NCBI GenBank assembly: GCA_963784995.1
Contig: CAWATZ010000006.1
Coordinates: 8,853-72,852 of the forward strand
Source: an uncultured Planctomycetota bacterium
GTDB taxonomy: Bacteria > Planctomycetota > Planctomycetia > Gemmatales > Gemmataceae
Length of the DNA stretch: 64,000 nt
Reading direction: 5' to 3'
In this document: positions 1-64,000 of the stretch, in pieces
Layout of the letters: every line of letters starts with the position of its first letter
How positions within the stretch are numbered: position 1 is the stretch's first letter
Position numbers and translations under genes: made by a program
Notes under the pieces: generated by a model
Told to the model about the DNA's origin: nothing
Databases searched by the model: none
What the model saw: only the letters and a program-made list of their open reading frames with translations

Positions 1-351
1 CAGTCCTTGCAGCCGTACGTGGTCCAGGTGCTGGCACTGCTGGCCTGGGAAGGGAACGAGAGCGAGGACAGGGCCCAGTCGGCCTTCCAGACGGGACTGA
101 GTGCGTTCCTCGGGGGCCCAGCCAGCGTGCCGCTGCCAGTGCGGGATGAGGTCACGCTGCGGACCTTCCACGCGGCCCTGCGGAACTGCGACCTGGCGGC
201 GCCGCTGCTCAAGCAGCGCGTGATCCAGGGCTGCCAGGCGTGCATCCTGGCGGACCGGGTGGTGACGGCGCGGGAGAACGAGCTGTTCCGGGCGATCTGT
301 GCTGTGCTGGGGGTGCCGATGCCGCGGCTCGCTGTGCCGCGGCCGGCTTGA
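1..351 (+). CDS. hypothetical protein, C-terminal fragment (gene starts upstream of window)
   Basis: Open frame from base 1 to TGA at 349-351. High-GC third-position codon usage. No confident homology; weak TerB/DjlA-like C-terminal motif. Confidence 0.45.
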   Translation, partial: QSLQPYVVQVLALLAWEGNESEDRAQSAFQTGLSAFLGGPASVPLPVRDEVTLRTFHAALRNCDLAAPLLKQRVIQGCQACILADRVVTARENELFRAICAVLGVPMPRLAVPRPA

Positions 352-399
352 CTTGTCCTCTTTCGGGTTGGCCAACCGGTGAAGTGTCAGCCGTCCCTG

Positions 400-1593
400 T
401 CAGGCCATGGTTGGCAGGGAGACAACGTCCTTCTTGAGGTCTTCCTTGAAGCGGGCCAGCTGCACTTCCCCGGGCGGAATCCCGGTCAGCGGTTTCCCCT
501 CGATCACCTCCGCCAGTTTTTCACCCAGCGCCGGCCCTTGCATCATCCCATGGCTCCCCGCGGCAATGACGAAAAACCCTGGTCGCGGCTCATCGACGAT
601 CGGTTTGTGGTCGGGCGTGTGGTCCACGGCTGCGGCCCAGGCCCGGCTGATCCCGAGGCCGGCCAGCGCCGGAACGAGCGCCTCCCACCTCGGCCGCAGC
701 CGTTCGTAATAGCCCCAGTCAAAGGCCAGCTGATGCTGATCGGAAGGATCGGCTGGCTCGTTGGGGTTGGTCATCCCCAGGAGGATGCCGTGTTCGTCCG
801 GGCGCAGGTAGAGCCCGCTCTCCAGGGCGAGGGCCATCGGCCACGGTTGGCCTGCCTGCGCTCCGACAGCGGGAAAACTGACGATCTGGTGCCGTGCAGC
901 CGTGACGACCGGCTGTTGCGTGGCAGGAAGGAGCAGTTCCTCCACTCCAAGGAAGGCACCGACCCTCTGGAAGCCGCGCGGCCCGGCGGCATTGACGACC
1001 TTCCCGGTCTCCAGGGTCCCCTGCGGGGTTGCCAGGCGATAACCACTGCCCACCTTCACCAGGGACTCGATTGGACAGTTCTCGTACAGGTCCACCGTCC
1101 CGGTTCGCAGCAGGGCCAGCGTGACGTTCCGGACCACGACTGCCGGCTCCACGTAGCCGTCGCTGGCCGTGAACGTGGCGCCAGCAAGAAGGCCCCAGTT
1201 GAGGGCGGGGAAACGCCGCGCCCCCTCGGCTCGATCCACCCATTCATTCTCCAGGCCACACTGCCGCCGCAGCGCGACCAGGGCCTCGAACGCCGGCTGC
1301 TGGTCCGTGCTCTCGGCCAGGACGTAATAGCCGGTCTGGTGAAACCCACTGTCGAGCTTCAGTTCCTCTCCCAATCGCAGGTAGATGGCGCGCGAGCGCA
1401 TCCCCAGGCGAATGGCTGCTTCTGTCCCACCTTGCTGCCGGATCATTCCGGCAGAGCGGCTGGTCGCGCCGCTGCCCGCCCAGCGCTGCTCGCAGACCAG
1501 GATGCGCCTCTTGCCGCGCCGCGCCAGGTGGTAGGCGGTCCACAAGCCCAGATTGCCGCCGCCGACAATCACGCAGTCATAAACCGCTGTCAT
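400..1593 (-). CDS. FAD-dependent oxidoreductase (DAO / glycine-D-amino-acid oxidase-like)
   Basis: Start MTAVYDCVIVGGGNLGLW is a Rossmann GxGxxG FAD-binding N-terminus. About 398 aa. ATGA overlap with the upstream permease gene. The long upstream in-frame extension to 2463 is a GC artefact. Confidence 0.85.
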   Translation of the reverse strand: MTAVYDCVIVGGGNLGLWTAYHLARRGKRRILVCEQRWAGSGATSRSAGMIRQQGGTEAAIRLGMRSRAIYLRLGEELKLDSGFHQTGYYVLAESTDQQPAFEALVALRRQCGLENEWVDRAEGARRFPALNWGLLAGATFTASDGYVEPAVVVRNVTLALLRTGTVDLYENCPIESLVKVGSGYRLATPQGTLETGKVVNAAGPRGFQRVGAFLGVEELLLPATQQPVVTAARHQIVSFPAVGAQAGQPWPMALALESGLYLRPDEHGILLGMTNPNEPADPSDQHQLAFDWGYYERLRPRWEALVPALAGLGISRAWAAAVDHTPDHKPIVDEPRPGFFVIAAGSHGMMQGPALGEKLAEVIEGKPLTGIPPGEVQLARFKEDLKKDVVSLPTMA

Positions 1594-2987
1594 GGCCGTT
1601 TCCCTTCCAGTTCTGCTCTCCTGGGCCGGGTGAGCCAAAGGGCCAATCCAAGGGCCAACCAGGCCGCCAGGGCAGCGTACTGCCAGGATGTGAAACTCCC
1701 TTCGATGCTGGGGACCAACTTCATGGCCAGGAGCAGCCCGGCCACGACGGCTCCGCTCCCTCCGAACAGCCACCGTTCCCACGGGGAGCGGTCGCCCGCC
1801 CCCGCGCAGTAGGCGACGCAGGCCGCCAGCCAGCCGGCTGCCAGCGCGAACGAGCCTACCTCGGCGATCGGAACCAGGACCGATTTCCCCAGCAGGCAGC
1901 CCAGGGCGGCGAACAGGCCCACAAACAGGATGGCCCGGTGGGGCGTTTGAAACCGGCCATGTACCGCCCCCAGACCCGCCCCGGCGAACCCGCATCGGCC
2001 CATGGCGAACAGCATCCGCGACGCCGACAGCAAGCAACCGTTGAACACCTTGATCAGCGAGAGGATGGCCCCGAACAGGATGAAGTTCACCAGCAGGTCG
2101 GAGCCGAAGGCGCGGCGGAACGCGGTCAGGGTCGCGGACTCCGTGGCGGCCGACTCCTGCCAGGGACTCAACAAAGCGACCACGAGAATGACCGCGACGT
2201 AAAAGGCGACCCCGCTCCCGATGGCCGTGAGCACAATGCCCACGAAATGATGGCTGCGCATGTCGTCGGTCTTCTCCTCGACACAACGTGCGACCATCTC
2301 GAACCCGGAGAGGAAGTAGGGAACGATCTGCAGGACCAGCAGGGTGGAGAGGGCCGCCCCCCACAGGGTAGTGCCCTGTGCAAACAGCGGTTGCATGTTC
2401 TCCGCCCGGCCGCGCGTCAGGCCGAGTGTGGTGAAGATGCCGAACACCACGAGGAGCGCCCACGTGAAGGTGCTCTGCAATCGAGCGCTGGCAGCCACAC
2501 CTCGGATGTTGAGGGTGGTGATGGCCACGACCAGGACCAGACCAAGCACCAGTTCGGGCAGGTAGACGGTGTGTTCGCCGACCCGGTAAAGTGGAAACGA
2601 CTCCAGCGCGGGGAAGATCTGGGCCGCCAGCTGCCCGACGGCAACCGCCTCGTAAGGGCAGACGACCAGATAGCCCAGCGACATCACCCAGCCGATGATG
2701 AAACGCACGCCGGAGGGAAACAGCGATTCGGTGTAGGCCATCTCACTGTCGGAGCGGGGGATGCCGGCCGTGAGATGGCCGTAAACGATGCCAATGGGGA
2801 CAACGAGAATGCCCCCCAGGATGAACCCGAGTGCCGCCCCGGCCGGGCCGCCCCGGCGGAGCCAGTCGTGCATCACCACGACCCAGCCAACGCCGATCAT
2901 CGACCCCAGCGCCAGGGTGAAGAACGCTGTCACCCCCAGACTCTGGCGGAGCGGTGCAGCCGCACTCGCTTCGGCTTTTTCACCCAT
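1590..2987 (-). CDS. amino acid permease (APC family transporter)
   Basis: 465 aa with about 12 predicted TM helices and APC-like motifs. 4-bp start/stop overlap with the oxidoreductase suggests an operon. Confidence 0.85.
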   Translation of the reverse strand: MGEKAEASAAAPLRQSLGVTAFFTLALGSMIGVGWVVVMHDWLRRGGPAGAALGFILGGILVVPIGIVYGHLTAGIPRSDSEMAYTESLFPSGVRFIIGWVMSLGYLVVCPYEAVAVGQLAAQIFPALESFPLYRVGEHTVYLPELVLGLVLVVAITTLNIRGVAASARLQSTFTWALLVVFGIFTTLGLTRGRAENMQPLFAQGTTLWGAALSTLLVLQIVPYFLSGFEMVARCVEEKTDDMRSHHFVGIVLTAIGSGVAFYVAVILVVALLSPWQESAATESATLTAFRRAFGSDLLVNFILFGAILSLIKVFNGCLLSASRMLFAMGRCGFAGAGLGAVHGRFQTPHRAILFVGLFAALGCLLGKSVLVPIAEVGSFALAAGWLAACVAYCAGAGDRSPWERWLFGGSGAVVAGLLLAMKLVPSIEGSFTSWQYAALAAWLALGLALWLTRPRRAELEGKRP

Positions 2988-3003
2988 GACAATTCAACTC
3001 CAT

Positions 3004-3525
3004 CTACTTGACGGTGCCTGAAGAGGTGAGGCTCATCCCGGGAGACGTCGAGCAAGTCTTGATTGCCTGCTCGGCGACCTTGATAAAGTGGACGTTGAAC
3101 TCATCCCGGATGCCCGGCCGACCCCACATTTCACGAGCCAGCGAGGACCTCCGGAAGAAATTCACGCAGAAGACGCTCCAGCAGCGGTGGGACTCCTTTT
3201 CCGTGGCCGAATCCTGTCCTGTTCCGTGGTGCGCGAAAACCAGTTCAAACAAGCGGAAGAACAGCCAGACGAGGGCTTCACGCTTCACGTTCTCCGCCAG
3301 CTCGTCGCGCTTCATTGCGGCCGAAGGGTGGTCGTCATAGATGGAGTACAGGATCGGTTCACTCAACATTTCCCGCTTGATCTCAAACAGCATGGTCTGG
3401 AACGCATTCCGGTTGCCAATCCGCAGTTGCTGTTCGGATAAGGCTTTCGTCTTGACGGCCGCGTAAATGGCCACGACGAGAGAGAACACCGAGATCACCA
3501 CAGTCACAACTTCGGGAGCAGTCAT
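3004..3525 (-). CDS. hypothetical single-pass membrane protein
   Basis: Start MTAPEVVTVVISVFSLVVAIYAAV is an N-terminal TM helix. Lower GC (about 52%) than neighbours. Confidence 0.5.
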   Translation of the reverse strand: MTAPEVVTVVISVFSLVVAIYAAVKTKALSEQQLRIGNRNAFQTMLFEIKREMLSEPILYSIYDDHPSAAMKRDELAENVKREALVWLFFRLFELVFAHHGTGQDSATEKESHRCWSVFCVNFFRRSSLAREMWGRPGIRDEFNVHFIKVAEQAIKTCSTSPGMSLTSSGTVK

Positions 3526-3620
3526 GTTGCACCCTTTCCTTGCCCGTGTTGGTTCCCGAACGTCTTCGGTCGGTGATCGTTTACTGCTGCCTATTGCCTT
3601 TTCGTTGTCAGGCACCGATT

Positions 3621-3689
3621 ATTACTCCGGCACGAAAGATCGGAGGCCGGATTGTCAATCCGGCCTCCGATCTTTCGTGCCGGAGTAAT
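3621..3689. repeat. perfect 33-bp-arm palindrome with 3-nt loop (attactccggcacgaaagatcggaggccggatt / gtc / aatccggcctccgatctttcgtgccggagtaat)
   Basis: Read directly. Arms at 3621-3653 and 3657-3689. Lies between divergent genes. Produces mirrored peptides in both-strand ORFs 3540..4163 and 3591..3809. Confidence 0.85.
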
Positions 3690-3760
3690 GCTGCCGCCGG
3701 GTGGGTTATTCTTCAGAATAGCAACTGCTTCTGGAAAGGCACCCAGGAAAGGTCGATGGC

Positions 3761-4705
3761 ATGCAGCCGACTTCCCCCCAGCCCACGGAACCGCAATCCA
3801 GCGGGACACCTGGGAAAATCCGGACGTGGTGGCATCCCTTGCTGGCCAACCTGCTGCGCTGGCAGTTGGGCGAGCACTACCACTTGCAAGAGGAAGTCCC
3901 GGTTGGCCAGAAGCCGCTGCAGATCGACATCCTGCTGCTGCACCGGGAGAAGGGCGAGTTGCCCGCCAGCGCCCGACAGATCCTGGCGGGCCTGGCGGAG
4001 CATTTCAGCGAGTACACCTTGCTGGAGTTCAAGAGTCCCTCCGATACCCTGCGTGCCGGTGATTTCCAGACTTTCCTGGCCTACGCCCTGCTCTATCGGG
4101 CCCAGAATCACCCTTTGCTGGACCCAGCCCGGATGCATCTGCTGGTGCTGGCTCCCCGACTGACCCAGCCCTACCGGGATGAGCTGCAGGCACTGGCCGT
4201 GACGGCCCAGCAGCAAGAGCCCGGCATCTGGCGGCTGCAAGGAGGGCTGGTCCTTCACCCCACCTGGGTGCTGGAAACCGAGACGCTGGCCGGGCTGAAC
4301 CATCCTCTGCTGACCTTGATCAGTCCTCCGTTCCTGAAGAATCCTGTTTCCGCCTATGAGCTGCTGTGTCAGGGCGGTTATGATAACATGGTGGTCTATC
4401 TGAGCCAGCAGATCCAGCAGTTTCGCCTGCGGGGAAAGGAGTTTGCCATGCAGCACCTGGGAGCCGAAGACGAGTTGGCGAAAGTCCTGCGCGAGATTCT
4501 GGTCACCCTCCCGCCCGAAGAACGGTTGGAAGGTCTCTCGCCCAAGCAACGACTGGAAGGCCTCTCTCCCGAGCAACGGCTGGAGGGCCTTTCTCCCGAA
4601 GACTTGCTGCGCGGGCTTTCGCCGGAAGATCGGGAGCGTTTGCGGCATTTGCTGCAAAACCAGACCAAACCGGACAGTTCGTCATCCCAAGAATCCACGC
4701 CTTGA
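3761..4705 (+). CDS. PD-(D/E)XK nuclease superfamily protein (Rpn/YhgA-like putative recombination-promoting nuclease; DUF4351-like repetitive C-terminus)
   Basis: QIDILLL...LLEFKSPSD matches a D...E-x-K nuclease core. SD aggaaagg precedes the ATG at 3761. C-terminus carries RLEGLSPEQ repeats. Confidence 0.6.
   Translation: MQPTSPQPTEPQSSGTPGKIRTWWHPLLANLLRWQLGEHYHLQEEVPVGQKPLQIDILLLHREKGELPASARQILAGLAEHFSEYTLLEFKSPSDTLRAGDFQTFLAYALLYRAQNHPLLDPARMHLLVLAPRLTQPYRDELQALAVTAQQQEPGIWRLQGGLVLHPTWVLETETLAGLNHPLLTLISPPFLKNPVSAYELLCQGGYDNMVVYLSQQIQQFRLRGKEFAMQHLGAEDELAKVLREILVTLPPEERLEGLSPKQRLEGLSPEQRLEGLSPEDLLRGLSPEDRERLRHLLQNQTKPDSSSSQESTP
4523..4630 (+). repeat. 4 x 27-bp in-frame tandem repeat encoding RLEGLSP(K/E)Q-like nonapeptides
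   Basis: cggttggaaggtctctcgcccaagcaa / cgactggaaggcctctctcccgagcaa / cggctggagggcctttctcccgaagac / ttgctgcgcgggctttcgccggaagat. Confidence 0.8.
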
Positions 4706-4740
4706 TAGTGGCCTGTTGCCTGCTGGGAAAGGAGTTTGCC

Positions 4741-4944
4741 ATGCAACACCTGGGAGCCGAAGACGAGCTGAGGAAAGTGTTGCGCGACATTGTGGTCACC
4801 CTTCCGCTCGAAGACCGCCTTTGGGGGATGTCTCTCGAAGACCGGCTGCGCGGGCTCTCTCCCGAAGACCTGGAGCGTTTGCGACAGTTACTGGATAACC
4901 AGACCAGTCCGGACAGTTCGTCACGCCCGGAATCAACACCTTGA
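4741..4944 (+). CDS. stand-alone duplicated C-terminal module of the upstream PD-(D/E)XK gene (67 aa)
   Basis: Region 4728-4944 is a diverged tandem copy of 4434-4705, including the internal gggaaaggagtttgccATG. As a stand-alone unit, aaggag acts as an SD 7 nt upstream of the ATG at 4741. Confidence 0.4.
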   Translation: MQHLGAEDELRKVLRDIVVTLPLEDRLWGMSLEDRLRGLSPEDLERLRQLLDNQTSPDSSSRPESTP

Positions 4945-5195
4945 GCAATCGGTTGGGCATCGTTCCCTCTTTCAACTCCCCGCCCCGAGTCGGTCCCAGC
5001 ACAAATGTGCCAGGATCTGTCGGAAACAGCCGATCAGCCCGTCCCGAACACCCTGGCAGGTGGCAGGCGGACAGAAAAATGACTCCCTGCGGCACTCCTC
5101 CGACAGCGAGGGGCCCCTTCTGGCCTCTCGGCCAGACTCGGACTTTTGGCAGGCAAGGCAGGCAGGTCCCTGTCCTGAGTCTCCAGAAACGAACA

Positions 5196-5262
5196 GCCGG
5201 CAGGCGAGCCGCCCGCGGCTACGCCTACCGGCTGTTCTTCTTCGTTTCCGGATACGCCTGAA
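5196..5262. terminator. imperfect GC-rich hairpin with T-rich flank downstream of the coiled-coil gene
   Basis: gaaacgaacagccgg...ccggctgttcttcttcgtttc. Could be a bidirectional terminator. Confidence 0.3.
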
Positions 5263-5295
5263 ACGAAACGGGAACGCCTCGCCAGGTTCGTTGCG

Positions 5296-7014
5296 CTATC
5301 TCCCGGCTCGTTTTTCTGGCAGGGTCACGTCCTTGAGGGTTTCCTTCTTCCCCTTGCGCAGGACCACCACCTCCGTCGGTGTCTTCGCCTTGGCGTCGTC
5401 CACTTCCTTGACAAAGTTCGCAAGGTCACGGGGCACGCCCCGGTCCCCGACTTTCAGCAAGACGTCCCCGGGCTTGACTCCCGCCCTGGCGGCCGACGAA
5501 CCCGGCGCCACGTCGAACACGAGCAGCCCTTCGCCCCGGGGCAGCTTCAGCTCGTCGGCCAGGGCCTCGCTCGGCTTGCCGACCAGGACGCCCAGCCGGC
5601 CGTGCCGGGCCAGTTCGCGCGCGTCCTGCTTCATGTCGGTCTCGGTCTCCTTGTCTTTTGCTTCCTTGTCCATCGGAAGCTCCACCTCGGTTGTCTTGCC
5701 GGCACGAAGCTCGATCAGCTTTCGCTCCTTGACGGTCTTGCCGTCGCGGTGAACCTCGGCCTCGAGCACGGAGCCGTAAATCCGGTCCGGCCGCAGGTCC
5801 GGCGTCTCGAACTCACGCCGGGGGCCGGTCTCGGTGGTCGCTTTGCCATCGATCTTCAGACTGGCGTCGGCCGGGAGATGCACCACGATCAGGGCCGGCT
5901 TACCCGGAACCTTGTCGGCGGTGGCTTGATGGCGGGCCTTCTCCTCTTCCAGTTCCTTCCGGAGCGACTCCCGGTTGGCGGCGGCTTCGGCCCGGGCTTT
6001 CCGGACCGCGTCCAGGTCTTCCCGGACCCGGGCCAGGTCTTTCCGCGCCGCCTCCAATTCATCGCGGGTCCGGGCCACGTCGCGCTTCGCCTCGACCAGC
6101 TTGGCGGTGGTTTCCTTCGTCTGTCCCTTTTCCGATTCCAGGTCCTTGCGCAGGCCGTCCAGTGCCTTGCCGGCATCGTCCAGGGTTTTGCGTGCCGAGA
6201 GCAGGTCTGTCCGGGACCGTTCCGCTTCCTTGCCGGCCTGCTCCAGCTTGGCGCTGACCTCCTTGTGCTGGGCCCTGGTTGTCTCCAGCTCCTTCCGCAG
6301 GCTGGCCGCGACCTCTTGATTTTCCGTCAGCGCCTTCTGGTTCCGGGCCAGGTCCTGCCGCACGGCTGCCAGGTTCTTGGCTTCCAGCTCCAGGGTCTTC
6401 ACGGCCGCGGTCAGCTCCCTCTGAGCCTGGGCTTCTTTCTTGGCGGCCGCAGCCAGCTTGGTGGCGGCGTCCTTGGAGTTTGTCTTTTCGGCTTCCAGTT
6501 CCTTGCGCAGGTCCTCCTGGACCTTGCGGGCCTCGTCCACGGCTTTCTTTGCCGTGACCTGGGTCGCGGCCAGTTCCGCCTTGGTTCGTTCGGCTTCCTT
6601 GGTTGCCAGATCCAGCTTGGCGCTGGCCTCCTTGGACTGGGTCTTCGCTGCATCCAGGTCCTTGCGTAACCCTTCCAGGCTCTTCTGACTCTTGGTCAGC
6701 GTCTTCTGGGTCGTGGCCAGCTCCTTTTCCAGGCTTTCCTTCTTCCTGGTCGTTTCCGCCAGTTTGGTCTGGGCCGCCTTCTCGGCCTGCATGACCTTGG
6801 CGAGCTGACCCTTGGCTTCGGTCAACGCCTTCTGGGCGGTCGCCAGGTCCGCCTTGAGCTTGGCCAGATCCTGATCCGCGGGGCCGGGCTTGGGCTGCGC
6901 GGGCGGTGGGGCCTTGGGATCGGGTTCCGCCAACCCGCCCCGGATTCCGAACAACAACAGGGCGCCGGCACACAAGCCAACCATCAGCACGTGAGACGCA
7001 AGTCTGCCAGTCAT
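5296..7014 (-). CDS. secreted coiled-coil protein with TIGR03000 planctomycete domain and C-terminal PDZ domain
   Basis: Signal peptide MTGRLASHVLMVGLCAGALLLFG. About 350 aa of K/E/A-rich heptad-like coiled coil. KPALIVVHLPADASLKIDGKATTETG...EVHRDGKTV matches TIGR03000. GVLVGKPS...GDVLLKVGD is a PDZ fold. Confidence 0.75.
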   Translation of the reverse strand: MTGRLASHVLMVGLCAGALLLFGIRGGLAEPDPKAPPPAQPKPGPADQDLAKLKADLATAQKALTEAKGQLAKVMQAEKAAQTKLAETTRKKESLEKELATTQKTLTKSQKSLEGLRKDLDAAKTQSKEASAKLDLATKEAERTKAELAATQVTAKKAVDEARKVQEDLRKELEAEKTNSKDAATKLAAAAKKEAQAQRELTAAVKTLELEAKNLAAVRQDLARNQKALTENQEVAASLRKELETTRAQHKEVSAKLEQAGKEAERSRTDLLSARKTLDDAGKALDGLRKDLESEKGQTKETTAKLVEAKRDVARTRDELEAARKDLARVREDLDAVRKARAEAAANRESLRKELEEEKARHQATADKVPGKPALIVVHLPADASLKIDGKATTETGPRREFETPDLRPDRIYGSVLEAEVHRDGKTVKERKLIELRAGKTTEVELPMDKEAKDKETETDMKQDARELARHGRLGVLVGKPSEALADELKLPRGEGLLVFDVAPGSSAARAGVKPGDVLLKVGDRGVPRDLANFVKEVDDAKAKTPTEVVVLRKGKKETLKDVTLPEKRAGR

Positions 7015-7318
7015 ACTTTCCGCCTTGGGAATCGGTGCGCTACAGGGGTGCCTATCCAATCCTGGACCCGGTTCGGTCCCTCCCAGCAGTGGTTTTCAGT
7101 TTCCTCTGACAAAGGAAACCTGGGATGCAGTCTACCACGGCTTGAGGGGCCACGTCCACAACTTAACGATGCAAACCGGAGGCCAATCTACCCCCGGCAG
7201 TCGGCCGGCAATACAATCCTCCTCAAGTGTGTTATTGTTTGGTAGGACGGGCTTCCCAGCCCGTCCGGCCGGTCTGGGAAGGCCGGCCTACGTCAATCTT
7301 CCTGACGCGGGTTGTCCC

Positions 7319-8614
7319 ATGAACCGTTGCGTTGTGCGTCCGGCCCTGCTCGCTGTCGCCCTGGCCGCCGGCCTGCCGGCCGGTTGTCACAAGGCCCCTC
7401 CTCCCCAGGAAGAGCCGCTGCTGCAGGTGAACTGGAGCTTTCCGGTCGAACGCGTGGTCACCGATCACGTCGATTTCACCGGCCGGCTCGACTCGATCAA
7501 CGCCGTGGACATCAAGCCGCGCGTCACCGGCTACATTGTCCGCACGCCTTTCAAGGAAGGCTCCGAGGTCAAGCAGGATGACCTGCTCTTCGAGATTGAC
7601 CGGCGCACCTACAAGGCCACGCTCGATCAAAACAAGGCCGACGTGCAGCTCACCGATGCCAAATGGGTCCTGGCCAAGGCCAACAACGTCCGGGCCAAGC
7701 AGGTCAAGGAGAAAAACCCCGCGGCCATCAGCCAGCAGGAGCTGGAGCAGTACGACGCCGTCGAGAAGGAAAGCCTGGCCACGCTGCTGGCGGCCAGGGC
7801 CAAGGTGGAAATGGCACAAATCTACTATGACTGGTGCAAGGTCCAGTCGCCCATCGATGGCCTCATCAGCCGGTACTACTTCACCACCGGCAACCTGGTC
7901 AATCAGGACACCACCTTGCTGACCACCATCGTCTCGCTCAACCCGATTTACGCCTACTTTGACATGGACGAGCGCACCCTGCTGACCGTCCGCAACGCCA
8001 TCATGTCCGGGCGGCTGAAATACAAACGGCCTCCCGATGAGATGGCGGGGCTCTTTGTCTCCTCGCTCGGTCGGCTGGCCCTGGCGCCCAATCCCTGGGA
8101 GATCGGCCGGACGGCGGACACGGTCCTCAAGGCCCAGGAGATCGCGGTGTCCATGAGACTGACCACCGAAACCGGCTTTCCCCACCAGGGGACCATCAAT
8201 TTCATCAACAACAAGGTCGATCCGCTCACCGGCACCATCACCGTTCGCGGCGTCTTCGCCAATCCCAAGGGGGCCCAGGGCGTCCGGTTGATGTCGCCCG
8301 GCATGTTCACGCGCATCCGCCTGCCGATCAGTGAGCCGTACCCTGCCCTGCTCGTCGCCCAGAAGGTGGTCCTCACCGACCAGGGACTCAAGAACGTCTA
8401 CGTCCTCGACAAGGACGACAAGATCCAGTATCGCCGGGTCACCCTGGGCGCGGTCCAGCCGGACGGTCTGCAGGTGATCCTCTCCGGCATCCAGCCCACG
8501 GACCGCATCGCCCTGAGCAACTTGCAGTTTGTCCGGCCGGAGATGCAGGTGGAGCCCACCCGGAAGCCGATGCCGACGGAGAACGGGCAGGGCCGGCAGG
8601 TGCTGAAGAAGTGA
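7319..8614 (+). CDS. efflux RND transporter periplasmic adaptor subunit (MFP, lipoprotein)
   Basis: Lipobox AAGLPAGC. Biotinyl/lipoyl and beta-barrel MFP motifs (IDGLISRYYF..., GTITVRGVFANP). Confidence 0.9.
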   Translation: MNRCVVRPALLAVALAAGLPAGCHKAPPPQEEPLLQVNWSFPVERVVTDHVDFTGRLDSINAVDIKPRVTGYIVRTPFKEGSEVKQDDLLFEIDRRTYKATLDQNKADVQLTDAKWVLAKANNVRAKQVKEKNPAAISQQELEQYDAVEKESLATLLAARAKVEMAQIYYDWCKVQSPIDGLISRYYFTTGNLVNQDTTLLTTIVSLNPIYAYFDMDERTLLTVRNAIMSGRLKYKRPPDEMAGLFVSSLGRLALAPNPWEIGRTADTVLKAQEIAVSMRLTTETGFPHQGTINFINNKVDPLTGTITVRGVFANPKGAQGVRLMSPGMFTRIRLPISEPYPALLVAQKVVLTDQGLKNVYVLDKDDKIQYRRVTLGAVQPDGLQVILSGIQPTDRIALSNLQFVRPEMQVEPTRKPMPTENGQGRQVLKK

Positions 8615-8634
8615 TTGCACCCCCGACATCCCCA

Positions 8635-8720
8635 CCCCGGGTTGCGCTGCGCTCCACCCGGGGCTTTACTCCGTTGGCTTCGGGAATAAAGCCCCGGGTG
8701 GAGCGCAGCGCAACCCGGGG
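8635..8720. repeat. 34-bp-arm palindrome between the MFP and RND1 genes
   Basis: ccccgggttgcgctgcgctccacccggggcttta ... taaagccccgggtggagcgcagcgcaacccgggg. Confidence 0.75.
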
Positions 8721-8765
8721 TGTGTGGGCGAGGGGCGGGGTCGGGAACATTGTCAGGAGCCAGAC

Positions 8766-11700
8766 GTGATTTCGCGCTTCTTCATCGATCGGCCGATCTT
8801 CGCCGCGGTGCTGTCGATTGCCCTGACCATCGCCGGGGCCATCTCGGTGTTCTCCCTGCCGATCTCGCAGTATCCGCCGATCACGCCGCCGACCGTCCAG
8901 GTGTCGGTCAACTACCCCGGCGCCAGCGCCCAGGTCGTGGCCGACACCGTGGCCGCTCCCATCGAGCAGCAGGTCAACGGCGTCGATCAGATGATCTACA
9001 TGTGCTCGACCAGCGACAACAGCGGCTACTACAACCTGATCGTCACCTTCGCCATCGGCACCGATCTGAACACCGCCCTGGTCATGGTGCAGAACCGGGT
9101 CACGCTGGCCATCCCGCAGCTGCCCGAGTCGGTCCAGAAACAGGGCCTGACCATCAAGAAGAAGGCCCCCAACGTCCTGCTGGCCATCAACTTCTATTCT
9201 CCCGACGGCCGTTACGACGACCTTTACCTGAGCAATTACGCCACCATCCACGTCAAGGACGAGATCTTCCGCCTGGAGGGTGTTGGCGACATCACCTACC
9301 TGGGCGAGCGCGATTACAGCATCCGGGCCTGGCTCGATCCCCAGAAGATGGCCGCGCACAACATCACCACCGATGAAGTGGTCGATGCCATCAGCAAACA
9401 GAACACCCAGCTGGCGCCCGGCCAGGTGGGTCAGCAGCCGGTGCCGTACGGCCAGGTGCTGCAGATGCCGCTGAACGGTCTGGGCCGGCTCACCACTCCC
9501 GAGCAGTTCGACGCGATCATCATCCGCAGCCTGCCCGGCGGGACGACCACCTCGGTCAGCAGCCAGGTCGTCCGGCTCAAGGACGTGGCCCGGATGGAGT
9601 TGGGGGCGTCGTTCTACTACAACTCCGCCACCGTCCGAGGTTACCCCTCAGCGACCCTGGCCGTGTTCCAGCTGCCCGGCTCCAACGCCCTGGACGTGGG
9701 CGACCGGATTCGGAGCAAGATGCTTGAGCTGAGCAAGAAGTTTCCCCAGGGGCTGGAGTACGAGATCGGCTACGACACGACGCCCTTTATCCGCGATTCG
9801 GTGGTCGAGGTGTTCCGCACCCTGGTCGATGCCGTGGTGCTGGTCGCTGTCGTGGTGCTAATCTTCCTGCAAAGCTGGCGGGCCACCCTGATTCCCCTGG
9901 TGGCCGTGCCCGTGGCCATCGTCGGCACCTTCGCGGTCATGGCCGCGGTCGGCTTCAGTCTAAACAACATCTCGCTCTTTGGCCTGGTGCTGGCCATTGG
10001 CATCGTCGTGGACGACGCCATCGTCGTGGTCGAGAACGTCGAGCGCTGGATGGAGCAGGGATACTCACCCCGCGAGTCGGCCCGCAAGGCGATGGACGAG
10101 GTGACCGGGCCGGTGGTCGCCGTGGCCCTGGTGCTGTGCGCCGTGTTCGTGCCGTGTGCCTTTATCAGCGGCGTGACCGGCCAGTTCTTCCGCCAGTTCG
10201 CGGTGACCATCGCCATTTCAACGGTGTTCTCCGCCTTCAACTCGCTGACGCTCAGTCCGGCGCTGGCGGCGATCTTGCTCCGGCACCGCCACAAAGGCAG
10301 CTTCGACTGGGTGACCTTTGGCCTGTTCGGCGTGGTCGGCTTCCTGATGCCCGCGTACCTCCGCGAATCGTATGAGATGGCGGCGGACTGGTCCTGGCCT
10401 CTATTTCTGCTGGTCTGGGGAAGCGGCGGCGCCCTGGTGGGCCTGCTCCTCTTCCTGGGGTTCAACAAGGCCTTCGACTTCTTCACCAACGCCTACGGCA
10501 GGGTCGTGGGGTTCAGCCTGCGTCTGAGCCTGGTGGTGCTGGCGATCTACGGCGGGCTCCTGTACCTGACCTACTGGAGCTTCGGCCAGGTGCCGACCGG
10601 CTTTATCCCGCAGCAGGACCAGGGCTGGTTGATGGTCAACGTCCAGCTGCCCGACTCGGCGTCGCTGCAGCGAACCCAGGAGGTCATGGCCGAGTGCGAG
10701 CGGATTGCCCTGAAAACGCCGGGCGTCAAGACCACCACCTCGACCTCCGGCTATTCGCTGCTGCTGAGCATGTTCGGGTCCAACTATGCCTCGATGTTCG
10801 TGATCCTCGACCCGTTCGACAAGCGGAAGACGCCCGAGCTGCAAGGCGAGGCGATCATGAAGACGCTGCGGGCCAAATACCGCGCGGAGATCCACGATGC
10901 GATGGTGGCCGTGTTCGGCGCCCCGCCGGTGCCGGGACTCGGCACGGCGGGCGGCTTCAAGGTGATGGTGGAGGACCGGGGCGACCTGGGGGCCTCGTTC
11001 TTGCAGGAGGAGTCGTTCAAGCTGATTGGTGCCAGCCGGCGCCTGCCCGGCATCGCGAGCACCTTCACGCAGTACCGGGCCGAGACGCCGATGCTGTACG
11101 CCGACATTGACCGCACCAAGGTCGAGTCGCTGGGCGTGACGGTCAAGCAGGTCAACCAGACGCTCGAAGCGTTCATCGGTTCGGTGTACGTCAACAACTT
11201 CAACGAGTTCGGCCGGTACTGGCAGGTCAACGTCCAGGCCGAGGGGGACTATCGCGACCTGACCCGGAAATTGCACCTCTTGAAGATGCGGAACAAGAAG
11301 GGCGAGATGGTGCCGCTGTCCACGGTGGTGGAGCTGCGGGACAGCGTTGGTCCCGGCATGGTGATGCGCTACAACCTGTACGAGTCGGCCCCGATCAACG
11401 GCAACGTGACGCCGGGCACCAGCTCCGGACAGGGGATCAAGGAAATGACCGCCGCGGCCCAGCGGGTCCTGCCGCGCGCCATGCAGGCGGAATGGACCGA
11501 GCTGAGCTTCCTCCAGGTGCAGGAGGCCCAGGACTGGCGCAACCAGCTGGTGTTTCCCCTGGCGGTGGTGTTTGTCTTTCTGGTGCTGGCGGCCCTGTAC
11601 GAAAGCTGGGCGCTGCCGCTGGCGGTGATCCTGGTCGTGCCCATGTGTCTGCTCAGCGCCGTGGCCGGCGTTGCCTGCAGCCGGCTGGACATCAACATCT

Positions 11701-12281
11701 TCACGCAGATTGGCTTTGTGGTGCTGGTGGGCCTGGCCAGCAAGAACGCCATCCTGATCGTCGAGTTCGCCCGGCAGCTGCGTCAGGAGGGCAAGCCGCT
11801 GTTCGAGGCCACGACGGACGCCTGCCGGCTGCGGTTACGGCCGATCCTGATGACGTCGTTCGCCTTTATCCTGGGGGTGGTGCCGCTGGTGATCGCCACG
11901 GGGGCCGGCTGGGAGATGCGGCGGGCCCTGGGCACGGCGGTCTTCAGCGGCATGCTGGGCGTGACCATCTTCGGCATCCTGCTGACCCCGGTGTTTTTCT
12001 ACGTGATCCAGTGGCTGGGCGAGCGCTCGATCTGGGCGATCCCGGAGGTGCGCTGGGTCGGCTCGATCGCAATGGGGATGCTGGTGAGCGTCCCGCTGGG
12101 GATTCGGATGTGGATCCTGGCGGAGAGCTTCCCGACCGGGCTGCCGATCGCGCATCTGGTGGTGAGATGCCTGGCCTTTGTCGGCGGCCTGGTGCCGGGG
12201 GGCATCATTGCGTTTCTGGTGATGGGGATGCATCGGCGGTCTCGCCCTCCCCTCTCTCCGCCGGCGAGCGGCGCGGCGTAA
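8766..12281 (+). CDS. efflux RND transporter permease subunit (HAE1/AcrB-like), paralog 1
   Basis: GTG start giving VISRFFIDRPIFA with SD caggag 7 nt upstream (the ORF-track start at 8724 is likely too early). 12 TM helices and large periplasmic loops. C-terminal extension. Confidence 0.9.
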   Translation: MISRFFIDRPIFAAVLSIALTIAGAISVFSLPISQYPPITPPTVQVSVNYPGASAQVVADTVAAPIEQQVNGVDQMIYMCSTSDNSGYYNLIVTFAIGTDLNTALVMVQNRVTLAIPQLPESVQKQGLTIKKKAPNVLLAINFYSPDGRYDDLYLSNYATIHVKDEIFRLEGVGDITYLGERDYSIRAWLDPQKMAAHNITTDEVVDAISKQNTQLAPGQVGQQPVPYGQVLQMPLNGLGRLTTPEQFDAIIIRSLPGGTTTSVSSQVVRLKDVARMELGASFYYNSATVRGYPSATLAVFQLPGSNALDVGDRIRSKMLELSKKFPQGLEYEIGYDTTPFIRDSVVEVFRTLVDAVVLVAVVVLIFLQSWRATLIPLVAVPVAIVGTFAVMAAVGFSLNNISLFGLVLAIGIVVDDAIVVVENVERWMEQGYSPRESARKAMDEVTGPVVAVALVLCAVFVPCAFISGVTGQFFRQFAVTIAISTVFSAFNSLTLSPALAAILLRHRHKGSFDWVTFGLFGVVGFLMPAYLRESYEMAADWSWPLFLLVWGSGGALVGLLLFLGFNKAFDFFTNAYGRVVGFSLRLSLVVLAIYGGLLYLTYWSFGQVPTGFIPQQDQGWLMVNVQLPDSASLQRTQEVMAECERIALKTPGVKTTTSTSGYSLLLSMFGSNYASMFVILDPFDKRKTPELQGEAIMKTLRAKYRAEIHDAMVAVFGAPPVPGLGTAGGFKVMVEDRGDLGASFLQEESFKLIGASRRLPGIASTFTQYRAETPMLYADIDRTKVESLGVTVKQVNQTLEAFIGSVYVNNFNEFGRYWQVNVQAEGDYRDLTRKLHLLKMRNKKGEMVPLSTVVELRDSVGPGMVMRYNLYESAPINGNVTPGTSSGQGIKEMTAAAQRVLPRAMQAEWTELSFLQVQEAQDWRNQLVFPLAVVFVFLVLAALYESWALPLAVILVVPMCLLSAVAGVACSRLDINIFTQIGFVVLVGLASKNAILIVEFARQLRQEGKPLFEATTDACRLRLRPILMTSFAFILGVVPLVIATGAGWEMRRALGTAVFSGMLGVTIFGILLTPVFFYVIQWLGERSIWAIPEVRWVGSIAMGMLVSVPLGIRMWILAESFPTGLPIAHLVVRCLAFVGGLVPGGIIAFLVMGMHRRSRPPLSPPASGAA

Positions 12282-12360
12282 GCCCGCCGGTAGCGGATCG
12301 GTCCGCTACCGGCGGGCTTACGCCGCGCCGCTCGCCGGCGGAGAGAGGGGGGAAATCGTA
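12258..12360. repeat. perfect palindrome with about 49-bp arms spanning the RND1 stop codon and the RND1-RND2 intergenic region
   Basis: cccctctctccgccggcgagcggcgcggcgtaagcccgccggtagcgga / tcgg / tccgctaccggcgggcttacgccgcgccgctcgccggcggagagagggg. The left arm encodes the last about 10 aa (PLSPPASGAA) of RND1. Confidence 0.85.
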
Positions 12361-12374
12361 TTAGAGGATACGTT

Positions 12375-15300
12375 GTGATCTCGCACTTTTTCATCGATCG
12401 ACCGATCTTCGCCGCGGTGCTGTCGATCGTGCTGACGCTGGCAGGGCTGATCTCCGTGACGGCCCTGCCGGTGGCGCAATACCCCGACATCACGCCGCCG
12501 ACCGTGCTGGTGACGGCCAGCTACCCGGGGGCCAACGCCCAGACGGTGCTGGACACCGTGGCCGCGCCGATTGAGCAGCAGGTGTCCGGCGTCGAGAACG
12601 CCGAGTACATGTCGAGCCAATGTACAAATGACGGCACCTACACCCTGCTGGTGACCTTCAAGCTGGGCATGAATCCCGACATGGCCCAGGTGCTGACGCA
12701 GAACCGCGTCCAGTTGGCCTTGCCGGTCATTCCAGACCTGGTCCAGCGGGAGAGCGTCAGCGTCAAGAAGATTTCGCCCAGCACCATGATGATCGTCAAC
12801 CTGGTCGCCGACCCCGATGAGTCCGGCAAGCCGGTCTACAACGACATCTACGTGAGCAATTACGCCATGATCCAGGTCCGCGACGAACTGTTGCGGCTGG
12901 AGGGGGTGGCCAACGTCACCTTCATGGGCGAGCGCGACTACAGCATGCGGGCCTGGCTCGATCCGAACAAGCTATCGATCCTGCAACTGACCGCCGGCGA
13001 CGTCGTGGCCGCCATCGCGGCCCAGAACGTCCAGGTGGCGGCCGGCTCGATTGGGCAGGAGCCGGTGCCGCCGGGCCAGCAGTTCCAGCTGATCATCAAC
13101 ACGCTGGGCCGGCTGGTCACGGTGCAGCAATTCGAGGACATCATCATCAAGGTCGGCGAGGGCGGGCCGCAAGGGCAGTCGGCCAGCGTGGTTCGGCTGC
13201 GCGACGTGGCGCGGATCGACCTGGGGGCCCAGGAGTATGACCAGACCTGCACCCTCGATGGCCGGCCCTCGGTGGCGCTGTCGATCTTTCAATTGCCCGG
13301 CTCCAACGCTCTGAAGACTGCCCAGGGCGTTTACCAGAAGATGAAGCAGCTCAAGGAACGCTTTCCGAAAGGGTTGAACTACAAGATCGTCTACGACACC
13401 ACGCCGTTCATCAAGGAATCGATCCTGGAGGTGTTCAAGACGCTGATCGACGCCATCGTGCTGGTGGCCATCGTAGTTCTGGTGTTCCTGCAAAGCTGGC
13501 GAGCCACCCTGATCCCCCTGGTGGCCGTGCCGGTCGCCGTCGTCGGCACCTTCACCGTCATGGCCGCGCTGGGATTCAGTCTCAACAACCTGTCGCTCTT
13601 TGGCCTGGTGCTGGCCATCGGCATCGTGGTCGATGACGCCATCGTCGTCGTCGAGAACGTCGAGCGCTGGCTGGAACATGGCCTGCCGCCGCGTGAGGCG
13701 GCCCGGCGGGCCATGAACGAGGTGACCGGGCCGGTGATCGCCGTCGCCCTGGTGCTGTGTGCCGTGTTCGTGCCCTGTGCGTTCATCACCGGCATCACCG
13801 GACAGTTCTTCAAGCAGTTCGCCATCACCATCGCCGTCTCGACGGTGATCTCCGCCTTCAACTCGCTGACGCTCAGTCCCGCCCTGGCGGCCATCCTGCT
13901 CAAGCCCAAGACGCACACAAGCCCGGAGCGCCAGCGACGGGACGGACCACACAAGCCCGGAGCAGAAGCGACGGGTCAGTCCGACGATCCCGTCGCTGGC
14001 GCTCCGGGCTTGTGTGACCGACCCAAGGGCAGCTTTGACTGGGTGACGTTCGTGCTGTTCATCGTCATCGGTTTCGGGCTGCCGTTCTACCTGCGGCACT
14101 CCTATCGGCTGGGCGAGGAGTGGCCCACCTGGCTGTTCGGAGCGGTGTGGTGCCCGATCGGGGCCGTTGTCGGGGGGGCGACCTTCCTGGGCTTCAACTG
14201 GACCTTCGATCGCATCACCGGCGCTTACACTGCGGTCGTCAGCCTGGTGGTGCGCTTGAGCGTGGTGGTGCTGATCGGCTACGGCGGCCTGCTCTGGCTA
14301 ACCTATCACTCGTTCGTGACCTCGCCGACCGGTTTCATTCCCTCGCAGGACAAGGGCTATCTGCTGCTCAACGTGCAGTTGCCCGATGCCTCGTCGGTGC
14401 AGCGGACCATGGCCGTGATGGCCCAGCTCGATCTCCTGGTGCGCGGCGACAAGTATGATCGCGAGCATTATCCCGGCATCGAAGGGGTCAAGCACACCGT
14501 TTCGATCTCCGGCCAATCGCTGCTGCTGGGAGCCAACGCTCCCAATTTCGGCTCGATGAACGTGATGCTCAAGCCGTTCGAGGAGCGGCGCGGGCTGACC
14601 GCCGACCAGATCGGCGACCGGATTCGGAACCTGTGCCGGCAGAAGATCAGCGACGCCATGGTCACCGTCTTCGGTGCGCCGCCCATCGACGGCCTGGGGA
14701 CGGCGGGCGGCTTCAAGGTGATGATCGAGGATCGCGGTCCGTTGGGACTGGCGGAACTGCAGCGCGTCAGCGACAAGGTGGTGGTGGCCGGCAACGACAA
14801 CAAGAAGAGCCTGCAAGGGGTCTTCACCAACTTGCGGGCCTCCACGCCCTGGCTCTACCTGGACATCAACCGCGACAAGTGCATCTCGATGGGCATTTCG
14901 CTGGGCGACGTCTTCCAGGCGCTGCAGGTCTACCTGGGCAGCTATTACGTCAACAACTTCAATCGCTTCGGCCGGATGTGGCAGGTGAACATCCAGGCCG
15001 ACGATCGCTTTCGCAACCAGATCGCCGAGATCGCTCTGATCAAGGTGCGCAACTCCAAGGGCCAGATGGCGCCGCTGAGCAGCATCGCCGAGGTCACCCC
15101 CTCGACCGGGCCAGTGCTGCTGATGCGCTACAACATGTATTCGGCCTCGGCGATTTTCGGCAACAACCGGCCAGGGGTCAGTTCCGGCGATGGAATCAAG
15201 GCGATGGACGCCGCGATCAAGTCGGCGTTGCCGCCGGCGATGTCCCCGGAGTGGACCGAGCTGACGTACATGCAGCTCCAGGCCGGCAACACGGCCATGT

Positions 15301-15917
15301 TCGTCTTCGGCCTGGCGGTGGTGTTCGTGTTCCTGGTGCTGGCGGCCCAGTACGAAAGCTGGTCGCTGCCGCTGGCCGTGATCCTCGTCGTGCCGATGTG
15401 TTTGCTTTGCTCCGTGGTCGGCGTCAACCTGGACCGCTCGGACGTGAACATCTTCGTGCAAATTGGCTTTGTGGTGCTGGTGGGATTGGCCAGCAAGAAC
15501 GCCATCCTGATTGTCGAGTTCGCCAAGCAGCAGCGCGAGTCGGGCGTCGAGAGCTTCAAGGCCACGACCGAGGCCTGCCGGCTGCGGTTACGGCCGATCC
15601 TGATGACGTCGTTCGCGTTCATCCTCGGCGTGGTGCCGCTGGTGATCGCCCAGGGGGCCGGGGCCGAGATGCGGCGGCAACTGGGCGTGGCGGTGTTCAG
15701 CGGCATGCTGGGAGTGACCTTCTTCGGCATCTTCCTGACGCCGGTGTTCTATTACGTGATCCAGCTGTTCTCGGACATGCGGGGGCCGAAGCCCAGCGGC
15801 GAGCACGCAGTACCGCCGGGACACGGAGCGGACACGCATGGAGCCACGGTGGTGGGTGATGGGCAGCAGGCAGGACCGGCAACGGCGATTCAGGAGAAGC
15901 CGGGACATGGATCGTGA
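12375..15917 (+). CDS. efflux RND transporter permease subunit, paralog 2
   Basis: GTG start giving MISHFFIDRPIFA. Collinear with RND1, with a 33-aa insertion. Confidence 0.9.
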   Translation: MISHFFIDRPIFAAVLSIVLTLAGLISVTALPVAQYPDITPPTVLVTASYPGANAQTVLDTVAAPIEQQVSGVENAEYMSSQCTNDGTYTLLVTFKLGMNPDMAQVLTQNRVQLALPVIPDLVQRESVSVKKISPSTMMIVNLVADPDESGKPVYNDIYVSNYAMIQVRDELLRLEGVANVTFMGERDYSMRAWLDPNKLSILQLTAGDVVAAIAAQNVQVAAGSIGQEPVPPGQQFQLIINTLGRLVTVQQFEDIIIKVGEGGPQGQSASVVRLRDVARIDLGAQEYDQTCTLDGRPSVALSIFQLPGSNALKTAQGVYQKMKQLKERFPKGLNYKIVYDTTPFIKESILEVFKTLIDAIVLVAIVVLVFLQSWRATLIPLVAVPVAVVGTFTVMAALGFSLNNLSLFGLVLAIGIVVDDAIVVVENVERWLEHGLPPREAARRAMNEVTGPVIAVALVLCAVFVPCAFITGITGQFFKQFAITIAVSTVISAFNSLTLSPALAAILLKPKTHTSPERQRRDGPHKPGAEATGQSDDPVAGAPGLCDRPKGSFDWVTFVLFIVIGFGLPFYLRHSYRLGEEWPTWLFGAVWCPIGAVVGGATFLGFNWTFDRITGAYTAVVSLVVRLSVVVLIGYGGLLWLTYHSFVTSPTGFIPSQDKGYLLLNVQLPDASSVQRTMAVMAQLDLLVRGDKYDREHYPGIEGVKHTVSISGQSLLLGANAPNFGSMNVMLKPFEERRGLTADQIGDRIRNLCRQKISDAMVTVFGAPPIDGLGTAGGFKVMIEDRGPLGLAELQRVSDKVVVAGNDNKKSLQGVFTNLRASTPWLYLDINRDKCISMGISLGDVFQALQVYLGSYYVNNFNRFGRMWQVNIQADDRFRNQIAEIALIKVRNSKGQMAPLSSIAEVTPSTGPVLLMRYNMYSASAIFGNNRPGVSSGDGIKAMDAAIKSALPPAMSPEWTELTYMQLQAGNTAMFVFGLAVVFVFLVLAAQYESWSLPLAVILVVPMCLLCSVVGVNLDRSDVNIFVQIGFVVLVGLASKNAILIVEFAKQQRESGVESFKATTEACRLRLRPILMTSFAFILGVVPLVIAQGAGAEMRRQLGVAVFSGMLGVTFFGIFLTPVFYYVIQLFSDMRGPKPSGEHAVPPGHGADTHGATVVGDGQQAGPATAIQEKPGHGS
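13914..14016. repeat. in-frame palindromic insertion (29-bp perfect inverted arms plus internal partial third copy) inside RND2
   Basis: cacacaagcccggagcgccagcgacggga ... tcccgtcgctggcgctccgggcttgtgtg. Encodes PKTHTSPERQRRDGPHKPGAEATGQSDDPVAGAPGLCDRPK, which is absent from RND1 (HRHKGSFDWVTF). Confidence 0.75.
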
Positions 15918-15920
15918 GTT

Positions 15921-15992
15921 GTAGGGTGGGCCGAGCGTCGCGAGGCCCACCGGCAGGCGTGGTGGGCCTCGCGACGCTCGGCCCACCCTACT
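15921..15992. repeat. 31-bp-arm palindrome at the convergence point of RND2 and the OMF operon (terminator-like)
   Basis: gtagggtgggccgagcgtcgcgaggcccacc / ggcaggcgt / ggtgggcctcgcgacgctcggcccaccctac. Confidence 0.75.
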
Positions 15993-16347
15993 TGCACTCC
16001 GGCAGCCCGCAGGTGTACCACGGCGGATACCAGCACAACGGCTCGACCTTCGGCGGCGGCTTTGGCCCGAATTCGTCGATCCCGGTGCAAGGGGCCACGG
16101 GCGGAACGGGCGGCGGCGGCTTGGCGGCATAATCGTTGATCCCGGTGCAGGGCGCCGGCGACGGAATGGGCGGCGGCACCTTGGCACAGTAATCATCCGG
16201 GCAGGGCTGCTTGCAAAAGGGAGGGCTGCACCACAGCGATTGCCACCACAACGCCATCCCGCGAGACGCCGGCTCCTGCGCATGCCCGGAGGGGGCGAGT
16301 CCAAGAAGCAAACCACCCAGCAGCACCCAGCGTAAGCAAGTGATCAC
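15988..16347 (-). CDS. small secreted Cys/Pro-rich repeat protein
   Basis: Signal peptide MITCLRWVLLGGLLLGLAPSGHAQ. Internal repeats A(K)xPPPxPxxAPCTGI(N/D)(D/E). ATGA overlap with the OMF stop. Confidence 0.5.
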   Translation of the reverse strand: MITCLRWVLLGGLLLGLAPSGHAQEPASRGMALWWQSLWCSPPFCKQPCPDDYCAKVPPPIPSPAPCTGINDYAAKPPPPVPPVAPCTGIDEFGPKPPPKVEPLCWYPPWYTCGLPECK

Positions 16348-18146
16348 TTTCCCTTCCCCTTTGTGATGACGGGCGGGGGCGCTTCCAGCAGCTCAGGCAA
16401 TTGCGGCGGGTTCAGCGGCTTCAGATCGCCAACCTTCGCCAGAGCAGGCAGCTCCGCTGGCTTCGGTCCATTCTCCTTGCCCTCCGTGCTGGCGACCTTG
16501 TCTCCGTTCGCTTTCTTCTCCTCCTTGTTCTTGTTCTTGTCGTCTTCCTTGTCCGGGAGGGGCTGAGTCGTGCTGATGGGGGGATTGACCGGACAGCCAT
16601 CGAGGCGAACCTGCCAGCCGCCGCCGAGGGCGCGGTACGTCAGGATCAGCCCCTCGGCCACCTCGCCCTGGGCCTGGGCCGTCAGGTTCTGCTGGTTGAC
16701 CAGGTTTTGCTCCAGGAACGACACCCGGTTGAAATCGACGGTGCCGACGCGATACTGGGCCAGGGCGATGTCCACCGCCTTCCTGGCCGCCTCGACGCTC
16801 TTTTGCAACTCCTCGACGCGCTTGATGGCCTTGATGAAGGTGACGATGCCGTTCTCCGCCTCCTGGGCGGCCGTCAGCACCTTCTGCTGATAGGCCACCA
16901 CCGCCTCCTGGAAACGGGCCTTGCGCGCATTGATCAGGCTGAGGATTCGACCGTAGTAGAGGAGCTTCCAATCGACACTCGGGCCGACGCTCCCGCGCCA
17001 CGCCCCGGCATTGAACAGGTTGGTAAAGTACTCCGCGCCCCAGCCAATGTTTCCAACGACCGAGATCGCCGGGTACAGTTCAGCGACCTCAATGCCGATG
17101 CGTGCCGACTCGGCTGCGGCCTCGCGTTCGGCCTGGCGGATGTCCGGCCGGCGCGTCAGTAACTGGGCCGGGATGCCGACGCAGACCTCGGGAGGCGCAT
17201 TGGGAATCGGCCGGGGCGGCAGCTTTTTCGCCAGGTCCTCGGGGGGAATGCCCAGCAGCACGCACAGCCGGTTGCCGGCCTGCCGGATCTGGATTTCCAG
17301 CTGGGGCACCAGCGCCCGGGTCTGCTGCAGGATGCTCGTGGCCTGGTCCACGTCCAGCTCGTTGATCTGGCCGGCGTTGTACTTGGTCTGGGCAATGCCC
17401 AGCGTTTCTTCCTGCAGCTTGACGTTGATGAGAGTGTACGCCAGCTGCGCCTGTAACGTGCGCATCTGGACGTATTCGTTGGCCACGTCACCCAGCAGCG
17501 TCACCAGGACGGCATCGTAGTCCTCGATCTGGGCGTCGTAGCGATCCTGATATTCCTCGATGAACCGGCGATACTTGCCCCAGAAGTCGAGTTCCCAGCC
17601 CAGGTTGAAGCCGTAGCCCCAGGTACTGAAGAAACGCTGCGGCGTGGCGAACCGGTTGGCTACCTTGATGCTGACGGCCGTGTGATTATAGCCGGCGTCA
17701 AACGTCTGCGTCTGCGGGAACAACCGGCCGATGGCAAACCCCAGCAGGGCCCGATACTGAAGCACCCGGAAACCAGCCTGCCTGACGTTCAGGTTCTGGT
17801 TGACGGCACAGCAGACCAGGTCGTTGAGGACCGGGTCCTGGAACACGGTCCACCAGGCCCGCAGCTCATCCGACTTGGTGCTGACGCCCTGCTGGCCCTC
17901 GTCAATCCACTTCTGTGCGACCGGAGCGGGCGGCCGGCTGTAGTTGGGACCGACCTTGAACCCATTGTGGAGGTATTCTTTCCACGGGGTGCAGCCCGCC
18001 AGGGCCACGGTGAAGGCTGCCGCGGTTGCCAGCCCCCGGGCCCGGCGACGCAGGGCCTGGAGGCAGCGCACCCCGGCCCCTCTTAACCACAGGAGGACCG
18101 GCAGGAACTTCCTCCGGAGACTCCGTCCCCGTCTCTGTCCTTCCAT
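16344..18146 (-). CDS. efflux transporter outer membrane factor (OMF) lipoprotein (TolC/OprM/NodT family)
   Basis: Lipobox LAGC. Two TolC-type repeats. Unusual 80-aa K/E/P-rich C-terminal tail. The ORF-track start at 18194 may also be the real start. Confidence 0.85.
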   Translation of the reverse strand: MEGQRRGRSLRRKFLPVLLWLRGAGVRCLQALRRRARGLATAAAFTVALAGCTPWKEYLHNGFKVGPNYSRPPAPVAQKWIDEGQQGVSTKSDELRAWWTVFQDPVLNDLVCCAVNQNLNVRQAGFRVLQYRALLGFAIGRLFPQTQTFDAGYNHTAVSIKVANRFATPQRFFSTWGYGFNLGWELDFWGKYRRFIEEYQDRYDAQIEDYDAVLVTLLGDVANEYVQMRTLQAQLAYTLINVKLQEETLGIAQTKYNAGQINELDVDQATSILQQTRALVPQLEIQIRQAGNRLCVLLGIPPEDLAKKLPPRPIPNAPPEVCVGIPAQLLTRRPDIRQAEREAAAESARIGIEVAELYPAISVVGNIGWGAEYFTNLFNAGAWRGSVGPSVDWKLLYYGRILSLINARKARFQEAVVAYQQKVLTAAQEAENGIVTFIKAIKRVEELQKSVEAARKAVDIALAQYRVGTVDFNRVSFLEQNLVNQQNLTAQAQGEVAEGLILTYRALGGGWQVRLDGCPVNPPISTTQPLPDKEDDKNKNKEEKKANGDKVASTEGKENGPKPAELPALAKVGDLKPLNPPQLPELLEAPPPVITKGKGK

Positions 18147-18661
18147 GCCTCGCCATCCCCCCAAGGAACCGGATTCTCTCCCGGGAACGTCCATTCTTCA
18201 GGATTATCGGCACAACCGGCGGAAGAGGTGCAACCAATTCAATCGGCAAGACCGGCAATCTCGGAGCGGATTCCCTGTGGGCAGCTCCACAATTCCGGGG
18301 TGGAGCGCTTTTTTCTGTTCTTCTCCTTGTCCTTTGTGCAGCATTCTTTTACAATGCCCCTACCTGGCTTCTCTCCTTACCAGGTTGTTATGAATTGGAT
18401 CGCTGACTCCTACCCCATACACGGACCACCGCAAGGGTCGTCTGTGTCCCGCCAAGTTAGGAAGCGATTGGTTAACCCACCCCAAACGAACTATCATAAC
18501 GATTGATCGTTTGCTCTCAACACCCACCAGCCCGGAACAGCAGGCCCCCAGGCGAATTCCGGGTCCGGGTCTTCGCGTTGGCCTTGCAGTTGCCGCGAAG
18601 GATGAGACCGGCCGATACTCCGGAAGATGTCGGCGGTTTAGTCAAAGAGAGAGGAACCACG

Positions 18662-19126
18662 ATGGCTGATCCGTTGCCAACGTCTCGTATGCTGTCCCGC
18701 TGCCGGTTGTTGCTGCTTCTGCTGCTCAGCTTGCTGGTGGCGTCGTGCCAGAGAGGGGTGAAGTTCAAGACGGTCTATCCAGTCAAGGGGCGGGTGCTGG
18801 TCAACGGCAAGCCCGCCGAGGGCGTCACCGTGATGTTCAACCTCTTGAATGATCCGTCCCTGACGGACCCGAGCGAACTGTACGTCAAGCCGAAGGGCAA
18901 GACGGATGCCGAAGGCTGGTTCACCCTGACCACCTACAAGGGGAACGATGGGATTCCGGCAGGGAACTATGCCGTGACGCTGTTCTGGGTGCCCAAGGGT
19001 TTCGCGGGGGACTTTGACAAGGCCAACAAGCTCCCCGCACGCTACAAGGACCCCGAGACCTCGGAGATCAAGGTCACAATCGCCGCGAAGAACAACGTCC
19101 TGGAACCGTTTGACCTGCACGATTGA
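18662..19126 (+). CDS. lipoprotein with carboxypeptidase-regulatory/transthyretin-like fold, typical partner of DUF1559 genes
   Basis: Signal [30 protein letters not shown] motif. Confidence 0.6.
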
Positions 19127-19205
19127 GAGCTGCGCGAGGGGCTCGCAGTTGCCTGGCGCGGGTGGCCCTCACCACCAAGAAACTCCCAAGGAGAGAGCCG
19201 TGCCA

Positions 19206-20240
19206 ATGAAATGCCGCAGAGCCAGTGGTTTCACGCTGATTGAGCTGCTGGTGGTGATTGCCATCATCGCCATCCTGATCGGCCTGCTCTTGCCCGCCGT
19301 CCAGAAGGTGCGCGAGTCGGCCGCACGCACGCAGTGCCAGAACAACCTCAAGCAAATCGGCCTGGCCCTGCACAACTATGCCACGGCCAATGGCTATTTG
19401 CCGCCGCTGGCCGTCTTTCCGGTTGCGGGTCAGTCCTTGCCCGCGGGGTTGACGGGCAATCCCCAGAGCAGCTGGGTTCCTTTTATCCTCTCCTACGTCG
19501 AGCAGGGCGTCCTCGCGGCGGAGTATGACCTGACTCAGCCCTGGTACTCAGCAGCCAATCGGACGGTCTCATCGACAACGGTGAAACTGTTTCTTTGCCC
19601 GTCCACGCCAAGCTATCCGAATCCGTACAAGGAGATCTACGTGGGGATCACCGGCTTTCCGGAGAACGGGACAGTCTACGGCATGTCGGGGGATTATGGT
19701 GGCTTCGGAGGAAACGAAGGAGGCAACGCCACGACCAGCGGCACGAGCGGCTATCCTTTCCTCTATTTCCCCGGACAGTATCAGCTGCCTGTCTCCGCAA
19801 GCCCCAAAATGCCCTACCCGTATGGGTTAAGCCCGAACCTCTCGGCCATGGCTGTCAATGCGGCGGTGCCGATCACGAACATCACAGACGGCACCTCGAA
19901 TACGATGATCGTCGGCGAATGCGCCGGTCGCGGCAACACCTACGTCCTGAGCACGAAAACCGGCACCTACAACGACACCGGCGCCTGGGCTGCCCCGGGG
20001 AGCAACATCAGTCCGCTGGGCTCCGCCTTCGATGGGACACACCCCAACGGGCTGTTGGAAGGCGGTCCCTGCACCATGAATTGCACCAATGCCAACAACG
20101 TGTACAGCTTCCACACTGGGGGTTGCAACTTCCTCTTCGCGGACGGCTCGGTGCATTTCATCAATCAGAATCTCTCCTGGACCACGTTCGCCGCGCTGCT
20201 GACCGCGAATTACGGCGACACCGTCATCGGCAGTTTTTGA
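19206..20240 (+). CDS. DUF1559 domain protein (prepilin-type N-terminal cleavage/methylation domain; H-X9-DG)
   Basis: [51 protein letters not shown] ... [20 protein letters not shown] aaggagagag. Confidence 0.85.
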
Positions 20241-20275
20241 GGCAAAGCAGTCCAGGGGAATCGAGGGGCCGAGCC

Positions 20276-21547
20276 ATGCTCTCAAGGCGTCTGTTTCTGG
20301 GTACAGTTGGGGCGAGCCTGGCGTGTGGCTCGCTGCGGGGCCTGGCGGAGCAGCCGGGCCAGCCGCGCAAGAAAATGGCCATCGTCACGACCGAGTGGCG
20401 TTACCGGTCGCACGCCTGGCACATGGGCGAGCGCTTCCTGGTCGGCTATCCGATCAAGGGCGAATGGCATCGCCCGCCCTTCGACGTGGTCGCCGCTTAC
20501 GTGGACCAGAAGCCGGACACCGATCTGAGCCGGAAACGGGCCGAGGAGTTCGGCTTCAAGATCTATCCAACCATTGCTCAGGCGCTGCGCTGCGGCGGCG
20601 ACAAGCTGGCCGTGGATGCAGTGCTGACCATCGGCGAACACGGCGATTATCCGAACAACAAGATCGGTCAGAAGCTCTATCCGCGCTACGAGTTCTTCAA
20701 GCAGGTCACCGACGTCTTCCAGAAGGACGGCCGGGCGGTGCCGGTCTTCAACGACAAGCACCTGTCGTGGAAATGGCAAAACGCCCAGGAGATGGTCGCC
20801 ACGGCCCGCAAGCTCAAGTTCCCCCTGTTCGCGGGCTCGTCGCTGCCGGTCACCTGGCGGATGCCGGCGGTGGACATGCCGTATGGCGCGGAGGTGGAAG
20901 AGGTGATGTGCCTGGCCATGGGCAAGGTGGACAGCTACGACTTCCACGCTCTGGAGGTGATCCAGTGCATGGCCGAGCGGCGCAAGGGCGGCGAAACCGG
21001 TGTGGTCGCGCTCCAGGCCCTGCGCGGGCCGGCCGTGTGGAAAGCGCTGGAGGCGGGCAAGTGGTCGGCGGGCGGCTGGGACCCGAAACTGCTGGAGGCG
21101 TGCCTGTGCCGCAGCCAGACGCTTGCGCAGGCCCCGACCTACAGCCAGCGGCACCCGACCCTGGCGCAGATGCGGAAATGGGTCGAAGAGCCGGTCGCTT
21201 ACCGCTTCGAGTACGCCGACGGTCTGAAGGCCACGATGCTGCTGATGAACGGCCTGGTGGGGGACTTTACTTTCGCGGCCCGGCTCAAGGGCCTCGCCGA
21301 GCCGCTCTCGACGCTGTTTTACCTGCCGCCGGCCCCGAACATCGCCTACTCGGCGGCGCTGATGTCCAAGGTGGAGGAAACGTTCGTGACGGGCAAGACG
21401 CCTTACCCGATCGAGCGGACGCTGCTGACGACCGGCCTGGTGGAAGCCGGGATGCAGTCGCTGGCCGCGGACCAGAAACGGCTCGAGACGCCGCACCTGG
21501 CGATCAAGTACGAGGCGCCGAAGGAATCGACGTTTGCGCGGAGTTGA
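20276..21547 (+). CDS. hypothetical Tat-secreted protein
   Basis: Twin-arginine signal MLSRRLFLGTVGASLACGSL. Lies 35 bp after the DUF1559 stop. The ORF-track entry 19595..21547 is a read-through artefact of this frame. Confidence 0.65.
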   Translation: MLSRRLFLGTVGASLACGSLRGLAEQPGQPRKKMAIVTTEWRYRSHAWHMGERFLVGYPIKGEWHRPPFDVVAAYVDQKPDTDLSRKRAEEFGFKIYPTIAQALRCGGDKLAVDAVLTIGEHGDYPNNKIGQKLYPRYEFFKQVTDVFQKDGRAVPVFNDKHLSWKWQNAQEMVATARKLKFPLFAGSSLPVTWRMPAVDMPYGAEVEEVMCLAMGKVDSYDFHALEVIQCMAERRKGGETGVVALQALRGPAVWKALEAGKWSAGGWDPKLLEACLCRSQTLAQAPTYSQRHPTLAQMRKWVEEPVAYRFEYADGLKATMLLMNGLVGDFTFAARLKGLAEPLSTLFYLPPAPNIAYSAALMSKVEETFVTGKTPYPIERTLLTTGLVEAGMQSLAADQKRLETPHLAIKYEAPKESTFARS

Positions 21548-21552
21548 ACCGT

Positions 21553-21581
21553 TTCCGTGGGTGCGCTGCGCGACCCACGGG
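21553..21581. terminator. hairpin between convergent genes
   Basis: ccgtgggtgcgctgcgcgacccacgg. Confidence 0.35.
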
Positions 21582-21598
21582 GCCTGTCGGGACCGGCC

Positions 21599-22846
21599 TC
21601 ACACAAACGCCGCCGCCACCGCGTTGGAAAGGTGAACCAGCCGCGAGTGGTTCTTCTCGTGGATGCCCGTGGTGAAGAGAATGCAGAACCCTTGCGTCCG
21701 CGGGTCAATCCAGACCATCGTTCCCGTCGCCCCGGTGTGGCCGAAGACGTGTCTGCCTAGCAGGTCGCCCCAGCTGTCCGGATTGCCGGGATGGTTGAGC
21801 CGCCAACCCAGTCCCCAGGGCTGAGTCCGGCGGACCGGCTCGGGCAGGTCGGGCAGATCGTCCAGACGGTTGGTGGTCATCATCCGGACCGCGGCCGGCG
21901 ACAGTAACTGCACGTCTCCCCAGCGTCCTCCCGAGAGCATTAGCTGACAGATCACCGCGAACTCCTCCGGCGTGCTGTACAGGCCGCCCCAGGGCACGCC
22001 CAGCTGCTGCCAGTAGTCGCTGTTCCAGTCGAAATCGCTGTTGGCCTGGTAATCGGGGACCTGCACGCGGATCAGCCGTTCGCGTGGAAAGCCGCGCGAA
22101 CCGAGCGCGGTCGATTTCAGTCCCAGCGGCGCGAAGATCTCGCGGCGCAAGAACTCGGCAATCGCCAGGCCGGACAGGCGCTGGATGATCTCCGCCACGA
22201 CGGCCGTGCCCATGCTCTGGTAGCTGAGCCTGGTTCCCGCCTTGAACATCGGCACGGTATCACCGACGGCCCCTTCGAGGAACTTCTTTAGCGGCGCATG
22301 CTGGCGGCGCAACTCGGTGTTGTTCTCCAGCATGTCGGGCAGGCCCGAAGTGTGCGTGAACAGATGGTGGACGAGGACGTCCTCCTTGCCGTGGCCCTTG
22401 AACTCGGAGACGTAGCGGACCACGTGATCCGTCAGGTTCAGCTGGCCGCGCTCGACCAGCAGCATGGCGCCCAGGTAGGTGATTGGCTTGGTGATGGACG
22501 CAAGCAGGAACATGCCGTCCTTGCGGATCGGCGGGGCGTCCGGCTCCGGACCCTGCCGGCCGAAGAACCGCGGCGGCACGATTTTCCCGTTTCGGCCCAC
22601 CAGGATGCTGCCGCCGGGGATGGGACTGTCGCGCCCGGTAGTCCACTTCTCCAGCAGGTCGTACGCCGTCTGCAGGCGGCGCGGATCGAGACCAATCTCC
22701 TCCGGCTTCGCCTGCGGCAACGCGGTAGGTTTGGCCGGGGCGTCGGCGGCTTGACCCACGACTCCGCTGGCGAGCACCGTGATTCCCACAGCCCCAGCCG
22801 CGCAGACAATGTCCCGTCGAGTCGGTTGTGATTCTGCGTTCATCAT
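21599..22846 (-). CDS. serine hydrolase, beta-lactamase / penicillin-binding protein family
   Basis: SxxK motif ASITK. Tat-like signal TRRDIVCAAGAVG. Confidence 0.8.
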   Translation of the reverse strand: MMNAESQPTRRDIVCAAGAVGITVLASGVVGQAADAPAKPTALPQAKPEEIGLDPRRLQTAYDLLEKWTTGRDSPIPGGSILVGRNGKIVPPRFFGRQGPEPDAPPIRKDGMFLLASITKPITYLGAMLLVERGQLNLTDHVVRYVSEFKGHGKEDVLVHHLFTHTSGLPDMLENNTELRRQHAPLKKFLEGAVGDTVPMFKAGTRLSYQSMGTAVVAEIIQRLSGLAIAEFLRREIFAPLGLKSTALGSRGFPRERLIRVQVPDYQANSDFDWNSDYWQQLGVPWGGLYSTPEEFAVICQLMLSGGRWGDVQLLSPAAVRMMTTNRLDDLPDLPEPVRRTQPWGLGWRLNHPGNPDSWGDLLGRHVFGHTGATGTMVWIDPRTQGFCILFTTGIHEKNHSRLVHLSNAVAAAFV

Positions 22847-22878
22847 CTCTCCTCTTCGATTCGCACCAATGCCTTTTT

Positions 22879-23027
22879 CTCCCCTCTCCCCTTGTGGGAG
22901 AGGGGCTGGGGGGTGAGGGGTTGCTTTTGATTTATCGTTTCGCGCTCACCCGGCCGAGCGCGAAACGATAAATCAAGGCGGCAAACCCCTCACCCCCAAC
23001 CCCCTCACCCACAAGGGGAGAGGGGAG
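22879..23027. repeat. 149-bp nested palindrome (outer 20-bp perfect arms, imperfect middle, inner 21-bp perfect arms)
   Basis: ctcccctctccccttgtggg...cccacaaggggagaggggag. Inner arms ttttgatttatcgtttcgcgctc / acccggcc / gagcgcgaaacgataaatcaa. Confidence 0.75.
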
Positions 23028-23034
23028 CTTGCTC

Positions 23035-24354
23035 TCACGAGCCCCAGCTTCGCAAACGCTCCACGCTCGCGCGGTAGGGTTTCAGACTCAAGAACAGCAG
23101 CACCAGCGCGATCAGCTCCGCGCTGACGGTGACAATCAGCAGCGAGTAGCGCACCGCCTGCCTGTCCCGGAACACGTGGTCGGTGAACAGGGCGACGGCC
23201 GTGGGTCCGAGCCCCAGTCCCAGCAGGTTGACGACGAACAGGTAGATCGCGGACGCTTGTCCGCGCATGGCGTTGGGCATGATCTCCTGGATCGCGGCCG
23301 GCGCCACGCCGAAGGGCATGCTCAGGAAGAACACCACGAACACCAGCAGCACCACGGCGACATTGGCGCCCCCCAGCGGAAAGAACACGCCGACCGGGAT
23401 GACGGCCAGGGTGGCGAACAGGCTCACGCGCATTGGCGCGTCGGTCAGACCAGTCCGGGCCAACCGATCGGAGAGCCAGCCGCCGCAGACGATCCCCAGG
23501 GAGCCGAACACCATGACAATGCTGCCGTAGACGATGCCGACGTCGGCCGCCTTCCAGCCATAGGTACGGATGAAAAAGGTCGGAATAAAGGCGGCGCCGC
23601 CATAGGAGGCGAAGGCGAGCATCGCGAAGCCGACGTTGTGGTAAACCACCGTTGCTCGGTTGGCGAGCAGGTAGCGGGCGACCTCGCGCAGAGGAACCTG
23701 GACGCCGGCTCCAATACCGCGTCGAGCAGGTTCGCGGATGGCCAGGGCCATCACACTGAACAGCATCCCCGCGGCGCCAAGGATGAAGAAGATGAGCTGC
23801 CAGGGGCGAACCGCGCCCAGCAGCGGCAGCTCGATTTCGCCCTGCGCCCCGGCCCAGCGGATGATCACCCCTCCGAGCACCAAGGCGAGGCCGGAGCCGA
23901 GGAAGATGCCCATCGAATAGACGCTGATCGCCGTGGCCCGCGTCTCCTTCGGAAAGCTGTCGGCGATCAGCGAATAGGCCGAGGGCGAAAGCGTCGCCTC
24001 GCCCACGCCGACGCCGAAGCGGGCCAGCATCAGCTGCCAGTAGTGGCGAGCCAACCCACAGTTGGCGGTCATCAAGCTCCAGAAGAAGACGCCGACGGCG
24101 ACGAGGCCGCGACGGCTTGTCGAGTCCGCCAGCCGGCCCAGGGGAATGCCGCAGACCGTGTAGAAGAGAGCGAAGCTGAAACCCATGAGCAGACTCATCT
24201 GCGTATCGTCAATGTCCAGATCGCGGCAGATGGGCTCCACCAGGAGAGTGAGGATTTGCCGGTCGATGAAGGAGAAGACGTAAGCGACCAGCAGGATGGC
24301 CACAGCGGTCCAGGCGATGCCGGGAGCGGGATAACCCTCTTTGTCGCGATTCAT
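23035..24354 (-). CDS. MFS transporter
   Basis: Start MNRDKEGYPAPGIAWTAV. 12 TM helices. MFS signature G-R-L-A-D. Confidence 0.85.
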   Translation of the reverse strand: MNRDKEGYPAPGIAWTAVAILLVAYVFSFIDRQILTLLVEPICRDLDIDDTQMSLLMGFSFALFYTVCGIPLGRLADSTSRRGLVAVGVFFWSLMTANCGLARHYWQLMLARFGVGVGEATLSPSAYSLIADSFPKETRATAISVYSMGIFLGSGLALVLGGVIIRWAGAQGEIELPLLGAVRPWQLIFFILGAAGMLFSVMALAIREPARRGIGAGVQVPLREVARYLLANRATVVYHNVGFAMLAFASYGGAAFIPTFFIRTYGWKAADVGIVYGSIVMVFGSLGIVCGGWLSDRLARTGLTDAPMRVSLFATLAVIPVGVFFPLGGANVAVVLLVFVVFFLSMPFGVAPAAIQEIMPNAMRGQASAIYLFVVNLLGLGLGPTAVALFTDHVFRDRQAVRYSLLIVTVSAELIALVLLFLSLKPYRASVERLRSWGS

Positions 24355-24395
24355 GGTGTTCTCCCATTGCAGGTGGAAACCGATGGCGTCCCGCG

Positions 24396-27961
<3,566 letters not shown>

Positions 27962-28007
27962 TGGCTGGCTCTCTCCTGTTCTGGGTGCAGCAAAGTGAAA
28001 TCCCGCT

Positions 28008-31596
<3,589 letters not shown>

Positions 31597-31995
31597 TGGT
31601 CGGCTTTCTCCTGTTCCGGGATGCCAGGACCGTTCTGCTTTCCACCTGCGCCGACCGCTTGCGCGGAAGAACAGCAAGGAACGCCGCCAAGAGCAAAGCG
31701 ATTGTCCGGGCGGAAAGGGAAGCCCCATCCGGACTCAGTGCGAGAAATTCGGGGACCAGCGCTCAGGGTCGGGATGGTTGACCTAGCATAGCAACCCCGG
31801 CGCGAAATAGCGAGACCCACGGCAGGACAGCTGCTTGCCTGACCGAGGGCCTCTGGCTTTCGCTCCGAACGTCCGTTGCCGGTTCTTGACCGCTGCTCGG
31901 GAAATGTGACGGCATGCGAATGGGTGAGGATTTTACTTGCGGCGTGCAAAGATCCAGCCCATAGTGAGGTCTGCTCGTCCTGTGGAGAATCGTTC

Positions 31996-33595
31996 ATGAG
32001 CTGGTTGAGCAAATTCTTCGGAAGGTCCCCGGACCCCCTGAAGCCACCCCCCGGCACCGTTCCGGCGACCCTGTCCCTCGTGCCGGGGCAACTTTCCGTG
32101 CGGGTTTGCCGGCACAGCATCCCCAATGGTGCCGAACAAATCCCCTGCTGGACCTACGTTACAGACGGGCTCTGGAAACTCGGCCAGAAGGAGTTGATCT
32201 TCTCGCTGCGCCGCCGGCCGGAAGAGGAGCCCCAGGCCTTTCCGCAAGATCCAGTGCAGTTCTTCCTGCAAGTGCATCGCCTGGCCCAGGAGGGGCGGCT
32301 CGGTCGATGCCGGCGGACACACGTGCTTGCGCAGCCCCGCGGGCTTCCTGGGTACGACCGAGCTGACGGGATTCACTTACGTCCGGCCTGAGCTGCTCCC
32401 GGGAGTGGAGTTGCCTCCTCTGGACCGCGCCCTCACCGCGCTGCTGCTGACGAAAGAGGAGGCCGAGGTGGTTCAGACCCTTGGCGGCTACCGTCTGACC
32501 GCGCTGCTGGGAGACAGCACCCGCTACTACCCCTGTCCTCCCTGGTCGGAGCGCGGCCGGCGTCCGGTCCTCACCCCGCACGACCTGGCACAGAGCCTGC
32601 TCGGGAAGATGCCCCTGGCCGGTTGCCCGGCCGGCTTTGCCCGCATGTTCCTGCCGCCGCAGGCGCCGACTCCTCCGGGGGTGGACCGGACCCTGCCGGA
32701 AGTCGGCAAGCGCATCACGCTCTTCCTGCCCGAGGAGGTCAGGGCGCAGCTCCAGGAAGCATTGTCGCCCTTCCCCGAGAGCTGGGCCCTCGCCTTGCTC
32801 ACTCAGCCGGACCCGGAAGCGAACGTCCGCCTGGTCTGGCGACCGGGGGACCGGGAGATTCGGACCATCACGCCCCACCACAGTGACGGCAGTTGCCTGA
32901 CGGGCGGCTTTGTCGCGCTGGTGGCCGAGCCCTCGCTTCCCGAGGGAGCGCGGGTGGCCGAGGACGGCTTCCTGGCGGCGTTCGGCCCGACCAATCAGGC
33001 CCGCTTTCGGGAGGCCATCTCGACCGGACAGCCCTTCGTCCTGCCGCCCGCTCAACCGGACCTGGCCGAGTTCTGCCTGGAATGGCTGCCCGCGAAGCCT
33101 TCGCAAGCGCCGGCAAGCCCGGCAGGGACCGAGGCGCCAGACAAGACGGCAGCATTTTTCGTCCATCAGATCATGCTCTATCAGCCGGACGAAGTGCTGC
33201 GTCAGCGTGTCGGCAACGTGTCGATCCTGGGTTCCTTCTTGAAGCGCGTGGAGGAGGAAGCCAATCAGTTCTGGTCCGCGCTGCCGCCTGGGGAAAGCCG
33301 GGCCGTGCTCCTGGTCGTGGCCCTGCGACCCGGAGGCCGCAGCCGCTTCTGGCCGGAGGAGAATCCCCCCGGTCTGGATCGAAGGTCAGTGGAAGAAGTC
33401 GTGGCGCGGCTGCAACGCTTGCCGCCGCCCCTGGTGCATAGCGGGCCGGTGGCCGTGGCGCTCCAGGCGTCGCTGTGGTCCCAGGGCGGCAAGCCCGGAG
33501 GCTGGCCCTTCATCCCCACGGAATGGCAGCAAGCCTGCGGCCAGGAGAACCTCCTGGTCCCCGATGGCGTCCTGAAGATCGTCTGGCCCGAGTAA
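31996..33595 (+). CDS. hypothetical protein (apparent frameshift near 32296-32310; may instead be two genes)
   Basis: MSWLSKFF start with SD. The frame with protein-like composition switches at ggggcggctcgg. The C-terminal 35 aa plus 3' flank are repeated at 42003-42127. Confidence 0.45.
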
Positions 33596-33685
33596 GCTCC
33601 GTCCCTTTGCGGAACCAGGGAGTTGAGATAGAATCATCCAGACCCGGAGAGGTGCCGGAGCGGCCGATCGGGCCGGTCTCGAAAA
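33581..33685 (+). repeat. direct repeat X: last 15 bp of gene, intergenic region, and 5' 40 nt of tRNA-Ser (attL-like)
   Basis: About 97% identical to 48512-48616. Identity ends exactly at the anticodon loop (..ggtctcgaaaa). Confidence 0.7.
33646..33685 (+). pseudogene. truncated tRNA-Ser 5' half (acceptor 5' strand, D-arm, anticodon stem-loop only)
   Basis: ggagaggtgccggagcggccgatcgggccggtctcgaaaa, then diverges. Confidence 0.7.
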
Positions 33686-33770
33686 GCGATACCCAGGTTT
33701 TTCGCACCTCCCGCAAAACACGTCAAACCCCTGCAATTTCAGGGGTTTTCGCATTTCCCGGCTTTCTCTC

Positions 33771-33800
33771 GAAACGTCCCGAAACGTCCCGAAACGCGCC
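33771..33800. repeat. 3 x 10-bp tandem repeat gaaacgtccc at the island's left junction, after a short hairpin (33727-33744) plus T-run
   Basis: Read directly. Confidence 0.5.
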
Positions 33801-33816
33801 CTTCCGGTAGTAAATA

Positions 33817-34053
33817 CTACCGCTCTTCCCGGCAACGGAAAAAACCCGCCAGGATGATTGGCGGGGCCGCCGGGTTCGGGTTATTGTCCTGGCGGTCCAG
33901 CTGCCGCACCAGTTCCAATCGGGCAATCACAACCCGCCAGTAACACGGATCGCACGCCTCTCCCGCGTCCGCCAAGGGGGCGGGGTTGTGCCCGTGTCCC
34001 GTGATTGCCTCACCGCACAGACAGCATGTTCGACGCTCTTGTTTCTCGCTCAT
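33817..34053 (-). CDS. small zinc-ribbon protein (CxxC...CxxC)
   Basis: CCLCGE...CDPCYW. 4-bp overlap with the upstream RHH gene. Confidence 0.4.
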   Translation of the reverse strand: MSEKQERRTCCLCGEAITGHGHNPAPLADAGEACDPCYWRVVIARLELVRQLDRQDNNPNPAAPPIILAGFFRCREER

Positions 34054-34310
34054 TTCCCCCCTCCCTTCCGTGTGCCAGTCTTGCCCTTGCCCTTTGGCCT
34101 ACCGACCGGCTTGACCAGTTCATCGCTCAGCGCATCGGTGGTTGGCGTAGGGGTGAACCCATCTCGCCTCAGCTGCTCCATGATGGAGTATCGGACGTAC
34201 CCTGAAACTGATCGCTCTGTCTTCTCTGCTGCCTGGGTAATCAAATCGATGAACCACGGCTCGGCTACCACATCGAGCCGGGCTCTGCCAGATTTCTTCG
34301 GACGCGGCAT
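34050..34310 (-). CDS. ribbon-helix-helix (CopG/Arc-like) DNA-binding protein
   Basis: RLDVVAEPWFIDLITQAAEKTERSVSGYVRYSIMEQL matches a beta-strand plus two helices. K/G-rich tail. Confidence 0.5.
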   Translation of the reverse strand: MPRPKKSGRARLDVVAEPWFIDLITQAAEKTERSVSGYVRYSIMEQLRRDGFTPTPTTDALSDELVKPVGRPKGKGKTGTRKGGGK

Positions 34311-34490
34311 CTCTCTTTCTCCTGAAAAAGGGAGCGATCCTGTCCCATCTATCATACGGATGAATCCGGAAAGAATCCAGATAATTAAATTGATTTATCA
34401 GGAATCTATCCGTATAATTTATGCAGATGGGTGGCAGGGAATCAGAACCTCTGATCGGGCCAGCCATCAAGCAGACAGGAGCAAGTGACC

Positions 34491-34877
34491 ATGAGCGAGA
34501 ACACGAACGAAGTGAAGGGTCAAAGCCGCAAGGTCTACGCGAGCCTGGAAGATGCCAAGAGCGCTGGCATCCCGAAGGATGAGGAGACCGGCAAGGAACT
34601 GAAGGTGCGGTTGTTCGCCCTCTGCAACAACGGGACTCCGGCCGGCTTCGTGTATGCCAGCCACACGGGAGAGGCAGTGCAGATCGGCGCGAGGGCAGCT
34701 GGTTGGTCAGCTGAAGTGGCTGAGGGCAAGGGTCGGGTCTCTGCTGAAGCTCGGCTCCTGACCATGTCCGATGAGGAGCTGGAGGCCCTGCTGGCGAAGA
34801 GGAAGGCCGCTCTGAACGGCAGCAACACGACCAGCGAGGAGAAGCCGGCAGCGAAGAAGCCCGGCAAGGGCAAGTAG
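34491..34877 (+). CDS. hypothetical protein
   Basis: SD aggag 9 nt upstream of the ATG. Lys-rich tail. Confidence 0.45.
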   Translation: MSENTNEVKGQSRKVYASLEDAKSAGIPKDEETGKELKVRLFALCNNGTPAGFVYASHTGEAVQIGARAAGWSAEVAEGKGRVSAEARLLTMSDEELEALLAKRKAALNGSNTTSEEKPAAKKPGKGK

Positions 34878-34901
34878 CCGCTGAGAGGAAGTGGGTGGGG
34901 A

Positions 34902-35132
34902 GTGTTGGTCAAGCTCAACCTCATCACCCTGAACGCGGTCAACCGCGTCAAGGTCAGCAGACAGCAAGCCCGGCAGCTGGTCCTCGCCAGCCAGTTCATC
35001 AGGCTCGGTTTCTGGTCTGGTTGCGACTGGATGACGGTGGATGTCAGCAAGCGCCACGCACTCGGCATCGTTCGAGGTCTGAGGCAATTTGACCTGATTA
35101 CCGGATACGGCGGCTGCCAGATCAACCTGTGA
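34902..35132 (+). CDS. hypothetical small protein
   Basis: GTG start after an SD-like gagagg. Confidence 0.3.
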   Translation: MLVKLNLITLNAVNRVKVSRQQARQLVLASQFIRLGFWSGCDWMTVDVSKRHALGIVRGLRQFDLITGYGGCQINL

Positions 35133-35394
35133 TCTGCACTGCAACCAGGGGGCCTCGCCCAGCCCCTTCCCTCTCATCCACACAACCATCAGGAGTACAG
35201 ACCATGACGAAAGCAAGCGCGGCGGCGAGGGAAGGGCGGACGATTCGGGGGACGGACCACGATTCTCGGACATGGCTTTCCTCCTGAACAGGTAATGTGG
35301 TTGTGTGTTCAGTATGAACACCAGATCATTGACTGATTCCGATTGCCCTGTCAACCAAAAAAAAGAAAAAAGTGGTTTCGGGCGGCGAGCCGTG

Positions 35395-35480
35395 GTATCC
35401 TAAATCAGTGGTGGGATACAGAACAACAACCGTGCTAGGCAGCCGAGCCGTGCTATCCAGCCGGGCCGTGATAGGCAACC
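35395..35480. promoter_or_regulatory. about 18-bp imperfect direct repeats (iteron/operator-like) preceded by an A-rich tract
   Basis: cgtgctaggcagccgagc / cgtgctatccagccgggc / cgtgataggcaaccgagc. A-tract caaccaaaaaaaagaaaaaag at 35357-35377. Confidence 0.3.
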
Positions 35481-35485
35481 GAGCC

Positions 35486-35761
35486 ATGCCGAATGCCGAG
35501 ACAGCGTTCGTCGCCAAGATCCGCGAGCAGATCGCGTTCTTGCGGGACGAGGAATACGCCTACATGGAGATGCATGTGTACGTCTCAGGTATCGCTGAGC
35601 CTTGGGTGTTCGGGCCGGATGACGAGTTCGACTTTGATGGCGAGGAGATCCTAGTCGTGCGACTGGGGCCGACGAGCGAAAACGAGAACCAAGGTGTGCC
35701 GGAGTACGTCTTCCCGCTCCGGCAGGTGGTGGCGACCGAACTGGCGATCAGCGAGGAGTGA
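35486..35761 (+). CDS. hypothetical protein
   Basis: ATG at 35486. Acidic protein. Confidence 0.45.
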   Translation: MPNAETAFVAKIREQIAFLRDEEYAYMEMHVYVSGIAEPWVFGPDDEFDFDGEEILVVRLGPTSENENQGVPEYVFPLRQVVATELAISEE

Positions 35762-35766
35762 GGTCG

Positions 35767-36042
35767 ATGCGGTGGATACTGCCAGGTGGGGCTGTGCTGG
35801 ACGGGGGTAGCCGGAATAGTGCCGAACAGCTGGTGGCATGCCGGCCACTGGTCGCGGTATTGGAGCAGAGGAGCCGGCCGAAGCTGGACGAGCGGCGCGC
35901 AAGTGTGATCCTGAAGCGAACGCAATGCCGGCGCTACGGCTGCTGGGGTAGACTCGCCCCAATGAAGCGAGATAGCGCTGGGCGTGACTTGAAATGTATG
36001 GATTGTGGTTGTCCGGACTGGTCAGATCCCCGGAAACTGTGA
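35767..36042 (+). CDS. hypothetical zinc-ribbon protein
   Basis: SD gaggag. C-terminal CRRYGCW...CMDCGC. Confidence 0.45.
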   Translation: MRWILPGGAVLDGGSRNSAEQLVACRPLVAVLEQRSRPKLDERRASVILKRTQCRRYGCWGRLAPMKRDSAGRDLKCMDCGCPDWSDPRKL

Positions 36043-36082
36043 CTGCCTGGTTGTACTGTGACTGCCGGGGTCTATTTGTTTG

Positions 36083-38650
36083 TCACGAGCCTTTCTGCTT
36101 CAGCCCACTTTTGGTTACTGAGATGTGCCCTGTTGTCATGTCAATGTCAAACTGCTTCTTGACGTACTCCTGGATAGCAGTAGGCCCTGCATCTGGCCCC
36201 AATGCCGTCAGCGCACGACGAACCGCCTCAATCTTAGTAATCTCTTCCTGTTGCCCCTGCCTTATTGTTTCGATCCCCGGAGCTGTCTGTGAGCTGCCAA
36301 TCCTTGCTTGACCTTTACCTGGCACCATACCCCGTGCCACTTCCAACTGCTTGATCTGGTCCTCTGTAAGGGCTGCCGGCTCCCCCTCCCAACCATTTCG
36401 TCCCTTATACATCTGAGCGCGGATAGACGAATCAGGGACTGTTTCCAGAGCGAGGTTATTCAAGGCATTTCGGGCATCCTGGAAAGACCAGCCCTCACGT
36501 CCCATCCACATCAGCACTCTCTTGACAGGGTAGCCGAAGAGTTGATACCGCTGCGCACCCATAGTCAGGGTGGCACCCTTCTTGCCCAGCCGGGTAAGGA
36601 CTTCCCCTTTGCCGGTCAGTTCACGCCATCTTTTCCCACCAGGCCCGCTGGCCCGTAGAGCCGCTTCGAGGTGGGCAATGTGTTCAGGAGCCAGCTTGGC
36701 ATGTTTCCCCTGACCCTTGCGTCCGAAATACAGGCAGGTGTTGATACAGCCGTCGCTGACCATCTCCCGCTTCAAGTGGTTCAAGGTAGGCCGAGCGTCT
36801 TTGTATGTCCAACCATGAGCGCCCATCCACCGGATGACCGAAGAGACTGAGAATCGTCCAAACAAGGGAGGAATCTTGCCGGTCCCGCCATCCTTATCTC
36901 CACCATTCACGGGCCCCTTGTCTTTTCCTTGTGGTATCGCGAGGTCGTCTAGGTGGGGAATTAGGGCTTTCTCCAGCCGAATCATCGCGTCGATCATAGC
37001 ATCCTGAATCGCTGGCCATTTCGACTCCTGGCTCTCGTAGCCGCCAAGTGTGATGAGGTGAGCAATGCGGTAAGCCTGCTTCTGCTGGCGGCGGCGCCAG
37101 AACAACTTGCCGCCGAATGTCTTCTCGATCTCTTCCTTTTGGCAGTGTAGATACCGGAAAATGTACTTGTTTTCCTGCTCCTTCCCTGCTCCACGGTTGA
37201 TATACAACTCGACACGACCCCGTTGCTGTTGGATGACGTAGACGAAGGGCACTCCCCGCAAGCCGAAACTGGCCCTGATAAATTGGGACTCGCCAGGGGT
37301 GATGTTTGTGTGCAGCGTAGTCTTCACTTTTGGACGGCTGAGAAGCCCTTGCCAGAATCTTTCGGCCGTCTTGTTGGACGAGGAGATAATACCGGAGCCA
37401 GGATCTGCGGGAGGCGGGAGAAGTTGATCTACGGGTAATAAGCCCGGAACGGACCCTGCTGGCGTCCAGGCAGGCATGCCAGGTTTCCAAATCAATGAAG
37501 CCTGGGTCAATTGGCCTCCCTGGTGCAACCGGCGCAACTCATCTGCAAGGACAGGACCACGCGAAACACCGCTTGCGTCAAGATAATGCCAGAGGTCAAC
37601 CAGCGGAGGACTCACTCCTTCCGAGGGACCAGCAGGCTTCGGTCCTGTCGGTGGCGTGGGAACGAGGCTGCTGATCCGGTCTGCCAGGGCGGCGGCGTCT
37701 TTCGGCCGATCCTCGGGATTATGCTCGAAGCACTGCTCCAACAGCGCTATCATCTCCGCAGGAACACCTTGCTCGGCGAACCTCTTCTTCCACGCCCCTC
37801 CGAGCGGAGGCTCCTTGGTAGGATCGCCCATCAGCAGCTGATACCACATCACTCCCAGGGCATGAACGTCGTCACGGGGGTCCGCTTGATCGCCTGCCTT
37901 CTGCTGCGGTGAGGCATACAGCGGAGTGCAGGAACCGTGGGCCATCGTCGCCAGCAGATCCCCCTTGCTCGTCGTCCCATAGCGCTCGGCGAGCACTTGC
38001 GTCTCAGCTACTATTGCTCCGATACCGAAGTCAGCAACAAGGAAAGTCCACCGCCCCTCTTTCGTTCGTCTGGCCAGCACGTTGGCTGGTTTTAGGTCTC
38101 GGTGGATCACTGGAGGGGATAAGCGGTGCATCCTGCCGACCGTCTCGGCCAGTACGCGAATGATAGTGCGGGCTTGTTCGACCCGCTTCTCGGTAGGTAA
38201 CTTCTGCATGCGCCGGATCAGGCTGGTCAGGTCTCCACCCTCAATGTACTCGTATTCCAGGCAGATCGGTTCGGTGTCGAGATAGGCATTCTTGAGCGTA
38301 ACGATCCCTTTCTCGACCTTTTGCATCATGACTTGATCGAGTAGAGCTGCTTCATGACGCAACGATGTTGCAGCCGTTAGATCCAGGCAGAATTTAAGAG
38401 CGACAGGCGGAATGCCTTTGAACTGGGTATGCTGGGCCTTCCAGACCTCCCCAAAGCCGCCGACACCGAGCAACTGGGTCAGTTGCCAGGGGACGCCTGG
38501 TAACGGTTTGTCTCCGACCTTGAACCTTGGCAAGCGGGACGGCAACAGCGGAACCAGATCCTTTGCACTTTTGAGCGTGAAGTAGCTTGGCACGGTGGTT
38601 CCGGTCGGATCTTCGGGCCGGCGGAACGAGCTGCGAATCCAGCCCGGCAC
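36083..38650 (-). CDS. Ser/Thr protein kinase fused to a DUF4268-like domain and C-terminal repeat domains
   Basis: LGVGGFGEVWKA, HRDLKPANVL, DFG. YINRGAGKEQENKYIFRYL...KEEIEKTFGGKLFW resembles DUF4268. Two about 65-aa repeats (VIRWMGAHGWTYKDARPTLNHL... / VLMWMGREGWSFQDARNALNNL...). GC about 55%. Confidence 0.8.
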   Translation of the reverse strand: MPGWIRSSFRRPEDPTGTTVPSYFTLKSAKDLVPLLPSRLPRFKVGDKPLPGVPWQLTQLLGVGGFGEVWKAQHTQFKGIPPVALKFCLDLTAATSLRHEAALLDQVMMQKVEKGIVTLKNAYLDTEPICLEYEYIEGGDLTSLIRRMQKLPTEKRVEQARTIIRVLAETVGRMHRLSPPVIHRDLKPANVLARRTKEGRWTFLVADFGIGAIVAETQVLAERYGTTSKGDLLATMAHGSCTPLYASPQQKAGDQADPRDDVHALGVMWYQLLMGDPTKEPPLGGAWKKRFAEQGVPAEMIALLEQCFEHNPEDRPKDAAALADRISSLVPTPPTGPKPAGPSEGVSPPLVDLWHYLDASGVSRGPVLADELRRLHQGGQLTQASLIWKPGMPAWTPAGSVPGLLPVDQLLPPPADPGSGIISSSNKTAERFWQGLLSRPKVKTTLHTNITPGESQFIRASFGLRGVPFVYVIQQQRGRVELYINRGAGKEQENKYIFRYLHCQKEEIEKTFGGKLFWRRRQQKQAYRIAHLITLGGYESQESKWPAIQDAMIDAMIRLEKALIPHLDDLAIPQGKDKGPVNGGDKDGGTGKIPPLFGRFSVSSVIRWMGAHGWTYKDARPTLNHLKREMVSDGCINTCLYFGRKGQGKHAKLAPEHIAHLEAALRASGPGGKRWRELTGKGEVLTRLGKKGATLTMGAQRYQLFGYPVKRVLMWMGREGWSFQDARNALNNLALETVPDSSIRAQMYKGRNGWEGEPAALTEDQIKQLEVARGMVPGKGQARIGSSQTAPGIETIRQGQQEEITKIEAVRRALTALGPDAGPTAIQEYVKKQFDIDMTTGHISVTKSGLKQKGS

Positions 38651-39024
38651 CTCTTCAGTAAGTCTTGATCGCCTCCTTAACTTGTCGGGGGTTGATTGCC
38701 GGCCACTTCCTCAACGACCTGTTCAACTGCTGTCTTGACTTGCTCTCGGCAGGTGCTGCGGCAATCTGCTTTCAGGTCTCCTTCAACCGGACGTGCTGCT
38801 CCTTGGTCTGTTTCAATCGGCCCAGACTTCCTCACTGACCTCCCATAGGACGCCGACAAAGGGTATCTCTCCGAGCAGCGCCTTGAGGCCCTTGCTGACG
38901 AGTGCCCCTCCCAGACAACGCAGAAACCCAAGCATGGGAGTCTCCTGGTGTACCTTCCATCAGCGGTCGGTCGCGTACAAGCGTACCGGTCGGGGGTCCG
39001 GACGATTGAGCTATTCACGGTTTA

Positions 39025-39045
39025 GTTGCGATTATACGCAAGGAG
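39025..39045 (-). promoter_or_regulatory. sigma70-like -10 box (gcgTATAATcgc on the minus strand) about 380 nt upstream of the kinase gene
   Basis: Shares the 11-mer tgcgattatac with a second site at 40566-40576 upstream of the DUF433/DUF5615 operon. Confidence 0.3.
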
Positions 39046-39418
39046 CGTGCCAATCGCTAGTGGATCTGCACGATCTTAGCAGGGATTGGCGCAACCGATG
39101 AGTTAACAGCCTGTTGCATCAACAGGAATCGGTTTCAGTGGAGAGAAGCTGTCAACACCCGGAGCCGCCAAAATGGCAGTCGGCCCTGGAGGCTTGTCAG
39201 TGGCAGCTGTCGAGCCTACATCAGCAAGGAGCGGCCGGTTGCTGGAGGTAGCGATGCTGCGGCGATACGCCGCGGAAGGTCCATCTGCCAGCCAGGCACA
39301 GTTCGCTTCCCGGACCTTTAACAGGTCAAACGCCCGGGAAGCCCGTGCCCACCGGAGGTCAGTAGCTCGGCAGCCGTTATGCGTTGTCGGTTCCAGCTAT
39401 GCAAGAGCAGCCCGTGCT

Positions 39419-39781
39419 TCAGAAGGGCAACCACTCGATTCGATTGTCCCATTCGGCCGGATCGCTTGCCAAGGCAACCATCGCGATGGCCTCGATAGCG
39501 TTAGCAATCAAAGTCCAGGGCTTTAAGACAAAGACACCTGGCATGGGTAGCCCCTGATCGACCCGTTCCAGGGCGAAACTGAGCATGGTACTCTTGTCAT
39601 TCGTGAGTAGAATACGGTTCTGTTCGGCAGCCCAGGCCAAGACGAGCGGGTCAGTAGCCCCATCCCTCCCGGACAGGCCGACAACATCTTGGGCGCGTAT
39701 CAAATCCACGGCTGGGTGGTGCCTGCGTACCCCATCAACCACTCGACCATCGAAGTCCTCATCACTCAGCAGGCGAAGCAT
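39419..39781 (-). CDS. DUF5615 (PIN-like) family protein, putative toxin
   Basis: MLRLLSDEDFDGRVVDGVRRHH...ILLTNDKS pattern. Confidence 0.6.
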   Translation of the reverse strand: MLRLLSDEDFDGRVVDGVRRHHPAVDLIRAQDVVGLSGRDGATDPLVLAWAAEQNRILLTNDKSTMLSFALERVDQGLPMPGVFVLKPWTLIANAIEAIAMVALASDPAEWDNRIEWLPF

Positions 39782-40544
39782 TGGTGGCTTTCCTCCTCGC
39801 CCAGCGATCCTTGATTTGCGCTTTCAATTCCGCATTCGATGGTTGAGAAGCCTCGATCTTCTGTCGCAACTCCTCCGCTTCCCGCTTTCGCCGGGTCAGG
39901 TACTCATCAACAACATCTCGATAGCGGAGGTAGTAGGCAATGACTTCCTGAATTTCGGCCAATTGGAGAGTGTCGTAACCTCTGGCTATGTCTTCTGGCG
40001 ATGCCCCAGCCTTGAACTCGTTAATGATCGTGTCGAGGCGGACACGCGACCGGCCCGCGTAGATGTCGGCGTGTTCATCCATGTACACCGGGGCAACACT
40101 CATCGAACCTAGTTGCCCCGGCAGCGGGTATTGCCAACCAGCAAGCGCTTCGCGGCGCAACCTTTCCAGATCCAATAAGACGGCGGTCAACTGCTCGGCT
40201 CTCGGCAACGGCTTACCGCCAAGCACGGCTGCCCGTTCCGCCAGGAGTTGCGCATCCTGCACGATGCCGAAACATTGCTGCAAGCTATGGAGGAAAGCAC
40301 CGTGGACGGCGCGTGCGGCCTCGACTTGGCCCTGCTCAATTGCGTGGCGCAAGCCGTCCCATTTCGACCGAATCTTCGCTGGAAGATCCAGGGCGGCGTT
40401 AACGAACTCTTGGGTATGTTGAATGAATGCACTCGCATCGACTTGCACACGCTCGCGGGCCGAGGCGGCATTGGCGAGGGGAGTATCGAGTAAGGCCGTC
40501 TCTTTCATTGGACCAGTTCCTTTCCAGGGTTGTGGAATGGCCAA
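39762..40544 (-). CDS. DUF433-domain protein with N-terminal extension, putative antitoxin partner
   Basis: C-terminal GRSRVRLDTIINEFKAGASPEDIARGYDTLQLAEIQEVIAYYL is DUF433-like. 20-bp overlap with DUF5615. Confidence 0.55.
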   Translation of the reverse strand: MAIPQPWKGTGPMKETALLDTPLANAASARERVQVDASAFIQHTQEFVNAALDLPAKIRSKWDGLRHAIEQGQVEAARAVHGAFLHSLQQCFGIVQDAQLLAERAAVLGGKPLPRAEQLTAVLLDLERLRREALAGWQYPLPGQLGSMSVAPVYMDEHADIYAGRSRVRLDTIINEFKAGASPEDIARGYDTLQLAEIQEVIAYYLRYRDVVDEYLTRRKREAEELRQKIEASQPSNAELKAQIKDRWARRKATNASPAE

Positions 40545-40556
40545 CAGTCAGCGGGC

Positions 40557-40814
40557 TCAGGTAACAACTGCGATTATACCACATCCGTCAGGAGACACCA
40601 CAGGGAAGGGGGCGACCCCAGTCGCAACCAGGTCTCCTTCTTTGGGTTCGGGCGATTCGGGTTTGTCGCTCAGCTCCTTCAGTCCGCACGGAAGAGGGAC
40701 CGGGGTTGGGATGCCAGCGAGTCGTATGGCTTCCTCGATCAGGTCGTCAATGCTGCTCCAGTCGATGTCTGGCCAACCCAACCGGCGGTACTCGGCTTTC
40801 ACAACCTGCATCAC
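40557..40814 (-). CDS. hypothetical protein
   Basis: ORF only. Confidence 0.3.
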   Translation of the reverse strand: MMQVVKAEYRRLGWPDIDWSSIDDLIEEAIRLAGIPTPVPLPCGLKELSDKPESPEPKEGDLVATGVAPFPVVSPDGCGIIAVVT

Positions 40815-40865
40815 TGGACTTTGGATCCAGGGATCCCCCGGCCGGAAGCGGGGCTGAAACAGCCT

Positions 40866-41195
40866 TCAGAACACCGGAGGAGCCGGCCTGCCCGTATCGC
40901 TGAAGATCACCGCAAGGATGCCGTACACCGCGTATTCATCGGTGACCAGGAAGCGAAAACGGTGGCCCCGACCCATCTCGGCATCGAAGATCGACAGTTC
41001 CACCCAGAACATGGGAGACCCGGGAGCCACTCGGAGAGACTCGTCCAGTCGGTAGTGGTCCCCATTCGTGCCGAGCATCGCCCGCAGGTTGGCAAAGATC
41101 CCTTCGCGGGCCAGATCCGAGAGCCCATCGAAATTCTGGTACGTACGCCTCGACATTCTCTCTGACGTCAACGGTGCAGGCCATGCCGGGCTCAC
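40866..41195 (-). CDS. hypothetical protein
   Basis: Real start possibly MSRRTYQNF at 41156. 4-bp overlap with the upstream gene. Confidence 0.4.
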   Translation of the reverse strand: MSPAWPAPLTSERMSRRTYQNFDGLSDLAREGIFANLRAMLGTNGDHYRLDESLRVAPGSPMFWVELSIFDAEMGRGHRFRFLVTDEYAVYGILAVIFSDTGRPAPPVF

Positions 41196-41767
41196 TTCCG
41201 CTTCTTTTGGAGGTCGGCAAGGATCTCGTCCACGGAGCGGAAACCTTCGCGGTTCAGCGGATCGCCCATTCGTGGAATGGAAGCAACGTCAACGGCTGGC
41301 AAGGGAGTCTCGGCCCAGATGCGGAGTGCTTCGGCTTTCTGCAGCAACCCCCGCATTGCCTCCTGGCGATCTTTCAGATGCAGAAACTGCTGAGCCATTC
41401 GTTGATCGAGGGAGGCAGATTGAAGCAGCAAAAGAGTGGCCTCCACACTCTTGAAGATGCCCCGAATCCCCACCTCAACTTCCCGGCATTCCCGAAGCAA
41501 TTTGCGGTGTTCCATGCCCAGTGTCAGCTTGTCACGGAGAAACTCCCAGTGCCGCTCGGCCAGGTCGCTGAGAAGGAAACTGGCATGAATCATTTCCGTG
41601 GCAGCATCCGGCAGGAGAGGTTGCCTCCGACTGGCCTCCAGTTCGTTAGAAGTTCGCCGCAGATTGTCCTGGATCATCTGCGATACGAGTGTATCGATCA
41701 TCAGGTCAATCCTCCATTTGTGACGCCGGGAAGTATCTCCAGCCATCGGCAATCGTCTTGAGATCAA
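41192..41767 (-). CDS. hypothetical protein
   Basis: ORF with protein-like composition. Start possibly MIDTLV at 41701. Confidence 0.4.
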   Translation of the reverse strand: MISRRLPMAGDTSRRHKWRIDLMIDTLVSQMIQDNLRRTSNELEASRRQPLLPDAATEMIHASFLLSDLAERHWEFLRDKLTLGMEHRKLLRECREVEVGIRGIFKSVEATLLLLQSASLDQRMAQQFLHLKDRQEAMRGLLQKAEALRIWAETPLPAVDVASIPRMGDPLNREGFRSVDEILADLQKKRK

Positions 41768-42002
41768 CCTCGCTCACCGGCAATTATCCTGACCGTCACG
41801 GATTTTGGGGGAGTGCCAAAAGAGGGCCCGAAGGGACGGCGTGTGTTGGTGGCGTGTTGGCGGTGTCGCTTTTTTGTCATCGGTGGGGCAAGCACGGACA
41901 CGCCGGGGCGCCTCCTGGCCAGACCGCCAGCATTTTGCGCCGTTGGCGGTGTGGCGGCCTCACCCCTTGGGGCTCGGCGTTCCCTCCTGTGGTACGAGGG
42001 CC

Positions 42003-42127
42003 GCAAGCCCGGAGGCTGGCCCTTCATCCCCACGGAATGGCAGCAAGCCTGCGGCCAGGAGGACCTCCTGGTCCCCGATAGCGTCTTGAAGATCGTCTGG
42101 CCTGAGTAACCGCCGTCCCTTTACGGA
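42003..42127 (+). repeat. repeat Y: orphan copy of the last about 105 bp of gene 31996..33595 plus about 20 bp 3' flank
   Basis: About 94% identical to 33488-33614. Encodes ...GRKPGGWPFIPTEWQQACGQEDLLVPDSVLKIVWPE*. Confidence 0.65.
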
Positions 42128-42326
42128 AGAATTTCGGCCGCCAGCGATTTCCCGCCCAGGCAGGCCTCAAGCGGATCCACCCGGGCCAACAGGTGGCGAG
42201 CCAACTCAGGCCGGGTGCGGACTGCCTGTCGTGCCAGTTCGTTGTTGTCCGTCGTCATGCCGACTCCTCTGGGGATGCCGTCAATGGGAAAGTATCTGTG
42301 CAAGTCCGAAGATTTCGGACGGCGTG

Positions 42327-43280
42327 TTAGCATCCCTGGTGAGGCACTGCACGAACTTGAGGGCACGCATCAGAGTAGCCAGGAGTTCCGCACGGCTCGG
42401 GCGATGGGGTTGCCTGACTGTACTCCAGTGTCCGCCTGAGCAGATCGCAGACGACGACCCCCCCTTTGTTCTGCCGGACCTGCCGCCAGACCCGGTAGCC
42501 GGCCAGGATCGCCTTCTGCCACTCGTACAGTGAGCAGGATCGCACTTCCCTGTCGGACACAATCCCTTGAATGGTCTTTAGCAGCGGGTAATCAAGCGTT
42601 TGCACGCCATCGAGGTAGTCATGCTTGCGGGCGTAATCGTACACGATGGCGGAGATGGCTTCCTCCACGATCTTGGCCCTTGCCCCGTCCTCGACCTCGT
42701 CCACCTTCGGCTTGCTCTTCCGCTTCCGCTTCAGCAGCGACCGCATCATGGGAGACCACCCGAGTATGGCCGCGTGGGCGAGGTGGAACACGTCGTGGAA
42801 TCGGTAGCCGTCGTCCTCGTAAGCGTTGTCAGTCAATGGGTCCCCGATGGCCTTGTCCCCGAGCCAGCAGCGGACTTTCACCTTGTCCCCGATTCTTTCC
42901 TCCCTGATTAGTATCTCGAAACGTCGGGGGAGTTGCTCTTGATCGGGGGAGTCCTCATCGAACAGTCTGCTGGGTTCTGCCCCGCCGCTCGGCCAGCGGT
43001 TCTGAGTCTTCTTCAGGTTGGCCACAGCGACCTCACTCAGGTCCAGATCAAACTTGGTAGCCACGTCAGCGACATACCACAGCAGGTCGCCCAACTCCTC
43101 CGCCATCTGCTCCTTGAACAGCAGGTGGGCGTTCCCGTCCCTGAGATGTTTCTTGTACTCCGCCAGGAGCGTGCCAACCTCGCCGGCCAGCCCCAGCAGA
43201 GGGATCAAGATTCCCCTCTCGTCGTGTGCCGGCGACTGGTCCGTTTCTCCGGCCTTTAACTGGTACTCGCGGAAGTGCAT
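42327..43280 (-). CDS. MazG-family nucleotide pyrophosphohydrolase with about 200-aa C-terminal extension
   Basis: LKAGETDQ...LLGLAGEVGTLLAEYKK...MAEELGDLLWYVADVATKFDLDLSEV is the MazG EExxE/D core. Confidence 0.75.
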   Translation of the reverse strand: MHFREYQLKAGETDQSPAHDERGILIPLLGLAGEVGTLLAEYKKHLRDGNAHLLFKEQMAEELGDLLWYVADVATKFDLDLSEVAVANLKKTQNRWPSGGAEPSRLFDEDSPDQEQLPRRFEILIREERIGDKVKVRCWLGDKAIGDPLTDNAYEDDGYRFHDVFHLAHAAILGWSPMMRSLLKRKRKSKPKVDEVEDGARAKIVEEAISAIVYDYARKHDYLDGVQTLDYPLLKTIQGIVSDREVRSCSLYEWQKAILAGYRVWRQVRQNKGGVVVCDLLRRTLEYSQATPSPEPCGTPGYSDACPQVRAVPHQGC

Positions 43281-43348
43281 GTGTATTCTCTTGAGCAGTA
43301 GGTCAGGGCGACTAACTCCGACAGCGACTTGCACCACGTCTAGCCCTG

Positions 43349-44631
43349 TCACAACTTCAACGCTTGGGTCAGGTAAGCAGCTGCGGCAACAACGAAGCGG
43401 ACGGCCGCCTGCTGGTTGCCAAGTTGCGGCGCGAACCGCAGAAGGCCCAACCCTACAAGGAACAGCGGCACGAGGTACTCGCGGTCCCAGTCTGTCCCGG
43501 AAGGGAAGACCTCCGCTGCCTTCCGGCGGAGCCGCTGGATCAGATCGACGCGACCCTTTAGGTAGGCCCCCAGGTCCGCAGGGGGCGTCTGGTCCCAGGC
43601 GATCCAGGTGCTGAATGACTCGATCTCATCCCCGCGAACCTCGGTCCGGAGGGTCAAGAAGCGGAGATTGCACTCAAGCAGGACGAAGTCCTTCGCGATG
43701 TGCGCCTCTCTTGTGCCCACCCGAAGTCGATGATCGTCGGTGCCCCTCGGGTCTTGAGGATGATGTTGCCAGGGTGCAGGTCGCCGTGGATCGCACCCCG
43801 ATACAGACGGAACAGCTTGGGCCTCAGCTGTTCCACCACCCAGAGCGGGTTGACAGTCTGCCCGCCAGAAGTGAGGGCGAACTTCTCTCCGGTCTTACCC
43901 CAGACTTCGGCCCAGGCGTCACCCCATACCGTCCCAAGGCCTCTCAAGTACCACTCGTATTCCTTACCCACCTCCACCTCGTCGGCAGAGGCGGTCCCGA
44001 ACCGCCGGTGGAAGTTACCGAGAAGGTTGAAAGCGGCCTCAAACGTCGATCCCGCCCGGTCGTTGTCGCCATCTTTCAGAGGCTTGCGGAGGTCTTCGAC
44101 CTCGAACGCCGGGGCAGCCGTCCCCGCAGCGGGGCTGACGAGCGGTACGGAGCCTGTGGCAGAACAGATCGACCACAAGATCCTGTAACCGGTTTGATCC
44201 TCGTCGAAGAGGATGGGGATGGCGAAGTTGTCCTTGGAGTCGTAGGCGAACGGTTTGATGCTCAGGGCGTTCTTGTACTCATCGACAAGCTTGTCGGACT
44301 TGCTGCGGTCCATGGTTTTGACGACAAGCGGGTGCGAGCACAGGGTGCCCGGTTCCTCGAAGGAGAAATGGCCGATCAAGACCAGGCTCCCGCTCTTACC
44401 CTCCATCTGGCCGATGCGGCTGAGGGGAATGAGGGTCAGCCTGACGGCCTTGTCGTGCGAGTCTCGATACTCAGGCAGCCCGAGAGCGGGCCAGACCGCC
44501 TCCTGGAACCCCCAGACGGCCTCGGCCCCTTGCCCGCCCCGAATCTTCGCCATGAGTTGTTCCGCGGAAAGACGGATGGCATCCAGCCGGTCCGCTTCCG
44601 TGGCCTCAAAGTTCACCTTCAGGGACACCAT
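43349..44631 (-). CDS. aminoglycoside-phosphotransferase / protein-kinase-like fold kinase (frameshift at about 43660-43690 in a G-run)
   Basis: IHGDLHPGNIIL...IIDFGW is an APH/ChoK catalytic loop plus DFG. Frame switches between ORFs 43654..44631 and 43349..43720 at ttcgggtggg. Confidence 0.6.
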
Positions 44632-44652
44632 GTTCAGTTCCTTGGGTGGTGC

Positions 44653-46419
44653 TTACCTTGGCCGCTCATCTTGTCGTTGGGCCGCCTCGACAGCCTCATT
44701 GATGCCCCATTTGGGCGGATACCAGAGGCTGAGTGGATTCGAGTGGGGCCTGTAGGTCTGTTTGATCCGCGTCCGGCCGCTGATTCCCTGGACCTCAGGG
44801 TGGGCCAACCGGGCGTACTTGTCGGTTTCGCAGAATAGGTTCTGGCAGTCGATCAGCTGCAAGGGGCGACCCCACAGGTCGCGGAACGGGATGCCCAGTC
44901 GCTCCAACTCCCGCTCTTGGTTGTCGGCCACCCAGCGGATGATGTCGGCCTCGCTTAGACCGCCCAGGCTGGTGAAGCACTTGCGGATGCCGTCGCGAGC
45001 CCCCGGCCCCGGCACCACGAACTGCATCTCCGTGAAGTTGGTGAGGGTGCTGTAGTTCAGATCGGTGACATACTGATAAGCCAGGAAGTCGCCGATCATC
45101 GGGTAGGAGACGACCAGCTCGAACGCTTGCCGCATGTTGCGGCAGGCAGCGATCCGCCTGGGCAGGGCATCTTGCATCATTTTCTGGAGCAGGCGGAGAT
45201 GGCTGCGGTGCTTGCGGTGGTTCTCATAGTCACCTGAGCCCGAAGGCATGATGTACGCCCCGGAATAGATTGCCTGCCCCCTTTCCAGGGCACGGTCGAA
45301 CACCGCCGCATACCGTTCGAGGTCGAAGTCCGCATACCGGGGCGTACCCAGCTCCTGCTCCAGCATCTCCCAGGTCTCAACCTTGTTGAACAGCTTGAAC
45401 ATGATCGTGCGGAAGAACACCTCTTCCGCCGCCTGGTCATGCTGGTAGATGACCTTGCGGATCAGGTACTGGCTGACCCGGTCAGAGGCCCGGTAGGCGT
45501 TGCAAAACTTGTACCGGGCAATGATTGGGTCGCTCGTCAGGGGCTGCATTCCCTCCAGCCGGCGGAAGAAAACCTCCTGCCGTTCCGCCGCGAACTTCCA
45601 GTAGGTACTGTACACCTCCGATGGCCTCGCTGGAGCCATCGGACAGATGACCTGCGGCGGTGGCCGTTCCTCAGGGGTTGGCCTGGCGGGCGGTGACTCT
45701 GCCTTGGCCGACAGCAGCGAGAACAGGTCGGGCACCTCGCGTGTCGGCGTGGTGCGGCGGGTGGTCGCCTTGCCCGCTCTCCCCGACCTTCTGGGGGCGG
45801 CGACCCGGTAGCGGACGCCGTCGATTGCCTCGATGGCTAGACGAACGGCGTCGGCAACCGTCCCCTCGTTGTCAAGGCGGACGACGCAGTGGCGGGCCTC
45901 CTCCGCCAAGGCCAGCTCATGGTAGGCGGGCAGCAGCTTCGACCCGAGGTCCGTCGGCTCGCTCTCCTCGCAACGGGAGGGCCGCTGGACAAGGAACACC
46001 ACCGCCGGCTCCACGTTGCCCCACTCCGCTCTCTCCATGGCGATCATGGCGTCAAGCGTCTTGGGAGCAGCCCCGCTGGCAAGGCCGTAGGCCCAGGTGG
46101 ACCACCAGAAACGGTCCAGCACCACCCAGCGGCCTCCGGTGAGGGCCGGCAGGATTCGGCCGGCGATGGCGGCGAGGTGAGCCGCGACGTGCAACAGTTG
46201 GAGGCTGGCTGGGGGGATGTTCGCAATACCGAACAGGCCGGGGTCGTGGTGCAACTGGTAGACGTGCCAGCCCAGTGTGCCGGGCTCGCGGCCGGGGAAT
46301 GCCAGCAGGTCACAAGGCGTGCCGCGGCCGCTCAGCACAGCAGCGACCTCTTTCGCCAGGGTGCTCTTGCCGACTCCGTCAGGCCCCTCGAAGACGATCA
46401 ACTTACCCGGCGTTGCCAT
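44653..46419 (-). CDS. thymidylate-kinase-like P-loop kinase fused to about 400-aa domain of unknown function
   Basis: LIVFEGPDGVGKSTLAKE (Walker A) and VVLDRFWWSTWAY (Tmk DR[Y/F] lid motif). C-terminal 400 aa with no recognised motif. Confidence 0.7.
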   Translation of the reverse strand: MATPGKLIVFEGPDGVGKSTLAKEVAAVLSGRGTPCDLLAFPGREPGTLGWHVYQLHHDPGLFGIANIPPASLQLLHVAAHLAAIAGRILPALTGGRWVVLDRFWWSTWAYGLASGAAPKTLDAMIAMERAEWGNVEPAVVFLVQRPSRCEESEPTDLGSKLLPAYHELALAEEARHCVVRLDNEGTVADAVRLAIEAIDGVRYRVAAPRRSGRAGKATTRRTTPTREVPDLFSLLSAKAESPPARPTPEERPPPQVICPMAPARPSEVYSTYWKFAAERQEVFFRRLEGMQPLTSDPIIARYKFCNAYRASDRVSQYLIRKVIYQHDQAAEEVFFRTIMFKLFNKVETWEMLEQELGTPRYADFDLERYAAVFDRALERGQAIYSGAYIMPSGSGDYENHRKHRSHLRLLQKMMQDALPRRIAACRNMRQAFELVVSYPMIGDFLAYQYVTDLNYSTLTNFTEMQFVVPGPGARDGIRKCFTSLGGLSEADIIRWVADNQERELERLGIPFRDLWGRPLQLIDCQNLFCETDKYARLAHPEVQGISGRTRIKQTYRPHSNPLSLWYPPKWGINEAVEAAQRQDERPR

Positions 46420-47230
46420 TGTCCCCTCCCGCCCCGGTTTCCTGCTGTACGAGCTGGGCCTGCCCCTGGAGCAGCCCTTGCAGGTCCGCTGCGAACACCT
46501 GCAACTGGGTCTTCGCCACGCCTCCCAGACGGGCCGTACTGATGTTGCAAGTGAACTGCGTCAGCTCGCGGTTCACCTGACCGGCAACAAATTGACCGAG
46601 CCGGTATAGCCCCAGGTAGTTCCCGTACCCCTTCTCGAAGAGGAACTGGATTGGGTAGGAGGCATTGATGGCCAGCCCACCCCGGTCGAGCGGGGTAAAG
46701 GTGACATGGTGCAGACAAGGGAAGCCGCGGCGACGTTGTCGGGTGTGGTCCCTGGCGGGGTCGAACACGTTCGCCACAAAGGCCGTTGGGCGGCGGACGC
46801 CCTCCCCCCAGATCCGGATCAGGTGCTCAATCTGGTTACCATCTACGGGGCGGTCGCCTCCGAAGGCGATCATTCGCTCGAAGTACTGCCCGTTCCGATT
46901 TTCACGCCGCCGGAGCAGCCTGGGCAGCATCCGCTGATACCTGCCATACAGGGCGTGCCGGTCGCTGCTCCGTTCCCAGAGATTGCTGGGGAAGATGGTG
47001 TTGGCGACCGTGTGGCACTCGTACAGGCCAAGCCGCACAAGCTCTTGGTCCAGGCGGTTCCGGATGCTCGCGACCTCAGCCGGCACGCCGTCCTCCATAC
47101 CGGTAATCTCGATGAACAGCGGGGAGATCCCATTCACGCCCCGCCGCATGAGAGCCAGGAAAGCCCTGGCCCACGCGATGCTCAGGTTGGACTCACGGAT
47201 CAAGGGCATCATCGTCCTCCTCTGGCTCAT
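46403..47230 (-). CDS. thymidylate-synthase-fold protein (ThyA / dNMP hydroxymethylase superfamily), divergent
   Basis: DGNQIEHLI, RRPTAFVANVFD and RRRGFPCLHHVTF align with ThyA DGRHIDQI / SRRIIVSAWN / LAPCHAFFQFYV, including the catalytic Cys. Weak overall similarity. Confidence 0.5.
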   Translation of the reverse strand: MSQRRTMMPLIRESNLSIAWARAFLALMRRGVNGISPLFIEITGMEDGVPAEVASIRNRLDQELVRLGLYECHTVANTIFPSNLWERSSDRHALYGRYQRMLPRLLRRRENRNGQYFERMIAFGGDRPVDGNQIEHLIRIWGEGVRRPTAFVANVFDPARDHTRQRRRGFPCLHHVTFTPLDRGGLAINASYPIQFLFEKGYGNYLGLYRLGQFVAGQVNRELTQFTCNISTARLGGVAKTQLQVFAADLQGLLQGQAQLVQQETGAGGDNGNAG

Positions 47231-48068
47231 GTCGGAATCGCGCCCTGCCGGCGAAGCCCTGCCGCGACACGCGAACGAAGCTGGCCCAGCCGGTTTCGGG
47301 GTTCAGCAGCCGCCCCCGGCCCGGCTTTCTGCCCCGGAAGATCCTGTCGAACAGGAAGCTGGTGTCGATCATCACACAGGCCCCTTCGTGGACGACACCT
47401 GGCGGGCACAGGATCGCGTCCCCAGCCTGGATGTCGATGGCACGGTCCAGCCAGTTGTCGCCCGCCACGACGAGGTGATGTGGGCAGTCGGCCCCCAGCA
47501 GACCCGACTTGATCGTCCTGGGTGCCACCTTCTGAAGGGCCAGGGCACGGGTGCGTTCGAGCAGGCGGAGGTTGAGCCACACGTGGGTGACGAGGGCTTC
47601 GTAGCCCACGCCCAGCCAGGTAGCCACCTCGTAAACCTGCTCAGCCGTCGCGTCTCCCGGAGAACATCCGCGTAGCTCGAAACCCCGAACCACGGCCGGT
47701 CTGGGCATGAGCAGGAAGCCGCTGAAACACTCGGCCAGGAACTCCTCCTCGCTGTCTTCCTGTCGCTCGCTGTCATGCACCTCGTCGATCCTGGAGCCGT
47801 GACCATAGACATGGTGTCCCAGCTCATGGCCGCCGGTATAAGCCTGCCGCCCCGGCGGTCGCAGGCTCGAGATGACCATGCTGGGGCCGGGAGTCTTGAC
47901 GTACGTGCCCTCCAGGCGGGGGATGGCTTTGAACCAGACATCGACCCCCATCCCCTCCGCGAGATCGTAGACGCAGAGGGGCACGTCAAGGCCGAGCCCG
48001 GCATCACGGCGGACGCGACATGCACGAGTCAGGGCGTCCCTGGCCAACCGCCGCTTGTCGAGGGTCAT
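47193..48068 (-). CDS. ImmA/IrrE-family metallopeptidase (DUF955) with C-terminal extension
   Basis: HELGHHVYGH HExxH motif. 4-bp overlap with the XRE gene. Confidence 0.75.
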   Translation of the reverse strand: MTLDKRRLARDALTRACRVRRDAGLGLDVPLCVYDLAEGMGVDVWFKAIPRLEGTYVKTPGPSMVISSLRPPGRQAYTGGHELGHHVYGHGSRIDEVHDSERQEDSEEEFLAECFSGFLLMPRPAVVRGFELRGCSPGDATAEQVYEVATWLGVGYEALVTHVWLNLRLLERTRALALQKVAPRTIKSGLLGADCPHHLVVAGDNWLDRAIDIQAGDAILCPPGVVHEGACVMIDTSFLFDRIFRGRKPGRGRLLNPETGWASFVRVSRQGFAGRARFRHEPEEDDDALDP

Positions 48069-48412
48069 CCCTCCTCCTTCCGCTTGAGGCTTGCAAGGAG
48101 CTGCATCAGCTGGTCAAGGTCTTCCTGCCTCATGGTACTCAGCTTGCGGGCTGCCATCTCATAGCGGACTCGGCTCATGTCGCCGGCATCACCATCGAGC
48201 AGCCAGGCAACGCTCACGCCGTAGGTGTCGGCCAGCGTAGCCAGCTCCTCGGCGGAAACGCTCCGACGGCCAGCCTCCATCTCGGAGACCGACGGGCGGT
48301 GGAGCCCCAGTAATCGGGCGACCTGACCCTGCGTCAGGCCAGCCTGTTCGCGGGCAGCCTTGAGCCGGGAGGCGATTGCCATCCTCTTCTCGCTGGCGTC
48401 CACGGCAACCAA
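48065..48412 (-). CDS. XRE-family helix-turn-helix transcriptional regulator
   Basis: LTQGQVARLLGLHRPSVSEMEAGRR HTH. Confidence 0.8.
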   Translation of the reverse strand: MVAVDASEKRMAIASRLKAAREQAGLTQGQVARLLGLHRPSVSEMEAGRRSVSAEELATLADTYGVSVAWLLDGDAGDMSRVRYEMAARKLSTMRQEDLDQLMQLLASLKRKEEG

Positions 48413-48434
48413 TCCTCAATATGAGTGTAATAGT

Positions 48435-48456
48435 AATCTTACCGCTAGGTAAGATT
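48435..48456. promoter_or_regulatory. palindromic operator candidate aatcttacc-gcta-ggtaagatt in an AT-rich promoter region upstream of the XRE gene
   Basis: Perfect 9-bp inverted repeat 23-44 bp upstream of the XRE start. Confidence 0.45.
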
Positions 48457-48511
48457 ATCTTACACGAGGTGTAGGCAACAAGTCAAGGGCAATCGGCCGT
48501 CCTGGCCGAAC

Positions 48512-48616
48512 GTCTGGCCCGAGTAAGCTCCGTCCCTTTACGGAACCAGGGCGTTGAGATAGAATCATCCAGACACGGAGAGGTGCCGGAGCGGCCGATC
48601 GGGCCGGTCTCGAAAA
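48512..48616 (+). repeat. direct repeat Z (attR-like), partner of 33581-33685
   Basis: See repeat X. Confidence 0.7.
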
Positions 48617-48663
48617 CCGGTGTGGCAGCAATGCTACCGAGGGTTCGAATCCCTCCCTCTCCG
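48577..48663 (+). tRNA. tRNA-Ser (anticodon CGA), class II with long variable arm
   Basis: GGAGAGG acceptor. Anticodon stem-loop CCGGT-CTCGAAA-ACCGG. Variable arm TGTGGCAGCAATGCTACC. T-arm GAGGGTTCGAATCCCTC. 3' CCTCTCCG. No encoded CCA. Confidence 0.9.
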
Positions 48664-48695
48664 CTTTTTCCACACCGGCGGCTAATCTCCGCTCG

Positions 48696-48826
48696 CCCTT
48701 TCTTCCGAACGCTCCAAAAGAGCGGCAGCGACTGCCCGTCCGTCAGCGCCGTGGGCCGGCCCTGGTGGTTCTCCGCGACTGCGTCCAGGAGAATGTCCAG
48801 CGCCTGAAAGATGGTCGCGTGCAAGT
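48696..48826 (-). pseudogene. orphan, about 85% identical copy of the 3'-terminal about 130 bp of the DUF1501 gene (stop codon mutated TAG to TGG)
   Basis: Aligns to 51117-51246. Encodes HATIFQALDILLDAVAENHQGRPTALTDGQSLPLF versus the intact gene's HATIFQALGIPLDAAAEDHQGRPVALTDGRPLPLF*. Confidence 0.65.
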
Positions 48827-48948
48827 GTGAAAGGGGACTCATGTATTTTCACAAACCGATGTAAATAGATGACCAACCTAGACGACAAGCGGATGTACGA
48901 GGTGCTGGAGTACCTTGAGCGTGGACGGCGCTGAGCTGTGGATGCGAC

Positions 48949-49890
48949 TCAGAACGGGATTTCGGACTCGTCAGATGGCTTCGGCGCCTGGCACCCTTGT
49001 GCCGAGGACGGAGTAAACCCCAATGCGGGTGCCAGTGTCCCTTCGCGGAGGTATCTCGCGTAGCGCCGGTATTGATACGCTAGATTCGAGTTGATGATAA
49101 TCTGGCACCACTCGCGGAGGTTGTCGCTCAGTTCCGAGTTACCGCAAATCGTGGACAAAGACGGCACACCGTCCATCAGGAGGGCGGCAAGCTCGTTATA
49201 GAGGTCAGCTCTTCCGGAGCCTCGAACAGACCTGGCATAAATGGCGAACCGGCCCTTGTGCTGCTGCTTCGACTTGTTCACGAGGTCCAGGAGCGATTCC
49301 TTGGGAAACACATACGGGTCAATGATAGCCCGCTCCACATGACTTATGGAGAGCCTTCCGGATGTGACCGTACAACTTACCTCAGGGTCGGCAGCCTGCG
49401 GGTACTTCTCTTGCAGTTTTGCCCTGAACTTGGTGAACGTGCTTTTCGGATACCCCTCCTCGGCTGGGTGTTCAAAAAGAAAATCGACCTCTTCTATCGT
49501 TTTCAACGCCTCCGAGTCCCGTCTGAAACCCGCTGCGCCGGCAGATCGCAAGCAGACCGCGACATCAGTAGCCTCCAAGAGCGCCTCCGGGCGTAGCTGT
49601 AGTGCAATCGGCCCGTATGGATTGGGAACGCCCTTGCCGCCGTTTGCAAACGTGCGGCCAAAATCAGACAGGTTCACGAATACCTTGTCCCACACGCAGT
49701 TGGTGTGGTCCGTCCCATCCGTCTCGAAGGCCGTGAAATGCTGTTTGCCCACTTCCAGGCAGGCCCGCGATGGAATCCCGCCGACTGCCAAATATGACGA
49801 AAAATCTGCGAGTTGGCAGGCGTGATAAAGCGACGCACGCCGGCTTGTCAGCAGGTTTACGAGCTTGGCAATCTGTCCCTCTCGGATCAT
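48949..49890 (-). CDS. hypothetical protein (lower GC)
   Basis: 313-aa ORF with protein-like composition. GC about 55%. Confidence 0.5.
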   Translation of the reverse strand: MIREGQIAKLVNLLTSRRASLYHACQLADFSSYLAVGGIPSRACLEVGKQHFTAFETDGTDHTNCVWDKVFVNLSDFGRTFANGGKGVPNPYGPIALQLRPEALLEATDVAVCLRSAGAAGFRRDSEALKTIEEVDFLFEHPAEEGYPKSTFTKFRAKLQEKYPQAADPEVSCTVTSGRLSISHVERAIIDPYVFPKESLLDLVNKSKQQHKGRFAIYARSVRGSGRADLYNELAALLMDGVPSLSTICGNSELSDNLREWCQIIINSNLAYQYRRYARYLREGTLAPALGFTPSSAQGCQAPKPSDESEIPF

Positions 49891-49926
49891 GTTGCCGTTC
49901 TCAGGGCGGGTTCGGAGATAAGGATG

Positions 49927-50826
49927 TCACAAGGTCCGGGGGACGACCTGTAACCCGCAGACTTCAGTCTCCAGATGTTGCCGCAGGGCCGTTGCCTCTG
50001 TACTCAGCAGTTCTGCAACAAGAGGCCGAAGGGTCTGCCACAGAGTTTGGGCCGTCTCTGGCGTAAGACCCACTTGCTTGAGCCGCCACCGAGTTTCTCG
50101 CTCCCACCAATAGGAAGGCGAACTGTCGTTGGCGAGGGCACTCTCGCAGTAGAAACTCACCCACATTACTTGGCGTACTGGCAGCTTCAACCTCTTTGCG
50201 ACCTCCCGCAGAGCCGTCTTGCCGGCAGGGGTATGCTTATCCAGGGCGACCCAATAAGGTAACGCGCTATTGGTGGATTCGCTGCGGGATACTACGGGAA
50301 CGTCATGAGTGACGGCGAGGTAAGCCGCGGCCTGCATGAAGGCCCGGTCCCAAGGCCACCCCCCACCCTTGTAGGCTTTGTAGGCCGCGTCAACGAGCAT
50401 CCTCTGTTCGTCAGCCAACTCTCGCTTTAGCACCCAGGGCCAGAAATCTTTGGGCCTCTGAATCGCATTCAGCACGATCCGAATGTCTCGGTCTTCAGGG
50501 CATCCATCGAAGACCGTTTCGTCATCTTTCGAGAGAGCGTATGCCAGAGTTCCCAGCCCGGCTGCATCCTTAACCTTTACATGCCGGGCAACGCACCCCA
50601 GGGCCTCAACTGACTTCTCCGGGTCCGGCTTTTGGGGTAGCAGCCCACCCAGCGGCCAGCACTCCTCAAACGTGATGACGGCAGCTCTGCTCCTGAGCCA
50701 AGTGCCATCGCCGATCTCCCGAAGATGGGCGGCAACCTTGCCGATGAGGGCTTCTTCTCCGCGCCTTACCGCCTTCTGAAGCAGCGACCGGCATACCTGG
50801 TGCGTGTCGGCGCTTGGCTTTCTCAC
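49927..50826 (-). CDS. hypothetical protein (lower GC)
   Basis: GTG start with SD aaggag 6 nt upstream. Confidence 0.45.
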   Translation of the reverse strand: MRKPSADTHQVCRSLLQKAVRRGEEALIGKVAAHLREIGDGTWLRSRAAVITFEECWPLGGLLPQKPDPEKSVEALGCVARHVKVKDAAGLGTLAYALSKDDETVFDGCPEDRDIRIVLNAIQRPKDFWPWVLKRELADEQRMLVDAAYKAYKGGGWPWDRAFMQAAAYLAVTHDVPVVSRSESTNSALPYWVALDKHTPAGKTALREVAKRLKLPVRQVMWVSFYCESALANDSSPSYWWERETRWRLKQVGLTPETAQTLWQTLRPLVAELLSTEATALRQHLETEVCGLQVVPRTL

Positions 50827-51134
50827 GGTTACTCCTTCTGCCCTTGGTAGAGTTAGCGGGCAATGCGAAGCCAGCCGCCGGTTCAAGCTGACCTGGACTT
50901 TACGGTGCGCTGACTTGCAGTTCAACGACAAACAGCGATTTTTGTCTACAGGCCAACAATACAAGTGTATAGAAAGTCAGAAAGCCGAAGAAGCCCAGCA
51001 GCCAGATGAGACTCCTCAACCGTCCGACAGCACGATTCTGCCGGTGCGCTGGAGGGAATGCGGGCGGTTGGGTCGGGAACGCAATTGGTTCCCAGATGGC
51101 GGCTACCCCTCACCCACCCTTTCTTCCCAGCGCG

Positions 51135-52535
51135 CTAAAAGAGCGGTAACGGCCGGCCGTCCGTCAGCGCCACAGGCCGCCCCTGGTGGTCCTCCGCGGC
51201 TGCGTCCAGGGGAATGCCCAGCGCCTGAAAGATGGTCGCGTGCAGGTCGTTGGGACCACAGGGATGCTCGTGGGGATAGGCCCCGATGCGGTCCGAGCTG
51301 CCGTACACCTGCCCGCCGCGAATGCCGCCACCCGCCAGGGCCACCGAATAACAGTACGGATAGTGGTTGCGGCCCGTGCCCATGATCTTCGGCGTGCGGC
51401 CGAATTCCGTGAGCCAGACCACCAGCGTCTGGTCCAGCAAACCGCGCGCGGCCAGGTCGTCGAGCAGGGCGGCGCTGGCCTGCTCCAGCGGCGGCAGCAG
51501 GTCCCGTTTCAGCCGATTGAAGTTGTCGCCGTGCGTGTCCCAGTGATCGCCGGCGGAGCCGTTGAGGTCGCCCGCGGCACAGATCACGGTCACCAGCGGC
51601 ACCCCCGCTTCCACCAGCCGGCGGGCCAGCAGCACGCTGGTGCCGCACACGTGGTCGCCGTACCGGTCCCGGACCCGGGGGTCTTCGCGGTCCAGGTCCA
51701 GAGTGGCCCGCACCCTGGGACTGAGCAGCAGGTCCAGGGCCCGCTCCTGGAAGTGCTGATAGCCGCGAACGATGGGGAGGTCGGGCAGCGGCTTTTCGAG
51801 GCTCTGCACCAGGGCCGCGCGGTCGCGGATGCGGTTACTGTCCACGTCCGGGGCCGGCTTGAGGACCAGGGCGCCCAGGTCGCGGGAGACGCCGCCGTAG
51901 GGCCGGCCGCGGTCGGGCCGGAGCAGCAGCGGTGCGTACGCCTGACCGAGCCAGCCGGGACCATCGCCGGCCTGCAAGGTGTTGTTATCGACCAGCGGAT
52001 AGGGGAGCTGCACCGCACCCGGCAGGCCCCGCGGCGGCCGGCGCAGCCGGGCGACCATCGAGCCGAGATTGGGCCAGTCCTGTACCGACGGCGCCAGGTT
52101 CGCCGCCACCTCGGGCTGCGGAGGCGGATGGCCCGTGAGGTTCCAATACATCCCCTTGCCGTGAGCCGAGCACTGGTGGTGGATCGAGCGAATGACGGCC
52201 AGCCGGTGCATTTGCCGGGCCAGCAGAGGCATGTGCTCGCCGACGCGAATCCCGGGAACGGAGGTGGCGATGGGCTTGAACTCCCCGCGCACCTCGGCCG
52301 GGGCATCGGGTTTGGGGTCCCAGGTGTCCACGTGGCTGGTTCCTCCCCAGCAAAACAGCACGATGCACGACCGGGCCTTGCCGATTCCGCCCGCCCGGCC
52401 GGTGCTGCCAGCCGCCCGACTGTGCAGCGCCAGGAACTCGGGCAACGACAGGCCCAGCAAGCCAAGACGCAGCAGTCCGCGGCGGCTGAGCGTGTTGTCC
52501 CGGAGTGATTCGGCATTTCGCAGCTTCGACGTCAT
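51135..52535 (-). CDS. DUF1501 domain protein (sulfatase-like, Tat signal)
   Basis: Tat signal SRRGLLRLGLLGL. CWGGTSHVDTWDPKP. C-terminal GPNDLHATIFQALGIP. Confidence 0.85.
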   Translation of the reverse strand: MTSKLRNAESLRDNTLSRRGLLRLGLLGLSLPEFLALHSRAAGSTGRAGGIGKARSCIVLFCWGGTSHVDTWDPKPDAPAEVRGEFKPIATSVPGIRVGEHMPLLARQMHRLAVIRSIHHQCSAHGKGMYWNLTGHPPPQPEVAANLAPSVQDWPNLGSMVARLRRPPRGLPGAVQLPYPLVDNNTLQAGDGPGWLGQAYAPLLLRPDRGRPYGGVSRDLGALVLKPAPDVDSNRIRDRAALVQSLEKPLPDLPIVRGYQHFQERALDLLLSPRVRATLDLDREDPRVRDRYGDHVCGTSVLLARRLVEAGVPLVTVICAAGDLNGSAGDHWDTHGDNFNRLKRDLLPPLEQASAALLDDLAARGLLDQTLVVWLTEFGRTPKIMGTGRNHYPYCYSVALAGGGIRGGQVYGSSDRIGAYPHEHPCGPNDLHATIFQALGIPLDAAAEDHQGRPVALTDGRPLPLF

Positions 52536-52741
52536 CGTCTCGCCCCCTTCAAACCGTGAACAGCGCTGCCAGTCCATTGTGCTGGAGTGCCTGGAGGTTT
52601 CGCTTCCGAAAAGTCTAGAATATCTCAGTGGCCGGGAGAAGAGCCAGGGAAATTATCCCGAGTTCTGGGTCCTGCCCGCTCATCCTCCCGAAGAAAGAGT
52701 CCGCGAGCAAACCGGAACACGAGTGATTGGTGCCGTGAGCC

Positions 52742-53821
52742 ATGACAAGAACCAGCACGCAACCGGGCCTCGACCCCCTGAGCCAGCTGATCGCCGAGGC
52801 AGTTCAGCAGCCCGACCCTGTCCTTTCTAACCTTCAGGTAACGTACGCCCATTACCAGCTTTCTCTGGCGCTGCAGCAAGTCGTTGGCCCTGAAGGGGGC
52901 GCCAATTTCCACACCTGGGCCACGTGGGGATCGCGCAAGGCCGGCGTGACCATCCGCCAGGAAGGACTGGAGCGGGCCCTGCGGGAAGTGACCCTTCTCT
53001 CCTCCTGCACTGGCATGGCGGCTGGCTTGCTGCTGGGATTGGTCCTGTGGCGCTGGCTGCCGTGGTGGATCGTGCCGGGGCTGTCCGGCGTGGGGGCGGC
53101 CTGTGCGGCCTGGACAGGCCGACGGTGGCTGATCCTGGGCAGACGCCGGGCTGCCGAGTGCATGCTGGCCGGCAACCGGACTGTACTCGAAGACATCGGC
53201 GGCCAGACGGCCCGCTTTATTGCCTGGTTTCACCAGGCCAGGGGGCCTGACCCTGCCTCGTTCGCTCGCTTCCTGGAAGGCTTTCGAGGCGGCAAGACCG
53301 AGGAGGGAGGACAGGACCTGCTGCGGCGGGCGTTCACCCACTATCACCGGGCCGCTTTGACTGACTCCGTACAGGTCAAGCAGCAGGCCGTCTTTCTGGC
53401 CAACTGTCTGGCCATCCTGCACGAACACGTACGTTTACAGCCTTACATTGCTGGCGCCCTGCCCTGGATCGTGCGGCGCTGCGTCACCTGCCGGCTGCTT
53501 CGTTACGACGTCGGACCGCTGCGCCTGGCCGTGGGCGACGACGTGCCCAGCCTGGCCGGCCTGGATTATCCCGAATCGCTGCGGACGCTGACCGACCCGG
53601 AGCTGGTGGAGCTGCTGTTCGGCCGTGACGGCCTGGACCGTGGCGGCAACACCCTGGCTGGGACTGGAAGCAGCGACTGGACCCGTCTGGACCAGCGCAT
53701 GAGATACGTGGTCAATCTCTTCCGCGCACTGCACCTGCACCCGGACGTGTTCACGGCCCCGTATACGGCCAGCCAGTTCGAGCAGATTCGCGCCGGTCAG
53801 GTCCCACCAGGCCCGTTGTGA
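52742..53821 (+). CDS. hypothetical membrane protein
   Basis: 359-aa ORF with 2 TM helices. Divergent from the DUF1501 gene. Confidence 0.5.
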   Translation: MTRTSTQPGLDPLSQLIAEAVQQPDPVLSNLQVTYAHYQLSLALQQVVGPEGGANFHTWATWGSRKAGVTIRQEGLERALREVTLLSSCTGMAAGLLLGLVLWRWLPWWIVPGLSGVGAACAAWTGRRWLILGRRRAAECMLAGNRTVLEDIGGQTARFIAWFHQARGPDPASFARFLEGFRGGKTEEGGQDLLRRAFTHYHRAALTDSVQVKQQAVFLANCLAILHEHVRLQPYIAGALPWIVRRCVTCRLLRYDVGPLRLAVGDDVPSLAGLDYPESLRTLTDPELVELLFGRDGLDRGGNTLAGTGSSDWTRLDQRMRYVVNLFRALHLHPDVFTAPYTASQFEQIRAGQVPPGPL

Positions 53822-53878
53822 TGGCACGGCACGTCGTCGGCTGTCGCGATCAAGGCAAGCAAGACTGAACCAAGCGGA

Positions 53879-54655
53879 TTAAATGTCGTTGGTCTTGCTA
53901 ATGCGCGGAGCGATCAACCCAAGGAATGCGCGCACGTTCGGAATTCGAGCCACCTCGACTAAAACCCAGTTATTATTAACTCCGGCTTTCGATATTTTGA
54001 CAAACCCATTCTCCACCTTCAGTTGACCTACTTCACCCCAAGGAAGCTCTTCTTGCCGATAGCCCAGGCCGGTGGGGTTAAGCGTAAAGTCCCCAAACGC
54101 TACTGTCTCGCCTCGTGCCAAAGCTTGTTGTAAAACCGGGAACCTGCGGCTCGTGACCTCTTGCTGAATTGTCTCCCCTAAGACCGCCATGTCGCGGAGA
54201 GGCCCTTTCACGATCACACTTTCCCCGTCGTAGCGGCGGAGAGTAAACCGCTCTTCGCTGTGGTTGTATGAGCCATTGATGAACACGTGCTTCACGTCCT
54301 CGGTGACTGACTCAATGTCGTCCCATCGGCAGGCAGTCGCCTGACTACCCACAATAACGACCAATCCATCCCGAAACACCAACACGCGCCGGCGCATCCT
54401 GAAGAGAGCGACTACCATCCCCACTACAAAAAACGAACAAAGTACTCCAACAATAATCAGAAAAGCCGTTCGATCACTATTGGCTGGCATCTTTCGAGCT
54501 GCCAAAGGCGTCAAAACAGCAAAGATCAACAGCAAGAGGAGCGGATACACCAAGCCGGTGCGTGTATGCCAAGAGGCGCCGCCCGCGTGTTCTGCTACAA
54601 GGGGACCGAGAGATTGCGTCACATCAGGTAGATCGTTCACCGATGGCGTGGCCAC
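53879..54655 (-). CDS. hypothetical membrane protein, low-GC (about 48%) singleton
   Basis: Two N-terminal TM helices followed by a soluble domain. Confidence 0.55.
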   Translation of the reverse strand: MATPSVNDLPDVTQSLGPLVAEHAGGASWHTRTGLVYPLLLLLIFAVLTPLAARKMPANSDRTAFLIIVGVLCSFFVVGMVVALFRMRRRVLVFRDGLVVIVGSQATACRWDDIESVTEDVKHVFINGSYNHSEERFTLRRYDGESVIVKGPLRDMAVLGETIQQEVTSRRFPVLQQALARGETVAFGDFTLNPTGLGYRQEELPWGEVGQLKVENGFVKISKAGVNNNWVLVEVARIPNVRAFLGLIAPRISKTNDI

Positions 54656-54691
54656 GTGCGTTACCTTGTTGGGTTCAGAAGGCCTCTGATG

Positions 54692-55747
54692 TTACTTCTT
54701 GGCGAGGATGAGATCCACCAGCCAGCACCCACGTACGTGCGTCGCTGGCCCGCGGCCGTGGTCAAGCAACTGTTCGTCCGCGCACCCGGCATCCTCGAGC
54801 GCGTCCGCCAGGATCGGCAGCTGGTCAAATGCGGACAACTCATACGCGCCACGAGCGAGGGCGACGACCTGGGACGTTCGCCACCCCGGATCGAACACCG
54901 GGGGTGGCCGGAACGGATTCCCGAACAGGTCGCGCAGGAACTCCGCCTGAGCCGCCTCCTCTGGCCCATCGTCCGGCGGGGCGGGCTGACAGCGGCGGGC
55001 ATACCTCGCCCAGCGGCTGGCCTCGACTGCGGCTGTCCCCGCGTCCTCGGCGACCACGGCCGCGGCGGCAAGCGCGAATGCTCGGAGGAGGCTGCTGGCC
55101 TGGGAACTCGCTGCTGGCCTCATCCGGTGTCGTGCCAGATCCAATCTGTCCGCGGCTGTGGCGGAATCGGCGACTCGTTCGGCGGCCGCTACCGCTGACC
55201 GGCTCCACGGATCGTCCGAGAGGTCCCAGATCCTGCGGAAGCACGCGCATCCGAACAGACGCAGCTTCCGATCGCTTCCCCGGCCCAGCAAGTGCGCCAC
55301 CATCTGACCTGGATTGGCGCTGGTGAGCCATGCTGCTTCGTTCATCGGCCTCCGGCGCTCGAACGCAGCGGCCCGCTCGCGGGCCTGTTGCTCCAGCCCC
55401 GCTGCCAACCCGGCTTGACCGCTTGCCCGCTCCCATAACTCGCCTTGTACCCGGACAGCCTCCGGCGGGTATTCGACTGACCGGCCGTTCTCGACCGCCA
55501 GGCACCCCTCCTCGCGGGCCAGGCGGTACGCGAACTCGATCACTTCCTTCGTCAGACCGCCCGCCGGCGCCCACCGGCAGCGGGCGTATCCGTCCTGCAC
55601 TCGGACAAACTCGGCCATGCCGGGCGGGTACTCAGCGAGAAGCCGGGCAATCCGCTCCGGGTCGATGGGCCGAGCGACCGCGAGGTTGCTCGAACTGACC
55701 GTGGCGGAGTTGAAGTGCCCAACCTGAGTGTAATGGATGAAGCTCAT
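54692..55747 (-). CDS. hypothetical protein with planctomycete/myxobacterial TIGR02996-like C-terminal tail
   Basis: ...QLPILADALEDAGCADEQLLDHGRGPATHVRGCWLVDLILAKK. Confidence 0.5.
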   Translation of the reverse strand: MSFIHYTQVGHFNSATVSSSNLAVARPIDPERIARLLAEYPPGMAEFVRVQDGYARCRWAPAGGLTKEVIEFAYRLAREEGCLAVENGRSVEYPPEAVRVQGELWERASGQAGLAAGLEQQARERAAAFERRRPMNEAAWLTSANPGQMVAHLLGRGSDRKLRLFGCACFRRIWDLSDDPWSRSAVAAAERVADSATAADRLDLARHRMRPAASSQASSLLRAFALAAAAVVAEDAGTAAVEASRWARYARRCQPAPPDDGPEEAAQAEFLRDLFGNPFRPPPVFDPGWRTSQVVALARGAYELSAFDQLPILADALEDAGCADEQLLDHGRGPATHVRGCWLVDLILAKK

Positions 55748-55998
55748 CGCCCCGCTCCGCCTTTGGGTCTGAATCACCATTCACTTTAGCACAGTTCGTC
55801 CTGCAGCTCCAATCAAACGCTTCAGAACCAATGCCTGCCCGTGGCTGTCCGCACGCCCGCCCGAATACCCTGGCCGGTGGCAGGCAGGCACGCTTTTGAC
55901 CTACACTGGCACCTGTCCGACAAGAACGGGCAATCTCTGGCCTCTGAGCCATCCCTCAAAAGCTGGCAGGCAGGGCACGCACGGCGTTCAGGCCTGCA

Positions 55999-57174
55999 TC
56001 AACCGCTCGCCCGTTCCGCACCCGGCTCCTCTCCTTGCTTCTTCTCCGGCAGCAGACAGGGGACAGCCAGCTTCTGAATCGTTTGCCAGGCGTCGATGCG
56101 CTCCCGGAAGAAGGAGTTCCCGTTGCGGTTGTCAAACAGCGCCGCCAGTTCGCCGACTTGCTGGCCGAACCAGTTCGCCAGCTTCTGCGGCTCGTAGGTC
56201 CTGCCGGCGTCGTACAACGGAAACGCTTTCGGCAAGCGCAACGGAACAGTCCCGCCGGGGTTCGCCGCCGAGCCGTTCTGGGCCAGCCGATCGAAAAAGA
56301 AATGGCACGCCAGGAAGAAGTCGAAGCGCAGGGCCTGGCTGGCCGTGGCCAGGGCGGTGGGCAGCACCCGCTGGACAATGCGTAAACCGCGAGGCCAGTT
56401 GTCGGTCAGGGACAGGAACGTCAGGTGGTCGGCGTACTCGGTCAGGTTGTGTTCGACAGCCTTGTCGGCCAGCAGCTTCCACCCTCGGCGGTGATACTCC
56501 AGGGCCTGTTCCGGCCGACCCAGCCGCATCAGGGGCGGGAGCAGCTCGGGGTAGGTGCTGACGGGCTCGTAGCGGCGGCGAAACGGGCCGGTCAGCAACG
56601 GCTGGGCCGCTGCCAGCGCCTGTTCGTCCTGGCCGCTGAAGGTCAGGTACTCCACCAGGAAATCCTGTTCGTTCTCCGGACCGTCGCTGAGCCAGTCGCG
56701 CGGGCTGGAGCAGTACGCTTCGTGGGCCTCGTCCGCTCGCTGGTGGTCTCCCATGCGCACGGCCACGTTGCGCCGCAGCAGGTGAATCGCTCGCAGGGTC
56801 GAGCCGGCGTTGCGGTAACGTTCCGTGATCTCTTCCAGGGAGGTGGCGATTTGCTGCCGGCTCACCTGGGGAAAGAGGGGCAGGCTGAAGACTACCCAGC
56901 GGTGTTTCCACAGCAGCGGCTCCGGGCTGAACGTCTCCGGATCGCGATCGCTCTGGGCCAAACACCAGCTGAAGGCGACCAGCAGCACCTGCGGCTGACC
57001 CGCCGCCATCGCCGCATCAATCAGCTCCAACCGGGTGTGGAAGCCGGCCTCGACGTCGCGGTGCTCGTCGGACAGGCGAACCGCCTCCTCGAGCAGGGCC
57101 ACCTGGGTTGGGCTCGCCTCCAGGACGGAAGCGCGTTCGAGCAGATCTTGAATCGCACTGCGGTGGTCGATCAT
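55999..57174 (-). CDS. hypothetical TPR-like protein
   Basis: Start MIDHRSAIQDLLERA. Helical repeat composition. Confidence 0.5.
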   Translation of the reverse strand: MIDHRSAIQDLLERASVLEASPTQVALLEEAVRLSDEHRDVEAGFHTRLELIDAAMAAGQPQVLLVAFSWCLAQSDRDPETFSPEPLLWKHRWVVFSLPLFPQVSRQQIATSLEEITERYRNAGSTLRAIHLLRRNVAVRMGDHQRADEAHEAYCSSPRDWLSDGPENEQDFLVEYLTFSGQDEQALAAAQPLLTGPFRRRYEPVSTYPELLPPLMRLGRPEQALEYHRRGWKLLADKAVEHNLTEYADHLTFLSLTDNWPRGLRIVQRVLPTALATASQALRFDFFLACHFFFDRLAQNGSAANPGGTVPLRLPKAFPLYDAGRTYEPQKLANWFGQQVGELAALFDNRNGNSFFRERIDAWQTIQKLAVPCLLPEKKQGEEPGAERASG

Positions 57175-57232
57175 GGCGCACCTTCTATCAAGTCGATTGG
57201 GAACACTTGGATCAATCATACCAGAAATCGCC

Positions 57233-59843
57233 ATGTCGCTGCTCCGTTCGGCGGCCAGTATACTGGCATTGGCTTTTCTCCTTGTGAGGACCGGTCCCAT
57301 GAATGCTGGCGTTCTGCAAGCGGCGCTGCTGGTTGCCGTTACCATCGGGCTGGGCGGAGTCCTGGCCGGCAGACCCGTGGCCGACCCACCTCCGGCCGCT
57401 GCACCCGCCGGACCGGAGGCCGTGGCGCCGAAGGTCTGCACTGACCGCGCCGGGGACCCGCTCCCCCCGGATGCCCTGCTGCGCCTGGGGACCCTCCGGC
57501 ACCGCTACCTGCACAACCATTACTCCCAGATTCGTCAGCGCCTGGCGGACGGCAAGACGGCCCTGGCCAGCACTCCAACCGAGGTGCGCTGGGTGGACCT
57601 GGCCACCGGCCGGTTGACCGATTCCTGGCGGCTGCCCCGGGGGGAACAGGTCTGTGGCTTCTCTCCGGACGGCCGGCTCGCTCTGCTCTACCACGATGCG
57701 GTGCTTCGCCTGTGGGACCTGACGGCGCAGAGAGCTGCGGCCGTTCCGCGGCAATGGGGACCTGGGCCGCACGGTCACGGCCACCTTTGCTCCGGACGGC
57801 CGGGTCGTCGCGACCGAAAGCCACGGCGACTGTGGTTTCCGGGGATTGGTCCGTGTCTGGGACGTGGCCACGGGCCGGGAACTGTGGCAGGAAGGCGGGA
57901 AGAAATTCTTTGGTGGGCCTGCTCCTCTCGGCTTCCTTGGCGAGGAGACGCTGGTGGTGTTCGATTGGGAGACGCTGCGAGTGAGCCTGCGCCACCGTGT
58001 CACCGGCCGGGAACAGCGCTCGTTCGCCACACGATCGCGCGAAGAGGCTGGGTGGAACGCGTACCTCTCGCCGGACGGCAAAACGGTCCTGATCGGGACA
58101 ATGGGCAAGGCGGTCCGGGCCTGGGACGTGGCCACGGGCAAGGAGCTGCCGCCCCTGGAAGGGCCCAGGAGCCACGGCCGGTTGTGTGCCCTCGGCCGCT
58201 ATGGCCGGACCCTCCTGACGACCGGGGAAGACCCGTTCGTCCTGGTCTGGGACTGGCCTGCCCGCAAACAGCGCGGACGGATCGAGCTGGGGGCTGGTCG
58301 AAGGGTCGAGCACCTGGCCATCTCCGCAGATGGCAAGCGGGCGGAGATCGTCTGCTCCGACGAACACGCCCTGCGCTTCTTCGACCTGGAGAGCGGCAAG
58401 GAGCTGCCGTCGGCCGAGGGGCATCGCGGTGAGGTGCGGGGATTGGCGATCACTGCCGATCACAAGGTCGTTTCGGCCGGCCTCGACAGTACCATCCGCA
58501 CCTGGGACCTGAGCACGGGCCAGCCCCTGCACGTCCACGCAACGGAGCATGCACGCGGCCTGGCGTCGCTGGCGGTGAGCGGGGACGGCCGACTGGTGGC
58601 GACGTATGAATCCAACCACGGCACGGTGGCAATCCATGACCGGGACACGGGCCGGCAGGTGCGGACGATCGATCTGGGTTTGCAGGAAGTTTCGAGCCTC
58701 ACCTTTGCTCCGGAGGGTCAGCTCCTGGCGTTCACGGGATACCGGAGGGGCCCAAACGATTGGCTTTACTCCCTGGTCCTGTGGGACGCCGGCCGGGGCC
58801 AGGAGCTGCGACGCCTGGAGGGGACGAAGTGGTATAGCCCACCCGCCTTCAGCCCGGACGGGCGGTTGCTGGCCGTGGCCTGCGGGGACCAGGTGCGGCT
58901 CCTGGAAGTAACCACTGGACAGCAGCGGACCGCCTTGCCTCGGAAGGACGTGCATGTCCTGGCCTTCTCCCCGGATGGCAAGACCCTGGCCTGCGCGGAT
59001 CAGGAAGGCATCCTCCTCTGGGAGCTGGCCACGTGCCTGGAGCGAGCCCGGATCGAGGTCCCGCCGGGATTGACTCGCGTGCTGCACTTCTCACCGGATG
59101 GCCGCTGGCTGGCGTGGGGTGTGGGGAACATTCTCGACGACGAGTCGGAGGCGGTCCATCTCTGGGACGTCTGGCGCGGCGAGAAGGTGCGCCCCCTGCT
59201 GGGGCACGACCGACGGGTTACCGGCCTGGCCTTTGCCCCCGACGGCCGCACCCTGGTCTCGTGCAGTTCGGACACGACCCTGCTGGTCTGGGACCTCACT
59301 GGCGTGGCGGCCTGGCAACCGCGGCCGGCGTCTCGGCCCGACGCAGCCGCGCTGGGGACGGCGTGGAACGATCTGGCAGGGAGAGACGCAAAGGCGGCGT
59401 ACCAGGCACTGCAAGTGCTGGCCTCGGCACCGGCGCAGAGTGTCGCGTTCCTCCGCGAGCGCTTACGTCCCGCCCCGCCCCTGGACAGGAAGCAGGTCGA
59501 GCGCTGGCTGGCCGATCTGGACAGCGACGAGTTCGCCCAGCGTGAGAAGGCAGTGCGCGAACTGGAGCGGCTGGGAGAGCGCGTCGAGGCGCCACTGCGC
59601 CGGCTGCTGGCCGGCAGCCCGTCAGCGGAGGCCCGCCGCCGGGCCGAGGAGCTGCTGGCCGGGATCGAAGGCCCCGTCAGTAACGCCGAGCGACTGCAGC
59701 AGCTTCGAGCGGTGGAGCTGCTGGAGCGGATCGGCAAGGAGGTGGCGCGGGAGCTGCTCAAGGCACTCGCGGAGGGCGACCCGGAGGCTCCCCTGACGCG
59801 GGATGCGGCGGCTGCGTTCCGCCGGCTGGGCCGCAGGCCGTGA
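57233..59843 (+). CDS. WD40-repeat protein with N-terminal TM/signal and C-terminal HEAT-like helical region (+1 frameshift at about 57722-57735)
   Basis: About 14 WD repeats (VRVWDVATGKEL, IRTWDLSTGQPL ...). Frame switches from ORF 57173..58432 to ORF 57846..59843. Confidence 0.7.
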
Positions 59844-59855
59844 GAGGACCAAACG

Positions 59856-61160
59856 CTACCCTGCATCGCCCTCCTGTGGGGTTGCGTGGGAAGAGGTGGC
59901 GGAACTCGCCGTGAGCTGATTGCTGGGCTTCGCTCCGAGCGGTCTGGCCGTCGCCCGGCGGTGCCAGAGCCACGCTCCGACCCCGAGGGCCCCCAGGAGT
60001 GCTGTGCCGCCAACGGGAAGCCACGGAAACCGACGGGGGTTTTCATCCGCTGCCTCTTCCTCGACGTACCGGGCGTCCGGCCAGGCGGCGGAGGCGACCC
60101 CGCCTGGCCGGACGTCATGAGGGACCCATCCGGGGCGGGTGTTGTAGGGGAACAGCCAGAGATCATCCGACCACTGCCGGACGTCCTCCGGCTTGAGGTC
60201 GTAGGCCTGAATGTTGGTCAAGTAAAAGCGCTCGCCCGGGTGCAGCTTCTGAAAGAGCCTGGTCACGGTCGGAAGCCAGGGAGCCGATCCGCGCAGGAAA
60301 GGATCGTCCTGGGGAGCGGAGTAACTCTTGCCGGCATTGGGCTCGCAACGGGGGGAATCCCAATCGCGGTAGTTGAGCGCGAAACCGCGGTGGACGTAGC
60401 CGAACTGGGAAAGCCGGTCGTTGATCCAGGCACCGAAGAACACGTAGAGGTTGACGCTGAAGGGGTCGCTCTGCAGGCCGGACATCTTCATGGGAAAATA
60501 GATGCCGTCGGAGCCGCCAGTCCGGAAGGAAAAGCGCAACGGATGCAGTTCCGCGACGCCGGCGTTTCCCGTGCTGGCGTCCTTGACCTTGATGCAAGCA
60601 AAGACGTATCCTTTTTCGCGATAGAAGCCGATCACGTCCTCGGCATCGTCGGGCAAGGACTGGTAACCCTCCTTTTCCAGCCACTGGTTGAGGGCCCCGG
60701 CCTGTCTCTCCCGGACGATGGCCACGGAGTAGCTGCCCACGACCCGCTTGGAGAGGACCTCAACCGGCTCCTGCCCCACCGCCTTGACGTCGCTCTTCGT
60801 CTCGGCCTTCGTTTCCGTCCTTCGGCCCCTCGACTGGGCAAGCCGATCCTGGACATACTGGTGCAGCTCCTGAAACAGTCTGGCGTCCTCCTTCTCCACC
60901 TTCGGCTCCCTGGGAAAGGGGATCACCCAGGCAAACTGGTCGTTCTTGCCCTTGATGCCGATCTTCAGGATGAGGTCCTCGAACGAACCGCCTTCCTGCT
61001 CCGACGTCCGGAACAGGATGATCGCTTCCTGGGAGCGTTCTTCGAGCGAACCGTTGTAGCCCCGCGGCCTGAATAGCTTGCCGTCACCGCGGACCTGCTC
61101 GGCGGCGAGGAAGAGCGCCAGGATGGATCCGAGAACAACACCGACGGGATGATGCCGCAT
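59856..61160 (-). CDS. secreted protein, DUF2330-like, C-terminal TM anchor
   Basis: Signal peptide and C-terminal TM helix TALLGALGVGAWLWHRR. Confidence 0.45.
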   Translation of the reverse strand: MRHHPVGVVLGSILALFLAAEQVRGDGKLFRPRGYNGSLEERSQEAIILFRTSEQEGGSFEDLILKIGIKGKNDQFAWVIPFPREPKVEKEDARLFQELHQYVQDRLAQSRGRRTETKAETKSDVKAVGQEPVEVLSKRVVGSYSVAIVRERQAGALNQWLEKEGYQSLPDDAEDVIGFYREKGYVFACIKVKDASTGNAGVAELHPLRFSFRTGGSDGIYFPMKMSGLQSDPFSVNLYVFFGAWINDRLSQFGYVHRGFALNYRDWDSPRCEPNAGKSYSAPQDDPFLRGSAPWLPTVTRLFQKLHPGERFYLTNIQAYDLKPEDVRQWSDDLWLFPYNTRPGWVPHDVRPGGVASAAWPDARYVEEEAADENPRRFPWLPVGGTALLGALGVGAWLWHRRATARPLGAKPSNQLTASSATSSHATPQEGDAG

Positions 61161-61287
61161 GGGATGTCCCTCGCTGAGTTGGCAGGCCGCCTGGAACAGC
61201 CGCCACTGGCCGTGGTTTCGCTGTTATTCTAGGAGAAATACCAGGCGCGTGGCAGGATACAACCTCCCTTCAGGAGAAACCGCTCCG

Positions 61288-62526
61288 ATGAGTCGATTCC
61301 CCTTTGCTCTTCTGATCGCCGCCCTTCCAGGATTGCTGCTTCCGGGTTCCGCCCCGGTCGCCGAGAAGGAGCCGGACAAGAAGATCGTCGGCTACTTCGC
61401 CGAGTGGAGCATCTACGGCCGCAAGTACAACGTCGCCGACATCCCGGCCGGCAAGCTGACCCATCTCAACTACGCCTTCGCCAAGATCAATCCGGCCGGG
61501 GAGTGTACACTCATCGACTCCTACGCCGCCATCGACAAGGCCTATCCCGGCGACAAGTGGGACGCCGGCGTGCTGCGCGGCAACTTCAACCAGCTGCTCC
61601 AGCTGAAGCGCAAGCACCCGCACCTCAGGACGCTGATCAGCATAGGCGGCTGGACCCAGTCGGGCCTCTTCTCCGACGCCGCCCTGACCGAGGCGTCTCG
61701 GGGCAAGTTTGCCCGCTCCGCCGTCGCCTTCATGGTCAAGTACGGCTTCGACGGCGTTGACGTCGATTGGGAATATCCCGTCAGCGGCGGCCTGCAAGGC
61801 AACAAGACACGGCCTCAGGACAGGCAGAACTTCACCCTGCTCCTGGCCGAGCTGCGCAAACAGCTCGACGAGCGCGGCAAGCTCGACAAGAAGGCGTACC
61901 TGCTTACCATCGCCGCCCCGGCCGGGCCGAACACCTACCGCAACCTGGAGCTGGCAAAGATCCATGCGCATCTCGACTGGATCAACCTGATGACCTACGA
62001 CTTCCACGGCAGCTGGAGTCCGCTCACAAACTTCAACGCACCGCTGTATCCCTCGAAGGACGATCCCACGACCGACGAAACCATCCGCAAGCACTTCAAC
62101 GTCGATTCGGCCGTGAAGGCGTACCTGGCCGCGGGAGTGCCGGCCGGGAAGCTGGTGGTCGGGGTGCCGTTCTACGGCCGGGGCTGGGCCGGGGTCAAGA
62201 AGGAGAACAATGGCCTGTACCAGAAGGCTGCGGGCCAGCCGCCGAAGGGCACCTGGGAGGCGGGCGTCTTCGATTACAAGGACCTGTCGGTCAACTACGC
62301 CGGCAAGTTCAAGCGGCACTGGCACAAGGAGGCCCAGGTCCCGTGGTTGTACGACGAGGCCCGCGGCATCATGATCAGCTACGACGATCCGCAATCGCTT
62401 CGGCTCAAGGCGGAGTACGTCCGCGACCACAAGCTGGGTGGGGCGATGTTCTGGGAACTGAGCGCCGACGACAGGGAGGACTCCCTGCTCAACGCCCTGG
62501 TCGGCGTCTTGCGGCCAGCGCGGTGA
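61288..62526 (+). CDS. glycoside hydrolase family 18 (chitinase-like)
   Basis: DGVDVDWEYP catalytic DxxDxDxE motif. Signal peptide. SD caggag. Confidence 0.85.
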   Translation: MSRFPFALLIAALPGLLLPGSAPVAEKEPDKKIVGYFAEWSIYGRKYNVADIPAGKLTHLNYAFAKINPAGECTLIDSYAAIDKAYPGDKWDAGVLRGNFNQLLQLKRKHPHLRTLISIGGWTQSGLFSDAALTEASRGKFARSAVAFMVKYGFDGVDVDWEYPVSGGLQGNKTRPQDRQNFTLLLAELRKQLDERGKLDKKAYLLTIAAPAGPNTYRNLELAKIHAHLDWINLMTYDFHGSWSPLTNFNAPLYPSKDDPTTDETIRKHFNVDSAVKAYLAAGVPAGKLVVGVPFYGRGWAGVKKENNGLYQKAAGQPPKGTWEAGVFDYKDLSVNYAGKFKRHWHKEAQVPWLYDEARGIMISYDDPQSLRLKAEYVRDHKLGGAMFWELSADDREDSLLNALVGVLRPAR

Positions 62527-62545
62527 CGTCCTGCCGCGCTGGCCC
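62510..62545. terminator. hairpin between convergent chitinase and lipoprotein genes (ggccagcgcgg-N10-ccgcgctggcc)
   Basis: 11-bp perfect stem overlapping the chitinase stop. Confidence 0.45.
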
Positions 62546-62553
62546 GAGGGCTA

Positions 62554-63024
62554 TCAACCTGGAGGCGCCGGCTTGCGTTCCAGGACCATCAGGGTCGATT
62601 CAGAGCTCGGGGCAAACGCCGCGGGTCTGGGGGCGTCGTACTCGCCCCGGCAAATCTTGAGTTTCGAGCCCTCGAAGACAAAGATGCCCTGCTTGGTCTT
62701 GCCCACGTCGGGGCCATGCAGGCAGACAAAATCAATTTCCGCGGGGCTCTTGGAGTTATCCACCCGGACCGAGGACAGTTCCAGCCTTCCAAGCGAGGCG
62801 AGAGAAGCATTCGTGACGACCTCTCTCTGCTTGAATTGCCCCTGGCTAAAGTTCAGCTGCAATCCCTTGGTGATCTTGGCGTCTGCCTGTTCACCCTTTT
62901 CGTTGAGTTCAAGGACGATCCAATCGCCTTCAAACGGCCCCAACCCGTTGTCGGGGGGTTTGGTGGAACAACCGGCGCAGACCAGAAGCAAGCCGGCAAG
63001 GAAACGAAGGTAGTTCGCGTTCAT
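62554..63024 (-). CDS. lipoprotein with TIGR03067 planctomycete domain
   Basis: Lipobox LLVCAGC. GDWIVLELNEKGEQ...KQGIFVFEGSKLKIC...RPAAF pattern. Confidence 0.65.
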   Translation of the reverse strand: MNANYLRFLAGLLLVCAGCSTKPPDNGLGPFEGDWIVLELNEKGEQADAKITKGLQLNFSQGQFKQREVVTNASLASLGRLELSSVRVDNSKSPAEIDFVCLHGPDVGKTKQGIFVFEGSKLKICRGEYDAPRPAAFAPSSESTLMVLERKPAPPG

Positions 63025-63114
63025 GAGGCGAGGTCCCGGACAAGGGGAAGATCGACGAGGTCCAGGAACGGTGGTTCCTGGACCTCCCGGAAAAACGAAC
63101 GGACAAGACACTGG

Positions 63115-64000
63115 TCAGGGAACGGGGATCGGATTGCCGTCGTTGGGTTTGAGGAAGGTTTGCAGCGACGTGGCATAGGGGAACAAGTGGACCGAACCGT
63201 CGGCCATGGCCATGAGCCCACCACTGGCCAGCGGGCTGCCCCACTGGTTCGAGGTCGCTGCCGTCCCATCCTGGAGCCAGGTGGCGGCCGTGTTGCCCAG
63301 TGAGGACCGCCCCGTTCCCAGGGTCCCCCCGGAGAAGATCGACGTCAGCGTGCTGGACGGCGTGGTCAGCTGGTAATCCGAACGGGCCAGGTAAGCGTGC
63401 CCCATCAGGATGGTGTTCGAGGTGCCGTCGGCGATGTTGGCCAGGAGGAACTTGGCGTTGGCCGCGGCGACGCCCCCGGCGACGGGATCGTTGATCCACG
63501 GATTGATCGCGTAGTCCGTCGTCGGTCCCGCGTTGCCGCCGCTGACCGAACCCGAGAAAGAAAGGGTAATGGGTACGGTGAGCCCGTTGGTGAACGTGAA
63601 AGCAATGGTGCCGTTCACGAAGTCCCACATAAAATTGGTCACCATGTTGCCCGACCAGGCCACGTAACCGCCCGAATTGCTAAAGTCCCAGCTCATGGTG
63701 TACGTGGCGCCCCCCACCGTCGCCGTTCCGGTGCCCATGTCGGGGTTTCCGACAGGGAGCGTGATTGTCTGGCCGGGTTGAATCACGTTCGGCAAATTGC
63801 CGTTGCCGCCGCCGCCGCTGACGTACCCGGGCCGGGCACGCAGCGGGCACAAGAACGTCGAAATGGGGGACGTCCAGGTGTTGGGCGGCGAACCGTTCTG
63901 CCCTTCGTACACCACCGTTTCCTCGATGAAGGGCAAAACCTGATAGCCCCACGATCCAGAACCGGTGGCGGTACTGCTCGCCGACGCCCCCTGCGCTCGT
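63115..64000 (-). CDS. DUF1559 domain protein, C-terminal part (gene continues beyond window end)
   Basis: NTILMGH...AMADGSVHLF H-X9-DG region. Gly/Thr-rich beta-rich body. Confidence 0.7.
   Translation of the reverse strand, partial: RAQGASASSTATGSGSWGYQVLPFIEETVVYEGQNGSPPNTWTSPISTFLCPLRARPGYVSGGGGNGNLPNVIQPGQTITLPVGNPDMGTGTATVGGATYTMSWDFSNSGGYVAWSGNMVTNFMWDFVNGTIAFTFTNGLTVPITLSFSGSVSGGNAGPTTDYAINPWINDPVAGGVAAANAKFLLANIADGTSNTILMGHAYLARSDYQLTTPSSTLTSIFSGGTLGTGRSSLGNTAATWLQDGTAATSNQWGSPLASGGLMAMADGSVHLFPYATSLQTFLKPNDGNPIPVP

Follow-up and report, generated by a model that had tools for sequence, protein, structure and literature searches.

A palindromic REP-like repeat, probably selfish and tolerated, lies in frame within an RND efflux pump gene of Planctomycetota

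We found that an RND efflux permease gene (RND2) from Planctomycetota carries, in its reading frame, an extra segment made of copies of a dispersed palindromic repeat. Orthologues lack the segment, its composition resembles that of non-coding DNA, and other copies of the family recur in frame in other genes. In our judgment, the segment is likely to be a selfish repeat of the REP/REPIN kind that was inserted recently and is tolerated as a cytoplasmic loop of the pump. The insert would then be translated, and the repeat would presumably be mobilized by a RAYT-like HUH/Y1 enzyme via a single-strand hairpin intermediate. A first-pass annotation of the 64-kb window (the whole stretch of DNA that was analyzed) had suggested an in-frame insertion of a REP-like hairpin repeat into coding sequence, and the suggestion was borne out: the arms are exact family copies, and the orthologues are without the segment.

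An inverted-repeat block lies in frame within RND2

RND2 reads unbroken over 1180 codons, and on either side of the insert its GC3 is strongly that of coding sequence. The gene and the parts of the insert are as follows; the insert edges may shift by a few nucleotides.

12375..15917, + strand: RND2, RND (HAE1/AcrB-type) efflux permease gene 2, host of the insertion, 1180 aa (ORF, translation, and Pfam PF00873 ACR_tran on the identical protein P0001)
13914..14024, + strand: 111-nt, 37-codon insert, residues 514–550, HTSPERQRRDGPHKPGAEATGQSDDPVAGAPGLCDRP (protein and DNA alignments with L111, L112, and RND1)
13914..13942, + strand: repeat unit 1, left arm, sense (nhmmer E = 1.9e-7)
13948..13976, + strand: repeat unit 2, internal direct copy, 34 nt downstream of unit 1 (nhmmer E = 8.7e-5)
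13988..14016, – strand: repeat unit 3, right arm, inverted, perfect complement of unit 1 (nhmmer E = 1.4e-8)
14017..14024, + strand: 8-nt tail ACCGACCC, which appears to have entered with the element (by-eye reading of the sequences and the junction)

The outer arms (13914–13942 and 13988–14016) are 29 nt long, 100% complementary, and separated by a 45-nt spacer. A direct copy of the arm occupies 13948–13981 (82% identity over 34 nt, period 34 nt); the 25-nt core of this unit (unit 2, 13948–13976) has three mismatches, GCC to AGA, and the core of unit 1 (13917–13941) has none to the family consensus. Two perfect 29-bp inverted arms with an internal partial copy are what the first-pass annotation had described. 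It was also right that the insertion is in frame (within ORF 12375–15917), but its size of 99 bp and 33 aa needed correction, since RND2 has a net gain of 111 nt (37 codons, residues 514–550) over RND1 and the orthologues, and the palindromic block measures 103 nt. Arm matches occurred in none of the shuffled windows. The RNA fold of 13900–14030 reached –91.3 kcal/mol (z = –11.4), and 0/200 shuffles were as stable. Neither a mismatch search nor nhmmer with a profile of 206 units recovered a copy in the 64-kb window beyond the three units.

The 8-nt tail may be akin to the outer flank GTCAGACCGGCCC of longer sub-family copies at L073, L021, and L082, a likeness judged by eye with no statistical test behind it. 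CCCAAG is present on both sides of the insert. The left flank CTCAAGCCCAAGACG and the unit 5' end CACAAGCCCGGAGCG are alike at 11 of 15 positions.

The insert is absent from homologues and differs in composition from its host gene

Alignment confirmed that the insert is missing from the RND1 paralogue, and it is likewise missing from the closest syntenic orthologues (L111 and L112, 83% and 80% identity) and from 17 further homologues. At this site, the loop has a constant length of 4–5 residues in the 19 other aligned homologues, and we therefore rejected the proposal of a hypervariable loop. Judging from these alignments, the insert is a gain in the lineage of the genome that carries RND2. 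The insertion is most likely recent, because the outer arms have no mismatches to the family consensus. A search of metagenomes for an empty site of the same species, using a degenerate left-junction pattern, retrieved just one distant RND gene.

The insert does not have the codon-position GC signature of RND2: the GC content at the three positions is 0.81/0.65/0.65, versus 0.61/0.41/0.89 in the rest of the gene. Among windows of the same size (37 codons) in the remainder of the gene, just 0.27% had a GC3 as low as 0.65, and this difference from the gene GC3 of 0.89 points to a non-coding origin.

Structural modeling placed the insert as a low-confidence coil after TM6. AlphaFold2 returned residues 509–555 as coil with pLDDT < 50, preceded by a helix at 474–508 and followed by helices at 556–577 and 585–649 (confident); the RND2 model is of modest confidence overall (mean pLDDT 64.7), and its low-pLDDT loop is no proof of disorder or tolerance. 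The placement between TM6 and TM7 given in the first-pass annotation holds for TM6 only, as a clade-specific extra helical hairpin intervenes ahead of TM7. The proton-relay residues D420, D421, K1041, and R1071 are invariant in a 48-sequence alignment.

In the scenario that we favor, a 111-nt '++–' block was copied into RND2 where the gene encodes the cytoplasmic end of TM6. Being free of stops in the frame of the gene and divisible by three in length, the block leaves the reading frame open. Its translation would yield a Pro/Gly/charged loop of 37 residues that is most likely disordered, and the pump would tolerate it because the site is a short surface linker. The insert would most likely be a passenger, that is, selfish DNA that is neutral or slightly deleterious, rather than an adaptation. 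The term 'domesticated', which had been applied to it, is unproven: the non-coding-like codon-position GC and the low-confidence coil give no sign of function.

The repeat unit is dispersed in Planctomycetota genomes

The 25-nt core ACAAGCCCGGAGCG..AGCGACGGG is a dispersed repeat, and the full unit reads 5'-(C)ACAAGCCCGGAGCG-NN-AGCGACGGG. The core pattern (21 specified bases) occurs in at least 110 stretches, and all but one chance match come from 28 Planctomycetota metagenome-assembled genomes (MAGs), leaving at least 109 stretches. Several MAGs each have at least 10–13 separate 8-kb stretches with the core pattern. The Planctomycetota-wide spread rests on submitters' names, and family-level taxon labels of MAGs are loose.

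Among the matches listed, 257 units form 149 elements: 79 '+–' doublets, 57 singles, and ~13 arrays, with no head-to-head '–+' pair. Arrays of direct units closed by an inverted unit, as in RND2 ('++–'), are also found at L085, L092, L073, L087, L055, and L045. The unit core is conserved and its flanks are variable. In 65/79 doublets, versus 38 expected, the central variant is identical between the arms. In one MAG, additional inverted repeats, TATACTCGACGCGGG..., lie outside some of the copies. A target site duplication (TSD) of at least 4 nt at the palindrome boundary was found in 0/78 doublets, and 2–3 nt matches were at or below chance; a MITE in the classical sense, as had been proposed, is therefore not supported.

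About 90% of the elements are extragenic. A facing ORF stop lies within 200 nt of 75 of the 134 extragenic elements (median distance 24 nt), and the singles and arrays are skewed to the sense orientation (24 vs 7). The family consists mostly of tail-to-tail doublets able to form a ~29-bp hairpin, usually a few to a few tens of nucleotides downstream of stops. TTTT within 12 nt of either side was seen for 8/80 doublets. A single unit is predicted to fold into an 8-nt 5' tail and a 4+2-bp stem-loop (–12.1 kcal/mol; 2.4% of shuffles as stable). Its 5' end is (C)ACAAG and has no GT[AG]G or CGTC tag, CGTC being found solely inside the stem on the opposite strand. The canonical doublet has no stop in any of six frames; we rejected this as a sign of adaptation, as we estimate a probability of ~0.3 for it by chance at the same GC.

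The repeat family appears to be undescribed: it has no Rfam family, and no paper with the motif was found in the literature searched. A tRNA was the sole match in the window at the Rfam gathering threshold, and the insert region gave just generic hairpin (miRNA-precursor) matches far below it. When phage carriage was checked, one viral contig only had the repeat.

In-frame copies in other genes and the search for a mobilizing enzyme

In-frame copies of the family are also present in genes for ValRS, an FGGY kinase, a PMT glycosyltransferase, and an FG-GAP protein. The ValRS copy sits at one and the same position in two genomes that are 84% identical; it is older, with decayed arms, and still in frame.

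Regular expressions for HUH...Y motifs and tblastn detected no Y1/HUH (RAYT) transposase in the window and 112 loci (~0.87 Mb). The tblastn queries were E. coli RAYT and IS608 TnpA, plus sequences of R. baltica and others that accompany PMC3733652. All-against-all clustering of 862 neighboring ORFs gave no recurrent partner gene; all that emerged were large paralogous families, Ser/Thr kinases among them. At L008, a gene pair bracketed by inverted unit arrays was considered as a transposase and rejected, the genes encoding an AAA ATPase and an SMR-type transporter.

Alternative explanations

The RND2 hairpin might itself be functional as RNA or DNA and be kept by selection, as a translational pause that separates the two pump halves, an internal attenuator, terminator or RNase site by which RND2 expression is tuned, or a protein-binding site. 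Its very stable RNA fold, the perfect complementarity of the RND2 arms, and the co-variation of arms in the family would fit such a role, as would the sense bias of singles and arrays and the position of extragenic copies just after stops, which recalls REP-type mRNA 3' structures. However, perfect arms are equally expected after a recent insertion, no structure exists at the site in any orthologue or paralogue, and the older ValRS copy stays in frame with decayed arms, a pattern more like tolerance. We regard a selected hairpin as unlikely. The doublets are not canonical intrinsic (Rho-independent) terminators, given a T-run after 8/80 only, and the RND2 copy is inside an ORF. Less probable still than a selected hairpin is a classical MITE, whose terminal inverted repeats would be mobilized in trans by a DDE transposase with duplication of the target site. 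The ends of the element are indeed inverted repeats, some copies in one MAG have outer inverted repeats as well, and CCCAAG flanks the RND2 insert, but a flanking direct repeat of at least 4 nt is lacking throughout the doublets examined and the abundance of singles and direct arrays is REP/BIME-like. We ruled out the CCCAAG pair as a TSD, since it is accounted for by K-P-K and K-G codons that are conserved in the host gene.

An origin unrelated to any mobile family, by de novo local inverted duplication (template switching) or as a hypervariable pump loop, is extremely improbable: despite the resemblance of the left flank to the start of the unit, the arms are identical to the consensus of 28 other genomes, and the loop keeps its 4–5 residues across the 19 homologues. 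A foreign 37-residue insert in a membrane protein could also mean that RND2 has been inactivated and is an incipient pseudogene, for which the tandem paralogue RND1 could compensate, or that the sequence is an assembly artifact, since palindromes are sometimes assembly chimeras. The intact frame, the coding GC3 on both sides, and the invariant catalytic residues, together with the normal family architecture of the insert, which is not expected of an artifact, make either of these very unlikely. Integron attC sites and CRISPR arrays were dismissed by architecture, with no R'/R'' GTTRRRY ends and no spacers.

A broader reading concerns the family as a whole. Beyond being selfish DNA, the core might serve throughout Planctomycetota as a cis-element that a conserved trans-acting factor recognizes, such as a new class of RAYT/HUH enzyme or a hairpin-specific termination or RNA-processing protein. 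This would account for the near-identical cores across MAGs labeled as several orders, the strict tail-to-tail geometry, and the ~24-nt spacing from stops, yet we consider it rather doubtful. If it were true, the RND2 and ValRS copies would be natural experiments, and the element would still be mobile and able to be carried, perhaps occasionally exapted, as protein sequence.

Comparison with known repeat systems

The family resembles REP/REPIN/BIME elements in having a conserved unit of ~25–30 nt, for which an unpaired tail at the 5' end and a small stem-loop are predicted. It also shares with them a high number of copies dispersed in each genome, most of them inverted doublets that form a larger hairpin, with singles and clusters too, a location mainly just 3' of ORFs without TSDs, and occasional in-frame copies in genes, including aminoacyl-tRNA synthetase genes. 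Numerous extragenic copies near ORF 3' ends were found in MAGs other than the genome of the window, and the inverted doublets (79/149 elements '+–', with shared central variants in 65/79) evolve as a unit. It differs in its 5' tail, which is (C)ACAAG rather than GTAG or CGTC, so that the REP tag is missing, and in a stem of just ~4+2 bp within the unit. Moreover, no unit-flanked RAYT gene was found in ~0.87 Mb, and one core is common to MAGs labeled as several orders, a wider range than that of most REP families. None of the R. baltica families GTAG-20 to GTAG-22 has this sequence.

In-frame insertion of palindromic repeats is already known from other bacteria. Intragenic REPs have been reported by Di Nocera et al. 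(2013; PMC3733652), who also cite Rickettsia RPEs as in-frame insertions in ORFs whose products are probably functional proteins. As with RPEs, the present repeats are palindromic and lie in frame in unrelated genes, where they would add peptides at tolerated positions. The link is one of analogy only; the present element is shorter (about 60–110 nt), its hosts are free-living, GC-rich Planctomycetota, and ~90% of its copies are extragenic. Class 3 TnpA-Y1 'REPtron-like' systems of Planctomycetes and Acidobacteria have hairpins with a 5' CnGA foot that flank tnpA (Quentin et al., 2018; PMC6006769). These share with our family the phylum, atypical hairpins in high copy number, and a proposed enzyme of the HUH/Y1 type, with which the lack of TSDs would agree, but neither a CnGA foot nor flanking of tnpA was seen here, and ~0.87 Mb contained no such gene. 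Bacterial MITEs (Correia/NEMIS, ERIC, and RUP) are likewise small non-coding inverted repeats that form transcript hairpins beside or within genes; unlike the present TSD-free family with its singles and direct arrays, they have TSDs and IS-derived terminal repeats.

For the pump itself, the insert is probably of little consequence, and annotators should call it neither a functional domain nor a pseudogene lesion. The repeat family offers a handle for finding its mobilizing enzyme in Planctomycetota and a strain-typing marker, and it is a source of assembly and annotation errors. The family would be one more example, besides Rickettsia, of selfish palindromes that add peptide segments to proteins.

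Lastly, 4 nt past the RND2 stop codon there is a canonical doublet with the GTAG tag, which matches the present family in shape and has a similar loop (GAGCG...GCGA). In its predicted fold, the unit of the family described here has the shape of the GTAG unit at 15921 and is far weaker.

A palindromic block within the reading frame of RND2

The palindromic block lies within 12375-15917 (+ strand), the 1180-aa open reading frame of the AcrB-type RND permease RND2, which is preceded by its paralogue RND1 (8724/8766-12281). It is built as follows.

13914-13942: left arm, 29 nt (CACACAAGCCCGGAGCGCCAGCGACGGGA)
13948-13981: repeat of the left arm in direct orientation, 82% identity over 34 nt, start-to-start distance 34 nt
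13988-14016: right arm, 29 nt, inverted, 100% complementary to the left arm, with 45 nt between the arms

The perfect 29-bp inverted arms and internal partial copy described in the first-pass annotation were thus borne out. No match to the 29-nt arm occurred in 100 dinucleotide-preserving shuffles of the window, and the predicted RNA fold of 13900-14030 (-91.3 kcal/mol) was far more stable than that of shuffles (-46.5 ± 3.9; z = -11.4).

A lineage-specific gain of 37 codons

In an alignment of 20 sequences, 37 residues (HTSPERQRRDGPHKPGAEATGQSDDPVAGAPGLCDRP, residues 514-550) were present only in RND2 of the window; RND1 and 18 homologues run directly from ...ILL(K/R)(H/P)(K/R)x to (K/H)G(S/T)FDW. 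The nearest homologues, P0003 (83% identity) and P0004 (80%), are encoded in the same tandem RND1-RND2 layout as in the window (loci L111 and L112), which identifies them as RND2 orthologues, and no nearer relative was found among 5.8 billion clustered proteins. Both lack the segment; hence the alignment of RND2 orthologues proposed in the first-pass annotation shows the insert to be lineage-specific. Its absence from RND1 was also as first described, but its size is 111 nt (37 residues) rather than 99 bp (33 aa). At the DNA level, L111 reads CTC AAA CAC AAG GAA / AAA GGC AGC and the window CTC AAG CCC AAG ACG (111 nt) AAG GGC AGC. On this comparison, the simplest reconstruction is that 13914-14024 would have been inserted into, and now interrupts, an ancestral K-P-K-T-K-G. 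The insert consists of the 103-nt palindromic block and an 8-nt tail (ACCGACCC), with boundaries that can slide by a few nucleotides.

GC content by codon position was 0.81/0.65/0.65 in the insert versus 0.61/0.41/0.89 in the remainder of RND2, where only 0.27% of 37-codon windows had a GC3 as low. The insert therefore still resembles non-coding DNA, which favours a recent event over an old loop maintained by selection.

A dispersed repeat family that includes the arms

A family pattern with 21 specified bases (ACAAGCCCGGAGCNNNAGCGACGG) was searched against 596 Gb, in which we estimate ~0.3 chance matches at uniform base composition. More than 110 stretches matched. Among the matches listed, 109 stretches came from 28 Planctomycetota MAGs (loosely labelled Gemmataceae, Gemmatales, Planctomycetaceae, Pirellulales, Phycisphaerae, and Planctomycetia), and one was a Mycolicibacterium contig, consistent with chance. 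Several MAGs contributed at least 10-13 separate 8-kb stretches each. The arms of the window are thus members of a dispersed repeat family; the outer arms match its consensus exactly, and the inner unit differs from it at three positions. Allowing up to five mismatches to a 25-nt core, the matches listed hold at least 257 units in at least 149 elements, these counts being lower bounds from an arbitrary sampling of genomes.

Arrangement of units in the 149 elements among the matches listed
Tail-to-tail doublets (+-): 79
Single units: 57
Arrays (+++-, ++-, ++, +++++): about 13
Head-to-head pairs (-+): 0

The ++- array of the window, with its 34-nt period, has direct counterparts at six loci (L085, L092, L073, L087, L055, and L045; periods 29-54 nt). 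Conservation among units is strong within the core and does not extend into the flanks. Among the matches listed, the palindrome ended exactly at ACAAG in 43 of 78 doublets, with a core-to-core spacer of mostly 4-12 nt. Both arms carried the same central variant (GCCA, GCAA, GCGA, GTTA, and others) in 65 of the 79 doublets listed, whereas random pairing gave 38 (maximum 46 in 1000 shuffles); hence doublets are propagated or corrected as a unit.

By a simple, crude GC3-based ORF caller, 75 of 134 extragenic elements listed faced the stop codon of a GC3-rich ORF within 200 nt (median 24 nt), and 14 lay between convergent ORF ends. T-runs were nearby in only 8 of 80 doublets listed, hence these are not canonical terminators. 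Single units and arrays were oriented sense to the host or upstream gene in 24 cases and antisense in seven (matches listed). A single unit is predicted to fold into an 8-nt unpaired 5' tail and a short stem-loop, CCCG-GAGCGCCAGCGA-CGGG (-12.1 kcal/mol; equalled by 2.4% of shuffles); this is the REP-like outline of two other palindromes of the window (15921-15991 and 8633-8722), though much weaker than in the unit at 15921, and the loops of the three resemble one another. The family behaves as described for REPs, REPINs, and BIMEs but has (C)ACAAG in place of the GTAG/CGTC tag of REPs (PMC3733652).

Two variants of the repeat were also noted. In MAG JAIXPT01 (Planctomycetaceae; L008, L012, L043, L048, L071, L075, and others), the core lies inside a longer ~130-160-nt repeat (…CCCCAACAAGCCCGGAGCGG[GA]AGCGACGGGACACCGGGT…CCACGCGGAGTCC) that forms local arrays, unlike the doublets elsewhere. 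In a longer sub-family (L058, L047, L073, L030, L016, and L060 of MAG JACOUH01; L082 of DASPXY01), the doublet sits within outer inverted repeats (TATACTCGACGCGGG-N6-TGAC...) in elements of ~110 nt, whose outer flank is similar to the 8-nt tail of the RND2 insert.

Copies within the reading frames of other genes

Fifteen of the 149 elements listed lie well inside long ORFs with coding-type GC3, and Pfam matches identified the hosts of several as real genes.

Intragenic copies in Pfam-supported genes
Valyl-tRNA synthetase: L028 residues 574-598 and L093 residues 542-565, doublet at the same site
Valyl-tRNA synthetase, L093: residues 453-461, additional single unit
FGGY carbohydrate kinase: L098 residues 429-447, within FGGY_C, doublet
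PMT-type glycosyltransferase: L036 residues 289-297, single unit
FG-GAP/ASPIC protein: L001, single unit

The two valyl-tRNA synthetases are 84% identical and have the insert in common, its arms already diverged, hence an in-frame copy can outlast speciation. The canonical doublet is stop-free in all six frames, which is not unusual at its GC content (P ~0.3 by our estimate), so that only its length must be a multiple of three.

Predicted structure of the host pump

An AlphaFold2 model of RND2 from 48 sequences was only moderately reliable (mean pLDDT 64.7). Confidence was below 50 for residues 495-552, and the modelled coil (509-555) sits between helix 474-508, which we take to be TM6 by homology to AcrB, and the confident helices 556-577 and 585-649 (pLDDT 83-88 for residues 561-600). 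The end of TM6 is cytoplasmic in AcrB, a side that the Arg/Lys-rich insert would fit.

We also noted that ~45 additional hydrophobic residues separate TM6 from the usual cytoplasmic helix (14037-14200, RND2 residues ~555-608, and the RND1 equivalent); they are modelled with high confidence as helix 556-577 and the start of 585-649. This segment also occurs in Gemmataceae-type orthologues, is absent from the distant homologues P0016, P0019, P0021, and P0100, and could be a clade-specific pair of additional transmembrane helices. RND1 extends ~90 hydrophobic residues past the usual end of TM12 (11990-12281; …IWAIPEVRWVGSIAMGMLVSVPLGIRMWILAESF…GGIIAFLVMGMHRR…); RND2 lacks this extension and has a Gly/Pro/His-rich tail (1140-1180) modelled with low confidence.

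Origin of the insert

The evidence best supports a recent event in which a selfish, REP/REPIN-like repeat was inserted in frame and is tolerated as a putative cytoplasmic loop. That the hairpin instead has a selected function as RNA or DNA seems unlikely. A DDE-type MITE is less likely still: target-site duplications of at least 4 nt flanked none of the 78 doublets listed, and 2-3-nt matches were at or below chance. We give equally little credence to a pseudogene or an assembly artefact. D420/D421, K1041, and R1071, which correspond to D407/D408, K940, and R971 of the AcrB proton relay, are invariant in the 48-sequence alignment, and nothing suggests a dead pump. Least probable of all is that the block arose de novo by local duplication or is a hypervariable loop, the latter being at odds with the direct short junction in RND1 and all 18 homologues.

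For the selfish-repeat reading, neither a Y1/HUH transposase nor a recurrent partner gene was found in ~0.87 Mb (the window and 112 loci). Class 3 TnpA-Y1 genes, found mainly in Planctomycetes and flanked by atypical high-copy hairpins, provide a lead towards the mobilising enzyme (PMC6006769). Intragenic palindromic repeats are already known, as Rickettsia palindromic elements and as intragenic GTAG/CGTC REPs, some in aminoacyl-tRNA synthetase genes (PMC3733652). The present family appears to be undescribed so far: no Rfam family reached threshold, the R. baltica REP families in the supplement of PMC3733652 do not include it, a literature search found no paper containing the 21-nt motif, and two recent surveys make no mention of Planctomycetota.

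Neighbouring palindromes and RNA genes

Starting 4 nt past the RND2 stop codon, 15921-15991 forms a perfect doublet (31-nt arms, 9-nt spacer) of the canonical GTAG-tagged REP type (GTAG-GGTGGGCC-GAGCGTCGCGA-GGCCCACC). The RND1-RND2 spacer is occupied by a perfect palindrome with 49-nt arms (12249-12350), whose left arm encodes the last 11 codons and stop of RND1 (ending at 12281), hence the repeat encodes the C-terminus of RND1. The corresponding spacers of the orthologous loci L111 (1484-1619) and L112 (4914-4982) each hold a different long palindrome, indicating rapid turnover of such elements at a single site. Upstream, a palindrome with 40-nt arms (8633-8722, 98% complementary) stops 1 nt short of the GTG annotated as the RND1 start, although translation more probably begins at ~8766 (VISRFFIDRPIF). 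The unit of this palindrome shows the same REP-like outline, with a tail of 8 nt and the loop GGAGCGCAGCGCA.

A further palindromic family, rich in CTCCCCTCTCCCC...GGGGAGAGGGG...TGAGGGGT, occurs at 22879-23027, in L111 (1484-1619), and in L072; the window copy contains a second small perfect palindrome (22927-22976). The perfect palindrome at 3621-3689 (34-nt arms, 1-nt spacer; ATTACTCCGGCACGAAAGATCGGAGGCCGGATTG) had no match among the other loci examined. Of the curated RNA families, the window yielded only a tRNA gene, at 48577-48663 (Rfam RF00005, 53.5 bits).

Follow-up and report, generated by a model that had tools for sequence, protein, structure and literature searches.

The sequence studied here is a 64,000-nt stretch of DNA (the window) from an uncultured Planctomycetota bacterium, and the finding spans positions 33488-48663, a region that the initial annotation had described as a composite genomic island. 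The features of the locus and its surroundings are as follows.

31996-33595, + strand: gene X, host gene flanking the island upstream; encodes a hypothetical protein and carries a frameshift when compared with its homologues
33577-33688, + strand: R1, left attL-like junction, from repeat comparison; its break position is common to remnants elsewhere
33686-33823, + strand: conserved element arm just inside the left junction, shared with four other remnants
33689-41986, no strand assigned: segment A, foreign cargo (composition, Pfam, PADLOC)
36083-38650, - strand: Ser/Thr kinase-GYF-DUF4268 protein of segment A (Pfam/PADLOC)
39762-40544, - strand: DUF433 protein of segment A (Pfam/PADLOC)
41987-42128, + strand: R2, the final ~125 nt of X in a diverged copy, followed by spacer nt 1-33; 93% identical to 33473-33614
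42129-48507, - strand: segment B, a single operon of host-like composition (Pfam, PADLOC, NCBIfam)
42121-42366, - strand: 81-aa ORF of segment B
42327-43352, - strand: MazG+MazG_C (Pfam)
43349-43720, - strand: 123-aa ORF of segment B
43654-44631, - strand: kinase-like protein (Pfam)
44653-46419, - strand: dNMP-kinase fused to 5-hmdU DNA kinase (HMUDK_hel; Pfam)
46403-47230, - strand: weak ThyA-like protein (NCBIfam thymidylate synthase, 2e-4, far under the curated cutoff)
47193-48068, - strand: capP-like M78 peptidase (PADLOC capP, 7e-12)
48065-48412, - strand: capH-like XRE (PADLOC capH, 7e-17)
48508-48619, + strand: R3, right junction block (19-nt X tail, promoter spacer, tRNA nt 1-40), from repeat comparison
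48577-48664, + strand: intact tRNA-Ser(CGA) (ARAGORN; Rfam tRNA, 53.5 bits)
48677-48826, - strand: orphan Z 3'-end fragment, made of the final 36 codons and the 37 nt beyond them; 83% identical to 51098-51247 at the nt level
48827-51097, - strand: segment C, a third low-GC insert (composition, D1 repeat)
48949-49890, - strand: segment C gene, 313 aa
49927-50964, - strand: segment C gene, 345 aa
51098-52577, - strand: gene Z (DUF1501), the downstream flanking host gene, CDS 51135-52577 (Pfam DUF1501, 1.8e-87)

Homologues of gene X are 512-540 aa long, come from Gemmataceae-type metagenomes and share at most 59% identity with it. By tblastn, residues 1 to ~100 are read in frame 1 (31996-32385) and the remainder in frame 2 (32288-33592). 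A search for an empty-site allele of the exact locus found none; identity to gene X does not exceed 59% even in the best homologue, and synteny is not conserved.

Repeats around the tRNA-Ser(CGA) gene

The intact tRNA-Ser(CGA) is the sole tRNA in the window. R1 and R3 are 96% identical, and an ungapped comparison leaves 3 mismatches, every one of them 5' of the tRNA; this agrees with the 105-bp repeat reported initially (33581-33685 and 48512-48616, 3 mismatches, complete tRNA in the second copy). R1 consists of the last 19 nt of X including the stop codon, a 50-nt spacer with the native tRNA promoter-like TTTGCG-17-TAGAAT, and an orphan tRNA-Ser 5' half (nt 1-40, 33646-33685), and ARAGORN called no tRNA there. 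In R3, the promoter-like TTTACG-17-TAGAAT (48537-48565) lies inside the duplicated block and ends 11 nt 5' of the tRNA. The identity stops at tRNA nt 40, one base beyond the 7-nt anticodon loop, and the complete gene continues from R3 only, not from R1. The alignment thus bears out the earlier statement that the duplication covers the 5' half together with the flank before it. No 3'-half tRNA remnant was found anywhere in the window. The repeats of the window (105-142 nt, 93-97% identity) far exceed chance expectation. The Islander method accepts a 5' fragment when it precedes the gene and a 3' fragment when it follows the gene (PMC4383910); here the 5' fragment sits 14.9 kb upstream of the intact gene on the same strand.

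The similarity of R2 to X extends back at the protein level to ~41906 (X aa 360-422, 64%). In a three-way alignment R2 ends 33 nt into the spacer and carries neither the tRNA part nor the conserved arm. R2 is a diverged X 3' end from another lineage. The copy itself had been recognised before (Y, 42003-42127), and its measured extent is larger. Because R2 has no tRNA half and no arm, a second anticodon-loop event is not demonstrated; the two tandem acquisitions proposed from this copy are plausible only with a later deletion or with a different att site, such as the 35-nt repeat that flanks segment B, while the composite nature of the region stands. That 35-nt repeat (32 of 35 positions match) spans the X stop codon and the -35 region.

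A further repeat, D1, pairs 48677-48826 with the 3' end of gene Z at 51098-51247. The first copy begins 12 nt past the tRNA and is 81% identical at the amino acid level to Z aa 445-480. D1 and segment C lie just past the right edge of the finding and had been overlooked.

Just inside the left junction, the arm contains a GATACC motif. A T-run trails its terminator-like hairpin (33725-33748), CGAAACG(T/C) is repeated three times in tandem every 10 bp (33770-33796), and a palindrome, GGTAGTAAATACTACC, occupies 33806-33821. These motifs are all single-copy within the window, and no second copy of the arm repeats was found near the right end of the island. The z score of the hairpin is -3.8, and L042, L021 and L030 hold equivalent hairpins with other stem sequences in the same place.

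Composition, cargo and the search for a recombinase

Segment A has a GC content of 0.583, compared with 0.645 ± 0.009 in same-size host chunks, and a tetranucleotide distance of 0.278 versus 0.126 ± 0.027, placing it ~5-7 sd off the host. Segment C is similar (GC 0.575; distance 0.350 versus 0.225 ± 0.032). Segment B, with a GC of 0.633 and a distance of 0.186 versus 0.143 ± 0.028, is therefore not compositionally anomalous. The low GC claimed for the interior (about 50-58%) holds for A, and for the previously unnoticed C, but not for the host-like B. Along the locus the composition runs host-like, foreign (A), host-like (Y-B-tRNA-Z', Z' being the orphan Z fragment), foreign (C), host-like.

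Segment A gave matches to Pkinase, GYF_2, DUF4268, PD-T4-6 and PDC-S11 in Pfam and PADLOC and also holds small ORFs of no known family. The operon of segment B is headed by the capH/capP-like pair. The two segment C proteins had no convincing match in Pfam, PHROGs, NCBIfam, PADLOC or PDB. The Pfam hits in the island are kinases, nucleotide enzymes and regulators, so the kinases and nucleotide enzymes named in the initial annotation are confirmed; its TA-like pairs are not, the DUF433 domain alone having been found. DefensePredictor work described nucleotide-modifying defence systems with thymidylate synthase, dNMP kinase and 5-hmdU DNA kinase, and predicted MazG/MazG-C systems (PMC13092281). 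By its domains, segment B resembles these systems in its dNMP-kinase-HMUDK_hel fusion, MazG+MazG_C and weak ThyA-like protein, together with the PADLOC capH/capP-like pair. It differs from the validated E. coli system (PMC13092281) in that its ThyA-like match is far below the curated cutoff, and the likeness is one of domain families only. Judged by these defence-family matches (PADLOC; PMC13092281), the cargo appears to be of defence type, mostly anti-phage. A prophage, which would carry phage genes for structure, packaging or lysis, was rejected: none of the 10 unmatched ORFs scanned had a PHROGs match at E ≤ 0.001, a weak match (E 0.0076) was to a family without known function, and there were no hits in viral contigs.

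Is there a recombinase in the island? A Pfam scan of 50 ORFs, of which 30 lie in or next to the island and the other 20 elsewhere in the 64 kb, identified no integrase, nor did tblastn with a sibling integrase. An HMM built from 120 family integrases and run on all six-frame segments of at least 40 aa in the 64 kb gave a single hit, the tRNA antisense, at E = 0.12. No integrase, primase or excisionase, and no pseudogene remnant of one, was found in the window. The initial remark that no integrase is present thus holds across the full 64 kb.

Related remnants and known elements

A 31-mer of the tRNA 5' half was searched in GTDB genomes and JGI metagenomes and gave 48 contigs, nine of which are remnants that retain only the 5' half and diverge no more than two bases from the anticodon-loop end. 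Two contigs fetched through integrase relatives (L055 and L056) also bear 5'-half remnants. We count ten remnants outside the window, as L055 may be a near-duplicate of the L007/L012 element; the remnants come from planctomycete genomes and metagenomes. The identity in the window ends at nt 40 and the ten other remnants break at nt 39-41. Three complete elements run from an intact tRNA over 8.5-15 kb to an upstream 5'-half remnant (L012/L007, 14.8 kb; L055, 10.5 kb; L056, 8.5 kb). All three have a Pfam Phage_integrase gene whose end meets the remnant or lies within about 120 nt of it, together with an NrS-1-type primase-polymerase. The proposal that the identity block ends at an anticodon-loop integrase crossover is therefore supported, with ten remnants breaking there and three of them adjoining a tyrosine integrase, and the break in the window is a genuine recombination site.

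A sibling locus offers a comparison of sites: L022, with an intact tRNA, and L035, with a remnant, are 98.9% identical over 1093 nt of upstream flank and diverge at tRNA nt 41, so that they form an unoccupied and occupied pair. Integrases that use precisely this core are common across the clade, with 304 homologues at E ≤ 1e-20. Relatives of the sibling integrase at 51-52% identity occupy the classical position, where they overlap a whole tRNA-Ser(CGA). In the integrase-bearing elements the duplicated block is tRNA-only and the rebuilt tRNA has its own TAGAAT box upstream, whereas the block in the window extends a further 69 nt upstream, into gene X. An integrase-primase-polymerase (int-primpol) element of the L007 type was rejected for the window: tblastn with the integrase and the NrS-1-type primase-polymerase and the integrase HMM were all negative, and the arm of these elements is unrelated in sequence to that of the window.

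The arm of the window does recur in other remnants. Including the junction, it is 70-78% identical to the sequence that follows the remnant in L014, L042, L048 and L038, and positions 33737-33823 are 82-85% identical to L014, L042 and L038. The cargo beside the arm is unrelated among these four contigs and the window. No integrase was seen in any member of this arm family, for which only 0.1-1.5 kb past the junction is covered.

Elements that target the 5' half are called "considerably less frequent" in PMC6563490, which describes the reversed orientation as recombination that involves the 5'-distal portion of a tRNA gene (Zhao & Williams 2002 and archaeal cases, cited therein). The window resembles the elements described there in its crossover within the tRNA gene, in the 5' fragment displaced upstream and in the gene rebuilt at the far end; it differs from them, as described there, in having no integrase, in a block that adds a promoter and 19 nt of a protein gene, and in its planctomycete host. 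The layout is 5'-restoring: the 5' part is element-borne, and the rebuilt gene stands at the end away from the displaced fragment. Though rare, this orientation has been documented before; the window is another case, without a recombinase. The break in the 7-nt loop with a symmetric stem around it is shared with the anticodon-loop integrase class (Williams 2002, as summarised in PMC1635311 and PMC7192596); classical elements carry the 3' part, which runs from the loop to the gene end, whereas here it is nt 1-40. Tycheposon-seeded islands of Prochlorococcus (10.1101/2020.12.28.424599), in which successive integrations push older elements inward, are similar in their tRNA seed, partial target copies between segments, integrase-less remnants and defence or adaptive cargo. 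Unlike tycheposons, the window has no hallmark recombinase or replication genes, its middle repeat has no tRNA part, and it belongs to another phylum.

Origin of the island

We consider it likely that 5'-restoring integration at a tRNA-Ser(CGA) hot spot produced a mosaic genomic island here, which has since decayed. An integrative element recombined with the chromosome, with its crossover in the 7-nt anticodon loop of the tRNA gene. The attP of such elements bears the tRNA 5' half beside the crossover, where usual elements carry the 3' part. Because attP carried the 5' half, the resident promoter and 5' half were left orphaned upstream (33646-33685), and the working gene was remade downstream from the promoter and 5' half of the element and the resident 3' half. 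The intact tRNA-Ser(CGA) would accordingly be a chimera, and R3 as a whole the incoming copy. The duplicated block includes the X flank, so the incoming DNA would have taken up this flank from a very close relative, a step that was not observed. The terminator-like hairpin may block read-through from the orphaned promoter, and the repeats and palindrome behind it are putative arm-type protein-binding sites. The interior was probably enlarged by at least one further insertion, for which B and its flanking 35-nt repeat are candidates; alternatively, B may be a second anticodon-loop element whose left junction was later lost. Segment C probably entered the DUF1501 3' end as a separate insertion. 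The recombinase gene or genes may have been lost afterwards or never carried. Against this explanation stand the missing integrase, an arm family never seen with one, the gene X flank inside the duplicated block, the host-like composition of B, the incomplete R2 and the failure to find an empty-site allele of the exact locus.

With the recombinase absent, the island is fixed now unless a recombinase acts in trans, and the initial pair of options (fixed or mobilised in trans) stays the right one. The cis-mobilisable elements (CIMEs) of streptococcal ICEs, in the ICESt1/ICESt3 family, are att-flanked, have no recombination or transfer genes, and arise when elements accrete or decay at a common att site. 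The island is likewise att-flanked and without recombination genes; by this analogy, mobilisation in trans is a candidate reading here. The arm would then mark a family of integrase-less, att-flanked cassettes that are still mobile, moved by co-resident integrases (e.g. int-primpol) using the same core. Five independent members (the window, L014, L038, L042 and L048) keep ~90-140 nt of arm at 70-85% identity amid unrelated cargo, which argues for selection on the arm; the three arm-family contigs that reach far enough have no integrase within 1.0-1.5 kb of the junction, the attL of the window is intact, and candidate helpers with exactly this core abound in the clade. On the other hand, intact family members could have an integrase at the far end, no complete member having been recovered, the arm repeats have no second copy near the right end, and the unrelated int-primpol arm leaves cross-recognition of the window arm unproven. 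We therefore hold continued mobility to be possible but unlikely.

On another reading, Y and the Z fragment would be what is left of the resident X and Z genes, with 41906-48826 as the old resident locus. DNA of a relative (X allele, attL and A; separately C with a Z allele) would have been imported, one end by homology in the flank and the other illegitimately in the resident gene. The alternating composition along the locus fits this, as do the contiguous Y-to-Z' block in the order X', tRNA, Z', the extension of Y beyond the high-identity block at the protein level, and the divergence of Y (93% nt) and Z' (83% nt), as expected for alleles of another lineage. It requires two independent one-sided illegitimate events, leaves unexplained both the 35-nt repeat around B and the start of R3 just 19 nt into X, and still demands a site-specific event in the donor for the anticodon-loop break; moreover, integrases at protein-coding genes are known with 3'-restoring blocks of 150-250 bp (PMC7192596). 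We judge such an import distinctly improbable. An artefact or non-mobile origin (local segmental duplication of the X-tRNA junction, a dispersed non-tRNA repeat or mis-assembly) could appeal to a source that looks like a metagenome-type assembly and to the gene X frameshift, possibly a sequencing error. With 3-17% divergence between them, the copies are not collapsed or duplicated reads, the break coincides with 10 unrelated contigs, the arm is common to other elements, and its repeat motifs are found nowhere else in the 64 kb; this origin is extremely improbable and effectively refuted.

Beyond the decayed island that we favour, a more speculative view, to which we give little credence, is that the 140-bp arm (hairpin, three 10-bp repeats and palindrome) may define a Gemmataceae family of recombinase-less defence-cargo cassettes that ride in trans on int-primpol tRNA-Ser(CGA) anticodon-loop integrases, whose clade would switch freely between 3'-half and promoter plus 5'-half restoration of the same tRNA. 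If this were true, the integrase clade would offer a natural setting in which to ask why 3' restoration prevails elsewhere.

Repeats and segments around tRNA-Ser(CGA)

A single tRNA was found in the window by ARAGORN and Rfam, the tRNA-Ser(CGA) at 48577-48664 on the plus strand, and Rfam returned nothing else there. Within 30-52 kb, a repeat finder identified three families of direct repeats, which are listed below with the three inserted segments.

33577-33688 and 48508-48619: D3, the left and right junction blocks, 96% identical
33473-33614 and 41987-42128: D2, 93% identical; the second copy is Y
48677-48826 and 51098-51247: D1, 83% identical, absent from the initial annotation
33689-41986: segment A, compositionally foreign
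42129-48507: segment B, not compositionally foreign
48827-51097: segment C, compositionally foreign

D3 contains the terminal 19 nt, stop codon included, of the upstream flanking host gene X, the entire 50-nt spacer and nt 1-40 of the tRNA. Its copies differ by 3 mismatches, every one upstream of the tRNA, and reading the sequence confirmed the repeat coordinates and mismatch count of the initial annotation. Because the 7-nt anticodon loop is nt 33-39, the identity stops one base beyond the loop. Beyond this point unrelated DNA follows in the left copy and the rest of the complete tRNA in the right one. The low GC content that had been ascribed to the whole island was overstated: segment A is foreign in composition, whereas segment B is not.

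Y (41987-42128) consists of the last ~125 nt of X and 33 nt of spacer. At the protein level the similarity can be followed, at much lower identity, as far as about 41906. Y is therefore a divergent X 3' terminus derived from another lineage rather than a recent local duplicate. The three copies of the X end overlap in 35 nt (CGTCTGGCCyGAGTAAsCkCCGTCCCTTTrCGGAA), and segment B is flanked by this 35-nt repeat, 32/35 identical. The proposal of two tandem acquisitions is unproven, as Y is without any tRNA part or arm (the conserved DNA just inside the left junction). Independent integration of segment B at an intergenic site marked by the 35-nt repeat fits the layout; so does a second anticodon-loop element from which a deletion of ~0.3 kb took the remaining spacer, the tRNA 5' half and the arm.

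D1 comprises the last 36 codons of the downstream DUF1501 gene Z and 37 nt beyond it. One copy is orphaned 12 nt past the tRNA (48677-48826) and the other lies on the full gene (51098-51247), a layout that would be expected for an element integrating into, and restoring, the 3' end of Z. The copies bracket 2.3 kb of low-GC DNA just outside the island as initially drawn, with two genes whose 313-aa and 345-aa products gave no convincing match. A hidden recombinase in segment C was rejected: neither protein has a match among the families and solved structures searched, and a catalytic-motif pattern was not evident by eye.

Gene X homologues in the protein database reach no more than 59% identity, a scan of genome contigs with the X protein gave no relative, and an exact-protein look-up of the window's X and HMUDK returned no record. 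No empty site was found for this locus, and the contigs with X homologues for which DNA was available show no conserved downstream synteny. Gene X (31996-33595) is frameshifted relative to its 512-540-aa homologues, with residues 1 to ~100 in frame 1 (31996-32385) and the remainder in frame 2 (from 32288), which reflects either a pseudogene or a sequencing error. Upstream of the island, on the minus strand at 25172-30575, a Ser/Thr kinase with AAA_16 (929 aa) lies beside an AAA_16-TPR protein (855 aa); both are STAND-like signalling or conflict proteins. Other patches of 1-2 kb at 3000-5000, 18000-20000 and 54000-55000 have a GC of 0.585-0.61 as compared with ~0.65 for the window. Pfam matches of their ORFs are absent or sub-threshold, and they may be further small insertions.

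The anticodon-loop break in other planctomycetes

With a 31-mer of the tRNA 5' half, a scan of GTDB (one genome for each species) and of the JGI metagenomes yielded 48 contigs; those with a label were all Gemmataceae, Gemmatales or Planctomycetaceae. In nine (L007, L014, L021, L030, L033, L035, L038, L042 and L048), the tRNA ends after the anticodon loop and unrelated DNA follows; about 1 in 5 sampled contigs bearing the tRNA-Ser(CGA) 5' half have nothing more than the remnant. L055 and L056, found via relatives of the integrase, also bear remnants. The remnants outside the window were counted as ten, since L055 may nearly duplicate the L007/L012 element, with an 86% identical integrase and a matching upstream flank.

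The L007 remnant lies 14.8 kb upstream of the intact tRNA-Ser(CGA) L012 on the MAG contig CAVYVK010000011.1, and identity between the two copies is limited to tRNA nt 1-40. A Phage_integrase protein (Pfam) of 422 aa ends 116 nt away from the remnant, and an NrS-1-type primase-polymerase adjoins the intact tRNA. Both ends of a 10.5-kb element are seen in L055:

718-805: intact tRNA
10001-11179: integrase
11296-11334: remnant

The 8.5-kb element of L056, in a 9.33-Mb genome, has the same layout. The upstream flanks of L022 and L035, two contigs from different soil metagenomes, agree over 1093 nt with 98.9% identity. The contigs part at tRNA nt 41, beyond which L022 continues into an intact tRNA and L035 into foreign DNA. 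These recurrent remnants, the integrase-bearing elements and the L022/L035 pair identify the break in the window as a genuine crossover site that has been used repeatedly. The attachment site first proposed in the anticodon loop was largely right, and real elements with an integrase do supply the 5' half. In L022, the unoccupied partner, a distant integrase-like ORF (1190-2611) begins 56 nt downstream of the intact tRNA, which is probably also targeted from its 3' side by another element.

The 5'-half orientation had been regarded as rarer than it is. It is a documented configuration, as the filters of Islander explicitly permit an upstream 5' fragment (PMC4383910). Tandem accretion, partial tRNA copies within islands and degenerate integrase-less remnants have been described for tycheposons (10.1101/2020.12.28.424599). 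With these precedents, the island belongs to a kind that is uncommon yet on record. In L058 (10001-11509) and L059/L060 (10001-11533), a complete tRNA-Ser(CGA) is overlapped by an integrase sharing 51-52% identity with the sibling one, and in L057 (2971-4329) a complete tRNA-Ser(GCT) by a 57% relative. This is the classical position; displaced 3' fragments were not found within the fetched flanks. Set against the remnant-side siblings, these gene positions make it seem that one integrase family uses the same core in both orientations.

The arm (33686-33823, 138 nt) is 70-78% identical, junction included, to the DNA following the remnants in L014, L042, L048 and L038, rising over 33737-33823 to 82-85% for L014, L042 and L038. 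The genes beyond it in these four contigs are unrelated to those of the window. From the junction inward, the arm contains:

about 5 nt inside the junction: GTATCC-like motif (GATACC in the window)
hairpin: A-tract, GC stem and T-tract
33770-33796: three CGAAACG(T/C) tandem repeats with a 10-bp period
33806-33821: palindrome GGTAGTAAATACTACC

As one motif, the arm can be written as three copies of CGAAACGTCC and then GGTAGTANATACTACC. The repeats and the palindrome each occur once within the window, and neither near Y nor near the right end do the arm repeats recur. By analogy with the P' arm of lambda, the repeats and the palindrome are putative arm-type binding sites. Equivalent hairpins with differing stem sequences fold well, with z = -3.8 in the window, -2.7 in L042, -2.0 in L021 and -3.3 in L030. 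The window hairpin may act as a terminator, at 33725-33755, halting transcription from the orphaned native promoter. No integrase was found in the arm-family contigs within the 1.0-1.5 kb of sequence present, the arm of the integrase and primase-polymerase elements is unrelated to this family, and neither the tRNA half nor the arm palindrome gave a match in viral contigs. The 130-aa ORF g34485 was rejected as a core gene conserved across the arm family: an L042 ORF is weakly similar to it (E = 0.002), and the sole close homologue of g34485 lies in other surroundings that have no tRNA remnant.

A promoter-like TTTACG-17-TAGAAT lies within the duplicated block at 48537-48565, ending 11 nt before the tRNA; in the left copy the -35 hexamer differs at one base. 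Among the siblings with an integrase, the duplication is confined to the tRNA, and the upstream region, which includes a TAGAAT box, comes with the element. The upstream region of L012 is 92% identical to the native one of L011, from another MAG, suggesting that the promoter such elements bring was acquired from an earlier host. Since the window block extends into X, the incoming copy must come from a very close relative with X beside this tRNA.

Cargo of segments A and B

Segment A encodes a DUF433 protein and an 855-aa Ser/Thr kinase-GYF-DUF4268 protein (36083-38650, minus strand) for which PADLOC matched PD-T4-6, mad6 and PDC-S11. A GYF_2-domain protein in the integrase-bearing element of L055 (5209-6015) is weakly similar to it (33% over 66 aa). 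A two-gene module of segment A (34084-34895) has 80% nucleotide identity to the JGI metagenome contigs L052 (506-1311) and L053 (497-1302). There it follows an unidentified gene running off the contig end and has no tRNA remnant, which indicates that the module moves between contexts.

Segment B is one minus-strand operon (42327-48412) with the following genes:

gene 1, operon head: capH-like XRE
gene 2, operon head: capP-like M78 peptidase
gene 3: 275-aa protein, sub-threshold thymidylate-synthase match
gene 4: dNMP-kinase fused to a 5-hmdU DNA kinase helical domain (6e-110)
genes 5-6: second kinase-like protein, then a 123-aa ORF
last gene: MazG+MazG_C (2e-78)

Apart from the match of the 275-aa protein, comparison of the unknown ORFs with PHROGs, NCBIfam and PDB sequences was uninformative. 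Recent work validated a defence system that combines thymidylate synthase with dNMP kinase and 5-hmdU DNA kinase, and predicted MazG/MazG-C systems (PMC13092281). By gene types, segment B is a candidate counterpart of these systems. The operon also resembles the phage toolkit for thymidine hypermodification, but here it lies in a bacterial island under defence-type regulators.

Recombinase searches and origin of the island

No recombinase, transposase or primase was detected across the 64 kb by three kinds of search: Pfam scans of 50 ORFs, 30 of them within or next to the island and 20 from the remaining window, tblastn queries of the sibling integrase and primase, and an HMM built from 120 family integrases and run with filters off against all six-frame segments of at least 40 aa. 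The sole HMM match was the antisense of the tRNA itself, explained by the overlap of several family members with the tRNA gene. The initial annotation was largely right that the integrase is missing.

We consider it likely that a tRNA-Ser(CGA) hot spot here holds a mosaic defence island, now decayed, that was formed by 5'-restoring anticodon-loop integration and at least two further insertions. The main live alternative, a cassette still mobile and mobilised in trans, appears unlikely. Y and the Z fragment could also be relics of resident genes, left when a relative's DNA entered by recombination that was homologous at one end and illegitimate at the other. Such import agrees with the alternating composition. 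It takes a larger number of ad hoc events and does not account for the 35-nt repeat, and we hold it to be improbable.

No new mechanism is revealed. Replacement of a tRNA 5' half is presumably rare because the element must bring a promoter too. This locus and its siblings display the solution in sequence, with an incoming block that includes a promoter and a terminator-like hairpin behind the orphaned native one. A definition of islands by the presence of an integrase excludes the window copy, and island finders that require one miss integrase-less islands with 5' fragments. The layout recurs in Gemmataceae, and the locus is a hot spot for defence islands in planctomycetes.

Follow-up and report, generated by a model that had tools for sequence, protein, structure and literature searches.

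Gene content and organization of the locus

The stretch of DNA analyzed here (64,000 nucleotides; hereafter the window) contains, in the region 42327-48412, a run of six minus-strand ORFs, which in the ORF list code respectively for an XRE-family HTH protein, an M78 peptidase, a thymidylate synthase (TS)-like protein that we call TSL, a Tmk-like fusion protein (ORF 44653-46419), a kinase and a MazG protein (Table 1). All six lie where the initial annotation of this DNA had placed them, and the Pfam domain matches of the operon are far beyond chance. The tight coupling that had been noted between the genes holds for the first four junctions, with spacings of -4, -38, -17 and +21 nt between the first five ORFs in order, but not for MazG. 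As the relatives of the latter protein are 300-317 aa long, its start is probably at 43280, and its junction is thus likely to be a gap of ~68 nt rather than an overlap.

Table 1. Features of the operon and of its boundaries, in window coordinates
Feature	Position	Strand	Evidence or remark
Left 38-nt direct repeat, bracketing the module	42091..42128	+	34/38 positions identical to 48508-48545
MazG-MazG_C fusion, with a DCTPP1-like, all-alpha NTP pyrophosphohydrolase as its MazG part	42327..43352	-	MazG_C 1.7e-78, MazG 2.4e-6
APH/TCAD9-like kinase, HGDLHPGN and DFG motifs	43349..44631	-	APH 4.3e-6, TCAD9 2.2e-7 (below curated cutoff)
HMUDK_hel / aGPT-Pplase clade 1 domain, fusion residues 268-544	44788..45618	-	PF18723, 6.4e-110
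Tmk-like P-loop domain, fusion residues ~5-205	45805..46407	-	PF02223 2.2e-11, TIGR00041 1.5e-12, PDB Tmk chains 1e-7
TSL, divergent predicted TS-fold enzyme without a Pfam family	46403..47230	-	probable start 47209
M78 zinc metallopeptidase, CapP/ImmA/IrrE-like	47193..48068	-	Peptidase_M78 1.1e-7, PADLOC capP 7.4e-12
XRE-family HTH repressor, CapH/ImmR/DdrO-like	48065..48412	-	Pfam HTH_3 8.7e-17, PADLOC capH 6.6e-17
Promoter-like site TTGACT-18-TAAGAT	48436..48486	-	promoter scan and sequence reading
Right 38-nt direct repeat	48508..48545	+	directly precedes tRNA-Ser and its promoter

The 38-nt direct repeat found on either side of the module occurs a third time at 33577-33614. A tRNA-Ser(CGA) gene (48577-48664) is found 165 nt from the XRE start, in agreement with the neighbor named at the outset. 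The module had also been described as part of a low-GC island; this was discarded, as its GC content is no lower than that of the window (63.6% versus 63.5%), and the description fits the flanks instead (58.3% at 33.7-42.0 kb and 57.7% at 48.7-51.0 kb). Among those ORFs between 28 and 56 kb that were scanned with Pfam and PADLOC, neither an integrase nor any phage gene was recovered. A defense-type neighbor, a PDC-S11/PD-T4-6-like kinase, is encoded within the window. A DUF1501 gene, a slight pointer to Planctomycetota or Verrucomicrobiota, is also present among the window ORFs.

The XRE-M78 pair at the head of the operon

The first two genes constitute an XRE/M78 pair, the translation of the second carrying an HELGH motif, which accords with the ImmR/ImmA-type control proposed in the initial annotation. 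The same combination of an XRE HTH protein and an M78 HExxH peptidase heads immune-type operons in the CapH/CapP, ImmR/ImmA and DdrO/IrrE systems (10.1101/2022.04.27.489752; PMC13228613). Whereas the canonical capH/capP genes lie upstream on the opposite strand, the pair in the window is co-directional with the operon and translationally coupled, with XRE and M78 overlapping by 4 nt and M78 in turn overlapping TSL. Two operator-like palindromes, GTAAGAT-A-ATCTTAC and ATCTTACC-TAGC-GGTAAGAT, overlap the -10 element of the promoter-like site and are predicted to be bound by the XRE protein.

TSL, a divergent family with a predicted thymidylate synthase fold

Profile searches with TSL against Pfam, PHROGs, PADLOC and the PDB sequences recovered no matches, and a search of NCBIfam yielded a single one, TIGR03283, whose 20.7 bits fall far short of the cutoff (174.55). 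Alignment to ThyA and DS-4A (see below) with hhalign gave a probability of 9%, a weak profile comparison. The assignment of TSL to the TS fold was settled by fold comparison alone, and not by the sequence methods; this comparison, which the initial annotation had itself suggested, agrees with the ThyA fold proposed there. A multiple alignment of 36 homologues revealed that the catalytic-type residues, namely C172 of the GFPC motif, R147, Y116 and N204, are invariant, and that the PC and RR motifs recognized previously are indeed present, the latter as R146-R147. Equivalents of ThyA C146, R127, Y94 and N177 are conserved, and those of R166, D169, H207 and Y209, which also belong to the catalytic and folate constellation of ThyA, are not evident in the sequence alignments. 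TSL does not match the housekeeping ThyA families, with no PF00303 hit, a TIGR03283 score far under the cutoff and an empty PDB profile search. The reading of the locus as a housekeeping thyA/tmk/mazG set was considered and rejected. TSL would add a TS-fold family of ~1,400 sequence clusters, one that goes undetected by the domain libraries of today.

The Tmk-HMUDK_hel fusion, the accessory kinase and MazG

The C-terminal part of the fusion protein had been described as a domain of unknown function of roughly 400 aa, to be compared with the aGPT-Pplase families; it is exactly this family, in the form of Pfam PF18723 (HMUDK_hel), that was matched. The domain displays an invariant FCExDKY motif with Cys530-Glu531, the Cys-Glu pair being retained in 78 of 78 homologues. 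Its helix-hairpin-helix (HhH) fold and conserved cysteine are common to the clade-2 aGPT-Pplases, though the sequence family match is to clade 1 only, and the equivalent cysteine is essential in the phage clade-2 enzymes (PMC8989533). In structure comparisons its closest neighbor is QNG1, a nucleoside-5'-monophosphate glycosylase, and it is equally near to DNA-acting phage transferases and to DNA glycosylases.

The next gene does code for an APH-like kinase, as originally stated, but its reading frame is broken by a -1 frameshift (a 1-nt deletion) near 43705, just past the DFG motif, such that ORF 43654-44631 resumes in ORF 43349-43720. The frameshift was read from alignment to two homologues (L006 and L029), intact versions of the kinase being ~430-440 aa in length, and an identical lesion is seen in a contig (L083) that is 99.5% identical to the window. 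The MazG protein combines an all-alpha NTP-PPase domain, with EExxE and EExxD motifs in its translation, and the MazG_C domain (PF18722). It further matches DCTPP1 in the PDB (1.3e-4) and phrog_229 (5.5e-38), dCTP pyrophosphatase 1 being the nearest relative of its N-terminal domain in the PDB comparison.

A fixed front end with interchangeable partners

Relatives of TSL were found in at least 466 bacterial genomes from ~12 phyla, and in 3 of 2.9 million viral contigs (IMG/VR). At least five Planctomycetota MAGs carry the module, contrary to the expectation that it would be foreign to a planctomycete chromosome. The suggestion of a prophage remnant was likewise discarded in light of its near-absence from viral contigs and of the lack of phage genes among the nearby ORFs scanned. 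Across 81 related loci, each from a different genome, TSL is present in 81, M78 in 80, XRE in 78 and HMUDK_hel in 76; XRE > M78 > TS-like > HMUDK_hel is the fixed front end of the family, and the neighborhood search advocated for the four-gene core shows it to be strongly conserved.

The back end, by comparison, varies among pyrimidine-pool enzymes: MazG-MazG_C (34 loci), TS (30), dCTP-deaminase-like (DCD-like; 16) and viperin-like radical SAM (5), the canonical-TS type occurring with or without TIR and Nmad2. In 23 loci, no partners other than MazG-MazG_C were found to accompany the front end. These natural swaps point to pyrimidine deoxynucleotides as the currency of the system, and a single pathway is suggested by two in-frame fusions, namely TSL-Tmk-HMUDK_hel in L035 and TSL-MazG-MazG_C in L063. 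Several of the related loci have defense-island neighbors.

Relationship to the DS-4 defense system

DS-4 (working name NTTI) is an E. coli defense system discovered by DefensePredictor and validated, though weakly, in 2026, which comprises a TS, a kinase, HMUDK_hel, TIR and Nmad2, and which cut the plating of lambda (-log EOP 0.93, with smaller plaques; listed as replicated) (PMC13092281). In common with it, the window encodes a PF18723 protein and a dNMP-type P-loop kinase and, at the level of the fold, a TS-type enzyme. The C-terminus of the fusion is 26% identical to DS-4C (E 1e-31). TSL and DS-4A are not orthologues (BLASTP E 0.19, non-significant), and some loci encode both. Moreover, DS-4 has a canonical TS, TIR and Nmad2 where the window has MazG-MazG_C and the APH/TCAD9-like kinase; its kinase is adenylate-kinase-like and separate, whereas that of the window is Tmk-like and fused; and, as cloned, it has no XRE, M78 or TSL. 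Neither TIR nor Nmad2 was matched by Pfam or PADLOC among those window ORFs that were scanned, the dedicated searches for the two having covered the related loci, and no DS-4B-like kinases were found in the 81 loci. TIR and Nmad2 are both present in two relatives: one (L085) joins a window-type front half (XRE-M78-TSL-Tmk/HMUDK_hel) to a full DS-4 set with its TS-TIR-Nmad2 genes, and the other (L084) has the DS-4 set adjoining a type I restriction-modification (RM) system, with just a remnant of TSL.

Going by these sequence relationships, the window operon is a member of the DS-4-containing family and a separate architecture of a known type. This kinship to an experimentally validated system backs the defense role considered in the initial annotation, and not its statement that the system is undescribed, as the domains were predicted to be defensive in 2015 and the validation of a sister architecture followed in 2026 (PMC13092281). 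Of the nucleotide-centric conflict systems of Burroughs et al. 2015, at least as they are cited in PMC13092281, aGPT-Pplase, MazG, MazG-C and Nmad were predicted to act in defense via nucleotide modification, and the first three of these also occur in the window.

Comparison with phage nucleotide modification pathways

The phage pathway of thymidine hypermodification comprises a dUMP hydroxymethylase, a dTTPase/dUTPase, a kinase and a Pplase (PMC13458397). The enzyme logic of the window resembles that of phages M6, ViI, PaMx11 and SH-Ab 15599 (PMC8989533, PMC13458397), with a TS-family dNMP modifier, a dNTP pyrophosphatase and a P-loop kinase beside an aGPT-Pplase that has the HhH fold and conserved cysteine in both. 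The HMUDK_hel of the window corresponds to the clade-1 paralogue, which M6-like phages encode next to 5-HMUDK. [quoted passage not shown] Unlike the phage clusters, the window lacks tailoring enzymes of the PLP, radical-SAM and FAD types, and its system is bacterial and under repressor and protease control. In phage T4 the supply of hydroxymethyl-dC involves the dCTPase/dUTPase gp56, the dCMP hydroxymethylase gp42 and the dNMP kinase gp1. That supply line differs in serving viral self-protection, and in having neither an HhH partner nor a repressor or protease.

A proposed mechanism

We propose, at what we judge to be about even chances, that the locus is a chromosomal, mobile-cassette-borne anti-phage conflict operon of the family including DS-4, which makes a modified pyrimidine. 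Its most likely function would be the synthesis of a non-canonical pyrimidine, induced by damage or infection, and its handling at the DNA level. The XRE repressor, seated on the palindromic operator over its own promoter, would keep the operon low until infection or DNA damage yields single-stranded DNA, whereupon the M78 peptidase would cut the repressor, as we infer from CapH/CapP, ImmR/ImmA and DdrO/IrrE; in CapP, repressor cleavage is stimulated by ssDNA (PMC13228613). MazG would convert pyrimidine dNTPs to dNMPs, and Cys172 of TSL might then serve as the nucleophile with which a substituent is placed on C5 of a pyrimidine dNMP, probably dUMP, since the uracil-specifying Asn of ThyA appears to be conserved. 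The product would be phosphorylated by the Tmk-like domain, and perhaps also by MazG_C, predicted by others to be a kinase, and, in loci with an intact gene, by the APH-like kinase. Finally, the HhH domain with its Cys-Glu, a homologue of the phage 5-phosphomethyl-dU transferases, may act on the modified base, most likely once this is incorporated into replicating DNA, thereby spoiling the DNA of the invader. What the analysis establishes directly is the gene content, the folds, the conserved residues, the conserved gene order and the kinship with DS-4; the catalytic steps, the trigger and the target are all inferred.

As a tentative extension, possible rather than probable, the chemistry of phage thymidine hypermodification might have been recruited by bacteria as an inducible immune pathway. 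A fixed four-gene front end, consisting of the damage-sensing XRE/M78 switch, a TS-fold family without a prior model and a Cys-Glu HhH enzyme, would be combined with one or another set of pyrimidine-pool enzymes (MazG-MazG_C, dCTP-deaminase-like, viperin-like radical SAM or TS-TIR-Nmad2). Upon infection the host would thereby produce a non-canonical pyrimidine, which would enter the replicating DNA of the invader and there be converted to a lethal lesion.

Certain observations count against the modified-pyrimidine operon. The accessory kinase of the window is frameshifted, four ThyA residues have no evident equivalents in TSL and its hhalign probability is low, TIR and Nmad2 are missing, TSL is not the orthologue of DS-4A, and the XRE/M78 pair is co-directional with the operon, unlike CapH/CapP. 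Further, the DS-4 phenotype is weak and concerns one phage, lambda, only; QNG1 uses a free nucleotide, not DNA, as its substrate; and the phage clade-1 Pplase, gp55 of M6, is dispensable in vitro and without an assigned activity.

Alternative explanations

The main rival, which we consider rather unlikely, is a "thymineless" immunity, wherein MazG (elsewhere the DCD-like enzyme) would drain pyrimidine dNTPs, TSL would mark dUMP, and the QNG1-like HhH domain would destroy or divert the free nucleotide, so that replication starves and the modified base never enters DNA. Nucleotide depletion is an established defense strategy, as in the dCTP deaminase and dGTPase systems. Every variable back end being a pyrimidine-pool enzyme is consistent with such a drain, as are the affinities of the MazG N-terminal domain to dCTP pyrophosphatase 1 and of the HhH domain to a nucleoside-5'-monophosphate glycosylase as its best structural match. 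However, the fusion of a kinase with the HhH domain fits a pure drain poorly, the latter domain is equally near to enzymes acting on DNA (the phage transferases and DNA glycosylases), and the PADLOC models of depletion systems gave no match.

The operon could instead be directed at phages with 5-hydroxymethyl or hypermodified pyrimidines, MazG cleaving hm-dNTPs and the kinase and HhH domain attacking 5-hmU DNA. MazG enzymes of the DCTPP1 type favor 5-modified dCTPs, and PF18723 adjoins P-loop kinases in phages that make 5-hmdU DNA; yet DS-4 hit lambda, which has none of these pyrimidine modifications, and a TS-fold enzyme would be needless where the phage supplies the modified base. We regard this explanation as quite improbable. 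Less probable again is that TSL acts with the XRE/M78 switch as a sensor of nucleotides, with the downstream genes as effectors. The overlapping junction does tie TSL to M78 in essentially all loci, DS-4-type sets that encode a canonical TS function in its absence, and L084 retains just its remnant; but the invariant nucleophile Cys and the TS-like substrate residues suggest catalysis, TSL is fused in-frame to Tmk-HMUDK_hel and to MazG, and it is the sole TS-fold protein in the 23 loci with only MazG-MazG_C as partners. A system for epigenetic marking or hypermodification of self-DNA, or a decayed prophage modification cluster, without an immune role, is the least likely of all despite the resemblance of the enzyme set to phage thymidine hypermodification, the direct repeats flanking the cassette at a tRNA gene and the one frameshifted gene, given the rarity of TSL in viral contigs as against bacterial genomes, the lack of a clade-2 transferase, PF18748 kinase, PLP enzyme and phage structural genes at the locus, the intact and strongly conserved state of the other five genes, and the repressor and protease control, which argues against constitutive genome marking.

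Implications

In the literature examined we found no mechanism for DS-4-type systems or for bacterial aGPT-Pplase/MazG-C operons. If the proposed pathway does make a modified nucleotide, it would represent a second cellular route, besides the viperins, to poison viral nucleic-acid synthesis, and could explain what the clade-1 Pplase does in hypermodifying phages. The locus and its relatives offer a compact, well-conserved version of the system with a clear switch, and two candidate catalytic cysteines for mutation.

Organization of the operon

As the initial annotation had it, six coupled genes run co-directionally on the minus strand (Table), and our ORF calls place overlaps of 4, 38 and 17 nt at the successive junctions, followed by a 21-nt gap. 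The domain matches recovered with Pfam (HTH_3, 8.7e-17; Peptidase_M78, 1.1e-7; Thymidylate_kin, 2.2e-11; HMUDK_hel, 6.4e-110; APH, 4.3e-6; MazG_C, 1.7e-78) place the reality of the module genes beyond doubt. A tRNA-Ser(CGA) lies 165 nt past the first start codon of the operon, and a promoter scan recovered a sigma-70-like promoter just 5' of the operon, overlapped by perfect palindromes based on GTAAGAT. The module had also been placed in a low-GC island; its GC content (63.6%) is that of the window mean, and only its flanks are GC-poor.

The APH/TCAD9-like kinase, initially read as a single whole gene, is split by a single-base deletion, and alignment with intact relatives shows uninterrupted reading across this site. 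The same frameshift is seen in L083, a metagenome contig 99.5% identical to the window. Over 9.6 kb this contig shows 14 indels relative to the window, and its copy of the fusion gene is split. The lesion might be either a true pseudogene or an assembly error common to both contigs. The MazG start is probably at 43280, and the closest structure to the MazG catalytic domain in a PDB search is dCTP pyrophosphatase 1.

Features of the module and its surroundings
Feature	Position	Strand	Remarks
Six-gene module	42327-48412	-	
Thymidylate-synthase-like (TSL) gene	46403-47230	-	275 aa
Tmk-like/HMUDK_hel fusion gene	44653-46419	-	
APH/TCAD9-like kinase	43349-44631	-	1-nt deletion near 43705, in short G run after DFGWAQER; resumes in ORF 43349-43720
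Direct repeat, left of module	42091-42128		38 nt
Direct repeat, right of module	48508-48545		38 nt
Third repeat copy	33577-33614		
Truncated tRNA-Ser 5' half	33646-33688		
Promoter-like site TTTACG-17-TAGAAT	48537-48565	+	directly upstream of tRNA-Ser
Ser/Thr kinase-GYF-DUF4268 protein	36083-38650	-	855 aa; PADLOC PDC-S11 9.3e-39, mad6 1.7e-34, PD-T4-6 1.7e-30
DUF433 protein	39762-40544	-	
AAA_16 + TPR protein	28008-30677	-	889 aa; STAND-like architecture; few kb from island
ORF without Pfam/PADLOC match	48949-49890	-	313 aa
ORF without Pfam/PADLOC match	49927-50964	-	345 aa

The TSL and fusion proteins

The TSL protein has no match in Pfam, PHROG or PADLOC and a sub-threshold one in NCBIfam, and a search of PDB sequences found no relative. 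The family comprises 1,424 representatives at 50% identity, and an alignment of 36 homologues revealed the invariant residues GFPC172, R147, Y116, Q133 and N204. C172, R147, Y116 and Q133 align with C146, R127, Y94 and Q111 of ThyA, and N204 corresponds to N177 in an ungapped reading but is placed elsewhere by hhalign, where the profile match is weak. ThyA R166, D169, H207 and Y209 have no evident counterparts in these alignments. The reactions now known for TS-fold enzymes on pyrimidine mononucleotides include methylation, hydroxymethylation and hydroxylation (PMC13326640), so the fold does not fix the TSL product.

Pfam, NCBIfam and PDB matches identify the N-terminal domain of the fusion as Tmk-like. 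Its remaining approximately 400 residues, earlier assigned no function, constitute the Pfam domain PF18723 (HMUDK_hel), named aGPT-Pplase clade 1 in the annotation of one phage record. In an M6-like phage the HMUDK_hel homologue adjoins a gene in the place of the M6 5-hmdU DNA kinase gp54, an assignment made from position and size only, because the record annotates that gene differently. All 78 HMUDK_hel homologues carry a Cys-Glu pair within an FCExDKY motif, as do the phage clade-1 protein and DS-4C, the PF18723 protein of the E. coli defence system DS-4. The clade-2 protein of the M6-like phage, an enzyme type characterized by Lee et al., has a cysteine at a similar C-terminal position; these authors showed the clade-2 cysteine and a glutamate close to it to be essential, with C6 of the base as the proposed site of attack (PMC8989533).

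A conserved front end with variable partners

Using one genome per bacterial species, we recovered at least 466 TSL-type loci from about a dozen phyla, including Chloroflexota, Cyanobacteria, Acidobacteriota, Planctomycetota, Verrucomicrobiota and Proteobacteria, and three from 2.9 million viral contigs. Across 81 compared loci the order XRE, M78 peptidase, TSL, HMUDK_hel is near-invariant (78, 80, 81 and 76 loci respectively). The elements that come next vary and include a fused Tmk domain (43 loci), MazG-MazG_C (34), canonical TS (30), a dCTP-deaminase-like protein (16), TIR (7), Nmad2 (5), a radical-SAM protein partly similar to prokaryotic viperins (5) and the APH/TCAD9-like kinase (2). 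The exact combination in the window is absent from these 81 loci; Tmk with MazG-MazG_C occurs in eight, and the kinase with MazG-MazG_C in two, one a Planctomycetota MAG. Several related loci neighbor type I restriction-modification (RM), SNF2/PLD, AAA_15/21 or Schlafen-like genes.

The viperin-like proteins of loci L003, L016, L028 and L078 are 340-365 aa long, lie at about 9.8-11.5 kb in each, and match the PADLOC prokaryotic viperins in part (2e-17 to 1e-10). The dCTP-deaminase-like proteins (PF22769, down to 3.7e-9; 283-302 aa) directly follow HMUDK_hel in L008, L014, L015, L024 and L034, and matched no PADLOC depletion model. Two further loci encode single in-frame ORFs, TSL-Tmk-HMUDK_hel in L035 (7920-10508; 863 aa) and TSL-MazG-MazG_C in L063 (7950-9647; 566 aa), which may be natural fusions or MAG indel artefacts.

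Relationship to DS-4 and CapH/CapP

DS-4, an operon of TS, dNMP kinase, PF18723 protein, TIR and Nmad2, was validated by DefensePredictor (Science 2026); during screening, lambda plated about 8.6-fold less well on cells carrying DS-4 and formed smaller plaques, and the system is listed as replicated (PMC13092281). The same paper gives systems of aGPT-Pplase, MazG and MazG-C as predicted and unvalidated, crediting the earlier prediction to Burroughs et al. 2015. Locus L085 combines a front half of the window type with TS, TIR and Nmad2 genes, all three of which clearly resemble those of DS-4. L084 carries the same set without XRE and M78, beside a type I RM system, and with only a short TSL-like remnant (weak match, E 0.004). 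Given these links, the window is no orphan but a sister arrangement to a system already validated: the module is real and conserved, but not categorically new, being a variant of a recently validated family.

The XRE and M78 regulators resemble CapH/CapP (PADLOC), in which ssDNA activates the peptidase and the immune operon is thereby derepressed (PMC13228613; 10.1101/2022.04.27.489752). Unlike that pair, they open the operon and share its direction instead of facing away from it.

Proposed pathway

By analogy, we favor an induced pathway that would parallel the pre- and post-replicative thymidine modification of phages (PMC13458397). MazG is predicted to supply dNMP while lowering the canonical dNTP, TSL would modify C5, a kinase activity would carry the product onward, and the Cys-Glu HhH enzyme (HMUDK_hel) would then act on this modified base, probably once it is in DNA. 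Pyrimidine depletion is the main rival; it is as good an explanation of the variety of back ends and of the resemblance to QNG1, and a poorer one of the fused kinase. Less support attaches to a system directed at hydroxymethyl-pyrimidine phages, to a host that marks its own DNA or a relic of a prophage, and to TSL acting as a sensor instead of an enzyme.

Genomic setting

The direct repeats on either side of the module are identical at 34 of 38 positions, and next to the third copy lie a duplicated gene end and the 5' half of a truncated tRNA-Ser. The segment 33473-33614, comprising the 3' end of ORF 32327-33595 and a spacer, matches 41987-42128 at 93%, and 33577-33688 matches 48508-48619 at 96%; the latter pair spans the spacer and the first 43 nt of tRNA-Ser, which thus defines the truncated half. 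This three-copy pattern suggests two successive insertions at the tRNA-Ser locus; no integrase was found in the ORFs scanned around the module. The promoter-like site upstream of tRNA-Ser falls within the repeated segment, back-to-back with the operon promoter, and the two ORFs without matches lie to the right of tRNA-Ser in a GC-poor stretch (57.7%).

Judged from its profile matches, the Ser/Thr kinase-GYF-DUF4268 protein in the neighboring GC-poor segment is a second defence candidate; its matches include the PADLOC candidates PDC-S11 and PD-T4-6, so the region looks like a small defence island. The L083 counterpart of the DUF433 protein is 362 aa long and combines DUF433 with a weak DUF5615 match, in what would be a pair or fusion of the toxin-antitoxin kind.

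Follow-up and report, generated by a model that had tools for sequence, protein, structure and literature searches.

A small integrase-less islet between two diverged copies of a DUF1501 gene end at a tRNA-Ser recombination hotspot

How did two genes of lower GC come to lie between tRNA-Ser(CGA) and a DUF1501 gene, with a copy of the DUF1501 3' end on either side? In the initial annotation of the window (the whole 64-kb stretch of DNA that was analysed), the region was taken for an element that integrates into the 3' end of a protein-coding gene and carries its own replacement end. Positions of the features, counted from the first letter of the window, are collected in Table 1.

Table 1. Features of the islet, its flanks and the upstream island.
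Feature	Position	Strand	Basis or remark
422-aa gene	32327-33595		
Copy alpha, left island boundary	33473..33688	+	Last 123 nt of 422-aa gene, intergenic/promoter, tRNA-Ser nt 1-43
Copy beta, orphan 3' end of 422-aa gene plus 19 nt	41987..42128	+	93% identical to 33473-33614
Copy gamma, tRNA promoter region plus tRNA 5' half	48498..48619	+	93.4% identical to 33568-33688
tRNA-Ser(CGA)	48577..48664	+	ARAGORN; Rfam tRNA, 53.5 bits; convergent with DUF1501
Copy O, orphan decaying DUF1501 end (37 nt post-stop plus last 113 coding nt)	48677..48826	-	
27-nt identical block, candidate crossover core	48797..48823 = 51218-51244	.	Run-length analysis, permutations
Islet left spacer, 122 bp, GC 0.52	48827..48948	.	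Not common to L002 module
Cargo A, 313 aa, DarT-like ADP-ribosyltransferase fold plus C-terminal helical domain	48949..49890	-	AF2, Foldseek
Cargo B, 299 aa, all-helical, MgsA/RarA-C-like domain	49927..50826	-	
Region upstream of B, about 80% conserved with L002	50827..50927	-	BLAST, L002 vs window 50927..48946
Islet right spacer, 170 bp, GC 0.53	50928..51097	.	Not common to L002 module
Copy I, functional DUF1501 end (last 113 nt) plus 37 nt downstream	51098..51247	-	
Intact DUF1501, target gene, 480 aa	51135..52577	-	Pfam PF07394, E 1.8e-87; homologues

To the left of the islet the tRNA gene serves as host landmark; its own 5' half and promoter are duplicated upstream. A direct repeat brackets the islet: copies O and I were aligned over 150 nt without gaps (125 of 150 positions identical, 83.3%; spacing 2421), and BLAST within the window matched them with E values of 1e-38 to 3e-41 but gave no third copy across the 64 kb. 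Flanking by duplicated DUF1501 ends, as initially annotated, was therefore borne out, with the size and identity of the copies revised from about 130 bp and about 85%, and with the start of the repeat placed 13 bp, not 33 bp, past the end of the tRNA. The repeat stops sharply on its in-gene side (48826 and 51247). Integration at the tRNA 3' end was ruled out because the repeat holds no tRNA sequence. In copy I the stop TAG is at 51135-51137 (CTA on the + strand); in copy O it is replaced by TGG (CCA at 48714-48716), just as had been described. The 2,271 bp between the copies (48827-51097) hold the two lower-GC genes of the earlier description. GC was 0.57 and 0.60 in the cargo genes and 0.52-0.54 in the spacers, against 0.70 in the DUF1501 body; copies O and I are host-like (0.65 and 0.69). 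A Rfam scan of 48300-51400 gave only the tRNA above gathering score, and promoter and terminator scans gave no more than expected.

Cargo A was modelled with AF2 (pLDDT 91) and searched with Foldseek, which matched DarT1 (8baq, E 3e-6), DarT (7omw), DarTG (7omu) and SopF (7dn8). The top matches 8baq, 7omw and 7omu had probability 1.0 and E values of 3e-6 to 5e-4, with TM-scores, normalised by target length, of 0.61, 0.54 and 0.28, and on these models A has a DarT-type ART fold. By sequence A does not belong to the DarT family (no Pfam match at E<=0.01, no PADLOC model, no PDB sequence match). No model for A or B was found in Pfam, NCBIfam, PHROGs or PADLOC. The first ~110 residues of B resemble the C-terminal domain of MgsA/RarA; its start is GTG with AAGGAG ahead, and the stretch upstream is presumably the module's own promoter region. 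At a threshold of E<=0.001, 346 homologues of A and 1094 of B were found. Among loci with enough upstream sequence, nearly all have B directly before A, and the pair recurs in several phyla at about 50% amino acid identity and in many differing genomic contexts, chromosomal in every occurrence and sometimes accompanied by a dGTPase-like HD protein. B-A is a conserved, self-contained two-gene operon. Since its GC is lower and the same pair occurs at this identity in several phyla and contexts, the insert is supported as foreign DNA. The search of mobile-element databases proposed in the initial annotation gave nothing: neither protein had a match in PLSDB plasmids, INPHARED phages or IMG/VR. 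A literature search yielded no description of the gene pair.

Like DarTG systems, the islet pairs an enzyme of DarT-type ART fold (8baq, 7omw, 7omu; PMC11543638) with a second gene in a tight operon on horizontally mobile DNA. It differs in that A lacks a Pfam or PADLOC DarT match, exceeds DarT in length by 100 aa and bears an additional helical domain, and in that its partner, encoded upstream of the transferase, is helical and MgsA/RarA-C-like in place of a macrodomain or NADAR hydrolase antitoxin. The most plausible role of the pair is that of a toxin-antitoxin or anti-phage module, and this widespread, uncharacterised family would merit testing for either function.

The islet, the two upstream segments and the scanned ORFs of the window were searched for a recombinase (Pfam, NCBIfam, PHROGs, PADLOC), and none was found; nor was one present in the islets of the window and of loci L002, L107, L071, L111 and L122. 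Among 101 module neighbours at 24 other loci, no integrase or other recombinase recurred. That A or B is itself an unrecognised recombinase was ruled out by their modelled ART and helical MgsA-C-like folds. Of the marks of an integrase-driven element, the repeat with an intact DUF1501 and an orphan end is in place, but the islet has no tyrosine or serine recombinase gene of its own. On the islet genes and window ORFs scanned, an autonomous integrative element is therefore rejected, and of the initial reading the foreign insert and the crossover anatomy stand while autonomous integration does not.

The junction had also been called a recombination hotspot, and the DNA upstream of the tRNA agrees. 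The 14.9-kb island there consists of two further insertions (segments S1 and S2, divided by copy beta), whose repeat anatomy matches that of the islet: three overlapping homeologous copies, drawn from the end of the 422-aa gene, the tRNA promoter and the tRNA 5' half, enclose them. Copy gamma runs on into the intact tRNA. The upstream repeat terminates at the tRNA anticodon stem, which Williams, in 2002, reportedly named as a classic position of integrase crossover. The tRNA-Ser/DUF1501 junction is a genuine hotspot at which three insertions are stacked.

Flanking repeats were found at only 4 of ~45 B-A module loci tested, about 35 others being without them, so the module itself does not generate the duplications. 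The module of L002 (80.6% nucleotide identity) is bracketed by an intact mnmE end and a degenerate orphan copy, which has a 305-bp internal deletion and whose homology ends at the stop codon. L071 is the filled and L072 the empty member of a pair of strains that are 98.5% identical. The analogous islet of L071 (2.5 kb, likewise integrase-less) arrived with an atpC end of its own, 90% identical to the resident one, and a reciprocal exchange with it left reciprocal chimeric copies relative to the empty site. There it is the distal orphan that holds the foreign homeologous segment, with the crossover right next to the outer boundary of the proximal copy; this sole case with a mappable crossover has the geometry opposite to that favoured at DUF1501. 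In L073, compared with L071, the whole of atpC is an 87% homeologous version, which suggests variable end points of exchange. The longest run of identity lies at the end of the repeat in both L071 (35 nt, P = 0.038) and L107 (28 nt, P = 0.025), and these two share with the DUF1501 islet the pattern of a core plus a one-sided homeologous arm.

Relatives of the DUF1501 locus are distant. GTDB representatives have DUF1501 at <=73% amino acid identity with no tRNA-Ser synteny, the 90% cluster has one member only, the best database homologues (76-83% protein identity) lie in other genomic contexts, and a Logan contig (L001) spans only 48641-50905 of the window. None of these yielded an empty site, and neither a circular form nor an excised product of the islet was seen. 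In the non-coding 37 nt past the stop, O and I are 73% identical and the closest relatives are at chance level (22-35%). Both copies therefore go back to the DUF1501 locus of this lineage or of a close one. When the 15 coding differences between the copies, which are spread evenly over codon positions (5/6/4), were polarised with relatives, nine proved to have arisen on the lineage of the orphan; among them are four replacements at conserved residues, every one G->A or C->T (they include P->L, D->N and P->S). The intact copy has five derived changes of its own; it ends in GIPLDAAAEDHQGRPVALTDGRPLPLF before the stop and carries TTA, a codon that makes up 1.2% of host Leu codons and 0 of 58 in the DUF1501 body. 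At the sites where the intact end uses the host-rare synonymous codons TTA and CCT, the orphan and the relatives use CTG/TTG and CCC/CCG instead. The sharp in-gene boundary is 3 nt away from the 27-nt identical block (permutation P = 0.013). This block encodes the conserved HATIFQAL motif, the most conserved of the C terminus, so that its identity could reflect coding constraint in place of a crossover. The initial annotation had made the intact end the replacement and the orphan the remnant. Three lines, each of them weak (the block near the boundary, the decay changes of the orphan and the rare codons of copy I), lean the same way, and the intact end may have been imported and the orphan may be the displaced native end.

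The anatomy of the islet is the familiar scar of a small integrase-less integrative islet, not a new kind of element. We tentatively prefer, at a little less than an even chance, to read 48827-51097 as a non-autonomous CIME-like islet installed by one reciprocal crossover with an imported DUF1501 end, through a recombinase that it does not encode. A circular incoming DNA would have carried the B-A cargo together with ~150 nt of homeologous DUF1501 end, acquired from the corresponding locus in a related lineage, and a single Campbell-type crossover would have joined it to the 3' coding end of the resident gene. To judge from the run of identity, the 27-nt block is the most likely crossover point. 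The working DUF1501 would then end in imported sequence (51098 to about 51217), and the native end, presumably displaced to the side of the tRNA, would have decayed there and lost its stop. The catalyst may have been a site-specific recombinase, acting in trans or since lost, which we slightly favour over host RecA. Against this explanation count the missing recombinase, the opposite geometry of L071 and the module loci that lack flanking repeats; the repeats, moreover, are homeologous and 150 nt long, compared with the short near-identical att repeats typical of integrase-driven elements.

Host homologous recombination could instead have done all of the work, the patch-bearing circle entering by RecA through the sole identity block that is long enough (27 nt) and spreading among related genomes by excision between its own flanking repeats and re-entry through the patch. 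Such a course is unlikely on balance but deserves weight. It would account for islets free of any recombinase and for long repeats at 83-93% identity where short, identical ones might be looked for; related modules anchor on DUF1501 in one genome and on mnmE in another, contrary to what a fixed att specificity predicts, and the exchanged atpC of L073 points to end points that vary. What RecA does not predict, and a site-specific core does, is that the longest run of identity abuts a sharp repeat end in three independent islets. The end of the upstream repeat at the anticodon stem also speaks against RecA, which is moreover very inefficient on a stretch of 150 nt with 83% identity, and no source is given for the first patch. 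Homology-facilitated illegitimate recombination was considered and rejected as more than an analogy: it naturally gives deletions or replacements, not duplications, and it misfits L071 with its orphan of foreign inner part.

The geometry may also have been the reverse of the preferred one, which we regard as doubtful. The crossover point would then be the outer edge of the repeat, near GGCGGCTA (48677-48684 = 51098-51105), in the intergenic spacer 30-37 nt past the stop of DUF1501 and 13 bp away from the tRNA; DUF1501 would be wholly native, and the orphan would be an imported passenger, a non-functional fragment from the previous host of the islet. The filled and empty pair L071/L072 has precisely this geometry; the degenerate state of the orphan would need no decay after insertion, and the deleted orphan mnmE of L002 fits as well. 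However, only 8 identical nt are found at the outer boundary against 27 at the in-gene end, and the host-rare codons sit in the intact end while those of the orphan are host-typical, like those of relatives. Duplication of the 150 nt in situ, as a target or tandem duplication that received its cargo later and diverged to 83%, agrees with the host-like GC of both copies, with their common non-coding 37 nt and with differences as even over codon positions as those of a freely decaying copy. It is nevertheless very improbable, for it requires about 17-27% neutral divergence with the orphan undeleted throughout, leaves the five changes derived in the intact copy, the rare TTA among them, to be explained, and has no known insertion mechanism that yields target duplications of 150 nt. 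In the analogue L071/L072, moreover, the flanking copies differ by 10% and the strains by 1.5%, so the second copy was imported there.

The preferred reading, that of a CIME-like islet, has precedents. ICESt1 is said to sit at fda, and SGI1 at trmE/mnmE. Both CIMEs (cis-mobilizable elements) and the stacking of ICE/IME-type elements by tandem accretion at the 3' end of a target gene have been described (PMC5704250). By the definition given there, the locus has the repeat anatomy, an identical block (27 nt) at the sharp boundary and neither recombinase nor transfer genes; several elements are stacked at one site, and the target DUF1501 is restored with a displaced fragment left behind. Unlike a typical CIME, the islet is very small (2.3 kb, two genes), its repeats and those upstream are 122-216 nt and 83-93% identical, as opposed to short and near-identical, no cognate integrase-bearing partner was found for it among the scanned ORFs of the 64-kb window or among module neighbours at 24 other loci, and its mobilisation is putative. 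At Rhs/T6SS effector loci, too, incoming DNA that is anchored by homology to the conserved part of a resident gene leaves the former 3' end orphaned further downstream; the displaced ends there are alternative toxin domains with immunity genes (PMC5361080), whereas here a close copy of one and the same housekeeping-type end is displaced, by cargo that has no relation to the target gene. Islands at the 5' end of dusA likewise restore their gene with element-borne sequence (PMC4482086), but they encode an integrase beside the att site, which is missing here. The upstream island supplies or duplicates the promoter and 5' half of tRNA-Ser in reversed orientation. In this it resembles a tRNA-targeting element, also of reversed orientation, that Zhao and Williams are said to have reported in 2002.

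A further reading, which we consider rather improbable, is that integrase-less islets have a distinct, self-perpetuating mode of mobility, excising via their flanking repeats and re-entering via a captured gene-end patch by host recombination only. Its scar would be an identical core of 27-35 nt plus a one-sided homeologous copy of a host gene end of 100-200 nt, with three such events at the tRNA-Ser junction and parallels in other phyla. In a bolder version, the DarT-like enzyme or its RarA-C-like partner might itself provoke the recombination that installs the islet. The locus shows cleanly how toxin or defence cassettes of very small size become fixed beside core genes without a mobility gene, and the scar of an identical core plus a homeologous arm, left by all three stacked insertions, could be used in a systematic search for such islets.

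The 3' end of the DUF1501 gene is present twice beside tRNA-Ser(CGA), as an orphan copy (O) near the tRNA and as the intact working end (I), with a lower-GC, two-gene insert of 2,271 bp between them. This arrangement, described in the initial annotation, was confirmed with only small numerical details off. The copies aligned over 150 nt without gaps, with 125/150 identical positions (BLAST E ~1e-39 within the window), and no third copy was found in the 64-kb window. The repeat contains the final 113 coding nt of DUF1501 and 37 nt past its TAG stop, which is replaced by TGG in copy O (CCA at 48714-48716). The homology has a sharp edge inside the gene (48826/51247) and a gradual one on the outside, 13 bp from the tRNA end. 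GC content was 0.52-0.60 in the insert, 0.70 in the DUF1501 body and 0.65-0.69 in the repeat copies. On the minus strand, a short GC hairpin with CCGCTCTTTT after it overlaps the stop codon in both copies (51147-51166 and 48724-48736); this terminator-like pattern showed no excess over shuffle expectation at either DUF1501 end. A 2,265-bp Logan contig (L001, run ERR11523662) corresponds to window positions 48641-50905 and is 99.9% identical to the islet. One of its ends lies inside the 3' part of the tRNA and the other 22 bp short of the homology limit (50927) of the soil contig L002; these ends may reflect an assembly-graph branch where strains differ at the edges of the islet, or a mere coverage effect.

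Coordinates of features at the tRNA-Ser/DUF1501 junction and in the upstream island
Feature	Position	Strand	Description	Source
tRNA-Ser(CGA)	48577-48664	+		ARAGORN, Rfam
Direct repeat, copy O vs copy I	48677-48826 vs 51098-51247			Repeat finding, MAFFT, BLAST
DUF1501 gene	51135-52577	-	480 aa; Pfam DUF1501 E 1.8e-87	
Cargo gene A	48949-49890		313 aa	
Cargo gene B	49927-50826		299 aa; GTG start behind AAGGAG	
Junction copy alpha	33473-33688		End of 422-aa gene, promoter region, tRNA nt 1-43	Window self-BLAST
Junction copy beta	41987-42128		Same extent as 33473-33614, 93%	Window self-BLAST
Junction copy gamma	48498-48619		Same extent as 33568-33688, 93.4%; runs into intact tRNA	Window self-BLAST
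MazG_C, S2 cassette	42327-43352			
TCAD9/APH-like kinase, S2 cassette	43654-44631			
5-hmdU DNA kinase, S2 cassette	44653-46419		E 6e-110	
Thymidylate-synthase-like ORF (weak), S2 cassette	46403-47230			

The longest run of identity between O and I is 27 nt (48797-48823 = 51218-51244, CCAGCGCCTGAAAGATGGTCGCGTGCA) and is separated by 3 nt from the sharp boundary inside the gene; a run so long and so near either end was obtained in 1.3% of permutations, with the caveat for a crossover reading that the block codes for HATIFQAL, the most conserved C-terminal motif. In the comparison contigs L071 and L107 the longest run likewise abuts one repeat end (P = 0.038 and 0.025). A single crossover of the Campbell type is consistent with all the evidence; in it, the incoming DNA would have carried its own copy of the target gene end. 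With the core at the in-gene boundary and a homeologous arm extending to the gene end, the intact end would have been imported and the orphan would be the displaced native end. This geometry matches the replacement 3' end proposed in the initial annotation. The other part of that proposal, an integrating element, is not supported in the sense of an autonomous one: integrase, transposase or other recombinase domains were found neither in the islet, nor in the upstream island, nor in the other window ORFs scanned (a set without the 929-aa ORF adjoining an 855-aa TPR/AAA_16 gene). Autonomous integration of the islet is thereby excluded, and the feature belongs to a general kind already known, that of small non-autonomous genomic islets; its repeat and anatomy are as in cis-mobilizable elements (CIMEs) and tandem accretion of ICE/IME-type elements (PMC5704250).

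The nearest DUF1501 proteins among 5.8 billion sequences were 76-83% identical, and their loci (L129, L130/131 and L132) have different neighbours and no tRNA-Ser. Over the 37 nt past the stop these relatives were 22-35% identical, which is chance level, and O and I were 73% identical. Since the two copies share this stretch, this very locus, in the present lineage or a close one, is the source of both. Between O and I, the 15 coding differences fall 5/6/4 on the codon positions, and 8 are non-synonymous. When polarised with three relatives, nine of the 15 were derived in O, most of them G->A or C->T. Conserved residues are replaced in O (IPL->ILL, ED->EN, RP->QS) and its stop is lost, changes that mark it as a probable decaying pseudo-end. 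Five differences were derived in I, three of them synonymous GC->AT changes (CCC->CCT; CTG->TTA counting as two). TTA accounts for 1.2% of the leucine codons of 19 host genes and for 0/58 in the DUF1501 body. These observations hint weakly that the last stretch of the working gene was once in a lower-GC background.

Database loci with the same gene pair (B-A) were compared with the window. In L002 the module (80.6% nucleotide identity, window 50927..48946) lies downstream of mnmE, with a degenerate mnmE-end orphan ~3.6 kb further on (L002 2796-3194 and 6786-6873). This orphan consists of the last 32 nt of mnmE at 91% and 60 nt from ~400 nt upstream, with a 305-bp deletion between, and the locus has the same architecture at another target gene. 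The gene mnmE/trmE is also the target of SGI1. In L107 the module lies within a 3.5-kb islet with flanking repeats of 124 nt (87% identical). A bridging repeat was absent in ~35 further module loci, and the duplication therefore belongs to particular insertion events and not to the module. In L071 and L072, contigs that are 98.5% identical, the pair (7055-8897) interrupts the F1Fo ATP synthase operon between atpG and atpD, leaves 48 bp to atpD and has no flanking repeat. The two contigs also form a filled/empty pair (L071 10643-13499 vs L072 10643-10831), with a 2.5-kb AAA_15 islet after atpC in L071 only. No integrase was found in this islet, which has 176-nt copies with 90% mutual identity on its two sides. 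Up to 13 nt before the stop the proximal copy resembles L072, and four new atpC codons from the islet follow; the distal orphan is chimeric, with the inner ~140 nt foreign (87% to L072, 13324-13466) and the remainder identical to L072. The pair is direct evidence that an islet without an integrase can import its own homeologous gene-end copy and recombine reciprocally with it.

The favoured catalyst is a site-specific recombinase that was supplied in trans or later lost, for two reasons: in three independent islets the identity blocks lie right against sharp ends of the repeat, and the anticodon stem of the tRNA is where the upstream repeat stops. Host homologous recombination, in place of a dedicated recombinase, is a serious alternative, given the long homeologous repeats, the anchoring of closely related modules at different genes and the lack of any integrase in view. 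For the displacement of 3' ends at T6SS and Rhs loci, homology-facilitated illegitimate recombination has been proposed (PMC5361080); it is a useful analogy, but duplications are not its natural product. The opposite geometry, in which the native DUF1501 remained intact and the orphan arrived as a passenger, is less likely than import of the intact end; the L071 islet does map that way round, contrary to the reading favoured for the window. Duplication in situ is likewise less likely than a single crossover with incoming DNA.

The 14.9-kb upstream island is composite, with three overlapping homeologous junction copies (alpha, beta and gamma) bracketing segments S1 and S2. The entry point of S1 (33689-41986), with an arm of 216 nt, would have been the anticodon stem, and that of S2 (42129-48497) a site 19 nt beyond the 422-aa gene's stop; two successive single-crossover insertions exactly reproduce the order alpha-S1-beta-S2-gamma. 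In contrast to usual tRNA islands, the orientation is reversed and the duplicated part is the tRNA 5' half with the promoter. Together with the DarT-like islet, the junction has been struck at least three times within ~300 bp of ancestral sequence, with the same repeat scar in 3/3 and a recombinase found in none, which bears out its earlier description as a recombination hotspot. ORF 41813-42109 was rejected as a real gene and is an orphan gene end. S2 carries a thymidine-hypermodification-type cassette beside an ImmA/IrrE (Peptidase_M78, capP-like) and Xre pair (42327-48412). Such hypermodification-type genes are usually phage-associated; the setting here is a chromosomal islet. S1 contains a DUF5615/DUF433 pair (39419-40544), probably a toxin-antitoxin; both families also occur near the B-A module in L072.

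The cargo genes are co-directional and together fill the insert. Neither A nor B was matched by Pfam, NCBIfam or PADLOC models or in a PDB sequence search, and PHROGs gave one marginal match only, for B. Both families are large and well conserved (346 database proteins for A and 1094 for B at E<=1e-3), with members of ~50% identity from sources named Chloroflexota, Gemmatimonadota, Ktedonobacteria, Bacillales and Poribacteria. Of the loci fetched with enough upstream sequence, nearly all have B directly ahead of A; in two loci it is downstream and convergent. PLSDB plasmids, INPHARED phages and IMG/VR contigs gave no match to the module. The sole recurrent partner among 101 neighbour ORFs (24 loci) was a dGTPase-like HD + HD_assoc protein (8 ORFs), encoded directly upstream of B where checked (L114, L120 and L122), which suggests that the system also exists in a three-gene form; no recombinase family recurred in this set. 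The pair is an uncharacterised DarT-like gene pair and falls outside DarTG as defined. H23 and the Glu of the DPE[IV]SC strand are among the H-Y-E residues predicted for A. Judged only from fold and operon structure, the gene pair may be a toxin or defence pair that works as DarT-type ADP-ribosyltransferases do.

Elsewhere in the window there are two sets of tandem paralogues. In one, a 2.4-kb repeat (25586-27985 vs 29220-31620, 82% identical) overlaps the 855-aa TPR/AAA_16 gene and the adjacent 929-aa ORF. The other consists of two genes of ~1180 aa (8766-12011 vs 12375-15764, 68-73% nucleotide identity). A low-GC patch (53800-54800, 0.54-0.56) with a DUF6585 gene (53879-54655, minus strand) lies just past the gene upstream of DUF1501 and may be a further small acquired segment.
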